Shown: positions 1-64,000, numbered from the stretch's first letter. The stretch: 64,000 nucleotides of DNA from Octopus sinensis (GCF_006345805.1 NC_042998.1:95294001-95358000), one strand, 5' to 3'. Program-made: numbers and translations. Notes: generated by a model from the sequence alone, not told the origin.

Positions 1-112
1 GGTCTTCTGTATCAAGAGGACTACATCACTAAAATATTTTTTCTACCCCTTTTCTTTTTACTGTTGCACACTATGTATGCTTCCCTTCTTTGTCTTATTA
101 TATACCGTGTAT

Positions 113-116
<4 letters not shown>

Positions 117-176
<60 letters not shown>
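117..176. repeat. (TA)30 microsatellite
   Basis: Perfect TA run. Confidence 0.98.
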
Positions 177-180
<4 letters not shown>

Positions 181-384
181 CTTTTTAATTTCCTTTTTAT
201 CATTTTATTATATGTAAACCACCATGATTTACGCCTGCCTCTATATTGTCCTCTTCATCCTTCGCCCTGGTGTCAAACAAGAGAAATCATTATATAACGT
301 TTATGGATTTGTGCTGCAAGATTCCTGATGTGAAATCGTGTCTTGAAGCAGATATTGTATTTCGGGACGGTCATTTTTTTTTTG

Positions 385-1364
385 CCAAATAAACACGCAC
401 TATATATTTGTTCTTCACTCGTTTATTACTGTTCTTATTCTAACTCATATCCATTGTCCAGAACTCTTTCCTCACACATCTGTGACTTCTTCAGCAACAC
501 TTTCCGTCTCCGTGTGTGTTCTTGCTCCACTTATTTCATTCTGTTCTTCTATGTTGTGTATCCTTATATATGCATGCTTTTGCGTCCGTGTTTGTGTGTT
601 TGCGTGCATATGTGTGTGTGTCATTGTTCTTAGTAGCACTATGACCTTTTCCTCGGCCCCATCCCCTCCCCCGTTGCTCGCTACTGCTGTTCTAGGACAC
701 GAAAATTGGTACAGTTCCTGTATCTCTCTGTGTTTGCGAGTGCGTTCGCCCACGCTGCTGTCATCGCTGTTGCTGTTGTTGTTAGTCGTGTTGTTGACAC
801 TGTTACCCTTTAGTAAGTCCCTACGTACGGAGAACAAGTGCACTGTGTTTAAGCTGAACCCACGGCTTAACTATAAGGTTAGGAATGTAGTTTATAGCTT
901 AATGTGTACTGAGGGGCGGTGCAGAAATATGACAACTACTTACATTGCAGAGACTGCACGCAGCATAGGGGAGTATATAGATGAACACTGGCGGGAGCCC
1001 AAAGAAGACAAAGGATTGTCTGTGCTCTACCAACATGCTCAAATAGAACATAGAGGCTCGATTAATAGCATAGAGGTTAAGATTTTATCGACGCGTAGAA
1101 CTGACATTACACTTAGATCACTGAGGCTACACACATAGCAATAGACAGACCAAGCCTCAATTTGACAAAATTTTCTATTTTAGAAGTTACTTCGTGTTAA
1201 AGTTGTATTTAGGTAATTTTAACCAATCAATGACGTGTATTCAGCTAAAGAAAGTTACAGCTGTTTGTGAAAGTAATAGAAGAGCAACAACTTCCGGGTC
1301 ATCGGGTCATCTGTTTGGGATGCTGCATATCTATATGTACGTAAATACAGACACATGTATACAT

Positions 1365-1399
<35 letters not shown>

Positions 1400-1631
1400 T
1401 AAAGAAAAACACACACACACATACACACATGGACGCAAAAGCATGCGCATATAGGGTTGCACAACATAGAACAGAATGAAAGAAGAGAAGCAAGAACACA
1501 CACGGAGATGGAAAGTGTCGCTGCAGAGGTCACAGATGTGCGAGGAAAGATTTCAGGACAATGGACATGAGTTAGAATAAGAATATTACTAAACGAGTGA
1601 AGAACGAATATACAGTGCGTGTGCTTATTTG
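385..1631. repeat. Diverged inverted repeat pair (about 385-620 and 1395-1631), possibly the termini of a non-autonomous DNA element
   Basis: TTCTTATTCTAACTCATATCCATTGTCC near 435 reappears as the near reverse complement GGACAATGGACATGAGTTAGAATAAGAA near 1556. Similarity with scattered mismatches extends over about 230 bp. Confidence 0.75.
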
Positions 1632-1791
1632 ACGTAGGAGTGGCCGTGGTAAGTAGCTTGCTTACCAACCACATCGTTCCGGGTTCAGTTCCACTCCGTG
1701 GCACCTTGGGCAACTGTCTTCTACTATAGCCTCGGGCCGACCAAAGCCTTGTGAGTGGATTTGGTAGACGGAAACTGAAAGAAGCCCGTCG

Positions 1792-1843
<52 letters not shown>

Positions 1844-2060
1844 TGTGTGTGTGTCTGTCTGTGTTTGTCCCTCCAACATCGCTTGACAACCAATACTGGA
1901 GTGTTTATGTCCCCGTAACATAGCGGTTCAGCAAAAGAGACCGATAGAATAAGTACTAGGCTTACAAAGAATAAGTCCTGGCGTCGATATGCTCGACTAA
2001 AAGGCGGTACTCCAACATGGCCACAATCAAATAACTGAAACAAGTAAAAGAATAAAAGAG
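1632..2060 (+). mobile_element. tRNA-derived SINE (family I)
   Basis: tRNA-like head with B-box-like GGGTTCAGTTCC, body TTGTGAGTGGATTTGGTAGACGGAAACTGAAAGAAGCCCG, internal (TG)n, tail GGCGGTACTCCAACATGGCC...CTGAAACAAG. Many other copies in the window. Confidence 0.85.
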
Positions 2061-2545
2061 TATCCAGAAATACAACAATATTATAATACCATGTATATAA
2101 GTAATTTCGTAGCTACCATTCACGACCTCTCCGCAGACGTGTCGCAGTCGATGTTATCTTTATTTTAGTAGACGACTCGAGATACAAGTATTCGGTTTCA
2201 GGTCATATTAATTCTATAGTGACAGTAACAGAATAAAGAGAAGGCGACAAAAGATTTACTGTCTCGACAGCAGTGTACCCGAAAGTTTTTACTAATGATA
2301 TAAACCCGTAGCAAACTATCCTACTGCTCCTTTAGGGTTTAATGGAAGGGATGGTGGTGACAGGGGTTCGTCTTATATTTAGAAATGAGAGGCTCCTCAT
2401 CTGGTATGTTACATGCCTTCTAGAAGCATGAAAATTAATGTTATACACACAAATACAGAAATATATGTGTATGTGTGTATGCATTTATATATGTCTGTTG
2501 GTATGTAGGACGACTCACTGGTGGTTTGTATTTAATGAGCAGGAA

Positions 2546-2657
2546 GAGAGAAAGGAATAGGAAGATACATTAACTATGTAGAAATAGAATGAAGGCGAGA
2601 AAGATAGAAACACAGTGTGTGTGTGACAGATGGAGAAAAAAGCTAAAGACACAATGT

Positions 2658-2693
<36 letters not shown>

Positions 2694-2992
2694 CAGACAG
2701 GAATAAGAGAATAAAAATATATAAAAAGCACAGCAGAGTGATAAAACCCCTCCACCAAAATTGCAAAGCAGTCAACAGGTTTGATTTAGTACGCCTGCTT
2801 GCACTGTCTCTCTCCTTGCTAAAATGGCTTTTGCGGGAGCTTCTACACCAGTGGTTCTCAACAGGGGTCTTCATGACCCTTGAGGGCAAATATATGATTT
2901 TGATGTTAAAATTTATTTGCAATAAATTGCTTGGAGGGGTTTTATCACTCTGCTGTGCTTTTTATATATTTTTATTCTCTTATTCCTGTCTG

Positions 2993-3036
<44 letters not shown>

Positions 3037-3148
3037 ACATTGTGTCTTTAGCTTTTTTCTCCATCTGCCACACACACACTGTGTTTCTATCTTTCTCGCC
3101 TTCATTCTATTTCTACATAGTTAATGTATCTTCCTATTCCTTTCTCTC
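2546..3148. repeat. Near-identical inverted duplication (arms 2546-2754 and 2932-3148)
   Basis: The arms match almost base for base in reverse complement, including an embedded (GA)n/(TC)n tract. The spacer is about 177 bp. Confidence 0.92.
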
Positions 3149-3366
3149 AGTGCTTTTCAAACTTTTTGCTGGAACGGAACCCCAAGGAAACATTCCACTG
3201 GCTCGAGGAACCCCTATGCAATAATTTAATAGTCTTATGCACACATATCTGCACAGGAGAATTAAAAATTACTGCCGATTTTAGCAGTTTTGTAACTTCT
3301 TGCGGAACCCCTGGACTGGACTGGCGGAACCCTAAGGTTCCGTGGAACCCTAGTTGAAAACCACTG
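3148..3366. mobile_element. hAT-like MITE
   Basis: Terminal inverted repeats CAGTGCTTTTCAAAC ... GTTGAAAACCACTG, with internal GGAACCC subterminal repeats. Confidence 0.7.
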
Positions 3367-3379
3367 TTCAAGAATATAT

Positions 3380-3610
3380 ATTTCTTTACTACCCACAAGG
3401 GGCTAAACACAGAGGGGATAAACAAAGACAGACAAACGGATTAAGTCGATTACATCGACCCCAGTGCGTAACTGGTACTTAATTTATCGACCCCGAAAGG
3501 ATGAAAGGCAAAGTCGACCTCGGCGGAATTTGAACTCAGAACGTAACGGCAGACGAAATACGGCTACGCATTTCGCCCGGCGTGCTAACGTTTCTGCCAG
3601 CTCGCCGCTT
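3380..3610 (-). mobile_element. tRNA-derived SINE (family II) with CCCCTTGTGGGTARTAAAGAAAT tail
   Basis: Head GCGAGCTGGCAGAAACGTTAGCACGCCGGG, B-box GAGTTCAAATTCC, body CCTTTCATCCTTTCGGGGTCGATAAATTAAGTACC. More than 10 copies in the window. Confidence 0.85.
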
Positions 3611-3834
3611 AGCATTTAGTCTGGTGCGCTAACGTTTCTGCCAGCTCGCCACTGTTCTAGAATATAGACGCAGGCGTGACTGTGTGGTAAGAAGCTTGCT
3701 TCCCAACCACATGGCTCCGAGTTCAGGCTCACTGCGTAGCACTTTGGGCAAGTGTCTTCTGCTATAGCCTCCGGTCGACTAAAGCTTTGTGAGTGGATTT
3801 GGTAGATAGAAACTGAAAGAAGCGCGTCTGATCA

Positions 3835-4100
3835 CAACATATAGGTACACTGCGACACAATTTCTTTTCCTCAACAGGCCCTGCCCTGTTCAACATTGTC
3901 CCTAAACTGATCAAAGATGAAAAGGATCCCATCACCTTTAAACGGAGTCTGGATGGATTTCTTCAAGGAATACCAGACAAGCTACCCATCCCTGGATACA
4001 ACTCACTGCTTGAATGGACCATAATACCATAAAACTTGACTTTAAAAGGATTTAGATGATCCTATCAGGTGGTGCTATAAAGTTAGACATGGCCTGGACC
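3835..4100 (+). mobile_element. 3' end of a CR1-like LINE
   Basis: Translates as HNFFSSTGPALFNIVPKLIKDEKDPITFKRSLDGFLQGIPD, similar to the ORF2 C-terminus at 54540-54670. Confidence 0.65.
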
Positions 4101-5060
4101 AATCTTTGGTCGAAACATATCTATTTTATCGAAGTTTTATACACACACGCACACACGCACAATTGGGCTGGTGCATAATTATTGCGGCTTTTTTCAACAA
4201 ATTTTATTCAACTAAAACAATAACAACATGTAACAAAAACATATTTAAATGATTATTCCGGTGCATATTCACCATCTACTTCAATTACTGCTTCCCATTT
4301 GCTTGGCAGACGGGCAGACGGTCATTTTAACCAATCAATAACGTGTATTGATTGGTTAAAATAATGTGTCCACTCCTCTAACAAAACACTTCTATAATAA
4401 TCAATGATGTCTTATAGCAATATAGGTTTGCTGTATCAGGATCTAGGGACAACTGATGGAGGGGAATATTCTTTATGTTCGCAAATATAAGTTTTTATAA
4501 AAAATGCTAAGAGTAAAAGATGTTTTATATGACACATTCTACCAGTGTCCGAAGTTTGAAAGTGTTTAGTTACAAAAAATTATTTTTTAAATCTGTAGGT
4601 CAAAAGGTAAAGATCTCAATCTTTTAATACAATTCCTAATAATATTGAATTATAAAAATGCAATAAGATTTTTAAAACATCGAATCGCTATGGTAGTCAA
4701 ATAGAGAAAAAAAGGGATCAAAAGGGTCCATAAGCAAAAAAATGGTTGAGAACAACTGATACAAGGTCGCTTAATCTGCTAGAAATAGCAGCTAAAATCA
4801 CTCTTAAATAACATCCTACTGCCTTATTTTCGGGGTCGATAAAGTAAAGTACAAGTCAAGTACTGGGGTCCATATAATCGATTAGTTCCGTTCCCCAAAT
4901 TTCAGGCTTTGTGCATTTATGAGAAACAAAGTCATTTCACGAAAAAAAAAAAAATGAAAAAACATAAATCTTCGTAACCGGCATACAAATCTCCATCTAA
5001 TTCTATACGTGGAATACTAATATATATGAGCGACAGTGGCCGTATTAACACCGATGGGTG

Positions 5061-5798
5061 ATATTTACCCCCACTTATACGTGGTTATTCTGTTAGAACA
5101 AGCTATACTGCGGCAGATACCATGAGAGAAGCTCTCATACTGGCTCTTGGTGCAAAATCCACTATTGTTTATATCGCTAGCGGGGAGATAAATCTCAGCC
5201 ACCTCCAGCGCTAAGACTACCAGATCAAGTGATTTCGACCGTCTTTGGTTTTGCCAATGATGGACGCTCGACCGTTAGAGATAGTAGTGACTCATCTCCT
5301 CTCCAGCAATATAGAGAATAACAGTGCCAGAACTGGCGCTGGTGTCGCAATTTTTATTTATTTATGCGCCCTTTTCAAGCCTAGCCAGGCTCATGGGCCC
5401 GGTTTCCCGGTTTCTATGGCGTATGTGTTCCCTCTATCTGGACGGGACGCCAGTTCATCGCAGCGTTACTCAAGAAACGGGAAGAAAGAGTGAGAGAATG
5501 TTGGGGCGAAAGAGTACAACAGGGGTCGCCACCAACCCCTGCCGGAGCCTCGTGAAGCTTTAGGTGTTTCGCTCAATAGACACACACAACGCCCGGTCTG
5601 GGAATCGAAACCGCGATCTTCCGACCGCGAGTCAGCTGCCCTAACCACTGGTGTCGCAATTAGCTTGTTAAAAAATATAAATAATATATAAACAGTAGTG
5701 CATTTTGCACCAAATGCCAATATGAAAGTTTCTCTCATGGTATCTACTGCAGTATAGTTTGTCTAACAGAACATCAACGTTTAAGTGAAGATAAAAAT
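5061..5798. mobile_element. MITE with long imperfect inverted arms (second copy about 24110-24784), interrupted by a SINE
   Basis: TGTTAGAACAAGCTATACTGCGGCAGATACCATGAGAGAA pairs with TTCTCTCATGGTATCTACTGCAGTATAGTTTGTCTAACA. The same arms occur near 24110-24190 and 24690-24775. Exact termini are unclear. Confidence 0.7.
5353..5647 (-). mobile_element. tRNA-derived SINE (family III) with a 14-bp target-site duplication
   Basis: CTGGTGTCGCAATT at 5339-5352 and 5648-5661. tRNA-like head with GGTTTCGATTCCC and an A-rich tail. Confidence 0.88.
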
Positions 5799-6126
5799 GA
5801 ATACTAATGTCTTGTCTATTGCTTACGTTGTTCCATAGTTTCTGTTATTTTGTAACCTTCCTGAGATGCAACAAAATGTTTCAACGAGAGTTCATATCAA
5901 GAATCTTAGAAAACATTTTCTCTTTTCTGAACAAGAAAACTACTTTCACTTTTGGGGGAGGCGGGACTGCAAAACACCTAGTTTTGACAAATTGAATTAC
6001 TTTCACTCTTATGTGTCCTTGAAAAAGAAACAGCGCCAAAAATTTTAATTTAATCTTTAATGGGTTGTAATATATTTTTAATTGGATTTTCTCCAAAATG
6101 AAGTTGTGGTTTCGTAATCAGCGTGC

Positions 6127-6768
6127 GGATCTTTTCGCTTTGACCGGCAGATTTTTAAAATAATTTCCATGTAACTAAACACTTTTTAAACTTCGTATAC
6201 TGGTAGAATGTGTTTATAAAACATCTTTTTCTCTTGGCTTTCTTGAGAAAATTCTGTAGTTTGTTAGATATTTATAAGATATTTTCTTCAATTTCGGCAA
6301 TTTCAACCAATCAATGACGTCTATTGAGGTGAAAACATTCTCTGCCGTAAACATTTTCTGGCGGTGTCATATGAAAATGTCCCTCGTTTAAGAAACAGAT
6401 TGGGTTTATTTACATTTCTGAAGAAAAAAAGATACCCTTCTTCCCACCCCTCACCCTAACCCTAAAACAGATTGAAATGCAATAGATCAATCATATTTAT
6501 GGGTGACATTTTCATATGACACCACCAGAAAATGTTGTTTACACTCTACGGCAGAAATCGTTTTCCCCTCAATAGACGTCATTGATTGGTTGTAATTGCC
6601 GAAATTGAAGAAAATATCTTACAAATATCTTTCAAACTACAGTATTTTCTCAAGAAAGTCAAGAGAAACAGATGTTTTATAAGTACATTCTACCAGTATA
6701 CGAAGTTTAAAATTTTTTAGTTACATGGAAATTATTAAAAAAATCTGCTGGTCAAAGCGAAAAGATCC
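6127..6768. mobile_element. Complete non-autonomous DNA transposon, Merlin-like (GG...CC ends, 8-bp TSD, about 255-bp arms)
   Basis: Ends GGATCTTTTCGCTTTGACC and GGTCAAAGCGAAAAGATCC, flanked by CAGCGTGC at 6119-6126 and 6769-6776. Arms about 6127-6381 and 6504-6768. Confidence 0.85.
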
Positions 6769-7412
6769 CAGCGTGCTAAAGTATATTTAATGTTGATTAT
6801 TTAGATTACTTCGATAAGTTTCGACCGAAGCTGGCCCAGGCATTGTCTAATTTAATGGAACAAAATGATCCCTTATAAGATTGCACGTTTTAGTTAACAT
6901 ATCCTCATAAGTTCTTAGTGAAAATTCTCGAATTCTATAACAACCACAGCCTTCTCTTTTGACGGAGGCAGTTACTCTCTCTCGCGCGCGCTAACCACGG
7001 CTTTTCTTCATATTCTCTGACCAATCCAAATTGATGCTTGGGCTAATGTCTCTAATATGCATTCCATATTGCGAAACTTGCTGTAAATATACCCGGAAAT
7101 TGAAATTGCGTTGAAAGTGGAACTGGGTAAGGCAAGGTCGGTTAGTACGTGATAGTTTTATTCTTTGAAATATATTTATAGGAAATATTAGCTGTTGAGT
7201 AGAAATTGACTTTGATAATAAAACCACCAGGCGGTTTCTTCACCAAAGATTTTTAATTACGACCAGTGGTTTATAATTACAAGAAGCGAATCTCCAAGAT
7301 AATTCGAAATTCCACGATTATATAGAGTAAAAAATGTAAATAAACAAAACTTCTATTGAAAACAGAATTCCCATGTCTTCGGCTGCTTTTTCTCACACAC
7401 CCGTTTCCCCCT

Positions 7413-7449
<37 letters not shown>

Positions 7450-8040
7450 CATACTCTCTCTTTCACCCTCATATAAGTACTAAGACACACATACACTCTC
7501 CCACCATCTCTCTTTCATTAACTCACATCTTCCTCATCTAAACTTTTCCCCAGTTGTCTCTTTTTGATTCTGTCTCTCTTTCAACACGTAGATGTCCCTT
7601 CGTTCACCCCTAAAGCGCACTAACTGACGGCCTTGTCAATTTATTTATTCACAGTCCAGATAAATAGATTTCCAGCAACCTTCTAGCTTTCTATTAACTC
7701 GTTCAGATAACAACATGAAAGCAACAATAAAAAAAAAGAATAAATAAAATAAAATAAAATAAATAAAACAACTAACTGCAAAACCAAACAACCCATAGTG
7801 TTTACTTGACAGTATTCAACCACTTTACTTTATTGAACGAACGCTGCCTGACCTCAAATACATTCTTAGACGTTACTTCCCTACCTAAAAAAAAATAAGA
7901 TTGTGAAAGGGGTGGAATGAAAATGACAATCCACTGACGAAACATAGGTTTGCTTGGAGAATGCGGATGTTGTTTACAGAATCTCGCAGGATCATGACGT
8001 CTTCTCGATATTAATCAGTTACTTTTTTTTTTTTTTACAC

Positions 8041-8445
8041 GTTTCAGTCATTTGACTGCGGCCATGCTGGAGCACCGCCTTTAGTCGAAGAAATCGACCC
8101 CCAGGACATATTTGTTGTAAGCCTAGTACGTATTCTATCAGTCTCTTTTACCAACCCGCTAAATTTCGGGGACATAAACACACCAACATCGGTTGTCAAG
8201 CGATGGTGGGGGTATACGCACACATACACACATATATGTACGTGTATGTGTTTGTGTGTCTGTGTTCGTTCACCACCATCGCTTAACAAACGATGTTGGT
8301 ATGTTCATGTCCCCGTAACTTAGCGGTTCGGCAATGGAGACCGATACAATAAGTACTAGGCTTACAAAGAATAAGTCCTGGGGTAGATTTGCTCGACTAA
8401 AGGCGGTGCTCCAGCATGGCTGCAGTCAAGTGACTGAAACAAAAG
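8041..8445. mobile_element. Two inverted family I SINE 3' halves (8041-8212 minus, 8272-8445 plus)
   Basis: GTTTCAGTCATTTGACTGCGGCCATGCTGGAGCACCGCC is the reverse complement of the tail at 8402-8440. Confidence 0.8.
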
Positions 8446-8632
8446 AATATATATATATTGCCGAACCGCTTAGTTACGGGGACGTAAACACACCACCATC
8501 GGTTGTCAAGTGATGTTTGGGGGACAAACACACACATATGTATATACATATATACGACGGGCTTCCCTCAGTTTCCGTCTACTAAGCCCACTCACAAGGC
8601 TTTGGTCAGCCCGAGGCTATAGTAGAAGACAC

Positions 8633-9556
8633 CTTTAATAGCACCACCTGGTGAAGTCTTTTAGTCAATTATAGAGCACCATGATCCACTCTAACAAAGA
8701 GTTATTATTGTTGGAAATATCCGGGCGTAAGTGGTTGGTCCGGGACTTTTTGAAGAAATTTGTCCAGTGAACTTTTGAATCTTATGGGATCCGTTTCCAT
8801 TCTGATGTATTTGGTATGGTATTAATGAAAGCTGGACCGGTTGAGGTAAAGTAGTTGTGACGTAAAGCTATGTATCCCGAGTTCAATTTTTGTAGTAGGC
8901 GGATAGCATGTGGGCCAAGTCTTGGATAGATTTTAAAACTGATGCCAACATCATCTGTGCAATATTAATGTAGCGTTCCCGGTGGCGTAGGAGAGAGTAA
9001 AGATTGAGTTTTTTTTAGTCGACCCCAATAGTCAATGCCTCTCATGCCGTCTATCTTTCTTGTTATTGACCTCTGGAGTGATTTTACTTTCATAATGAGT
9101 TGCTTCGTATGAGGAGACCACAGTGGGCAACAGTATTCAAGGTGAGGTCGGACAGAAGTAGAGTAGAGAAGGATGGTGTGGGCATCTCTAGACCGGAAAG
9201 TTCTCAGAATCCAGGAGCACATTTTGCGAGCCAAGTCAAACTTGCTGTTTACGTGGGAACTCCAGCTTAGATTGTTATCAACATTTACTCAGAGGTTTCT
9301 GGTATTGTTGGATGACGCTAGGTAATTTCGGAGTATCCTCTTCTCCAAAGTGGATCAAATCACACTTACCTTCATTTAAAAGCATATTGTTTTTTTCCGG
9401 CCATTGGACAACAGCAAACAGATCCGACTGAAGGCATGCTCGGTCTCCCATACCGTTTTCTGGAGTTTGGAATCATCTGCAAAGATTTTGAATGTAGAGT
9501 GTTTGATGATGTCTACTGTGTCATTGATGTAGATGATGAAAAGGCGTGGGCCCGAC
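8633..9556 (-). mobile_element. 5'-truncated, decayed CR1-like LINE
   Basis: GPRLFIIYIND...FADDSKL (RT motifs) and WILRTFRSRD...VRPHLEYCCPLWSPH, with frameshifts. The 3' end resembles 4060-4082. Confidence 0.85.
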
Positions 9557-9909
9557 CGTCTTCTCTCAGTTTCCACCAACCAAATCCACTCACAAGGCTT
9601 TGGTCGGTTCGAGGCTATTGTGGAAGACACTAGCCCAAGGTGCCACGCAGAACAATGAACCCAGAACAATGTGGTTAGGAAGTAATCTCCTTACCACACA
9701 TTAATTTATTATCTTTTGGCCTTTCTTTATTTTGTCTTGTTTCAGTCATTAGACTGTGTCCATGCCGTGGCACTGTCTTGAAGGTTTTATTCGAAGAAAT
9801 CTACCCCAGTATTTATATCAAATCTGGTGCTTATTTTATCGGTTACTTTCTATAGAATCACTAAATTATGAGGACGTAAACAAACCTACACAGGTTACAA
9901 AGCGGTGGA

Positions 9910-10111
9910 GGACTAACATCATACACACACACACACACAACTTCCGCACAGTTTCAGGACTAACATCATACACACACAACTTCCGCACAGTTTCAGGACT
10001 AACATCATACGCACACAACTTCCGCACAGTTTCAGGACTAACATCATACACACACAACTTCCGCACAATTTCAGGACTAACATCATACGCACACAACTTC
10101 CACACAGTTTC
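9910..10111 (+). repeat. 39-bp minisatellite, about 5 copies, inside a minus-strand family I SINE (about 9735-10250)
   Basis: GGACTAACATCATA at 9910, 9957, 9996, 10035 and 10074. Unit CACACACAACTTCCGCACAGTTTCAGGACTAACATCATA. Confidence 0.93.
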
Positions 10112-11485
10112 CGTATAACAAACATACTCACAAGGCCTTGGTCGGCGCGGAGTTACAAAAAGGAGGTCATTAACCCAAGGTGTCGCAGTGAGACTGAACC
10201 CGAAACTACGTGCTTTATAAACGAAATCGTGAGCCACACAGCTATGCCCATGTTTCCAATAGAAGTCATAGATACTCTTGTTTCAATCGAAGAAATCAGA
10301 CTGGTGCCATGCTGGAGCACCACCTCGAAGATTTTTAATTATTATACCGACCTTAGTACTTAGCGGTATACATTTTATCACTCTTATTCGCTCAGCTAGG
10401 TCACATGACATGAACTTAGACAATTTTTTTTAATCAAACAGTATCCGCAGCAAAGATTGACACAGACACAAATACATATCGACATATAAACAATAAATAT
10501 ACGGTTATATATGTGTGCGTGCGCAGGCGCGTGTGAATTGGCGGAGTTGTTAGAATGGTTGATAGAAGGCCTCGTGGTATTTGTTCCAACTGTGCTTTGA
10601 GTTTGAATCCCCTCCCCCGGGGTTAAATTTGCTTTCCTCTTTCAGTCAGTTAAAAAAGAAAATACTAATTCCGGTTGGTGAGTTGGCTATAAGTATGCGC
10701 GCACGTGTGGCAGGCTCCCTCCAGTTGCCTATCAATTTCATTCTCATTGCATTGGTCATTTCGAGGGTATATTAGAAGTTCAAGATACCACACAGTGGGA
10801 CTGAACTTCTTACGCGGAGCCTTGCCCGACTACCAAGCATATATTTTTCATCATCGACTAAGCGCTACGCTATAATATATCAAGTATGCTTTAAATCGTG
10901 ACTGACTAGAATTATACATTCAGGACTATGTTGAAGTTGCTTAAGCGATCTGGATGGAACGATTTTGAGTTATCACATCCTCTTAAGTCTAAAGTTTCTG
11001 CTCACCATCCCTAATTTAAACTTAGATTTCGCATTTACTGACGATTGGCTGCATTACTTCATCATATCTTGCCAAACGCTTTTGTATCCTGATTAAATAG
11101 GTTTTGTGGGAATATAGGAAGCAGCTGCTTATTAACTGAATGCATTTTATTTATTTTTTATAGCAGAAGTTTTTTAAGTTTTAGATGGGTCTGTCCACAA
11201 CCGCCGTACAGTGTAGAATATATAAAGCAGTGCGAGATGCATGCTACATGCTTCGGTAAGCTTAGAAAATGTTGAGATTAAATTGAATAACAATGGCTAT
11301 CGTCAAACTTACGACCAATGAGCTTCTTATTGAAGCCATTGCGGAGAGTATTTATCGGAAAATTTCCGACTACCATACTTGTTCTTTGAAGGTAATCCCG
11401 CCTATATAAATCTATTTAGCAGCTAATGTACTTGCAAATCGGTTTTATGGTGCAAGATAATATTCTTTCTATTATAGGAACAAGG

Positions 11486-12420
11486 ACTGAAGGCTCATCA
11501 ACTGTTTTGAGCAAGCATGTAGCGATTTTGGCTTAGTTATCAGCCTCAAGAAAACCAACATCATGGGTCAGGCTACATCGGACATCCCAAACATACATAT
11601 TGGAGATCACAGACTACAAGAGGTGGAGAAGTTTACCTTTCTTGGCTCTACCGTCACCTTATCTCTTGATGTTGAGCTGTGATGGTCCAACTCTCCAAAC
11701 GGGCATGGGATAACAATAAGCTGACCAAGACCACAAAAATAAAGATTTACCAGGCATGTGTACTTAGCACTCTACTGTATGGAAGTGAGACTTGGACGCC
11801 ATACATACGCCAAGAGCGTCGCCTAAATATCTTTCACCTGCGCTGTCTCCGGAAAATCCTAGGCATCAAGTGGCAGAATCATGTCCCCAACAAAAATGTC
11901 CTCAAGCAAGCAGGAATACCAAGCATGTTTGCACTCACACAAAGACGTATGAGATGGCTTGGACATGTTAGCCGTATGGAAGATGGCAGAATCTCCAAGG
12001 ACATACTCTACGGAGAGCTTGCTAGGGACACTAGGTCTGTGGGAAGACCGTTCTTACGATACAAGGATGTTTGCAAAAGGGACATGAAGGCCTGCAACAT
12101 CAATATTAGCAACTGGGAAGCAGTTGCCAGCAACCGCGGAGATTGGCGACGTACCGTAAAAGAGGGAACACAAAGGAGTGACAGAGAGGGAGAGAGGAAA
12201 AATGGAAAGACAAGAAAAGACGTCAACAAGAAACTATGACATTACAACCACCCAGGCAAAGTCTTAGCTATATTTGCGGCACCTGCCAGAGGGAATGTTT
12301 GTCCAGGATAGGACTACACAGCCACAGCAGGAAATGTATTAGGACATGAAATGTAAAAGCCGGACTAGATTATTTTATGCGCAACTTCATTGTCTCGAGA
12401 CAAAAAGGATGCCAACAACA
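11486..12420 (+). mobile_element. 5'-truncated RTE-clade LINE
   Basis: FGLVISLKKT, KIKIYQACVLSTLLYGSETW, FHLRCLRKILGIKWQ, RMRWLGHVSRMEDGR...ILYGEL...GRP, ending in a GATGCCAACAACA tail. Confidence 0.9.
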
Positions 12421-13741
12421 GTCTACTTGAGTTCCAACAATTAACAATTGTAATTTGAAGTTGAATGGTTAGCAGTAGAAAGGATGGCCAGATTTTCAAA
12501 AAAAAAAAAAAAATTGTGCAAAATATTGAGAAAAAGTATTTTTTCACAACACTCGTATCTCTGTGTTAACTTGAGCTACTACAAAAAGCTTCCAAATCTC
12601 GTAAAACACACCCTTTCATCAAAAGAAAGGCAGTTTTACAGTATTTCAGGAAAAAAAAAAAACTATGCGATGGATCTGCTATAGCAGAGGCAACTCTGGG
12701 CTAAACAAAACAATTCACATTGAAAGATTATCTAAATAATACTAATAAAGTTGGCGGTATATCTTCAAAATTTCATTCCCTGGTGAAACTCCATGTATTT
12801 TAAGATTGTTCAGGAAGAATTGTCCCCCTTTGCTAAAGGCTTCAAAATTGTGTTATCCGAGCTTGTTTTCTAGGTTATTTTAAAAAATTAGTGCAAAAAA
12901 CACTTATGTAGACGAAAGTTTACTGAACCTTGATACCTGTCAAAATCGGCAACAGTTTTCGAATCTATAAGGAACACACTGTGATATAAGAAAATCTTTC
13001 ACGGGGTAATTTTGGAAGTGTTTATAGGTATTGGAATTTATAATCTAAATACACAAACAGAAATTAGTATAAATTTCAGACTAATGTTTTAGTTATGCTA
13101 TCAAGATATAAATGTAAAGGAGATTCTAGGTTAGCCTTAATTAAGCAAGGTTTTGTATCAAGCGAGATAGTTAGTATTAAGCTGTATTAATGCATCAAGA
13201 TATCCAAGAAGACAATAGCTAGACTTAGTTTATTACCTCTCGGAGTCGATAAAAGTAAGTACTAGTGAAACACTGCGTTAGGAATTTAATGGATTGTAAC
13301 CCCACCCTAAATTATGGTCAGATACCAATACTAGAAAAATATACATAAATAAAATTGCCTTATTTTATAATTGAGACGACTAACTACATTCTTATCCTGG
13401 AAAATATCTTAGCAGGTAACTATGAAAAGCAGGTTTATTGACCTGTAAAACAATTTCGTACGCAATGTTGAGAATCTCTGGGTATAGGCAATCAAAGCTG
13501 TTTTAATTTACCATCCCAACATAAACGTTCTATAACTCACATTTTGCTGTGCAAATAAACCTCTGCGCAGAAGAGGAATAGGAATACATCGAAGCACCTT
13601 GCACTGTCTGACATTTCAAATACAATGTTCAATTTATGTCATCAACTAATCCTACATATCAATATCTGTGCAAATACGAGTCAGGAAATTGCTGTCACAC
13701 GATATTTGCCTGTACTTAAAGGAGTAAAAAATGCAGTGATA

Positions 13742-13774
<33 letters not shown>

Positions 13775-14099
13775 TGGACAGAAATGTCTAGCCTATGTTT
13801 TTATTACGGTAGACAGGATTTGACCAAGGCTACGGTTTGCATTTTATAATACATAAAATAAAGTTTCAAGTACAATAATGGAAATACGTCCGAATACTGG
13901 ATGGTAGGCCTGCATTGAAAATATGCAGTACTGTTTGATTTGAGAGGGTTTTAGTACCTATTTAATGAATGTGTAATTCTAGATTACAAAAATTAAGGAA
14001 TGTTATACCCGCTAATACCTTTATTTGCTATGTATCAGGAAAAATCTGTCCTTTAACACTGTTTAATTTCAATGTATTTCTATACAGTTGATATTTTAA

Positions 14100-14980
14100 C
14101 AAAATATAACTCTTTGTCGAATCAGGATTTGTATATTAGCGAGCTTTTTACTGAATGTGTGCGACCTGGAAGCAGAGACTATGCTGAAGCTTCTCCGCGG
14201 GTCCTTCAAGGTTGCTAATTTTTCACCGAAATCGCTGCAAACCAACGACGGCGAGAAACATGTATGGAGAGAGTTCCTGAAAACAGACATTCTGAGATTA
14301 ACTAAATGTTGTGGTTGCTACATGGCCTGGAGTATTGGACTCAACATAGGTGATGGAAGTGGAAAGTACATAGGTGATGGAGAGAGGAATGGAAATGAGC
14401 CAGCTCCAAAATGCAGATAGTATTGTAATAGAAAAAGCGGGAAGGCGACAGTACATGTAAACCAAGGACTGAAGCGTTAGTGTCATGCAAATTTAAGCAA
14501 CTTTCTCTGGACGCTGTCCAAGTTGTGTAGCAGCAGTACCGTTCTAGATTTGGTAGCAATACTTTATTGTAGCAGTCTCGAAGATGGGGAGATGTAGTCA
14601 GAAAGTTTTTTCTGAAGAGGAGGACCATTTGAGATGTAGTCTTTGCTTATCATATTAGCACTCACTAAACAAAATCCTGAAAATCAAGATTTGGCTGATA
14701 AAATTAGAAATTCATTACATTGCCGACTCAATTGGTTACTTAACATGCTAAGGTCAGAAGAGAGCTACCTAGCCAAGTTGAAATTTAGAGGTTGGTGTAA
14801 GATAACATGCAATAATTCAGAATTACATTGGAAATAATCTTGTTAAGATAAGACAAGCGACATGAAGTTAGAAGCATTCCAGAAATAACCATTTATTTAT
14901 GTAAAAAAAGCTTTTGTTCGCCTGAAATTAGATTGTTAGAACGCGAAGAAAACTCGGTGTAAAGCAACTCCAGGGAGGTC
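14100..14980 (+). mobile_element. Possible hAT transposase relic
   Basis: Broken frames give SRFGSNTLL and SYLAKLK...KLEAFQK, loosely like hAT transposase motifs. Many stops; weak. Confidence 0.3.
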
Positions 14981-15373
14981 GTGTGCACTTCAGATAATAT
15001 AATCAAAAGTTCCTTTCACAAGTCATTGAAGATTGAAATTTGCTTTCAAAAACATCGAGTCGTGACACTTTTGGAAAAAAAGTATAACAAATTTGGGCAA
15101 TTAAAGTTTTCACTGAATCCGTATTATTTCTATGGCATAAAATTGGGAACCACAAATAGAGTCTATAGCGAAGTGAAGTTTTTCTGAAAGCATTGGGAAA
15201 CAAAAAAAAAAAAAACCATTTTGTGAACGATATAATAGACTCGAACAAAATTTCCGTGCTTACATTTTTTTCTTTAGCAAATAAACCGAAACTGACAATC
15301 CAATAACTTATAGTTACAATTTTGTTGAAAATTTAGTTTCTTTAGAGACATTTTTAGTAGTTACGGTTTGTTG

Positions 15374-16111
15374 CTACTGCCATATTGAACTTTTGAAAGG
15401 ATTCAGACTGGGTTGATTTGTAAATTCCACGAGATATCTGTCGTAACAACGCGCTAACATAAGCGTCAAAATCTTTAGCAAGACAAAAGCAGCACAAAGG
15501 GCGCCGATGACAATTTGGTGTTCGTAGAGCCAGTGAAACAAAGCTTTATCACAGCCTGTCGCATGAACGTTGTTGGCCTCAACAGCATTAGTACCACAGT
15601 TATATTTATAAGAGATGCAACAGGAATTTGGTACAGAATTGTTCAAATAAGGCAACCACTCAGTGTAGTTCAAAATACCGCAGCAGTGCAAGTTGTTCTG
15701 TATAGTATTCCAAGTGTAAGCCGCAGAAATGCTCTCGTTATATTTCCTCTCCGCCACTTGCATAGTATGCACCACAATTTGGCGTACATAAGACTTTAGG
15801 GTAAGACCAACGAGTCCAATTAAAATTTCAGCAATAATAAGAATGACAAGAACGCAAGAATATACTGATAATAAAATGTATCTTTCTTTTACAACGATCA
15901 CTAGGCCAAAAATCGAAGTCATACATATTAAGAGGCCGAGGGAAATTATTAGTACAGCTGGTACACTTACGCTATCACGGAAAACTTGTGCATACTCATG
16001 GAAGGATACTTGCATGAGAGATCCAACTGCAATTAGCACCAACGAAACCACTAGAAAGAATGCGTTCAATAGAATTAATAAATATTTCGCTGAACACGAT
16101 CCCATCGACAT
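15374..16111 (-). CDS. Tetraspanin A, CD63-like, single coding exon (245 aa from MSMGSC; an in-frame ATG at 16177 would add 22 aa)
   Basis: Four hydrophobic segments, TM1 LLNAFF, TM3 AEI. Large loop has LHCCG, NYTEW, VPNSCC, CG and GC, with sequons NES, NYT, NNS. The ATG at 16111 is in GCGCCATG context. The ORF is uninterrupted. Confidence 0.93.
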   Translation of the reverse strand: MSMGSCSAKYLLILLNAFFLVVSLVLIAVGSLMQVSFHEYAQVFRDSVSVPAVLIISLGLLICMTSIFGLVIVVKERYILLSVYSCVLVILIIAEILIGLVGLTLKSYVRQIVVHTMQVAERKYNESISAAYTWNTIQNNLHCCGILNYTEWLPYLNNSVPNSCCISYKYNCGTNAVEANNVHATGCDKALFHWLYEHQIVIGALCAAFVLLKILTLMLARCYDRYLVEFTNQPSLNPFKSSIWQ

Positions 16112-16781
16112 GGCGCCTAGTTTTTTTTTTTTTTGATTTCTATGAACTGTGATTTTTTTAAAAACTCTTTTAAACATATTGGTAGTAATATTTTCTGTTG
16201 TTATGTAAATGAGATATGGTTTTTAAATAACTTTTGATAAATTCATCGATGATTTAAATTATCATTCTACAGTTCTTGATGTTTGGTTCGAGCCAGCAAA
16301 GACTCGAAACGATTAGTACTATAAAATGGCAATTCGCTGTTTATTATTTGCTGAAGAGACAAAATGGCTAAGAGCATAAAGGCTCCAAATTTGTAAATTG
16401 TGTGTCGTTAGTTCGTATTCCACAATAATTGCTGTTTAAAGTTTCAAGTACTTAAAATTAATGTTACCTTTACTTTAAAACGTCAAAAATACCAATTTTG
16501 AATCCTTCAAAAAAAAAAAAAAAAAACTCAGTATAAGTCTACCTGTGATTCACTAAAAAAGGATTTTAAAGCGATGCAGAGACACAAGTGATATACATGA
16601 AAATAACCCAAACTAGCATTCAGGAGCAAATTTTCATTCCTTTCAAATTTAAAATAAAATACAGAATTAAATTAAAATAGACCTTATGTCTACGAGAAGT
16701 CATTAAAAGATCGTTTAAGGCTAAGTTGTAGAACAAAGAAGCCTTGCATTAAATACTTTGTTAATAGTGGAGGGGCAGTAC

Positions 16782-16933
16782 CCCCCCCCCCCATTTCTTT
16801 ATTACCCACTAGGGGCCACATAGAGGGGACATTACAAACATTGGGGACATGGAACATCACAATTACATAGATATGAATAAAATGAATTTTGAAAATGATA
16901 TATGAAAGCGGTGCCAACGGCCCCATCCGCTAG
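16782..16933 (-). mobile_element. Short 5'-truncated retroposon tail with a 15-bp TSD
   Basis: GTGGAGGGGCAGTAC at 16767-16781 and 16934-16948. The tail on the minus strand reads GGCCCCTAGTGGGTAATAAAGAAAT. Confidence 0.75.
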
Positions 16934-17154
16934 GTGGAGGGGCAGTACCGGAAATGCAATGTTGTGACGAACGTCATGTGAAATAATCAGAACAGAAAAC
17001 TGAACCATGTTTGCAGATCCCGCTATACAAATCTTATCAGGAATATGTTTTATTTCTTTAAAAATTTCTTTTCACTTGTTACAGTTGCTTATATAATAGT
17101 GGCAGAGATTGTGAGTTTTATACATTTTGAAAGAACAATAATAGATTAAATGAA

Positions 17155-17405
17155 GGCGGCGAGCTGGCAGAAATGTTAGCGTGCTGGGTGAAATGCTTAG
17201 CAGTATTTCGTCTGTCTTTATGCTCTGAGTTCAAATTCCGCGGAGGTCGATTTTGCCTTTCATCTTTTCGGGGTCGATTAAATAAGTACCAGTTACGCAC
17301 TGGGGCCGATGTAATCGACTTAATCCCTTTGGCTGTCCTTGTTTGTCCCCTCTATGTTTAGACCCCTGTGGGCAATAAAGAAATTAATAATAGACTAAGT
17401 GATGG
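17155..17405 (+). mobile_element. Family II SINE, full length
   Basis: Head GGCGGCGAGCTGGCAGAA, B-box GAGTTCAAATTCC, tail GACCCCTGTGGGCAATAAAGAAAT. Confidence 0.85.
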
Positions 17406-18049
17406 GAAACAGCATTGAACCAGAACTGAAACCGAATCATTTTCTCTAATCGCCCCAGTTAAGTCTTACTGTCATTACAATCATCATAAAAAATGTCAAG
17501 TTTCCAAACTAGCAAGAACCATACAAGAACCATATAAGCAACTGTAACAAGTGAAAAGAATTTTTTTAAGAAATAAAACATATTCCTGATAAGGGAAATA
17601 TATTCTTGGCAAGCGAAGCCTCAAAGTCAGTTCCAATTCTCAGCTTAATCTTACTTATGTTATTAATGGTTTCAAATTTTGGCTCAACGAAAGAGAAGTC
17701 CATTGTATCGATTCCAGGACTTGACCGGTACATACTTTATCAACCCCCAAAAGAATGAAAATCAAAGTCGATCCCGGAGAGATTTGAACTCAGAACAGAC
17801 GAAATACCATTAAGCATTTTCTCTGGCATGCTAACGATTCGGCCAGATCTCCGCTTTTACTGTAATTTATCTGTAATTTCTTTGCTGACCTTTCTGACGA
17901 CTGGAATTCTATACTCCAGATTAAGATAATATAGTATTTTACATTCCACAAACCTTTTTTATCTTCATAAATGATTTCGTGGGTGAAATGTAAATACCAG
18001 GTTGGTGATTGATGTGAATAAGACCACCATAACCAATAATATGAAAGGG

Positions 18050-20350
18050 ATTCAGGGGAACAAGTATACTGCAGATTAACAAGGATCTTAGGTTCTCGGA
18101 TCTTAGGTAGAGGGGGGTCTGTACAAAAAATATATTGCAGTTTTCACCTAAAGCCGGTACTACCAGTAAGAAGCCTCCAACTTGTTCTGGGAGGTCTGGG
18201 GTGGAAGCACAAACAATGCGGGTTCCGGGATCCTGAAGTAGGTCCTAGAGGCTTGGAAATTAGAATGTCACGCAAGCCCTCACGTGCAAAGAGCAAGAAG
18301 TAGTGGAGGAGGCCAAATGCTACGGGCTAGATATAGTCAGTGTCTGCTCTACAAGGTTCTCTATCTCTAGTGCCGTAGATCTGGATGGAGGGTGGAAACT
18401 TTGCTATTCAGATGTTGTACCAGCCATGTCTGTATAAGCAGGAGTGAGGATATTCCCCAGCAACGGGCTGTAAGATTCTGTGATAGAATGGATCCCACTA
18501 GGTTAGGAGGGTTTGCCTCCTGAAGCTTAGGTTTAATGATGGCCCGCAGTTGCTGTTGCAAATATATACTCCAAACAGCGAGGTTAAATGCAAATCCCTT
18601 CTTGACGAGGTCACTGCAGCTTTAGATGTTGTTAAGACCGAGTCATTTGTTTAACGAGATTTCAATGGATATGTTAGCACCGATCACCAGATGTGAAAAG
18701 GGGTGACTGGGAGGAATAGCGACCCTGAACTCAATGCAAATGGAGACGCCTTATCAGACTTCTGTGCTGGAAATGGGCTCTCCAGTATGAACGCATTCTT
18801 CCGACACAGTGATGTCCATAAGTACACCGAGTATAGGGGTACTTTGAGACAGAGGTCTCTAATAGATTTTGTTATCGTCTCTGATTCTATGCTAAACGTT
18901 CGTCTCTAGAAGGGTGGAGCTATCAACTGATCACCACCCAACTGTCCGCAGCCTGAGATTATCTACAGCAGGGAGAATTCGCAAAACTGCTAAGTCCAGT
19001 GTGACTAGCTGGATAAAGTGGGAAGCCCTGGAGGATGATGAGATTAGAAGCGAATATGCTGACACTATTGCATCCATATTCAGAGATCTTTCTAAACAAA
19101 CTGAGAATGCCGAAACGGAGTGTAGACTGTTTTGTTCAGCAGTTTCCTCTTCAGCTGTAAAATGCTGCGGACGAAAGTGGTTCGGTGTGGCTCCAGGTGA
19201 CAAAAGAACACCCTCGTTTAACTACGGAGTTAAAAGTGCCCTCCAGGAAAAAAAGAAGGCTTACAAAGCTTGGATTGGAAATAAGTCTCTCTTTTTGCGC
19301 AGGCGGCACACTGAAGCATGAAAAGTTGAAGCAGGGACAGTAAAAATTTCCAAGGCTAAGTCATAGTAGGACTTTAGGAAGCTGGACTTCGTAAAAATAA
19401 GCCCTCTCCCACACCTGCTATTAAGAAACTTGGCTGGGGTCTCTCTACGGAGAAGAGCATCCTTAGGAGGTGGAGAAGGTACTTTGCTCATCCCCTAAAT
19501 TCGGTCACAATAAAAATATTCTGGTGGACACGAGGTACATCTAGGGGTAAAGTCGAACCTCCAGAGAGGCTGAAGTCAGAGAGGTGATTAAAGAGTTCAA
19601 ATGTAGAAAGACCATTGCAGAGGATGAAATTCGGCCTAAGATGTTAAAAAATTGAATAGAGAAGGCTGACGCTGGATGACTCGTGTCTGACAAGAGTCTT
19701 GGGCCTCTGGAAAAAAATCAAAGTAATGGCAATTCGGAGTGATAATCCCAATTTTTTAAAAAAAGGAGGCAAGAAAGATTGATCTGATTATAGAAGAATC
19801 TCCTTGTTGAGCATCCCAGTAAACTCCACAAGAAGTCTGGAAAAGAGAAATAGGGATATTGTCGAGCTTGATGAAGAATAGTATGGCTTCCGTTCTGGAC
19901 ACAACACAACCAACCAGATATTCACAGTACCCCAGGTCTTTGAGAAATCGTGGGAATATTGCCAAGTGGTGTACACTTGCTTTGCACTTGACCACGAACC
20001 GTGGGTCATGTTGTGGGACGGTTTGTTGGAGTTTAAGACTAATGGGCAACTTCTGGTTGCCGTGATGTCCGTATACGAATTCCCAGGTGTCTGTAAATTT
20101 CAAAAGCTTTCAACATTAGGGTTGGACCTTGGCAAGAGTGCGTATTGTTACCTCTCCTTTTCATAATTCTTATGAACTGGACTGACATGCGCAGCCTTTG
20201 TGGAAGTGGTATCCCAATCAATGGTTGTAGGATAGGTCGACTGATATTTGCAGACGACATGGTGCTACTTGGCTCATTAGAAGGTGATCTTCAGCATGCA
20301 CTGAATGAATTTGCTGCCGAATGCTGCAGGGCAGGGATGAGAATTAATAT
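18050..20350 (+). mobile_element. Decayed RTE-clade LINE (endonuclease plus RT)
   Basis: APE-type endonuclease remnants (DFNG, NANGDALSDFCAGNGL..MNAFFRH, RSLIDFVIVS, STDHH) and RT remnants (SPLLFIILMNW, LIFADDMVLL). Many stops and frameshifts. Confidence 0.85.
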
Positions 20351-22015
20351 TACGCATTTCCTTTTTTCTGAAGTTCGTTACTGATTCTCCAGCGACCAGG
20401 GAAAATCAAGAGGTCATCCACGGCCAACGAGTTCCATCAGCTGTTTATAGGGATCAAAACAGGGGTAAACGACAACTCATAATACAATAAACCAGTGATA
20501 CAATAAAATCAACTTCGAAATACAATCCCTTCTATGCAGGAATCCAAGATTTTCAGTCTAACTTGACTTCTAACAAGCAAACCACACATCCTATTTTTCT
20601 TTCAGATGCATTTATCCATCTTTAGCTATCCTGTGTACACTTTCTAGTGTAACCCTTCTGTCCAGGTTACACTAATTTCTGTAGCTTTACTCCAAAATGT
20701 AGTGCTTTCTCACCATTTATCTCTCCCATCAGCATTTCAGTAATGATGATTTTTCAATCACTCGTGCTCAAATTCTCTCTACCTATATCCCGAAATACTT
20801 TTACTGACTCTGCTATGGCCCATACCTTCTCCAATTACCATAAACTATTTAAACTAGGGACTTTCATGTAAGGACCCCTCTTGGTTTCGCATTCCTCGCA
20901 CAATTAGAATAGCAAACGATCTGGGATATGCACTAGTCTATCCCTAAACGTTTACTATTCTGAATTGTTTTTCTCCCCCCCCCCCAATCTAGTCTTTACC
21001 CCGAGATTTCTGTCTCTGCTACAATTAGATCGTCCAATTACTGATTATAGTGGCAACATACTACTTACTAACGCACAACACCCTAACAAAAGTAATGTTA
21101 TTGCACTTGAAATTAATGAAGAATTCGACTGAGTCTGGTATTTCGAATCAATTAATTCTGCTAGTTTTATATCGACAATTATCAGGAATTCCATTTGTAC
21201 CTCGCCTCATTAGAGGCCGCTGAACGTTTGACCTAAATCATACTTCTAGACGCGTCTCTTCATTTCTCTTACACAATCAAAACCCGCAACCCCACTAGTG
21301 ATTTACCACGATAAAATGGCATTTGTATTTGGCTATCACTTCGCACGAACTTGAAAATTCATGCTAAACCTTCGTTCACTCTCGCGTTACTGCTCCATAC
21401 AATAGTCCCTATGTGCGAAAGCTCCTCAAGCTACTTCAGCACAAGGTGATCCACCCCAGTAGCATACTCAAACAATGCAATTCAAAGTCAGCTCTCATTA
21501 TTCTCTATGATTCCTCATTGAAAAATAGCTGGGTTTGCGTTGAGTCAGATTTATTGAAAACTTCCTTGTCAATGTCATTCCTCAGCGGTCTTATCTTTAA
21601 GAGTTTCGTGGAAGCAACATTTTAATGCATTTGACGAGCAAAGCTTTCCACTGTGTCTGGAATGAGAATTTTTATAATTGACTTGCTCGTTGTCGTTTCA
21701 ATTCACCTTATTGATCGAGTGTTATCTATTATATTGTACTGTTGTAGCGTGTCAACGTGCCTTCTTTGATAAACATTCTGTAAACTCTGGTGCACCAAGT
21801 TACGAAAATGTTTCTCATACTCTTTTTTTTCTGTACATTAACCATCTGCTTATAATCATAATACACTGCTATAATTATAAAACCAATCACTCCTAAACCT
21901 TAACGTATGCATCATTCACATCAAACCTTATTTAGACTAAAATTTCTTATCACCAGTATGAGATAAATGTTATTTGTCTAGAAACTGCAGCTGCTGCTTA
22001 TAGTTTCTTATAGAG

Positions 22016-22246
22016 CAGCGGTTCTTAACCTATGGGTCGTTTGGGGTTTCTCGGATTGTGTAGGGGCGGGGTCACGGAGGGTTCGGAAGAACGTAATTTA
22101 TTTCATGTATGTGAAGTATTGCATTGCAGTCTCTCTCCTGTGACTCACATAGCGCCTTGCGTTCCAGAGCAATTACAAGATTTATTATAGGTGTCACACT
22201 GGAGAGTCTCAGGGAGTAAGACGATGAAAAAGGTTGAGAACCACAG
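22016..22246. mobile_element. hAT (Charlie-type) MITE
   Basis: CAGCGGTTCTTAACCT ... AGGTTGAGAACCACAG. Related ends occur at 2849, about 4745, 39188-39203 and 63060-63073. Confidence 0.6.
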
Positions 22247-23239
22247 AGTAAGAGAGAGAGAGAATATTTTAAAGGAGAGAACCGCTTTATGGTTTGTTTT
22301 ATAACCCTTATGTCGAGATCATTTTTCAAATATTTTCAATATTTCAGGTTTATAAATTTTACCGTTCTTTAAAGACTTTTACTGCAATTAAAGAAATATT
22401 TCAGTTGAACATTTGCTTTTACATACTAATGATGTTTTTTTGTTTTTTTTTACAGATTTGCATGTATGCTGCTTAATATCTGTCCCTACAGTTAAATTGT
22501 CTTAAGGAAATATTAATATTTAAAAAAATAATCTCTTAAAAATTAAATTAGCTGAGGGAAATCAATGACTATTTCCTTCCCCACCTCATTTCTCTGTGCC
22601 AAAAGTGCTTCACAGATGTATAATTTCTTCGAATCAACGTAGTAAGTTCTGAACTGAAGCGGTAACTCTTGAGTTCAGTGCATGCAATGATCTTTTTATT
22701 ATCAGTGACCATCCACCGAGTTGTGCTCAACTAATTATATTCTTCATAAAACGTTATATTCTTCATAAAACGTTCTTGTTTAATCTATTCATTTGTCAAC
22801 CAGTTCATTATACGACCAAACATTCACGATTTTCTCGTCCACTATTAACTGTAACAGCCCGAACTGAACACCAAAATTTTGTCATTACTGTTAAACAAAT
22901 TAAGCTATAAGCACTAGATCTCGTTTTAGACTATTTGATGTTACCAATTTGTTGTGTGAATTAAGTATGAAATTGCATGCGTGCACGAGATTAAAATCGA
23001 TTAAAACAGTTTTGTTATATTCCCAACTTAATGTTTTGAGTTGACCAAACTATAAAAGTTACTCATGATATAACCGAAAAGTGATGGGAAACAAATTTGT
23101 GAGTTTGTAATCAAAATCCAGATTATAAAAGGCTAAGTGGAACCTGAATACATTTCTTCTACAAGCACTAATAAAAAAAATGGAAGGTAGGAGACGATGA
23201 AAGTGATTTTAAGTTAACTTTCAGCTCAAGTTTGAACCA

Positions 23240-23990
23240 AATTCACGCTAAATAAGTCAAACATTTCAATTTTGTTATTAAGCTTATCTTCAGAGAAATT
23301 TTTAAAATCCAGTCTGGTACTATGCCTACTGTTAACGAAATCTGATGGTTGGGGACCAAAACAGAGTTCATGAATATAGAGATATTTACGTAGCTAAAAA
23401 AGGAATCCTGATAATACGAACTCACCCCCAATGTTTGCAAACTAATTCAGTTCCATTTGGTAAAAAGTATTTCAAATAAATGGAAACCAGTTTTTTCGAA
23501 GATTGTTTAGAAAAAAATGGTTTTAAAAATTTGCCATTTCAGAATATCAAGAAACATAATGAAAAGAATTAAGACTATTCTAACGAAATTAAACTCCTGT
23601 AAAACGTATTTTAAAATAGTAAACCGACACATACAAACACAAATTTACTGCCCACTCACTGAATGTCGAAGCTATATAGTAGAATGCCTTTTGATTAGAT
23701 CTGGCAATAGAAATTTTTACCGATAATCTGCAGATATCCAGAAACCAAATGTGTTTGTGTGTAGAAAGTTTCATTTGATCAAGTGCAAGTTTCCGAAATA
23801 AAATGTCAAATGGGAGTGGCAAAGAATGTTAAGTTTGCGTTTCAGATTTATATGAATCTGTTCAGAAAATGCAGGATATCCTTATACATACATTTTGATA
23901 AAGATTTTTTTTTTGTACATACGGTTTTATTTCTGATATCTCAAACGAATCACTGCTTAAATATCTTCGCAATCGTCCTATATGTAAATA
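23240..23990 (-). mobile_element. Probable Penelope-like relic
   Basis: Degenerate motifs QKAFYYIAS, ICVCMC and IVPDWILK resemble the linker and GIY-YIG region of Penelope-like elements. Heavily decayed. Confidence 0.35.
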
Positions 23991-24194
23991 TTGTCTGATC
24001 AAGAGGTATTTGAGCTGGTGACTTAATTTGACTCAGTTATTGTCACCGCTAACGATCAGATTCTAAATAATAAAAAGTGAGAAGCGTGACAATCAGTATT
24101 GATATGTGTCCCCCACTTACGTATATCTTTTGTTTAAACAGAACTATACTGCAGTAGACACCCTGAGAGAAAGTGCAAAATGCATTCTTGTTTA

Positions 24195-24652
24195 CCGTAA
24201 ATCCTCGAGTATAATCCGCATTTTATTCCCAAAATGTAAAGGCCAAAATCCTTAGTGCGTACTATATACGAGGTTAAAAATTAAAAATATTTTCTAAGCA
24301 ATGTCCGAGTTTCTATTTGCTGTCTGGCTATGTTTATTCAGACGCATTTTATGATGTCGGGCGCGAAAATACCTTAGGCTAAGCCTGAAAGCAATGAAGT
24401 CATAAAAGGATCATCCATAACTTGCAGTAAGCAACATTTATTAAACGTTATTACTGTTATTTATTTTCTGCAAACAAAATGCACAAAAAAGTTACGTTTG
24501 CATTGTTATACGTACAATAATAATAAAGGACGTTACTGTATACATTTTTACAAACCAAGGACGTTATATAGACCTCTTTGACTCAAGTTAGAGAAGGGGT
24601 GCGTATTATATAGAAGGTGTAGGTTGGGCGGACTATACTAGAGGATTTACGG
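24195..24652 (+). mobile_element. Tc2/pogo-like MITE with TA TSD, nested in another MITE
   Basis: TA|CCGTAAATCCTCGAGTATA ... TATACTAGAGGATTTACGG|TA. Confidence 0.88.
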
Positions 24653-24799
24653 TATATCGCTAGTGGAGGATATAGAGCCTGCTAGCGATATAAACACGAG
24701 TGCATTTTGCAGTTTCTCTCATGGTGTCTACTACAGTATAGCTTGTTCTAACAGAACATCCACGTGCAAGTGGGAATAAATATTTCCTCCATCAAGTAC

Positions 24800-25650
24800 G
24801 AGAAATACTTTGGATTCTTTAAAGATGTTCTTTGCGAGGTTCCATCTACTGCTGCAAATTGAAGACTTTCAAGTCACTTTATATGTATGGAATTCACTAA
24901 ACTAATAATCCATTTAAAGTTACTAGCTTCTTCCAGATACTTCCTTTTGCTCAATTTGCTTTTTTTATGGCAATAAGGGCGTAGATGCAATGCAACAATT
25001 ATTCCAGTTATGCTATAGATATTTTCCATATCTCGGCTACTGTTCTCATCCTGTTATCCAAACAAATCCATCTAAATCGTTAGAGAGTTTAACACGTCTA
25101 AAACTGTTGGCAAATATACCCAACAATTTATAAAAGTCTAGAAATTACATGAAACTGGTAAACTTTCGGAAGATTGTGTCATTCAGGCAAAAACCGACTC
25201 AGATGCATAGTGAAATTTGAGCTGGTACAAATCCTTTATTGAAGCCAAAATTATTACCGTTAGAAAAGTATTACGTTTCAAGTGTGCTCATGGCGGTAAA
25301 GCTAATTTTTTCGATTTTACAGACTGGAAAGTGAATAGAAATTTTACGAAATATCAAATTAGTCACGTGGAATTGAATTTAGACAGCCGAGCATGTGGGG
25401 ACTTTCCTAAGTACTAGTCGATAGCTGTCACAATAAGCATACTCAATTTGAGAGAAAAAAAAAAAAAAAATTTTCTAGCACAGTCGAGAAAGTAATCTAG
25501 TCGAGCAGGAACATTTGCCATACAAACCATTGTGGACATTAATTCATACGTTAAAGCGAATCAAAATTTTTATAAAGCGATTCACAAGATATTCATTTAT
25601 ATTTTAGGCGTGTCACTTCAACTATTAATCTTTTCCACGAAAAGCTTCAA
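24800..25650 (+). mobile_element. Probable Penelope-like relic
   Basis: NPLLKPKLLPLEKYY then FKCAHG resemble the start of a GIY-YIG domain. Many stops. Confidence 0.35.
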
Positions 25651-26999
25651 TTAACATGTATATGTAAACTTATGCAATTGTTAGAGTTAAAAATCTGAAT
25701 TACAAAAGGTATATGCATAGTTTTGCCAACAAATTTTCATAAATACTATAAAGCCAAAATTACGCCAGACGCTTCTTGAAGGAGGGGACTAAATAGTTCC
25801 TAATATTTAGCTAATCAAAGAATTTAGTCTTATACGTTCGCACAAATTCCACAATTAAGTGTTCCAAGCATGATCCTCTTACATTTGGAACTACATTTTT
25901 TTTTTCCAAGATGGTAGGGTTGCAGTTCAGTGATTTTGACTGGCTTTTTAAAGTTGAATGGCAGCATAAGAGGGGATCAGTTACGTTATTCCTCAAAGGA
26001 ATCATCGATAAGCAAAATAAGTTAGACGAACATGGATGAAATAAATTTTAAACTTAGAGTTCTTTATTAAAAGAAACTAAATACAAAATGAAAAAATTAA
26101 ATGAATTGGCAAAAGAGTAAAAATTGTAATCAACACCTTTGAGACGGAGATAATTGAAATTTGCCAACTTAAATTGGGTCCGTCGCATATCGTTTAGGCT
26201 CAGGTTAACAGACTGAACAAAGCATATAATTAGAGTATGATTAGAGACTTTTCAGCCGTGACTGTTTTAATGCTGATTTGAGAGACATTTGGTTGCTATG
26301 TTTCCGGTTCACAACGATAAATTTCAATAAATAACAAAAATAATATTTCCAGAAATGACAAGACACTTGTAAACTTTCCGTCGATTCTGAAACTCCGGCT
26401 GAGTACAACAACCAATTAAGTTTCGATTAGGTACAGATCCATTATTGAATGCAAAGAATCATGTAATGCAGTAATATAAATTACATTTAAGTTTCCAATA
26501 GCAGTGACGCTATTAGTAGTTTTTTCAATTATACCGGTTAAAGCAAATAAAAAATGAGTCACAACAGAAATCAAATTTATACGGTAAATTCAGCACGAGT
26601 ATGTATGCTCCTTCCGCCATAATAAGAACAGAAAAGACAATTTCAACGAAGATAAAGGACAGCTGGCAGATTTTTATCGTGGTTAAAGTGATCCTCGAAC
26701 AGGATGAAATAGTTGCCATTGCGGAAATAGGTTATACAAATAAATCATTGTGGGCGTTCGTCGTCACAACAGTACGATGCTTCAAGGTTCGTTCACATTT
26801 TAAAGCAAATTGAAATGTCCAAAGTGAATTCCATTGCCCAGTTTCATTCTAAGATAAATTATTCATATTAGTAAAAAGCGAAATGAAACGGCCTCACATA
26901 AACCTGTCATTTTCGTTGGAGCAGTATTTTAAAAATAGAAGCGAGTAACAAAATAAAGCAGTTATAGGAAGGAGTTGTAGGTATTTCAAATACACCACT

Positions 27000-27731
27000 T
27001 TACAGTTTATTGTATTCTTCCAGCTTTTGAATTAAATATATAGGTATTGCTATCAAGAAGAGATGTAGAAAATTAGATAAGAGACTGTATATGGAAATTC
27101 CAAGTTGGTAAGTGTTGGTAGAACTAACGTAATTTCCCAGACAGCCGTCATTGTTATAATTGCTTTGGGCGACAGCTTGGAGTCCGCAGCCTGGAGATTT
27201 ATAAATGCAACACGAATCTGGGAGATTGTGGTCACCCAAAATTCTGAACCATTCAGTCGACGAATAAATACCACAACAATTCATTGCGCGTTGTGTCGTG
27301 TTCCATGCAATTTGCGAAGTGGGATTCTTGAGATAATTCATTTGAGCAGCTTTCATTCGCTTGTTAATTTCACCGTGTACGTAACCCTTCGCTCCGATAC
27401 CGACCATACCAGTCAAAATTTGCACAATTGCTAGTATTAACACAAAATATGTCATAATAGTTAAGCACTTAGTGCTATTTAGTAATAACGATCCGATGGC
27501 AAACAGTGCAAGAAGGAAGTAGAGGGTTCCCGAACACAGTAGAAGAATAGAAAAAAGCTGGAAATGGCCACCAAATATATTTATAGGTCCACCGTATTCC
27601 ATCTGTATTACGACTCCAAAGGAAATTGTGAAGACGGCACCGCATAACAACACACAACTAAGAACTCCAAAACAACATCTCATTCCATTTACTGTCCATT
27701 GTTTCACCGTTTCAGCAGGGATAGTAGCCAT
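27000..27731 (-). CDS. Tetraspanin B, CD63-like, single coding exon (243 aa)
   Basis: Four TM segments, large loop with MNCCG, LPDSCC, GCG and DGC, C-terminus YNKL. The first ATG is at 27731 (AAAAATGG); the track start at 27767 is a TTG. Confidence 0.92.
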   Translation of the reverse strand: MATIPAETVKQWTVNGMRCCFGVLSCVLLCGAVFTISFGVVIQMEYGGPINIFGGHFQLFSILLLCSGTLYFLLALFAIGSLLLNSTKCLTIMTYFVLILAIVQILTGMVGIGAKGYVHGEINKRMKAAQMNYLKNPTSQIAWNTTQRAMNCCGIYSSTEWFRILGDHNLPDSCCIYKSPGCGLQAVAQSNYNNDGCLGNYVSSTNTYQLGISIYSLLSNFLHLFLIAIPIYLIQKLEEYNKL

Positions 27732-27751
27732 TTTTGTTTCATTACTTATTT

Positions 27752-27770
27752 CTGTGGAAGATAACAATTA
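27752..27770 (-). promoter_or_regulatory. Probable 3' splice acceptor of a 5'-UTR intron of tetraspanin B
   Basis: The minus strand reads TTGTTATCTTCCACAG|AAATAAGTAATGAAACAAAAATG: a pyrimidine tract plus CAG, 20 nt before the ATG. Confidence 0.5.
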
Positions 27771-27904
27771 TTTATAAGTGTTTCAGCAGCGTATCTTTGT
27801 TTAGTTTGCCAGGAAATAATTTAAATATGAAAAGAATATCTGGCGTGGTATTGAAAAGATGTAAATAAGCTGAAATCTTGGTATTAGTCTATATTGAAGA
27901 GAAA

Positions 27905-28443
27905 TTTCTTTATTAGGCATAAAGCCCCAACACAAAGTGGACGCTACAAGGACAGACAAGACCACAGTGGGATAAAAAACATAAACGAATGTAAATGAGA
28001 TGAAATTATATAAAAGATGAAAATGGTCGCTGGGCCCCACTCCCATGCGGTACCATTTGAACAGTTATATACATTATCTACAATTGTTCTTCGATATTTT
28101 TCTCCATTATTTTAAACATAACCTAAAACACTTTACTCTTTCTTTTTTTTTTCTACAATTTAACATACTTATATTCTTTTTAATAATACTTCATCAAGGG
28201 TTCAATGTCTATTAGATCCACTACTGGTGGCAATTCTTTGATTTCCACCCTCACTCCTGGTGGGTCAATCCTATCTCCACACATTTCTTCCAGTTTCTTG
28301 TAATTTTCTTTTTCGATAACTATCTCCTTCATATCCTCTGCATATATGTATGATGGTACTTTCACTCTTACTATTTGATTAAACTCGGCTATCTTCTTCT
28401 CTGTTTCTACATTCTTTGGGTACGTCACGTAATACCATGCTCC
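27905..28443 (-). mobile_element. 5'-truncated retroposon with a coding remnant, directly upstream of tetraspanin B
   Basis: Imperfect direct repeat ATTAGTCT(AAT)ATATTGAAGAG near 27883 and 28444. Tail GGGGCTTTATGCCTAATAAAGAAAT on the minus strand; 82-aa remnant 28180-28428. Confidence 0.55.
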
Positions 28444-28585
28444 ATTAGTCTAATATATTGAAGAGGGCAATAAAGATACATTGCAGTAAAAATCGCTTGA
28501 ATTTAACTTGTAAAACTTTATGCATACTCGGATTCTATAAGTATATTCCATTTTTATTTTTTAAATATAATACTCCGTTGTTTTA

Positions 28586-30222
28586 ATCAGCATACTATCC
28601 CATGTGTGCTCGCATTTGCTTTTTGTACTGGTGTTTGTGTAATGCTTGAATGTTTTGTGCTGTTCGGCAGCGGTTTTTGTAGTTGTGCTTTGTTTCTGCT
28701 TTCTCTTCTCGCGGAGGAGGGATGGCTTGGTGGAGGCACGTCTGTGGAAGACTGTAACTGTTCAGACTTGTTCTCGGCGGAGGAGGAGTTGCTGGCGGCT
28801 CTCCGGAGGATGGACGGTTGACTAAGCATAGAGAGGGGGAATTTCTGCCGACGTGGCGGAGTGTCAAGGGAGGGAAGTGGATATTAGGGAGTTTGGAGGG
28901 CATAGAGATTTAGTGAGTCGGGATGGCTTTGAGATGGAGCTGTCACCCTCGCAAGAGACAAGAGGCAGCGTTAGGGAGATGACGGTAATGTGCTGACCTG
29001 TTCGATAGGCTAGGGTAGAATTGATATTGTGGCTGCGGAACGGGAGCCGATCTGGAAAGATATCGTGTACCTCGCGGGAGGTTCGCTGTTTGGAGTGGGA
29101 GGTGAGGTTCGAGGACGCGGTGTCTGCGGGAAAGCAGGCGGTGACATCTATCAGGGGTGGGGGTGGTGCTTTTTGCACACTTACAGAGGACTGAGAGCGG
29201 CATGAGTGGATGTTGAGGGAGTCCCGCCGGAGGTCGATGTGGCCTGAGTGGCGGACGCTGTCCTCTTTGGTGGCGAGGACAGCATGGTGGTTCTCCAGGC
29301 CACGGGGAGGGAAAGTATGATATGGAAGGGACGGGCACTGGGCGTAGTTGTTCGGGGATCGGCCGAGACTCTGGAAAGTATCGCAGAATCAGCGATCACG
29401 GATAGAGTGATAGTGACGGTCGGAGTGGAGGGCGGTGTTCCGCGCTGCTTTGAATATAGCCGGAGGGGCCACATTGGAGCGGGTTGCTCTTCACAGGCCA
29501 AGGGGCGGAGGAGAGGAGATTGACCAGGACGAGGGGCGGAGGGAGAAGAGGCTGAAGAGTCTTAGAAAGGAAGAAACCAGAAAGGAGGAGTTAGTAGAGG
29601 CAACGGAGGATAAGTGGGAGAAAGTCACCGTAAAGAAGAGAAAGAAGGCAAGTGATTCGAACTGTAAACCCCAATCCACGCCTACCCATTCCCATCCGAC
29701 ACAAAAACAAAAAAGAAAGCAAACAAACACAAATAATTTTAAACTCCCTCCCCCAACTAAAAAAAAAAAGGTAAAAGAAATGCAAAGCTTTTATGCTATA
29801 TCGATCCAATAACGAATTGATAGATGAGTTTTCTTGATGGGACGAGGTAAAGGATGTAGGAACTACTGGATTTGATAACACTGGAGAGTGGCACAGGTGT
29901 GTGCTCCCAACAAAAGAACAAGAAGAGGTAATATATACGTTGGAACACGGTTACAGTTATTGGGAGTTGGACTATGACTGAGATTTATTACCAAATTACT
30001 CGACTTACGACAGGTTATTGGGGGAAACGGGTTTTGATATCTTAAAGGGATCAGATTTTAAAAAGTAGAAAGTGGAGCGAGTGATTCCATTTCTATTTTT
30101 TTTTTTTTTTCATTTTTCATTGTCATTCATATTATCATATTTTAGTTATTTTTGTCATTGTTATAGTCCCACATGTCTTGTATTATTCCGTCTATGTGCG
30201 CCCCTTGAGGGCAATAATGATA
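28586..30222 (+). mobile_element. GC-rich retroposon with decayed gag/ORF1-like frame (RRM-like region plus CCHC knuckle) and no visible ORF2
   Basis: VDVEGVPPEVDV...VTVGVEGGVPRCFEYSRRGHIGAGC, a CX2CX4HX4C knuckle with the second Cys mutated to Tyr. A basic low-complexity region follows, then a T-rich UTR and CCCCTTGAGGGCAATAA tail. Confidence 0.6.
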
Positions 30223-30519
30223 CAAACATATTATCTCGTATATTTTCATTCACAGATGTTTAGTAAATATATATTTGAACGAAAATATACGTTCACTGCA
30301 CTCTGAGGTATCTGTCACTTATTTCTAACCTGAAGTACTTCGTTCATGATGTTATTCCCGTTTCCTTTCATCAACTATCAGTAACTATCATTTCTACCAG
30401 TAACATCATCGGCAAGACTTCCGCTCGTCCCCACCCCAAAAGAAACAACCCTTAAAATAAATTTTTTTTTCGACACAACCCCCCCCCCCACCTTTCGGCT
30501 ACGGGGAATACGAATCTGC

Positions 30520-30925
30520 AAGAAAAATTGGCAAAAATCGACATTTCTAAATTACCACCCCCACCACCATTTCCTTCCTTTTAAACTTTTTTCACAATTT
30601 TTTTTTTTCAAAATATGCGAAAAAATACGGAAATTATAATTCTGAAAAAAATTTCTAAAAAATCTTTGTAAAATTTTTTTTTAAGAATTTTTTTTTTTTC
30701 CAAGTATGCGGAAAAATAAGGACATCATGATTCGGACAAAAATTCCAAAACATTTCTGTATTTACAGTTACGGTTTTAGGGTTAGGGTTAGAGTTAGGGT
30801 TAGGGTTTTAGGGTTAGGGTTAGGGTTAGGGTTTTAGGGTTTTAGGGTTAGTATTGGGGAAAAAGTCAAAAGTGAAGAAGTTGGGGGGGGGGTTCACAAT
30901 GCCGATTTTTGGCAATTTTCTGAAA
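30520..30925. mobile_element. Non-autonomous element with short inverted repeats and an internal telomere-type array
   Basis: GAAAAATTGGCAAAAATCGACATT (about 30522) and AATGCCGATTTTTGGCAATTTTC (about 30898) are near reverse complements. Confidence 0.5.
30776..30847 (+). repeat. Interstitial (TTAGGG)n tract, 11 units
   Basis: 10 perfect TTAGGG plus one TTAGAG, with three TT insertions. Confidence 0.95.
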
Positions 30926-32370
30926 CCTCCATATCCGAAAATGGGGATTTTTGCCCCCCCCCCAAAAAAAAACAAAAAAAAAAACAAATTTGAGAGAAAA
31001 TGAGGTGGGGACGGGTGAAAGACTTTCCATCATCATAAATCATTACTGATCCAAAATAATTTGTGTGTTTATCCTTCCTTATATACAGATTCAAAATAAT
31101 AAAAAATATTGTTTTGCATGGAAAGTGAAACAAAATGTGTATAAGAGGTTTATTGTTATGATACATAAGAAAACTAAAGATCTGCCTTCATTCTTGTTTG
31201 TTGCTAAACAAATCTCAAAGAAGCTGATTATTCTTATGTTATTTTTATTTAAAAAACTACAAATATTGAGTGATATCAATTATGAATGATTGAACCTTAA
31301 ACTAAAAAAACATAACACACTGTTTGTACATATTGATTTCAAATTTTGGCACAAGGCCAGTAATTTTGAGGAAGTTGTTAAGTCGATTACATTGACCCCA
31401 GTGTTCAACTGGTACTTATTTATCGACCCGAAAGGATGAAAGGCAAAGTCGACCTCGGCAGAATTTGAAACTGCATGTAAATATTAGAACGAAACTAATA
31501 TATTTTATACATTAGTCTGGTGCAGTGATTTTGGAATCTTGACCAATTCGAATATTCATTTATTTATTTTTTTTAGATTACTGTTGTGAGACAAGTCCTT
31601 GTATTTATCTGGGCCTTTATTAGTAGGAATATGACAATAAATATATGAATCTATAATAGTTAATGTTTAGCATCAAGTGATGAAGTGTAGTAGTTAGATG
31701 AGAAGCATGAGCAAAGAAACGATTTTTGGGTGGGTTAGTTCTGAAAGTGAAAGTTTGGGTGAAATAATAAATGCTGGTATCCATAAAAAAATAAACAGGT
31801 GGGGATCAATTCTTTATTGCTGACAAGGGGCCAAACACAGAGGAACAAATACATGTAACAAACAAAGCACTAAAATGGAGAAAGAAAACAAATGAAAAGG
31901 AATGAGAGAAATTAAATGAAAGGGTGGAATGACGCCACTTGACCCCACATCGAGCGGCGTAATTGAGACTTTTTTTCCCGTTAACTTGTCATATATATTT
32001 TCTGCTTTTCCTTTAAAAAAGGTTTTTCGCAATAATATTTCAGTCAACTTATTACATATTTTACTTTTTCTTCCTTTTAGAAACAAGTTTTTTTATACAA
32101 TAATACTACGTTTTATAAAAAAATCTTTACAAATTAAATTTCGCTAGGTCATCCAGATGATCGTGTTCAATGACTGGGGGCTGGCCAGATTGGAGCAATC
32201 TCGAGTATAACCAGCCGAAATTGCAAAGATAATCTAGAACTCGACAGAGAAAAGAAAACTCCGAATGACTTTTTCTTATTTTCTTTGTATCGTGTATCAG
32301 GATGTTTTGTTGTCCCCTTTTTTGTATCACCTGTCTGGATGTTTTGCGTTCTTGTCCCTTTTTTTGTATA

Positions 32371-32373
32371 TAT

Positions 32374-32409
<36 letters not shown>

Positions 32410-32444
32410 GCATATACATACATATGCATGGATATATATATATC

Positions 32445-32522
<78 letters not shown>

Positions 32523-32581
32523 AGCATATATATATATATATATGCGCATGCGTATATATATGCATATATATATATATATAT

Positions 32582-32615
<34 letters not shown>

Positions 32616-32673
32616 ATATATCTATATATCTATCTATCTATCTATCTATATATCTATCTATCTATATATATAT

Positions 32674-32714
<41 letters not shown>
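32371..32714. repeat. Compound (CA)n/(TA)n/(TATC)n microsatellite block
   Basis: Read directly; it produces the YIYIY ORFs in the track. Confidence 0.95.
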
Positions 32715-32717
<3 letters not shown>

Positions 32718-34651
32718 TTCCCAGTCTAGGAATCAAAACTACAATTTTGTGATCATAACTGCAACACCCTCACTACTAACCTATGCATATCCGCACTCAT
32801 AAAAGAAAGGTAACTAAAATCGGAAGGATAAGCGCAGAAAGAGGAATATATATATATATACACATAGTGTTATCTGGTTTTACTCGTTTCTTTTATTGGA
32901 CTACAGCCATGTTGGGACACCACCCTAAATAGTTTAGTCAAGCAAATCGACACTACTATTTACTTTTACACCTAGTACTTATACTATCGGTTATTTTGCC
33001 GAAAAACTATGGTACGTAGACGTAAATAAACCAACACCGGTTCTCTTTCATTGAATTCGATCTAAATTTAGCTACATAACGAATGGTAAAAAATAGTAAA
33101 ATATAATATCTGACAGCTGTGTCTGGGATATCCCAGCTATCGGAGCATTGTGTCGAGCGAAGACCCTGTAATTTGGGTATACTGCCATCGGGGAGATATA
33201 GATTAGACAGAGGAAGAAAATTCTTCATCGAGTCCAGGAGGGTGAGAAGGTCCAATTAAATCCAGTTAGATCAGGTCTTTTTTGTGAAAATTCACGATCA
33301 AAAAGGACGGATAGTTAGTACAGTGTGGTGAGAGTAAGGAAAGGATGGTGAGGCAGTAATCCGTATTGAGGGAAAATGAATGCTAGCAGTTCCAAAGTTG
33401 TGCAAATACTGAGAGGAGGAATAAAAAATAAATTCTGGTCAGAGAAAAGGTCGATAGGTCAGAGGTTTGTATAAGATACATATTGTTCAGTATATTGAAG
33501 GACATTCAGTCCAGAGGGAAAATTAATGCTAGCAGCTCCAAAGTTGTGCAAATGCTATTCATAAACACCTTACCGTTTATACATTGGAGAACAATTATAA
33601 GATGGAACTAATCAACTGATGAATCATCTTACTTCTTAAGTACCTACAGGCCTTCAACTAACCACTGATCTTTTTGATCTACAATAGATTTACCAGCACT
33701 ATAAAATCACCAGGGCAGTGTTTATAAAGTTTTTTTTATAAAATACCAGTGTTACCTTGAAAACTTTAGGATTGTTCCTTCTTCACAATTATCTCGAATG
33801 TTCTGACTGTGAAACTATAAAGGTGGAATTGGATATCAGGTGGGAAACAGCTCATCAGAGAATAGGAATTAGACATCGTCTAATATCTATTTTCTGATGT
33901 GTTGTTTCCAATTAGGAATCGAGTAAACTTAAGTTCTTTAGTCATGTTTAAATTGAGCCATTGATTTTGATCCCGCACATACTTTACGGAATGGAAAGGT
34001 ACAAATAAAGGTTTCATGCGCTTTTTGATATTTCGCTTGACTTTTACGTACGTTCTCTGCTCTTCATAATCGTAAAATCTAAGTTTTCCTCTCATCCAAT
34101 GGGGTGAAGATGATTTCTTTAATTTGCATCAAAACTGCATTCCGTTCTCTCATTTGTATTCTTTGCCTAAATCCAAAGACTGATATGAAGCAATTCTCTT
34201 TGTCCAGTACATCTACATTACTACCTAATAACTTACAGCAAAGATGCTATCATAATTTTAGAATGGGTTATTCAATAAAAGTCCATGATGCAACAGTTAT
34301 CTATGTATGTCAAACTAAAAACTTTTGTCGGTGTGACCAAGCTGAAGCCATGCAACCTTTCACATTATTTGCAGTACTTGCGAAAAGAACAATTTCGCTT
34401 CGTATTCTCTGTGAAATTATTTTTCTACGTCAGGCAATCAATAAAGTATAAAGTCTGAAACTAGTAAACCTCACCGTTTTCATTTCTGAACTCTCATGTT
34501 TTTAGTTCAAATTCATGCTGGAGACCTCTTTGACTTCTGTCCTTCGAAAGTCGCTAAAGTAAGTACTAGGAGGAATACACTGCAGTTGACACAATCAACT
34601 AAACATTCAAATCTAGGAATCTATGACCTTGCGTCAATGTTAGAAACTAAT

Positions 34652-34686
<35 letters not shown>

Positions 34687-34862
34687 CAAATTAGGCGCTA
34701 TTATATTTTCCAGAATGAGGCAGGCTATAGAACATTGAAACAATACCACTATAGAACAGACCGGTACAGTGAAAGCAGCAACAAATAATTTTAGCTAACA
34801 AGTTTTTATCTCGCTTCCGACATCTTTCCGTGTGATCAGATAAGCTTCCATTTCACTTCACA

Positions 34863-34927
<65 letters not shown>

Positions 34928-35319
34928 TTCAAATAATTTCACGTAAGCAATCTTATAGTATTAACAATTACGTTAGCTGTAAAATTTAGATAACTACTTT
35001 TGAGGGACTGAAGATTATTTAATTATATACTTTTATTTTTTTTATTTCTATTTTCTACTGAAAACTTCATCGTTTCCATTCTTCTAGAAATGCACTTTAC
35101 ATAGCTTGGTGTATACATTGTGAGGTATGTATATCTATACATATAAATTTAACATGAGCGATTCTTTCTTGTTTTGGGATTCACGGTCAAACGGCTACGT
35201 GGAATTGCGCGAAAATTACACAGATGTATAGAATGATCCGGTGGTGATGCTGGGCATTGTATTTTTTTCATAGCTCCCATGGTTACCGAGATAATCTACT
35301 ATAATAATACTTTTGTGTT

Positions 35320-36294
35320 TATGAATGAGAATGGAAGGAGTGATAAATGAATAAGGTGGTAATGGGATGATGAAAATTGTACGCTGAAAAAATAAATCAG
35401 CGTTTCAACTTTGTGTGAATATATGTGTATATAAAAGGGGGGGTATGTGAATATGTGTGTGCGTGCGCGTGTGTTTGTGTGTGTGAGTGTGTATGTGCGC
35501 CTTCAATGGAAGTGGGATAGTTAACATTCAACGCTGAAAAGAAAAATCAAACAGCGTTTCAACTCTGTGTATTTAGTATTTACTTACCAGCTCTTGTATT
35601 TAGTCACGGCCAACTTTATGTAGCCTTATGTCATACAAGAAGGAAGGAAAACTTGAAAATTCTTTTGAAGGAAACAGGCAGTCAAAGGATGTTAGTTGTC
35701 GATAGATTTTTCCCAAGTTTGGTAGTAAAAGAATTATTAAGCTAAAAACTTGGTTTTGCACGTCATCTACTATAATACCCTTGCGTTTTTCTCCGTCACA
35801 ACATATGAATGAGAAAGGAAGAAGCAATAGATGAATAAAGAAGGAAGGAGTGATGGCAAACTTCGTAGTGGGATGATGGAAACTGTACGGTGAAAAAGAA
35901 AAATCAAACAGCGTTTCAACTCTGTGTAAGTTTATGTGTGTGTGTATGTAAAAGGGAGGTATGTGTGTGTGCAATGGAAGTGGGATGGTGAACATTCAAC
36001 ACTGAAAAGAAAAATCAAACAGCATTTCAACTCTGTGTATTTGGTATTTACTTACCAGCTCTTGTATTTAGTCACGGCCAGCTTTATGTGGCCTTAAGTC
36101 GGACAAGAAGGAAGGAAAACTTGAAAATTCTTTTGAAGGAAACAAGCAGTCAAAGGATGTTAGTTGCGGATAGATTTTTCACAAAAAAATTTAGTAATAA
36201 AAGAATTATGAAACCGAAATCTTGGTTTTATACCTTATTTATTTATAAAATACTACAATTAGCCGTCATTTTTGACGGCACGGGGCCCAGCTCG
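35320..36294 (+). mobile_element. Tandemly duplicated Helitron 3' region ending in a hairpin and CTCG
   Basis: Both units encode the PIF1 helicase motif (second copy GIYLPALVFSHGQLYVALSRTRRKENLKILL). Hairpin GCCGTCA-TTTT-TGACGGC at 36262-36279, terminus CTCG|T at 36291-36295. Confidence 0.85.
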
Positions 36295-36369
36295 TATATA
36301 TATATTTATTTATACATACTATATAAACACACGCACAATATCAAATTATACATATATCTATATGTGTGT

Positions 36370-36665
36370 GTGTGTATTACTATCACTGCATCGACCTGAT
36401 TATCGGATGTTTTTTGCTCCGCTGCTCACAATGCGCTTCCTCGCATAGTAGCTTTCGAATGACGCCACTCCACTGGGTGGCAGGTGGGCCGAAATTCTTC
36501 CTAAACGGAATGCCATTCTATCGCAGGGTTATCCATTTACAGCTGAAAGGACTGGAGTTACGGGAAATGAAGTATTTTGCTCAAGAACGTAACGCCGGCC
36601 TGCGAACCGAAACCACGATCTTGTGATCGAGAGTGCAACACCATAATCGCCAACCACGAACCTAG
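36370..36665 (-). mobile_element. tRNA-derived SINE
   Basis: The minus strand carries a tRNA-like head with GGTTTCGGTTCGC and a body similar to the SINE at 42690-42930. Confidence 0.6.
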
Positions 36666-36716
36666 GTACATAATACACGTGCAAGTCAGTTAATTCAATG
36701 AGAATATAATTCAGTT

Positions 36717-37285
36717 TAATGAACACCAAATAACCCACACCCTCTTCGTCCCACCCTTCCCCTGCAGACACAAAACCCTACCCACTCCCCACACAAGAGA
36801 AAACAAAAAACAGATACACAGAACAACTTACAAAATTCCCCTCCCACTATAGGTATATTAGACAAGGAAGACGAAGACCTGTTGGAAATATTGAGGGACT
36901 GGGATGAAGTTAAATTACCGGATAGTTGGGATGAGGAGGAGTGGATGGAGGTTTTTTTTAACGGGGAAACAAGTGAAAGAACTTGAAAATGAACTGAACA
37001 ATGTTTTTGTGTGAGTAAGAAAGGATATAGACCCGGACAAGGAAAAATAACTAGAAAGAAAGTACGGGGTGAAAATAAGGGACTATGTATTTTTCGAAAG
37101 ACTATAAGAAGAGGACATAGGAAAAGAGGACAGGTAAGTGATGCTATCCGATGGGGCAGGTAACATTACTCTCATTTTTCATTTTCACCCTCTCATTTTT
37201 ATCATAGGTTTTTTTGTTTTTTTTTTGGCGTTTTATGTCCCCAATTTGTTTCTTATCTTTGTCAACCCTTTATGGGTATTAAAGA
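36717..37285 (+). mobile_element. 5'-truncated retroposon related to the 28.6-30.2 kb element, with a 20-bp TSD
   Basis: AATGAGAATATAATTCAGTT exactly at 36697-36716 and 37286-37305. The C/A-rich block resembles 29685-29750; tail ACCCTTTATGGGTATTAAAGAAAT. Confidence 0.75.
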
Positions 37286-37770
37286 AATGAGAATATAATT
37301 CAGTTGACCGAACAAATAAATATTCATCCTCTAGGCGACAGAGATGCAATTATTCTCTTTCCTTTGCATTATCCTAGTGTTCAAGCTTAGCCAAGATAGA
37401 CTTAACTTTTCATACTAATTGGTTTGTTTTATAGACTAAGTCTTCTCCAATACCAACTAGACTTTGTCAGTTTCAATTCCCATTGTTTCCACTCCTCAAT
37501 TTTCGTGACTCCCATTGGCCTAATTAAAGAAATCACAGCAACCGGTTTATGAATAATGAAGTACAGTTCACTGTTTAAGTGTTCAAGTTGAAATATATGC
37601 AAATCGTTCAGTTTCCATTTTGTAACCAAACCACCACTACGAATGAGTAGAACAAAAACAATATCCCGATCTTCCTTCAGAATTATTCTTACAATATTTT
37701 TTCTTCGTTCGTGATAAGGGAATGATTACTGAACCTAATTTGAACAAGGCTTTTCAATAAATGCGTGTCC

Positions 37771-37802
<32 letters not shown>

Positions 37803-40800
37803 ATATACACACACACGCAGGTTACTAGTTCCCCACACCCCTCATCTATTTAGCCGGAAGTATAAAGACTTCTGTTAACGAAAACCAATTTACCAAATAT
37901 TTTGCACTCAGAAGGAATTGAACTCTATACGATCAATATTACATAGCTTAAAGCACTAGTTTTTTTAAATATTATTTATAAAATGCAGGAGCAGAGACCT
38001 TGCAGAATTGTTGACACGCCGCCCGGGTGTGGGGACCGAGCGTCATAAATACATCTTTAAATTTCACCAGCTTTCACCTACTTGTATTGTCCCTCTGTAT
38101 TCCACCCTTTGTGGGTAATAAAGAGTTCAGAATCGTTGACAGGCCGGGGGAAATGCTTAGCAGCATTTCGTTCGTCTTTGTTCCGAGTTCAAATTCTGCC
38201 GAAGTCGATTTCATACTTTCGTCCTATAGGGGTCAATGAAATAACTGCTAGTTGAACACTGGTGGTGGATAGATGTAATAGATTTACTCCCACCACTACA
38301 ATTGCTGGCCTTGTGCTAAATTTTGAAACTGTTGTAACATGCTGAAGGAGTTCCTTTAGTGTGAAAAGTATTTGCCTAAGCCATTTACAGCACGATTTAT
38401 CAAAATACTCATGAAAATCAGCCAACAACTACTGTTACCTTCACCAGCTCTTTCCTGACGTTATAACCATAACGGTTTACAATTTGAGAAGTCTTAATTG
38501 GATTTAGAACAGGAAATTTTTAACGGTATTTATAAAAAAATTTTAACTTTGAAGGAATATCTATCAGAGTATTATTTCTCAAAATTCAATAGTGGTGATA
38601 GCTAAGTTACAAAATGGAGGCTGTGAACATTTTTGGTGTATAGTTGAACTTCAGAACGTTACAACCTACTTTAGAATCGTCAAAAATATATCGCTGATCC
38701 CACCAAATTACAAGTGTTCTATATTAGAAAATAGTTAAGGAGTCAAAACACAAAGTCAAGTTTTAATTTAAATCGTTTAATATACATAAATACAGCCACT
38801 TACATAAAGCTTGCAGAGAAAATTTCTGATAAAATCTTATATAGTTATGTAATTATTATTAGTCATTTTAGACTAGAGGATACAAGTTTAATTGAACAGG
38901 TCGTGGATAACATTAAATGATTCAGTTAAATTTGCTATAAATTTATAATAAAAGTTCTCAACTAGGATCCATACAAGATTTTGCGGGGTTCACATAAGAT
39001 AGTGAATTGGGTCTACAATATTATTTTACGGGTCCATGAAAAATCTTTCTATACATGTAATTATTGCAAGAAACAGCTTGGCTCAACATAGTTCAACCCA
39101 CAGTGTGATGAACGAAAGATCTACAAAATTAGTTTTAAACATCAAATGGTTATGGGTGGGGTCACCAGAATAAAATAGTAACGAAAAGGGTCGAGAACCA
39201 CTGTTCCAATAGATTTCAAGACTCATAGAATGATGTTCGTGGAATTTGCTTCATACGAATGGTGACAGGATACAAATGAACAAAAACGAAAAACTTAACT
39301 AGTAAATTATTCGACACAGAATTTAGTCCGCATGGCTAATTAAACGAAACAATTTTGCTCTTTTTGCTAGGATTCATTGATATTTACATATGTTAAATTT
39401 CTAAGGTAAAGGCGCTAATTACTACACTTTTGTAATTACACTATTATGTACATTTCTAAACGCAAAGGTTTTCGCAGTATACTTACAAACTGAACTGCTT
39501 AAAGGAGTTGAAAGTTCCCACGTCTATATACTATACTACCAGTTGTCAAGAAATTTTTTTTTTTTTTTTTTTTTTTTACTTCATAATCAGCCATTGCTCT
39601 CCCACTGTTGGGTAAAGACCTTCCTCTTAGCTCTCCATATATCTCAGCTTTGGCTGCTCGATCTTCACTTTTTGTTTTGCCAAAACTATTTTATGTTTAC
39701 TCATACATGTATAGATACGAATATGTAAATAGGTATGCATGCATACGAGGTTTCGTTGTCAGTGTCCCTTGTACTTTGCTCTACTCATTAGGAACGGCCG
39801 TTAAAATGTTTGGTTTAGGAATCATTAAGCGCTTGCATTACATTATGTTTATATAAATATTACAGTTCTAATTATTTCTACGGCTTCCGGAGAGCATTTC
39901 ATCTAAAGACCAAATATTAATTGGTAAAGAAAGTTTACACAATTTAGATTTAGGATTAAAAACAGTTCCTAATCCAAAGAAATTGACAGTTCAAATACTT
40001 AAGAGTCTAGCAATAGTCTAAACTTAGATAATGGCTAATAACATTGTTACAGAAAAGGTAAGTCATATCACCAGTCCGTATAAATTGAGTTATTACGGGC
40101 AGCTACTGAAGTGGCTAAATATATTGTTAGTCGAACGATTCTTCGCATCACTGCATTGCCAGTTTTAATTACCACCGCGTCAACTCCAAGAGTGAAAAAT
40201 ATAGCTTCAGGAATAGTTTTGTAAAAGTGTTCAACACGTGTTCAACATGAATAAACCGAGAGTTATTAAGGAATATTCAGTAAAATCTGCCAATAGCTGG
40301 TAGAAAACTAGTTCAAAAAGTGACTAGGCATCAAGATTTTATTTTTTTCCATATTCCACTGCAATGATACACGCATTATTAGCTAGAACGGAACTTAACA
40401 GGTGTTATGCTTCACTGTAGCACAGCACTTGTTCACAGATTGCATTTCAAGGTCACTAGTTTAGAATTGGTCTGAGGAAAAAACCTGCATACACCGAGTG
40501 GGTCTTGGAGTTATCAGGCACATACTATTACAATGGGAACAGGAATTAAGAGCGACGGAGAAGTGCATTGCTTGACGGGTAAAGCATTACTCAGTGTACT
40601 GCAACTATCAGTTTCAACTTTTTATCGATGGTGATCAAGCATATGTACAGTAGCTACATCGTCCTTATTACATGGACAGGCTTCGTATACATTGTTATTC
40701 TAGCAGCTTATTTAAGCAATATAAATTTCAGTTACAACTAATTGTTGAGTTTCAGATTTTTGCAAGTATTCCTACCTAAACCTTCAAGCCAAATAAACTG

Positions 40801-41687
40801 AAGTTCGAGCAATAATATAGAATTCATTATTGTGCATTTTATAGTGGGATGCGTAAGTTTTGTGGGAAATAAAGGATATACAATCTTATGTGGAACCATC
40901 TTGAGGGGGTCAGGTCACAAAGATTGGTAAATAATTGTCCTATCGTATAGGGAGATTGTTAGTCAAAAAGCTGTACCAAAAAGGAGTTCAAAGGAATTTA
41001 TCCAGAATATTTTTAGTTACAATTAAAATACTTCAGATGTAAAAATGTAAAGCGGATAACTATTTCCCGTGCTAAATGTCTGAACAAAAAGAATTGTTTG
41101 AAATATATAGGCAAATTAGAAAAAACAGATTGGTTGTAACAGTTGCGACGGTTATAATACGTTCCCTATAAACATCTCCATAGGTTCGAGCTATTGGCGG
41201 GTAGGCTTAAACAGTTTGACAAAAAAAAAAAAAAAAAAAAAAAAACTTTAATAAAAGAATCTTATCGTAACTGGTTTTTCTTTAACAAGTAAAGTTTATA
41301 CTTGATAGAAAAATTAGTACCAACAGTTTTAGTATTACTAACAGCTTTTAGTTTTTAAAAAACTGAAACGTTATAGTCGAATATTCATGAACGAGGTCAG
41401 CGTTTATGTGACAAGTAATTGAGATTATTACTGCCTTTATGGCAAATTTAATAAAATAAAATAATTGAAATTATAGTTGATCAAGTTAAATACAGTTTGA
41501 TAGTTCAGATTTAGTCTTAGGATCACAGCTTTTTTTTTTTTTTTAAGTAACTTTTTCCTATAAGAGGAAGGGAATTTTAAGACAAAATTCAAGCAGTTAA
41601 GAGTTGTAATCTCGCGTGAAACATTCAATAACAAGAATTCAAATTAGGTAAAACCAGAGACAAGATAAAAATTTGATGCAATCAAGT

Positions 41688-42410
41688 TCACTCTTCCTGA
41701 TAGACTCTTCTTACAAGGTGCGTTGGGATTACTGCTATAAGCAGGTTAAATATACCCGTTAAGATCACGTATATTGCAACCCCCGTTTGCAAATGCTCGG
41801 TGAATTCAGTGTAACTGTTCAAACAACCTTTAGTGAAATGAATGCTGTGACGCATTGCAACTACCCTACAATGTGCAAATCGGAAATCACAACAACTGTT
41901 CGGAAGAATATGTTTACCAAATACTTTGAACCACTCTTCGGGAGCATAGATTCCACAGCATTGTAGTTGATACTGAACCGAATCCCACGCACTTTCGTCA
42001 ACGTAATTTGTAGTATAATTATTTTGAGAAACTTTCATATGATTGAGAATTGCTTCTCTGTTGTATCCCGTCACGATGTGACCAGTGAATCCCATCACAA
42101 TCTGAAGAGCGGAAATGGCAATTACAAAAAATCCAAAAATAGTTAAGCCAAAGTAATTATCACTCCGTAAGCAGTGAAAGCTGTATGCGCCGAGAAACAG
42201 AAGTGTTACTCCTAAGCAAATAAGGAAAAGAGCGTAAAGCTGAAAGTGAGCTCCAAATTCGCTAAATTTACCGCCGTAATCAACTTCCATTAAGGTACCA
42301 AAGACTATAGTAAAAAGAGAATTGAACATCAGCATAAGGGACAAAGTCCAGAACGCAAAGCGAACGCAGCCGATAGCCCAAGCTCTTGTAGCTCTCCTAT
42401 TTTCCGGCAT
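41688..42410 (-). CDS. Tetraspanin C, CD63-like, single coding exon (240 aa)
   Basis: Four TM segments, large loop with LQCCG, LPNSCC, C and KGC. Aligns by eye without gaps to tetraspanin B (YGG, FGxHFQL, CCGIY, EWF). Confidence 0.92.
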   Translation of the reverse strand: MPENRRATRAWAIGCVRFAFWTLSLMLMFNSLFTIVFGTLMEVDYGGKFSEFGAHFQLYALFLICLGVTLLFLGAYSFHCLRSDNYFGLTIFGFFVIAISALQIVMGFTGHIVTGYNREAILNHMKVSQNNYTTNYVDESAWDSVQYQLQCCGIYAPEEWFKVFGKHILPNSCCDFRFAHCRVVAMRHSIHFTKGCLNSYTEFTEHLQTGVAIYVILTGIFNLLIAVIPTHLVRRVYQEE

Positions 42411-43406
42411 TATTGATTGAGTCGATTCAGACTTCCTAGAACGGCTTCGTTACTATTTATTTTATTACTTATTCTGCACTGCGTATTGGTTCTTTTATTT
42501 ATTTCTGATGGTGGTCTTCTGCTTTGTTATTCAATTGATATTCATCAGTAAAATCACGGAGAAATGGAAAAGTACAGAAGCAAAAAATTTATTAGAAATA
42601 TTAGTGTAAAGTAAACATTTAAATGCGGTTTCAATCCTTGGTATTGTGTAGCTGTTCCGTTATTAGTTCCATTTAATCACGTGATTACGTAACATACCAG
42701 ACTATGAGATGTTGTTAAACATAGCTGATCACAATGCATTTGCATCGTTTTAGCCTTCTAATGACATCATCCCGCTGGCTTGGCTAGCAGATCAACGTTC
42801 TCCCCCTGAACTAAAGGGGTACTGGAGCAATGAAATGAAGTGTTTTGTTCAAGAACACAACAGGTCATCTGGTCTGAGAATCGAACCGACGATTTAGTTG
42901 CCTAACCGCTAGGTCATGTGCCTTCACGTAATTTAATATACGCAATATCTGGGGCAGCGAGCTAACAGAATTGCTTGCATGACGGGCAAAATGCTTAGCG
43001 GCATTTCGTCCGTCTTTACATTCTGAGTTCAAATTCCGCTGAGGTTCTTCGCCTTTCATCCTTGCGGGGTCGATAAAATAAATACAAGCTGAGCACTGGG
43101 GTGAATGTAATCGACTTATCCTTTTCCCAGAACTTGCTGGCTCTGTGCCAAAATTCGAAATAAATATACCCAATATATTAATTACGAGTTACTAATTGTT
43201 TCATTCTGAGGAAACCAAACCCAAGTAATTCTGGTATCTGTAAGCAATCCTTTGAGCCTGAAGGATTGCTTGAAGACACAGTGTATGATATATAAATCAG
43301 TCGAATTATAGTTTCTAGAACATGAAACTAGTAGCAGCTCGTGTTTAAATACTGCGAATGATCTTTTTTTTCTTACAAGTCTATAATATGACAAAATATT
43401 TTACTA

Positions 43407-44151
43407 CCGTAACTCCTCGAGTATAATTCGCATTTTTTCCCCAACATTTAAAGGTCAAAATCCCTAGGGCGTACTATATACGAGGTTAAAAATGAAAAAT
43501 ATTTTCTAAGCAATGTCCGAGTCTCTATTTGCTGTCCGGCAATATTTATTCAAACGCATTTTGTGATGTCGGGCGTGAAAATACCTTAAGCTAAGCCTGG
43601 AAGCAATGAAGTCATAAAAGAATCATCCATAACTTGCAGTAAGCAACATTTATTAAAATATAAGTATTCAGAAATAAATGAAAGTGAATCTTCTGATGTT
43701 GACTATGAATCTGACGATGACGGAGATTTACACTACAATGATGCAGACATGTTTACGGAGGAAAAAATGGAACAGTTATTTGATGCTGAAAGTGATGTTG
43801 AATTTGAAGGATTTGAATAAATGTTTTTGCGTTTGCTTTTTTAACTGATAGTGATAAATATGTAAAGACAATTTACTTAATGTTTATTTTTCACTGACGT
43901 TATTACTGTTATTTCTTTATTTTCTGCAAACAAAATGGACAAAAAAGCTACACGTTTGCATTATGTTATATATACAGTAATAACGTTACCGTATACATTT
44001 TTACAAACCAAGGATGTTATATAGACCTCCTTGACTCAAGTTAGAGAAGGAGTGCGTATTATACACAAGGTTTAGGTTTTGCAGAGGCACAGCCCCCTAA
44101 AAATCCCTTGCGTATTATACTCAACGGTGGACTATACTCGAGGATTTACGG
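43407..44151 (+). mobile_element. Tc2/pogo-like deletion derivative retaining the transposase C-terminus
   Basis: TA|CCGTAACTCCTCGAGTATA ... TATACTCGAGGATTTACGG|TA. An internal frame ends ...EEKMEQLFDAESDVEFEGFE-stop at 43820. Confidence 0.88.
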
Positions 44152-44249
44152 TATATATGAAATTGGTGACAGGAAATCACTTGAGAGGAATTGATTCACC
44201 ATGTATTTCTTTTTTTTTTTTTCCTATTTTCCTATTTTATGATATAGCT

Positions 44250-46730
44250 TACATTTTAAAACTAAAAATGTCTGTCTGTTTCTTTGTCTGTGTGTATGGT
44301 ATGTCCTCGTTTTGCGCCAAAACGGCTCTGGACCGATTTTTCTTGAACTTCACATGCATATTGCTTATGTGTCTGGGGAGGTTTTAAGTATAAACTGATT
44401 TCGAAAAAATGTTCGGGTAAATGGCGGGGGGAATAACATTTGCGCTACACGACTAGACAAAACAAGAGAGCTGATTGTTTTGCCCATGTTGGTTCGCCAT
44501 AATATGCTGTTTATTAAAAAAACAACCGCAGTTGCTTCTACAACAATCAAATATGCTTGCCTTGAAGACGGTCGGATACGTTCACTGATCTTGTCAAAAG
44601 GCAACGCGTGTTAACGACGTTAGCAATCACACAATTTAAGACCAGCCATACAACCCTCTGGTGGAATGCCCTAAGAGTTTTCTTTCATCAACTTCAAATT
44701 TGCTTTAATCAAGTTTTCGGGAAGGCTTTCAGCGCACTGCAGTTTTGACACTCCTTATTCTTCCACCCATCAATTAGCACCGCGCTGCATTGGTGACATT
44801 GCGCGAACCACACGTCCCCCTTCAAACTACTTGCTGCAGTAGACTCGGGGCTCCTTCCTCCCCTACCTTAATTACACCCTATCATTAGGTGACATTGAGG
44901 CATACTCCTCCACATAATTTCTCCCTCCTGCACTTTACAATCGACACTGAACCCCACCCCCACCCCCAAAGAAATTGTCACTGTCGGCGGTTACGCAATG
45001 GGTGCCATTTTGCATCAGAGCGTACTCCCTGTCAGTGATTATCACAGATTACCACACTTCTCACCAATTGTTCCCACAATTACCTACACCCCCCACCGCA
45101 TGACTCACCTGTTTCACGCTCACTTGAACAGTTTTGCTCCTTCTATTGGTTGGCATTTAGCCAATAGCATGTACTCTTTTGACTCATGGTCCCATTACAT
45201 CAACGTTTTTATACGAACACTTTACTTACGCTTCGGACCTCCGTGCTGCGTTCTCTCTCAGTACTCCCTGTCCTACGTTTCTGTTTGCTTTTTGTGCACA
45301 GGTAATTCTACTGTTGAATTTTTGCCTATCATTACTGTTACCCCGTCTCCTCTAGCCTTAGTGACGTTGTACTACTTATTACCACTTGCTGTTTATTTTC
45401 GTTTGTGTTGTGTTTCGTTACTGCTACCCCCTGTCCTTCATATATCCTTAGTGTCTCCTTAAGTTACTCTGTGCTGCCTATAAAATTTATCAAAAATCTC
45501 CACACCAACATCCTTCTTAGAGCATCCCCTTTAGCTTGGTGTTTTACCAGTTACTATAACTGTTACGTCCTCTCGCCATATAGGTGTCCTTACTTTTGCA
45601 TATCTCATCATATTAGCTGCTGTCTGTTTTGTTATTTGTATCTACTTTGTTTCAATTCTCCATCCATAACCTCTATACGCTACCTTTAGCGTCTCAGTTC
45701 TTTTTTATTTCTTATTCTCGCTTTGCTCCCATCAGCTGCTTCTTTTCTTTACGAAATTGAACAAGTTTCTAGATTATGCCTGGTCGAAGAAGGTCTACCA
45801 TTGGTCGAGCGACTTCTCAAGCTAAGCATAAGAGATTAGCCCGAGCTTCTCACACGCAAGGGCAGCGTTACTTCCGCTGTACGCGGACCGCTGCACGTTC
45901 GCGATCAACACAAAGTGAAGAGCAACGTTCGAACCGTTGACTGTTGGATGCAGTGGCTGCCGCCCGTTCACGCTCATCGCAGAACAAAGAACAGCGAACT
46001 GTTCGTCGCCTACGTAACGCTGCTTCAACGGCCCTTTCACGCTCTTCGGAGAATGAAGACCAGCGGACTGCCCGCCGTATGCGCGACGTTGCTTCAACGG
46101 CCCGTTCATGCTCTTCAGAGAATGAAGAACAGTGGATTGCCCGCTGCATACGCGACGCTGTTTCGATGGCAAGTTCACGCTTCTCACAAAATGAAGACCA
46201 ACGCCAAAGTATGCTTACCTTCAACGGCCCTCAAATAAGTTTTGGTCATTAGAAGCTTTCCCTTACGATCCCAGTTGCGACTACAGCAACAGATCGGATA
46301 TTACAATTGGTACAATGAGTAGGATCTGCGATTTTTGTCAGGCCAAAAAGTGGCTCGGGGACGCCCCAGACATGTGCTGCTCAAATGGTAAGATTAAAAT
46401 ACCTCCTAAAGAAGATTCCCCCCCCCCGTCTTTTGGTCGACCTTTTGACTGGGGTTTCGCCTTTCTCTACCGAATTTCTTAAGCGCATTCGCGCCTACAA
46501 CTGAACCTTCCAGATGATTTCGTTCGGAGCTAACATCATTTATGCCATTAGAGAAGGACAATTTATGCCATCAGGGGCAAATATATCACAGGCTTGGTTC
46601 TCTTTAGCCAATTGATACTGCCTCGCCTCAGTTTCTACAACTTTACTTCGTTGACGACTACGCAGACCAGGCTGCCCGACGGCAGTCCTTCTTACCTGGT
46701 ACCGACCTAGCCTTAATACAAACAGCTATG
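44250..46730 (+). mobile_element. Helitron 5' part with decayed RepHel N-terminus
   Basis: Helitron-type 5' region AAAACTAAAAATGTCTGTCTG. Frames give CDFCQAKKW...MCCSNGKI, FLKRIRAYN, FQMISFGA, GQIYHRLGSL and PQFLQLYF. Confidence 0.88.
45947..46204 (+). repeat. 69-bp (23-aa) coding tandem repeat in the Helitron ORF, about 4 units
   Basis: AVAAARSRSSQNKEQRTVRRLRN / AASTALSRSSENEDQRTARRMRD / VASTARSCSSENEEQWIARCIRD / AVSMASSRFSQNEDQ. GCTTCAACGG at 46022 and 46091. Confidence 0.85.
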
Positions 46731-47529
46731 TTCGCAGTTTTAAGTATATAAAGATAGCGCTCATTATATTAGATTATACATACGTTTTAACACTTTACAG
46801 GATACTTACATATATACATAATTCTATACATCAATCTAAAAGAACAAGACTACTAAATTTAAGAGAAACCCAAAAGTTCTCATGATATTTATTCATTGAA
46901 GGATTTTATTTCAGATATTCTCATTTTAAAAATCCTCTCAGGCTAATCGTTGAGAGGACGTTGGTGTTACCTTGGCGGAGTTTTGTGCTCTGTGTGCTCG
47001 TGTTGAAATTGGTATGCTTGAGCGAGATTGCACTTCTTTTTTCATACCTTCAATGAGAAATGTATTCTGTTACTGCATGGACTTGAAAACTATCATGATG
47101 TAGCAAGTATATTTCTATTAATTACTGAAAATCAATTCAGAGAATTTTTAAACAAGTAATTATATAAACTACTGGCTGAATATCTCGTCGTTGCCAGGCA
47201 ATTTTTACAATAGAATGTTTCATATGAAATTTTGCTTATTCCATATCAGATCATGCCTTTTTCAACAGATAGGCCTCTCGATCAGGACAAATGTGTGCAA
47301 TTGTTTGCATAAAAACTTCGTTGGGGATATTTTTTTCCTTTTAAAATTAGTTGTTCGACTGTTACACATGACTTTATTCATTACAACTTATTAAAACTTC
47401 AGAAGTTCTTACAACTTTGGTCGTCGTAATGCTTTGTTTTCGTTTAATAAAAATTCTTCCTCGTGATGATTTTGCTTTCATGCAGAAAATGCCAGCTTCC
47501 AAATCCTGTTTTCTGATTAGGTAAAATTG

Positions 47530-48189
47530 ATTAAACTTTAAACCTCAGTAACATTTTTCTACAATTTTTCTGGAACAAATAAATAACAATATCAAATTTA
47601 ACGTGGAAAATTATTTCAATATACCAAACTTGAAAATTTTGACGTAATGTTAAAATCTCAATATGTGACAGAAATAGGGAAGACCTTACAAAAGTAGAGA
47701 GACAGTTATAGAACGTCCGACACACACACACACAATATTTTGTAGTAGACATGTATATATGTTAGTATGTATGTGTCTGTATGCGTGTGTGTGAGTTTGT
47801 GTGGGTGTGTGTATGCATGTATCTATGTATTTACGAAAGTATTTACTCAGTGTCGCGTATATATTCCTGAACGACAGCTGTATTAACGTTATATCCCACT
47901 GCCATTCCGTATTTGTCGCTTGCACAACGCTGTCCTCCCCTTCCCTGATATCAGCCATACTCACTATGCCACCACATTTCCTCATATTAGCACTCTTGCA
48001 CTCTTCTCATTTTATCAAATAATAACATACCCCCACTGAGGGGTCAATTATAGATTTTTATTGAAATCCAATTAGCATGGATGTTAGTTTAATATGTATG
48101 CAAAATTTCGTCAAGATTGGTTCACTGGTGCAGGCAGCAAGATGGCAACAGACAGACCGACAGACAGAAATTGCCATTTATGTATAAGA
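47530..48189 (-). mobile_element. Two non-autonomous Helitron-like 5' ends (TC at 47749 and A|TC at 48189)
   Basis: The minus strand reads TCTACTACAAAATATTGTGTGTG... and A|TCTTATACATAAATGGCAATTTCTGTCTGTC...GAACCAATCTTGACGAAATTTTGCA. Confidence 0.55.
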
Positions 48190-48999
48190 TTCAACGCCAA
48201 AGCCATTTATATTGTAGAATTTAATTTTATAAGCCGGTAAGCTGGCAGAATCGTTAGTGCACCTCATTTCTTCCCGTTCATTACGTCCTGAGTTCAAATG
48301 CCGCGGAAATCGACATTGCCTTTTAAAACAAGTACCAGTCGATAAAGCAAGTACCAGTTTAGCACTGGTATCAATGTAATAGACTTACCCATTCCTTTAA
48401 AACTACTGGCCTTCTCTAAAATTAGAAACAATTATCATTTAATTATCTTATTTCCACTTAGAAAATAAGGCTTCAGTGATTTGATGCCTTCCATCACGGC
48501 CCTTAGCAAATCTCCCAACTTTGTTCTATGAAAACACCACTTTTTACAGCTTACCTTCAGCTTTTCTATACCAAACATTAAAACTAACAAAGTTTGCGGT
48601 TTCCAAATGGCGTTCATCTTAATGTTACCTTTGGTTTCCCGTTTCGGTCCGTTCTTAATACTGAGCTATCTTTCATTTTATTTAAAAAAGCATACTATTT
48701 CAATTAGATTTGCATCCCAGTTTTTCCTATTATGCTTTGCTGGGCGGAAGATGCCGCAGTTAATGGAAAACATTCATCATGTTCCATTTCACAACTTACC
48801 AGCATTTTTAACCATACATTTTCAACAAGATTTGACATTACTACACAGTCCTTGGACAGAATCGTCTTGACACCCAGGTTAACTGAATTCTTGTAAATGT
48901 TCCATAAGCTTTGCCTCGATGTCCTTTTCTCGCTCAGTTCACTCTGCTGATAAGGGACCCACGACATGTGAGAAACCTACACATGGTCAGTGGCTCGCT

Positions 49000-49450
49000 G
49001 TTCTGGCAGTGTTAAGTACCAAGTTGTTGGAATTTATCCATGTGATATGTAAAGCTACCAGGTCATGGTATAGTAAAGATCTTCCAAATTGAAGGAAGGT
49101 GTCTAAGGAAAATATCTGGAATTATCTGGTATGACCTAACACATTATCCTGTGGGAAAGAGGATACAGCCCTGTTACACTAAATATTACTGAAGACTATT
49201 CAAACAGTGCCATATTATGGAATGAATACGCTACATTCAAAATAGTTACAGGGCAGGCCTAATCAGGAAGATCATTTTATCCAAGATTCCATAAGACCTC
49301 AGTATCTTCCAAAGGCTGCTATATTAATCAATTGGGGAAGGACTCTATTGAAAATCTTGCTGTGATGGAAAGGAGTGTGAAACAACGCCCCAGAAACTGG
49401 GAAACCGGCCCATGAGCCTTGCTAGGCTTGAAAAGGGCGCAAGAAACATT
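49000..49450 (+). mobile_element. Decayed RTE LINE 3' end
   Basis: IEGRCLRKISGIIWYD resembles the RTE C-terminus. It is followed by the tail GAAACTGGGAAACCGGCCCATGAGCCTTGCTAGGCTTGAAAAGGGCGC. Confidence 0.55.
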
Positions 49451-49750
49451 AAAATAAACTATTTTTACATGATACTATTTTACGAAGAACCAGTCTTGAT
49501 CTAAACACAGAATGATGGTTGAATCAATATAGTGATAATTCGCCAAGGAAAATATATATCTTAATACTATAATTGAAGCAACATTTTGTGGAAAATGTTA
49601 CTGGTTTTGATAATATAATAGGATAAATGTACCAAGGAGACTAGCAATTTCTCATAATTTTCGAGAAATAACTCTACTTGTTCGGTCGTGAAAATGTCAA
49701 CATTATTAATTCATGATGGCAATCTCGAGACCATTACAAAGTTATGTAGT

Positions 49751-49783
<33 letters not shown>

Positions 49784-49798
49784 TCGTGTGTGTGTGTA

Positions 49799-49834
<36 letters not shown>

Positions 49835-49885
49835 CTGTGTGTGTGTGTGTGTGTACGAATGTATGTTTGTATGTATGTATATATG

Positions 49886-52718
49886 TCATTATTCAGTTTA
49901 TTTCAAGATTTCTTGTCAATAGAGAAAGAACCGGTTTCTAACCTAGATCCAAGGTTACTTCATTGGAATTTGAATATCAACAACAGGGTATTTTGTATGT
50001 ATGTATGTTTTATGTATGTATTCTCATGCACATAGTTGCATATCTAGACATGCTCATATATATAAATGATAAAGTTCTGGAGAGTTTTACAGATTTTTAC
50101 AGTTCAAGTGATGGATTGGATCTGTAGTTTTCGAATTAGCTTTCTCCTTTCTGGTTTTGAGAAGCCTAATTTCTCAAAATTGGTATTTAGGCAGTGTGTT
50201 ACATATCCCAGGACCCCAATAATTACAGGTATAAACCTGAACTTGTAATCTGGATAGAGTAACTGCAGATTTCTCAATAGTTCAAGATAGGTGTTCTATT
50301 TTTCACTAATCTTCAGCTTTATGTCAACATCCGCTGGGCAGCTAATTTCCATAACTGTACACAGTTTCTCTTTTCTATCCCAAATCATTATATCCAATCT
50401 GTTGTGCTTACATTTTATTAAGGTCTTCATTGGTACTTTTCACCAATATTCCTTTTTATTATGAGTGGCTATGGCTTTTACCATATTTCCTTGTCCCCCG
50501 GATTATCCTTCCGACGGATTTCATTATAGAGCGTCCTAGGTGAAACGTCATGTCTCATCGGTAGATAATACCGTGATGACATTTTCGGACAGCTGCTTAT
50601 GATGTGGGTGATATCTTCAGTGTGAACTCCACAAAGTCGTCATCTTTATCCCTTTTGTGCATCAGTTACTTGGTTGATGTTTCCTGTTCATGGATCACAA
50701 ACGCATACCCTTCAAAGTAGGAGGTAGTAATCCGGCTACTGGTCCATGATAAACTGCTTTGATAATCGATGTTACTATCATCACGGAGTTTTCTAGCAAC
50801 ATGTCTATGCATAGTCTTCTGCTCATACAGGCTCATCCTTTCATCTGAGTGTACGTTGCAGTAGAGTCCTGCGACTTCTTTGAGCATGTATTCTAGGTTA
50901 TCAGAAAAAGAGTGTTGCTCGCTGCCTTCCAAGTCTTATGATGTTATCAGCCTCATGTATGCAAACTTGATCAAGGGATGGACTTCGATACTTGGTAGTT
51001 AAAAGATGTTGCCGAAGGAATATGATGCGACAGTCAAATGCATTTTAGATCGATGTTAAGTCTCTGCCACCTGGTTTTCGTTTTAGATAGGGGCGATCTA
51101 CATCCCTGTTTATGTAGAAATTATGTGTTTGTTAGAATTTTTCGTGTTTTCGCATCAATGTCTTGGATCTCATCAAGCGTCCAATCAAGGAGCCCAAATG
51201 TTGGTATGAGTACTGGCAGTGCAAACACATTGTGGGCTGCTGTTTTATTTAATGCAGAGACTTCTGAGGTTCAAATTTTCTTTATTCGGCTGTAATATTC
51301 TTTAGTGACACGTGTTTTGTTACAGGTGTCACTGTAAGATATATTTTCATCCACCCTTAGATACATGTAACATTCCTCGTCGGATATAGGGGAAACAGTC
51401 AAGTCATTGATGGAGATGTTACTAGTCTGGTTTACAGTTTTCCCCCTTTTCACAACCATATAATAACATTTATCCTGACCAAACTCCAATCCTACATCCT
51501 TTGAGAATGTTGTAACTAGGTCAAGGTTCTTTTTCATCTCATGCATATTGTCTGCATAAAGTTTTAAGTTATCCACAAAGAAACAGTGCGTAATTTTGGT
51601 ATTTCTGTTTCCTTGTGAACCAGTGAGATATCCTTCAGACTTCCTTAACATGAATGACAAGGGGTTTACAGAAAGTATAAACAACACCACGGAAAGCCTG
51701 TCTCTTTGGAATATGTCTTTGCGATACTGTATTCTATCGGTGATAATACATTCACTCTTTGTGTTTAATTTCAAGATGGTAGCCCACGATGAAGTGAAGT
51801 CAGCTATGGCTTTGACTATTCTCACTGGAACTTTAACAAGTTGAAGGGCTTCTAGCAACCATGAGTGGGGAACAGAGTCAAAGGCTTTCTTGTAGTCTAG
51901 CCACATTGAAACTAGGTTCCTCCTATGTTCTCGCACATCTGACATCACAGTTTTGTTGATTAACATTTGCTCAGCACATCCCCAAACTCCCTTCTTTCCA
52001 GCTGCTTGTCCTACTGTGATAATGTTACTGGTTTCACAATGGTCCTGGAGGAAGATGTTTAAACATGCTGTATATATTTTATACATTAAGTTCTGGCATG
52101 CAATTGGCCGGTAGTTCTTTGCCCTGTGGGTGGTTCTGCATTTGGGGATCAATTTTGTCTCTGCCAAAGCTAACCAGTGTGGTATGCTACTGTTCCCACT
52201 GAAAGCTTGCAGGTACAGATTGATAAGATATGGTCGATAGAATGCTAACTTCTTGTACCAATATCCAACTATCAAGTCTCTTCCAGGTCCTTTTCCATTC
52301 TGGAGTTTCTAAATCACAGTTGTAAGAGTTTCACCATCAATGTTGTATGTCATGGATGTAATGCAGGAGCAATAACTTTTTCGGATTTCTTCCAACCACA
52401 GAGCATCTTGTTTAAATTCCTTCTCTTCACTCTAGATTTTCTTCCAGAAGAAGTCTATGTCTTCTCGTGAAGGAGCTTCCGTAATGTTAACTGCTCCTCC
52501 TCTCATGTTTCTGTATACTGCTGCCTGGTTGCGGTTAAATTTTTAGTTTATTATTCTTCCCTTGGTTATTCTCTTCTGATGTCGGAGTTTTTCACTGACA
52601 GCTTTTAGCTCCTGCTTGAGGGTTATCAGTTTGCAAGTAAGTGTCCTCTTTTTGCTGTCTCCAAATATCTTTTCTATTTCCTTCTTTACTTTCTGTTGGT
52701 GGGACATATAGTGATTTG
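49886..52718 (-). mobile_element. 5'-truncated R4/Dong-clade LINE (RT, zinc knuckle, restriction-like endonuclease)
   Basis: KGPGRDLIVGYWYKKL, KNYRPIACQNLMYKIYT, MWLDYKKAFDSVPH, FFVDNLKLY, RLCGVHTEDITHIISSC, HNRLDIMIWD...EISCP. The ORF ends near 50066, followed by a 3' UTR. Confidence 0.9.
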
Positions 52719-52865
52719 CATGTATGTATGCATGTATGTATGTATGAATGTATGTATGTATGTATGTATGTATGTATGTATGTATGTATGTATGCATGCA
52801 TGCATGTATGTATGTATGTATGTATGTATGTATGTATGTATGTATGTATGTATGTATGTATGTAT
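52719..52865. repeat. (TGTA)n/(TACA)n microsatellite, about 36 units
   Basis: Read directly; abuts the 5' truncation point of the R4 element. Confidence 0.95.
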
Positions 52866-53311
52866 ATGAGTGTGTGCATGTATAAACACATGCAAACATG
52901 CAGGATGTAGCCGTTTGTTATAATCATAGCTAATATTATCAAACCATTGCACTTAGCAAAATTTCCACGTAAATCATGTTCAATTCTCACCTCGTACACT
53001 CTTTTCCTCGGCCACAACAACCATCGAAGCTACAACCCACCTATAGCTAACACCAACACTACAATTATCACAGCTATTACTGCCACTGCTGCTACAACTA
53101 CCCTTCTTACTACCCACAATTACTACCCCAAGCCATTAAGTAGCAAGATCAAAGCAGCAGGTTTAATAAAAGATAAAGATATCTTTTATTAAACTTTTAA
53201 TACTTTTGATATTTATAAAAAAAAAAAAATTAATTAATTAATTTATAAAAAAAAAAAAATAATTAATTAATTAAATAATTAATAAATAAAATAATATATA
53301 AATAAAAAAAT

Positions 53312-53344
<33 letters not shown>

Positions 53345-53493
53345 TATTTGTATATATATATTTAAAATGTATAAGTTTAAATTATTTAAATATTTTTTTG
53401 ATTTTTAACTTTTATATTTTTAAATTAATTTTATGTATTGGCTTATGTTTTTCACTGTTTGATTTGCCTAATAGTGGTTTTATCTCTAATTTA

Positions 53494-53542
<49 letters not shown>

Positions 53543-53546
<4 letters not shown>

Positions 53547-53730
53547 TCTGCATAGCTGGCCAGATTCGCTATCCGGGCATTTGAGGGCATATCTGAGAGG
53601 GCCACTATAAAAAGCAGTGGTCCCAAGACAGTGCCCTGTGGAACACCACTCACTATTTGTGTGTTCATAGAGGTGGCTCCATTAACCACTACTGCCTGAC
53701 TCCTATCTTTCATGAAGTCATGTAACCACA
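53543..53730 (-). mobile_element. Inverted CR1-like RT fragment
   Basis: WLHDFMKDRSQAVVVNG...SGVPQGTVLGPLLF...YADD, ending in a (TA)n run. Confidence 0.88.
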
Positions 53731-54825
53731 ACTATATGAACACACCAATAGTGAGCGGTGTTCCACAGGGCACTGTCTTGGGACCACTGCTTTTTATAGT
53801 GACCCTCTCAGATATGCCCTCAAGTGCCCAGATAGCCAATCTGGCCGGCTATGCAGACGATACGAAAGTCTCGCAGAAAATACAGAACCCCAGCGATGTT
53901 GCACACCTGCAGCAGGAGTTGGACTCAATCTACAGATGGGCTGAGGATAATAATATGCAGTTTAATGCTGAAAAATTCCAGGCCCTGCGCTACCAGCATC
54001 CAAAACTGAATATTAAACTTACAGGATACACCGGTCCACAGGGAATTTCAATCCCAGAGCCTAAGTCTGTGAGGGACCTGGGTATCGACATGAGTGATGA
54101 TACCTCTTTCCAAGTGCACATTACCAGGATGGCGACAAAGTGCAGACGACTGGCTGGGTGGATCCTAAGAACATTCAGAACCAGAGATAAGGAAACCATG
54201 ATGGTCCTCTGGCGGACATTCGTCCTCAGCCGCCTGGATTACTGCTCACAGCTATGGTCACCCACCAGTGTAAAATTAACAGCGGACTTTGAAGCAATCC
54301 AGAGAAGATTCACAAAGAAGATCGTCTCTTTGCAACAGCTCAGCTACTGGGAAAGGTTGAAACAGCTAAGACTCTACTCCCTGGAGAGAAGACGGGAGAG
54401 GTGTGCAGTAATATATGTCCCGAAGATCCTGGAAGGAATTGTGCCAAATTTTGGCATTGTAAGCCACACCAATGCTAGAACGGGACGACACTGCATAGTG
54501 CCAAAGATCCCAGCAATGCCATCACGCTTCAGGACCAGCTTCTACAACAGCCTGGCTTTCAAGGGCCCACGGCATTTTAATATTCTCCCAAAGAGTCTGG
54601 GGAACTTGCACAAAGTAGATGTAGCGGTTTTTAAATCAAAGCTGGACATCTTCCTGTCGAGAGTCCCAGATGAACCTACCTCACGGCAAGAGGTGCAAAT
54701 GAGAGTAGCTATATCAAACTCCATTCTTCACCAAGTGCCACATATTAGACGAGGTTCATCGCAATAATAGTGTAGCACAAAACGGCGGTGCATCAGCATG
54801 GCCGCAGCTCTGAGCTGAAACTAGA
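53731..54825 (+). mobile_element. 5'-truncated CR1-like LINE, ORF open to the stop at 54767
   Basis: SGVPQGTVLGPLLF, YADDTK, RDLGI, WILRTFRTR, SRLDYCSQLWSP, RLYSLERRRER. Tail GGCGGTGCATCAGCATGGCCGCAG. Confidence 0.92.
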
Positions 54826-55422
54826 GAATATATATATAATCTGTAAATAAGAGATCGGATAGGTAGTCGAGTATTACAGTAGTTTCAAATGCACATCGGG
54901 TGCATCTTACATAACATTACGAATGTCTTGTAGCCGTCCGGTGAACCTCCTCATCAAGTATATACGACTGTTTGGTTGGAAACAGTTCCCCGTAACGGAG
55001 AATGCAAAGGATAGCCGGGGTCACCAGAAAGAATAAAAGAGTATGCGTGGAGGCAGGAATTTCTAAGAACTAATGGCGTGCCCTAATCACCAATTACCTT
55101 AGTGAGTTAGATTGAGGTGTGGCCTCATTTCCTTAACAGCATACTCAAATTATTGTAGTGACTGCAGTAGATTATAATCTTATTAACGTATATGTGGGTC
55201 AATGATGGATAACCGGGGCACTGAAAGCTGGAATGTAAGTTGCTTAGGGTAAATAAATATAAGTAATAAAAGCTAATATGGTGGTGGTGGTGGTGGGGGG
55301 AAGACACGGGAAGAAGAAAGAAAGAGAAAGAGAAAACGAAAAAGGATAAAGAATAAGAACAAAGTAAGGTGACCGTAGTCGGTTATTTGTACATATAGAC
55401 ACATAAATGCACTTGTGAGATA

Positions 55423-55479
<57 letters not shown>

Positions 55480-55621
55480 ACACCTGTATATACATCCATA
55501 TAAACATATGACTTACCAGCATATCCAATAATACCTACTCTTATACAAATGACACCGTTCTTCATTCCTCCCTATCAAATCTTTACCGTGCATTATCTAT
55601 TTCCGATCTAGATACCACATA

Positions 55622-56040
55622 CCTATTTCTTTATTACCCACAAGGGGCTAAACATAGAGGAGACAAACAAGGACAGACATAAGTATTAAGTCGATTACAT
55701 CGACCCCAGTGCGTAACTGGTACTTAATTTATCGACCCCGAAAGGATGAAAGGCAAAGTCAACCTCGGCGGAATTTGAACTCACAACGTTGCGACAGACG
55801 AAATACCTATTTCTTTATTACCCACAAGGGGCTAAACACAGAGGGGACAAACAAGGACAGACATAGGTATTAAGTCGATTACATCGACCCCAGTGCGTAA
55901 CTGGTACTTAATTTATCGACCCCGAAAGGATGAAAGGCAAGGTCGACCTCGGCGGAATTTGAACTCACAACGTAACGCAGACGAAATACCGCTAAGCATT
56001 TCGCCCGGCGTGCTAGCGTTTCTGCCAGCTCGCCGCCTTC
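55622..56040 (-). mobile_element. Tandem or self-inserted family II SINE (about 184-bp unit repeated)
   Basis: CCTATTTCTTTATTACCCACAAGGGGCTAAAC starts at 55622 and 55806; only the right-hand copy keeps the head. Confidence 0.88.
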
Positions 56041-56499
56041 TAGACACCACATACCAAATGAACATTCACTCCAGGGACAGAGACCTCGAAGATATCCTCC
56101 AGCATGATTATGCTAATCTTGTATCTTTCAGTAGCAAGGGAACACAAACATAAGTCATATCATCGTCCCTCACCACCATAATCATAAACGACATTCGCCT
56201 ACGAGACCACAAAATTGTTCCAGTCATTGGTCTTGCTATTATTGAGGAGCTATCCTTGCAAAAGCATCTTAATATTGGTTTTAAATTTTGGCACAAGCCT
56301 AGCAATTTCGGAGGGGGGAGTAAGTCGATTACGTCGACCTCAGTATTCAACTGGTACTTATTTTATCAACTCCTAAAGGATGAAAAGCAAAATCGACCTC
56401 AGCGAGAGTAATTTTGAGGTTGTTTGGAACCTGATTTGGGTTTGTGTTACTAAGGAGATCTGTTTGGTTTTATACTTTTGCTTTGGATGTGATAATTTT

Positions 56500-56885
56500 A
56501 AAGGCGCAGGTGAGACTGTGTAGTAAGAAGTTTGCTTCCCAACCACATGGTTCCGGGTTCAAATCCACTGCACAGCATTTTGGACCAGGGGCTTATTTTA
56601 TAGTCTCGGACTTATCAAAGCCCTGTGAGTGGATTTGATAGACGGAAACTGAAAGAGGCCCGTCATATGTATATGCGTGCGTGTGTGTGTGCGAGTGTGT
56701 GTGTGACCTTGTTCATGCACTGAGCGTCACCACCGCTTGACAATCAGTGTTGGTTTGTTTACATGTCCTAACTTAGTGGTTCAGCAATAGAGACCGGCAG
56801 AATAAGTACCAAACTGTATAAAGACTAGACCCTTCAAGGAAGTGCCCCAGCACGGCCGCATTCCAATGAGTGAAACAAGTAAAAG
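56500..56885 (+). mobile_element. Family I SINE
   Basis: Head with GGGTTCAAATCC, GTGAGTGGATTTG..AGACGGAAACTGAAAG core, and tail GTGCCCCAGCACGGCCGCA...TGAAACAAG. Confidence 0.8.
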
Positions 56886-58317
56886 ATAAAAAATATTGTT
56901 TACTTTCTTTTTCCCATCCTCTCTCTCATTCTTTCTCTCGGTGTAAGTTTCTCTCTCTCTCTCTCTCTATTTGTCTCTCTCCCCCACTCACCTCTCTCTC
57001 TCTCTCTCTTGTCTCTGTCTGTCATTCTATGTCTCTCTCTCTCTCTCTCTCTCTCTTCTACATGCATTTATATGTTATAATTCCATTTTGACGCAGATGC
57101 AATAAAACTGTTGCGAAGTTATTTTTCTAGGCAACATATGACATCATTCCTTGAGGCATCTATAACCTGGTTGATAGAGCTTTCGACATTTTGGAGCAAG
57201 TGATTTGATATGCAGCAGTTACAACATAGAAAAGCCATTCCAAACACGTGAAAATACTCAAAACTGTTCTAATGCAGTTCTACTGTAACTTTCAGATTAA
57301 GTTACTTCCTAGACAAATACAATTCTGAAATTTCGAGAACGTCATTTAGATTTCAAAATCACATTTAAAATTTTTTTATTTATTTATCTATATATTTCTA
57401 TACTTTTCATTCTTTAGCTGCTTTGTTCCGGGTACGAACTTATATTTCTCCATTATTTAAGAACGTGGAAAACAGCGAGGCAGAATCGTTAGCACGCCGG
57501 GTAACATGCTTATCGGCGTTTCATCCGTCTTTACGTTCTGAGTTCAAATTCCGCTGAGGTCGACTTTCCTTTTCATCCCTTCGGGGTCGATAAATTAAAT
57601 ACCATTTGAGTACTGGGATCGATGCAATCGACTTACTCTCTCCCCCGAACTTGCTGGACTGGTCCCAAAAATTGAAACCATTATTTAAGAGCGTGGGAAA
57701 ATACATATTTGATCATCAAGTCCCTTATTTTCTGAATTCAATTCTACAGAGGACAACTTTGCTTTTCATTCTTTTAGAATTGATGAATTAGAGTACGAGT
57801 GAAGTACTGGAGTCAATAGTATTGATGAACGCCTTACCCCCAAAATTGTTCGCTTGGTACCTAAATCAGAAGCCATTATTTAATTCTTTTGTGCGGGGTA
57901 GGTGCATAAACCGGCACCTTTTGTCCAAACATTCCTTCTTAGTATCTACAAATAATAGAGTGATGTTGTTGCTTATAACTCTTTGTTCAAGCGTGGCCCA
58001 TTTGCGTAAATTCTATTTTGTTAGTAAAGCTACCGTGTGTAGACAATCTGCAGAGAAGGATAGAGGTCAGTTGTTTCAGTTTATAGCCATTCGTTGTTTT
58101 TTAAAATCCATTATATTTTTATAATTAAATGTTATTAGGAATTGTATTAAAAATGTTAAAATATTTTGTCTGTTGTAGAAATATAACCAATTTATTGCAC
58201 ATAATCTTATTTTACAAAGGGGCGAGAAGCCTATGCCAACCCTAATCAATAATCCACGACTGTTGTGCAAGTGTTTGTAGATCAGTTCTGCTGGTTTGGG
58301 ATCCTCAGGAGCTGCTG

Positions 58318-58635
58318 AGGCGCGTGGTTTAGTGGTTAGAATATTCAGCTCAGGATCGTAAGGTCGTGAGTTCGATACTTGGCAGTACGTTGTGCAAAAC
58401 AGTTTATTTTACGTTGCTCCCGTCCATACAGCAGGTAAAAATGAGTTGTATCTGTAATTAAAAGGACCAGCCTTGTCACATTCTGCGTCACGCTGAATCT
58501 TCCTGAGAGCTACGTTAAGGTTACGCGTGTTTGTGGAGTGCACGGACCAGTCACTTGTACGTTAGTTTCACGAGCATGCTGTTCCGTTGATCGAATCAAA
58601 TGGAACAGTTATCGTCACAACTGACGAGTGCCAAT
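58318..58635 (+). mobile_element. tRNA-derived SINE (another family)
   Basis: GGCGCGTGGTTTAGTGGTTAG (A-box) and GTGAGTTCGATAC (B-box), followed by a non-tRNA body. Confidence 0.65.
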
Positions 58636-60689
58636 ATTAAGAAGTATCAGAAACGGTATTTGGTCATTGATTAAGCCGCGATCCTTGGACTATAAAAACG
58701 ACACAAGATCTCACTGCAGTTATTAATTGTAACAGTTTCTAACTTTGGCAAAAGAACACCATATGTAGAAGAGTGTATAGTCAATTAACTCTTTTCCAGT
58801 ATTTTACTGATATTTTACTCTAACGGATGAAAAGTAAAGCAGATATCGGTAAGATTTGAACGTAAAAAGACGTAACAAAATATTACAAAGTACTGTGTCT
58901 ACCACTTTGCTGATTGTGCTAATCAAACTTCATTGATTACCAACATGAACACTAGGTTAAAAGTTTATGGAGAAGATAATCTAATGGGATTAAATTGATT
59001 TAGTACTTAATTGGCCTTGCATTTTATTGACAGCGGAAGGATAAAAAGCAATGATTATTCAGAATGCGAAACATCGTAATTAGATATCCTTTCTACTAAA
59101 GGCACAAGGCCTGAAACTTTAGGGGAGGGGACTAGTCGATTAGACACCAGTGTTTCACTGCTACTTAATTTATCGACCCCGAAAGGATGAAAGGCGAAAT
59201 CGACCTCAGCGATGGACGAAATGCCGCTAAACATTTCACCCAGCATGCTAACGATTCTGCCAGCTCGCTGCCTAATCGTAATTAAATATCGTCATCTATT
59301 TATGTCAATAGTGTCAGGACAAAATCTTTCATGGGTGTCTTCTGCATGAAGAATATATAGTTAAGTGCAGGCCAAAACATTTAATGTAGTGAGCCAAAGA
59401 TAATTTTTAATCAAGTCATTAGGGCTGATGAACATTTCTTTTTTAAAATGAGGCGAGAGAACTCTGAAATTGAAAGTGAATTGAAATTGGATGAATATTT
59501 GCATTGGGAAGTGAGTTTCATCTTTGATAATTGTGGTGACAACTCTAGGCACGTTCAATTTAATTAGACCTCTATAGCAAAGTCAAGTCTTTCGCATAAC
59601 TCCAGACAAAACTACTTTTAGAACATAGCGTTTTTGTATGAGAATAGCCCCAAAACTAAAACGTTTTAAATATTGATTTCAAATTTTAGCACGAGGCCAG
59701 AAATTTCGGGGAAGTGGGTAAGTCGATTATATCGACCTTGTCCTCAACTGGTACTTATTTTTTATTGACCTCGAAAAGATGAAAGGCAAAGTCAACCTTA
59801 GCGGAATTTGAACTCAGAACGCAAATACGAACGAAAGACCTCTCAGCATTTTTCCCGGCGTGCTAACGATTCTGGCAAAATATTGATAGAAAAATTTCCT
59901 CATTGTGTGTTGTGGATTAATATAGTTAAGTGAGACAAAAGAGAGAATTATAAATAAATATAATGTAATCGGTACTTTATCACTTGCTTTCCCTCACAGC
60001 TCATGTCAACCCGGTGATAAAATCTAACAATATCTTTTATTCAAAAATAGTATCCACGTTCTGTATTAATTTATTATTCTTTGTTTGTTAAATCATTAGA
60101 GCATTTTCTTTTAATTGTTGTAAATACGAAACATTCTAAATAAGGTAAATGATAAACAAGAACACAATATTCTTTTCTACTCGAGGAACAAGGCTCGACA
60201 TTTTGGGGGAGGGGGCCAGTTGATTAGATCGACCCCAGTACGCAACTGGTACTTAATTTATCGACCCCGAAAGGATGAAAGGCGAAGTTGACCTCGGCGG
60301 AATTTGATCTTAGAACGTAAAGATAGACGAAATACTGCTAAGCATTTCTGCCAGCTCGCCACCTCACAAGAATACAATTTCTTCCGGTGCTGTGTGTTCT
60401 GAGTTCAAATGTTGCTGTCACACTCCCAAGGGAGAAAAAATAAGTAACAGCTTCAATATTGGAGTCGATGTAATCAACTTGCCCCCATCACCACCTTGTG
60501 TCAAAATTAGAAATCATTATCTCGTTAAAAATTCGACTGTATGGCACCAGAAACGAACCCGCGACTTTCTTACAAAAATCACATGTGTTGTTTTCTGATC
60601 ATTAGAAATGGTTGTATAAGGAAATCAATGAAGCAGAAGAATTTGCATATGAACAACGCTGTGCTTATTTATTTACCAACCAATGAATT

Positions 60690-60714
60690 GTAATCTTTTT
60701 TATCCTTGTGGCAG
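60690..60714 (+). promoter_or_regulatory. Probable 3' splice acceptor of a 5'-UTR intron of tetraspanin D
   Basis: TAATCTTTTTTATCCTTGTGGCAG|TAAGCATG: a pyrimidine tract plus CAG, 5 nt before the ATG. Confidence 0.5.
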
Positions 60715-60719
60715 TAAGC

Positions 60720-61415
60720 ATGGAATGTAGTCCTTTTTGTACGAGGGTGACTTTAATTTTGTTAAATATTCTCTTTCTTGTCGCTTCTCTTATTGTAATA
60801 GGACTCGGTGGATTCTATTACACCCAAACCTATCCTTGTTTGTTAGGAAACTATATGAAGTTGTGTACTATTTTGTTTATATCTTTAGGCTTTCTTCTGA
60901 TGCTTATGTCACTATTTGGTCTTGTTGGAGCCCTGAAGAAAAGCTATGAATACATCGCAACCTTCACTGTCTTTATCGTCCTTATAACAACTGTGGAAAT
61001 TGGCAGTTCCACTGCAACATTTTCGCTACGAAAAATAGCAAGTCATTCAGTGAGCGCGAGGATGGTTAAGACCGAACACCAATATCTCTTCAACGCAACA
61101 GTTGCAAACGAATGGGATAGTATTCAGAAAAGATTCGCTTGTTGTGGAGTTCACAAACCAAGTGAATGGTACAATGTCTTGGGTAATGGTACTGTTCCAG
61201 ATTCTTGCTGCATTCACCCAACGGAAGGCTGCGGAAATTACTCCAAAAATCAGAGCTCTATTTATGAACATGGTTGTTCGAAAAAGATACTTTCTTGGAT
61301 GCATAAACGTCAAATTTATTTTGGGACTACTTGTAATATATTTGGATTTTTACAGTTGGTTGGTGGTATATTCGCCTGTTCTCTCGCAAGCTATATTCGT
61401 GTTGGAGCTATATAA
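60720..61415 (+). CDS. Tetraspanin D, CD63-like, single coding exon (231 aa)
   Basis: TM1 LLNILF, TM2 FGLVGA, TM3 VEI, large loop with FACCG, VPDSCC, GCG and HGC, TM4 LQLVGGIFAC. The first ATG is at 60720; the track start at 60708 is a GTG. Confidence 0.94.
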   Translation: MECSPFCTRVTLILLNILFLVASLIVIGLGGFYYTQTYPCLLGNYMKLCTILFISLGFLLMLMSLFGLVGALKKSYEYIATFTVFIVLITTVEIGSSTATFSLRKIASHSVSARMVKTEHQYLFNATVANEWDSIQKRFACCGVHKPSEWYNVLGNGTVPDSCCIHPTEGCGNYSKNQSSIYEHGCSKKILSWMHKRQIYFGTTCNIFGFLQLVGGIFACSLASYIRVGAI

Positions 61416-63879
61416 AACCAATGACTATTTTAAATTCTAATTTACTAAAACAATTATTTTCAGAGTACAACATATTGTAATCCTAATCAAATTATCGAAT
61501 TCTTATAACCATACCATTGTTTATAAAGCCTCACTGATTTGGCTGTTCAGTTTTCGAAAATTATAACGATTGTTAACATATTGTTGAGCGGTTCTGTTAC
61601 ATATAAAGAGTTCTCCAAGCTAAATGAGTCTTTTGTTCTGCTTGTACCACGTTTATGATATGTTGCGAGTGAACTATGTGGTTTAAAGGAAAACACGAGA
61701 AACAAATAAATCCAATGGATCAACTGGAAATCAAAATTGCATCACAAACGTCGCTTTTCGGAAATATGCAACTATTCTACAGCAGTGTTTATACAAATCA
61801 AATTGTGTAATATATCTAGATGTACTCTCCTCCTGATTAAATATTTCTTTTAGAGGAAATGCTTTCTACTTAGTTCCAATAACGGGCAAGTTATAAAGTT
61901 TTTTTTTCTGAAAACTTTGAATTATTTGACTATCCTATTTTTAAGTTGTTGAAATATTTTCAATTAAATACGTTTATCATTAGTTTCATTATGGGGAGTG
62001 ATCGAGTATTTTATTTGGCGGTAAGATCTCGAATGATTTCACTGTGAGTTTAATGAATACAAATTTATAACATGTCTAAGTTTGACATGTTATACTAAAT
62101 TTGAAAAGTTTCATTTTTTCTAATAGAATACTCTTTTTTATAAAACTCCTCTTCCTGTTCTTAAACTTTCCAGAGAAAGTAATCTCAAGTAATATGATAG
62201 CTTTGGTCCCACTTCAGCATGCTTACCAATAGATATTCACTATTGTTAATATAAAATATATTCTAAGTTAACTAATCTCCAAGCGTTAAACTTACGCTCA
62301 AAAATTCAATCTAGCATAAAATTATACCAGATTATCTTTATTCAGGGTGGAATCTATATGAAAATGATGGGCGAGGTTTCAGTTGTGGAAATCGGAAAAA
62401 AGAATGCAAATATGAGTCGACCAGTTTTATTCTCTAAAATGCCCTAGCGATTTCTCCAATGTAGTTTATGGCGTGTCTTTTTACACAAAAATATCACCAA
62501 TCTGCGTGGAATACAGTTTACACGTGTCTTATCGTAGATTTGAAATGTTATTGCTATGCTACTGTACTTAGAAAGTTTTTTTTGTTTTTTTTTTTAATGT
62601 TAGTGAAATTAGCAAAATCGCCGTTAATTTAGAAGTATATGTATTTGATAAAAGTAATTTCCTTTAGTTTTGAAAACGAATTTTTAAGTGATTCAAAATT
62701 AAGCAGTTACAGTATCGTGAATATTGTGATAAAGAAGTTAAAGGTCTAAGTCTGAAGTTTCAACCGTTATCTATGGATCCCTTTGATTGCGACTTTATTC
62801 AGGTAGTACCCCATAGCCATTCGCTTTATAGCTTTAGAGAAATTTTCAAAATTGCTATTCACTTATTCGCTTTTATAGGTTGAATTATGTAAAATATTAG
62901 AAAGAAACCTAGCTGCTTCTGGCAATACATGCCGATGCATGTATCTAGAGCAATATTTTTTCATGGGCCCTTAAAATACTATTGTGGTTGCCCAGTTTAC
63001 TATTTTGTTGCGTGGACCCCCAAAAATCTTATATGGACTCTCAGACCATATGAACCCCAGTTGAGAACCACTGGTCTAAATTATCTCCTTGAATCTGATT
63101 CACACAAGGATTGTGGTGGGGGGGGGAGTAAACAGGCATCAACTTCGTTGTAAGCAACATCGCCCTTCAATGTCCCTGTATAAATTTCAGACTAAGTTTA
63201 GCAAATATTGATATTCTTTTTAATATATCCATCCATCCATCCAACTTCTCCGCCCACTATTCCTATAAGGGTAGTGGTGGCAGTCCTCATGCACCTCCTC
63301 TGTTATGTCCCATCAAAAGCAACTGTCATTTCACATTCTCGTATGATAAAATAAATCTTTGTCTTGGGAGAGTCTGGCGAAATGACCTTCCCAAGATATA
63401 ACAAAATCTTGTACGAATGTTCGTACTGAAATTATTCGTAATGTATTTCAATGAATCTTGTTTATTAGAAATTGAAACTAACTAGATTTACTCATCCCAG
63501 ATATCAAAGGAAATTACAGCAAAGTACTTTGTCAACTACTTCAGAACAGAAAGTCTATGAGATGGCGTATCAGATTGTAATACGCTCTAATTCTTAAAGT
63601 ACTGCGTCCCCTGCTAAATAATTCATTGTTAATGAGAAATGAAATAACTTTTTTTTTACTTGTTTCAGTCTACCGCTTGTTTCCTTCTACGAAATTCACT
63701 CTCAAGGCTATAGTAGGAGACACTTGCCCAAAATGTGCACAGATGGACTGAACTTGAAACCACGTGGTTGTCAAGTGAGCTTCTTAACTATGCAGCCATC
63801 CCTGTGTGTATATTGCACGAAAATATTTCACTATATCTACAAGTAGATAGATTCCACTCACTTGTGTGTATGTATAAAC

Positions 63880-63888
63880 ACACACACA

Positions 63889-63929
<41 letters not shown>

Positions 63930-63959
63930 CTCCCTCTCTCTCTCTCTCTCTGTCAGTGT

Positions 63960-64000
<41 letters not shown>
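63880..64000. repeat. Compound (CA)n/(CT)n/(TA)n microsatellite
   Basis: Read directly. Confidence 0.95.

Follow-up and report, generated by a model that had tools for sequence, protein, structure and literature searches.

A conserved cluster of four intronless CD63-like tetraspanin genes in Octopus sinensis, probably derived from an ancient retrocopy

The window, meaning the whole 64,000-nucleotide stretch of Octopus sinensis chromosome CM016860.1 that was analyzed, contains exactly four tetraspanin open reading frames (T1–T4; 245, 243, 240, and 231 aa, respectively), and each of them is uninterrupted (Table 1). Neighboring frames are separated by 10.8, 13.9, and 18.3 kb. T3, T2, and T1 lie on the same strand, and T4 lies on the other, head-to-head with T3, giving the layout T4(+), T3(−), T2(−), T1(−). 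The length of T1 is counted from a conserved start within an open frame of 267 aa that extends upstream of the coding sequence to position 16177 (15374–16177, minus strand). The lengths of T2 and T4 are counted from the first ATG and the ATG of open frames at 27000–27767 (minus strand) and 60708–61415 (plus strand), respectively. The four complete frames of 231–245 aa, 11–18 kb apart, that a first-pass annotation had described were thus all found where it placed them.

Table 1. Positions of the tetraspanin genes and other features within the window
Feature	Position	Strand	Basis
T1 tetraspanin coding sequence, single exon, 245 aa, start MSMGSC	15374..16111	-	ORF, Pfam, orthologues
Array spacers, repeat-rich, with partial reverse-transcriptase ORFs	16178..60719		partial RVT_1 matches
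T2 tetraspanin coding sequence, single exon, 243 aa, start MATIPA	27000..27731	-	ORF, Pfam, orthologues
T3 tetraspanin coding sequence, single exon, 240 aa	41688..42410	-	ORF, Pfam, annotation, model
Partial reverse-transcriptase ORF in spacer	51271-52275	-	partial RVT_1 match
Partial reverse-transcriptase ORF in spacer	53712-54767	+	partial RVT_1 match
T4 tetraspanin coding sequence, single exon, 231 aa, start MECSPF	60720..61415	+	ORF, Pfam, orthologues

When all six frames of the window were searched with tblastn and four HMMs, no fifth tetraspanin copy or pseudogene fragment was found. A Pfam scan of ten other ORFs of at least 100 aa gave nothing real, and Rfam and tRNA scans gave no matches. 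The description of the surrounding transposon ORFs as broken holds in outline, since the reverse-transcriptase ORFs span the RVT_1 domain only in part and no ORF in the window is longer than 351 aa. T1–T4 are already annotated in RefSeq as "CD63 antigen(-like)."

Each of the four predicted proteins matches the Pfam Tetraspanin profile (PF00335) over nearly its full length (profile positions 2 to 218–223 of 225), with scores of 132.5, 59.5, 87.1, and 129.6 bits for T1–T4 against a cut-off of 32.1 and E-values of 2e-38, 5e-16, 2e-24, and 2e-37, respectively. Hydropathy peaks indicate four transmembrane (TM) helices in each protein. An AlphaFold model of T3 (pLDDT 90.9) has four long helices and a helical loop domain; all of the top 15 PDB matches in a fold search with this model are tetraspanins, and its large loop superposes on that of CD63 with an rmsd of 1.5 Å. 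The large loop of every protein contains six cysteines in the pattern CCG...PxSCC...C...GC, in which CCG, P-[DN]-SCC, C, and GC do not vary among T1–T4. Their spacing matches that of the canonical CD63-like gene, which in octopus is represented by O. vulgaris P0295 (named "CD63 antigen-like") and there has 54% identity to its chiton counterpart, XP_064597847.1. A sequence comparison with solved structures places TSPAN7 (3e-30) and then the CD63 loop (2e-16) closest, so that the initial classification as CD63-like stands and can be worded as CD63/TSPAN7-like.

Within this shared framework, the four proteins are highly divergent, with pairwise identities of only 23–33%. Palmitoylated tetraspanins typically, although not by strict definition, carry juxtamembrane cysteines as GCCG after TM2 and as CC after TM4, and the GCCG dicysteine is a usual palmitoylation site. 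This motif is replaced in T1–T4 and in 32 of 32 members of their clade, whereas the CC is kept in 56 of 73 other top hits; GCCG is also absent from some unrelated tetraspanins. T1 and T4 share FGLV in its place, and T1–T4 keep some N-terminal and TM4-proximal cysteines. At the C terminus, T2 ends in YNKL, a YxxPhi motif that is found as YDKL and YDNL in its orthologues from O. bimaculoides and Argonauta. T4 has a weak YxxPhi motif, YIRV, that is not kept in Argonauta, and T1 and T3 have no C-terminal YxxPhi motif.

In Argonauta hians, the same four genes are present in the same order and orientation, all as intact single ORFs, in an array of 18.9 kb compared with 46 kb in O. sinensis. A T1 orthologue ORF was found in Argonauta. 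T2 is 52% identical to GAB1597358.1, T3 is 46% identical to GAB1597359.1, and T4 is 75% identical to an ORF of 231 aa that is likewise head-to-head with its neighbor. Within the array, only the four coding sequences align between Octopus and Argonauta; the only other matches in the window are a few short repeats. Among closer relatives, T1 and T2 are 93 and 90% identical to the single-exon O. bimaculoides genes for XP_052821542.1 and XP_014772953.1, respectively. In O. sinensis itself, T3 exactly matches a gene annotated as single-exon in GCA_006345805.1. Orthologues of T3 and T4 were not found among the annotated proteins of O. bimaculoides, and a T4 orthologue of another octopod is present in Logan contigs. 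The four genes form an old, fixed array that Argonauta has as well. The earlier suggestion that it may extend beyond the window gained no backing, as no further tetraspanin genes were found in the 15 kb of the window that lie past T1 or in the 10 kb beyond T4 in Argonauta.

A T1-like gene of a cuttlefish (Sepia) is also a single exon and falls in the same clade. The family is thus not octopus-specific, and the intronless family is older than the octopods and probably coleoid-wide. The proposal that the family is lineage-specific and probably cephalopod was right about a cephalopod origin, but a restriction to octopuses does not fit the cuttlefish gene. Uninterrupted ORFs of the same clade, at least 11 of them and some in tandem, also occur in one other genome assembly. 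The Logan contigs that carry T4-like genes (L003–L007) follow genomic DNA colinearly, as does the Sepia contig (L011), and they end at homopolymers or repeats; neither splicing nor poly(A) tails were seen in them, so they look genomic and are uninformative on expression. ENA assembly ERZ21867824 has no nucleotide similarity to the window.

The coding sequences of T1–T4 contain no introns, and their RefSeq/GenBank models are single-exon. The CD63L group has a conserved intron set corresponding to ancestral introns 1–6 (PMC2650405), none of which is present in T1–T4. The canonical CD63-like gene contains six coding introns at positions shared by octopus, chiton, and bivalve; its span is 33.8 kb in O. 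vulgaris, compared with 17.7 kb in the chiton and 10.9 kb in Solemya. Its exon junctions (at about aa 22, 85, 110, 141, 183, and 211) all fall, six of six, inside the continuous T1–T4 ORFs. The expectation that animal tetraspanins normally carry introns was borne out by the six coding introns of the closest non-cephalopod relatives and of the canonical gene of octopus itself. T1–T4, which are 24–32% identical to this separate gene of octopus, are not one-to-one orthologues of the canonical CD63-like gene. The intron-bearing gene lies on a 47-Mb chromosome in O. vulgaris and the array on a 208-Mb chromosome in O. sinensis, a comparison between sister species and not within one assembly.

Based on these results, we consider it likely that T1–T4 are functional paralogous six-cysteine CD63-like genes that arose from an ancient CD63-like retrocopy followed by tandem duplication. 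The same end state could be reached by stepwise intron loss, for example through partial-cDNA recombination or genomic deletion, with ordinary tandem expansion of a gene that had become intron-poor at its original locus. Intron loss is documented in tetraspanins and intronless members are not unprecedented, TSPAN10 being one (PMC2650405), and retroposition is proposed here from the missing introns, not from scars. We regard this route as unlikely, because all six introns are absent from every member examined (four from Octopus, four from Argonauta, and one from Sepia), no intermediate was seen among these members or the uninterrupted ORFs of the other genome, and the intron-bearing canonical gene is still present in O. 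vulgaris, on another chromosome, which fits a parent gene.

In a neighbor-joining bootstrap tree, which was built at 25–30% identity and is too weak to place T4, T2 and T3 group as sister paralogues (100% bootstrap), T1 groups with Sepia-like ORFs (59%), and the clade holding all four genes has 24% bootstrap and a mosquito sequence inside it. T2 and T3 score higher with a T1-clade profile than with a canonical profile. T4 is 32% identical to the canonical octopus gene and 30% identical to T1, and its profile scores are ambiguous (185 bits with a generic CD63-like profile and 174 bits with the T1-clade profile). Monophyly of T1–T4 is only moderately supported, mostly by their linkage, their common lack of introns, and the lost motif that they share, and T4 is the uncertain member.

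These values leave some room for T1–T4 having no single intronless ancestor, with separate old CD63-like lineages, independent retrocopies, or another origin for T4 alone, and adjacency being secondary. The 24% bootstrap of the inclusive clade, the higher generic profile score of T4 and its position on the opposite strand, and pairwise identities no higher than those to the canonical gene all point in this direction. Nevertheless, four independent intronless insertions in 46 kb (19 kb in Argonauta) are very improbable, T1–T4 have all lost GCCG and each of the six introns, T1 and T4 share FGLV, and the same arrangement is conserved in Argonauta, so that we judge separate origins to be somewhat less probable even than stepwise intron loss. 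The first-pass annotation had proposed one retrocopied ancestor expanded in tandem; intronless coding sequences compared with six-intron relatives, linkage, and shared motif loss favor this proposal, whereas the tree lends the four-gene clade little weight and retroposition itself is something that we infer.

Comparisons with close species gave dN/dS values of 0.29 for T1, 0.40 for T2, and 0.12 for T4, the last against the Logan orthologue of another octopod, with binomial p values for dN/dS below 1 of 5e-4, 5e-3, and 8e-12, respectively. Against Argonauta, dN/dS is 0.14–0.25, with synonymous divergence that is saturated (dS >1.4). The dS against O. bimaculoides is 0.12, equal to the intergenic divergence (88–91% identity), and the coding sequences are therefore more conserved than their flanks. 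Purifying selection, as had been suggested from the intact frames, is what these values indicate. The dN/dS of 0.3–0.4 for T1 and T2 is rather relaxed. Replacements counted domain by domain are not generally in excess in the variable region of the large loop; in T4 alone, TM2–TM4 are conserved while the loop diverges. The reading of T1–T4 as nonfunctional processed pseudogenes still open by chance is strongly disfavored and very improbable. Although the ORFs are embedded in transposon-rich DNA and T1 and T2 show moderately high dN/dS, chance alone would leave 0.014 open stretches of 231 codons or more in the window. Even with synonymous sites saturated, Argonauta keeps all four genes intact; dN/dS lies significantly under 1; and the six loop cysteines, CCG, and PxSCC are all retained.

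In the retrocopy model that we favor, the spliced mRNA of a six-intron CD63-like gene would have been reverse-transcribed and inserted in an ancestor of coleoid cephalopods. The resulting intronless gene would then have duplicated in tandem, with the T2/T3 duplication last and all duplications before the Octopus/Argonauta split, and the Octopus spacers would later have been stretched by transposon insertions. A poly(A) remnant and target-site duplications are expected to have been erased because the event is old, as the saturated dS against Argonauta indicates.

From the properties of the family, we infer partner binding and trafficking for T1–T4: each would be a four-pass membrane scaffold whose disulfide-locked large extracellular loop and TM helices make lateral contacts with partner proteins in the membrane and govern how these partners cluster and traffic. 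T2 retains a C-terminal YxxPhi adaptor-binding signal and therefore, by analogy with CD63, probably cycles through endosomes and lysosomes. With GCCG missing from the whole clade, its members probably join the tetraspanin web in a different way from canonical tetraspanins.

A broader reading, which we hold tentatively and with rather less confidence than the retrocopy origin, is that T1–T4 belong to a coleoid-specific retrogene-derived subfamily without the palmitoylation dicysteine that has diversified separately in different lineages, as a fixed cluster of four genes in octopods, as two or more genes in cuttlefish, and as 11 or more uninterrupted ORFs, some of them in tandem, in the other assembly. 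If this is true, such a subfamily could act as a membrane organizer in tissues found only in cephalopods. Conserved intron positions are a textbook feature of tetraspanins, and a long-selected intronless subfamily would therefore illustrate cleanly how a retrogene can found a family. T1–T4 are a small addition to the gene expansions specific to cephalopods, and their shared loss of the GCCG palmitoylation site sets them apart from canonical tetraspanins in a concrete way that can be tested. Their practical value is modest, as the genes are annotated already and neither families founded by retrogenes nor expansions of tetraspanins are a novelty. Our literature search found no paper on intronless cephalopod tetraspanins or describing the T1–T4 family, none citing the O. 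bimaculoides accessions or ENA assembly ERZ21867824, and no link between T1–T4 and either the squid pan-neuronal "tetraspanin-8" marker or the octopus mucus tetraspanins.

Several known tetraspanins provide points of comparison. The canonical lophotrochozoan CD63-like tetraspanin has the same length, four TM helices, and six-cysteine loop spacing as T1–T4, with E or Q in TM3, and a tyrosine-containing end (KEYECV or KEYEVV, compared with YNKL in T2). It differs in having six coding introns over a span of 11–34 kb where T1–T4 have none, in its GCCG after TM2 and CC after TM4, which are lost or reduced in T1–T4, and in being 52–60% conserved across molluscs, annelids, and a barnacle, whereas T1–T4 are fast-evolving. 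Human CD63 and TSPAN7, of the CD63L group (Garcia-Espana et al. 2009, PMC2650405), are six-cysteine tetraspanins like T1–T4. T1–T4 are orthologues of neither, lack the CD63L intron set, and have YxxPhi only in T2 and, weakly, in T4. TSPAN10 (oculospanin) is a member of the eight-cysteine TSPAN15-like group. It is a vertebrate tetraspanin reported to be intronless, so intronless members do arise in the family (PMC2650405). TSPAN10 is, however, a single gene, with no tandem array and an origin unrelated to that of T1–T4. By description, the T1–T4 array resembles Drosophila Tsp42E, a lineage-specific tandem cluster of fast-diverging CD63-related tetraspanins. Tsp42E is an independent insect expansion with many more members, and, unlike T1–T4, its genes keep their introns.

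Nine open reading frames (ORFs) of at least 180 aa were found in the window, four of which are full-length tetraspanins (T1-T4; Pfam PF00335). Their lengths and the gaps between them (10.8, 13.9, and 18.3 kb for T1-T2, T2-T3, and T3-T4, respectively) agree with the first-pass annotation, which had described four complete tetraspanin ORFs of 231-245 aa spaced 11-18 kb apart; the chance expectation for ORFs of this length is 0.014 per window. No fifth tetraspanin copy or decayed fragment was detected in the window when all six-frame fragments were searched by tblastn and with four profile HMMs, and the window contains no intact autonomous-element ORF. The remaining long ORFs are partial reverse transcriptases or simple-repeat translations and none exceeds 351 aa, so the earlier remark that the surrounding transposon ORFs are broken holds in outline. 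Long ORFs on both strands at 482-2043 were rejected as genes, as they are CA/TG-type microsatellite and low-complexity translations (HTHTHT and CVCVCV runs). An interspersed repeat with several copies in the window looks like a SINE and is also found upstream of T1 in O. bimaculoides (8484-8697 of locus L001).

Features of the window, with the site lacking the post-TM2 FGCCGA motif and the identity of each protein to its Argonauta hians orthologue
Feature	Position	Strand	Length	Pfam match	Site (aa)	Identity
T1	15374-16177	-	245 aa from conserved start MSMGSC	PF00335, E = 2e-38	67-74	59-62%
T2	27000-27767	-	243 aa from first ATG	PF00335, E = 5e-16	76-83	52%
T3	41688-42410	-	240 aa	PF00335, E = 2e-24	75-82	46%
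T4	60708-61415	+	231 aa from ATG	PF00335, E = 2e-37	65-72	75%
Partial reverse-transcriptase ORF	11679-12239	+		none; resembles C-terminal part of LINE ORF2
Partial reverse-transcriptase ORF	51271-52275	-		RVT_1, part of domain
Partial reverse-transcriptase ORF	53712-54767	+		RVT_1, part of domain
Interspersed repeat	3380-3561; 55625-55838; 55809-55990		~180-210 bp

All four orthologues are present in Argonauta hians (BAAFZT010000001.1), each as one intact ORF and in the order and orientation seen in the window, with T4 (+) followed by T3, T2, and T1 on the opposite strand. The split between the Octopus and Argonauta lineages dates back some 100 million years or more. In Argonauta, the array occupies 18.9 kb (gaps of 8.0, 3.4, and 4.6 kb) versus 46 kb in the window; within it, the four coding sequences alone can still be aligned, and a few short repeat matches lie in other parts of the window. 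The annotated Argonauta T4 orthologue (GAB1597360.1, 186 aa) begins at an internal Met, and the open frame yields the full 231 aa (9866-10561 of locus L009); the intact ORF of the T1 orthologue (15341-16081 of locus L008) is missing from the called genes. In the O. bimaculoides assembly, the segment containing T2 (window ~23447 to 28902-33825) is inverted, placing T2 and T1 head-to-head (loci L001 and L002). Because Argonauta has the orientation of the window, the inversion (or misassembly) is assigned to O. bimaculoides. The flanks were free of further tetraspanins over 15 kb past T1 in the window and 10 kb past T4 in Argonauta, as were the 10 kb surrounding T1 in O. bimaculoides. Thus, there is no sign that the array extends past the window, as had been suggested, and the four genes appear to form a closed set.

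The range of the family was analyzed with an exhaustive profile search (5915 tetraspanins) and a neighbor-joining tree of the best matches. In this tree, T2 and T3 are sisters (100% bootstrap), and T1 clusters with two proteins of the cuttlefish Acanthosepion pharaonis and some twenty unnamed ORFs (59%). One of the cuttlefish proteins, CAE1293097.1, is 37% identical to T1 and is encoded by a single 702-bp exon. At least 11 uninterrupted ORFs of the T1-like clade occur in ENA assembly ERZ21867824 (including contigs ctg80297l, L012, and ctg120360l, L016); three of them share a 233-kb contig and two share another contig. This assembly was deposited as a metagenome, and its contigs have no nucleotide similarity to the window; the ORFs suggest that another genome, probably of a cephalopod, carries a larger tandem expansion. 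Based on the cuttlefish gene and these ORFs, the intronless family predates octopods and is probably coleoid-wide. The proposed restriction to cephalopods holds for known members. In both age and breadth, the family exceeds the array. Among the animal CD63-like matches was a protein named "tetraspanin family protein [Acinetobacter baumannii]" (WP_171492036.1), almost certainly a case of animal DNA in a contaminated bacterial assembly.

The most economical history would begin with a single retroposition event, involving a spliced CD63-like mRNA, in an ancestor of the coleoids, followed by tandem duplication to four genes before the Octopus/Argonauta split, fast divergence under moderate constraint, and swelling of the Octopus spacers by transposons. 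The common retrocopied ancestor and tandem expansion claimed previously are plausible, with monophyly and retroposition both short of proof; a stepwise loss of introns is a possible alternative to retroposition. Non-monophyly, whether it concerns T4 or all four genes, is unlikely. The wider group that takes in T4 has 24% support, and in profile-affinity scoring T2 and T3 fall with the T1 clade and T4 is ambiguous. The GCCG dicysteine after TM2 is lost in all 32 clade members, T4 included, and is kept in 56 of the 73 other top matches; this rare shared change is a line of support for the clade separate from the tree. The FGCCGA dicysteine is highly conserved and is a usual palmitoylation site; T1 and T4 have the replacement FGLV in common.

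Selection was measured as dN/dS (Nei-Gojobori), with a binomial test against neutrality. Values were 0.29 for T1 (dS 0.116, p = 5e-4) and 0.40 for T2 (dS 0.121, p = 5e-3) against O. bimaculoides, 0.12 for T4 against another octopod from Logan contigs (dS 0.27, p = 8e-12), and 0.14-0.25 for T1-T3 against Argonauta, where dS is saturated. Intergenic identity between the window and O. bimaculoides is 88-91%, equal to dS, showing that conservation is higher in the coding sequences than in the neutral flanks. Replacements are distributed fairly evenly across domains; T4 is the exception, with TM2-TM4 nearly frozen and changes in the loop. From these results, we conclude that T1-T4 are under purifying selection, as first proposed, which is rather relaxed for T1-T3; that they are pseudogenes is effectively excluded.

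Pairwise identity among the four proteins is 23-33% (T2/T3 being the closest pair, 33%). All have four hydrophobic helices, and the large loop of each contains six cysteines (CCG, P-[DN]-SCC, C, GC), spaced as in the canonical, intron-bearing CD63-like gene. For T3, the most divergent of the four, the predicted structure has a mean pLDDT of 90.9; tetraspanins make up all of its fifteen best PDB matches, and its large loop superposes on that of CD63 at 1.5 Å. In sequence comparison with the four-gene profile, the best matches of solved structure are TSPAN7 (3e-30), TSPAN15, and the CD63 loop (2e-16). The original "CD63-like" is a fair class label. As members of this family, T1-T4 would act as membrane scaffolds that bind partners via the cysteine-locked loop and TM helices, and their palmitoylation-dependent assembly into the tetraspanin web is probably altered in the whole clade. 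T2 ends in YNKL, a conserved YxxPhi motif (YDKL in O. bimaculoides, YDNL in Argonauta), and is probably sorted to endosomes and lysosomes via this tail.

T3 exactly matches an annotated single-exon gene model on CM016860.1 of the Octopus sinensis assembly (GCA_006345805.1), at a locus 100% identical to window 31688-52410, and T1 and T2 are already NCBI/UniRef proteins on the same 208-Mb chromosome. The O. bimaculoides orthologues of T1 and T2 (XP_052821542.1 and XP_014772953.1, both named "CD63 antigen") are each encoded by a single coding exon on CM046602.1. These models are thus already in public databases, and our literature search found no paper that discusses them. T1-T4 are undescribed but annotated genes of known kinds (a putative retrogene-derived family and a tetraspanin expansion), and their interest is modest.

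The best non-cephalopod match, chiton XP_064597847.1, represents the canonical CD63-like gene, which is 52-60% conserved across molluscs, annelids, and a barnacle. This gene spans 17.7 kb in the chiton, 10.9 kb in Solemya, and 33.8 kb in O. vulgaris (P0295), where it lies on a different, 47-Mb chromosome. Exon mapping gave seven coding exons, with junctions near aa 22, 85, 110, 141, 183, and 211 common to all three species, in agreement with ancestral introns 1-6 of Garcia-Espana et al. (PMC2650405). The premise that animal tetraspanins normally have conserved introns is thus true for the nearest relatives, whereas T1-T4 lack all six coding introns of the canonical gene, each junction position mapping inside their uninterrupted ORFs. 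Since TSPAN10 is also without introns (PMC2650405), an intronless tetraspanin is unusual, not unprecedented.
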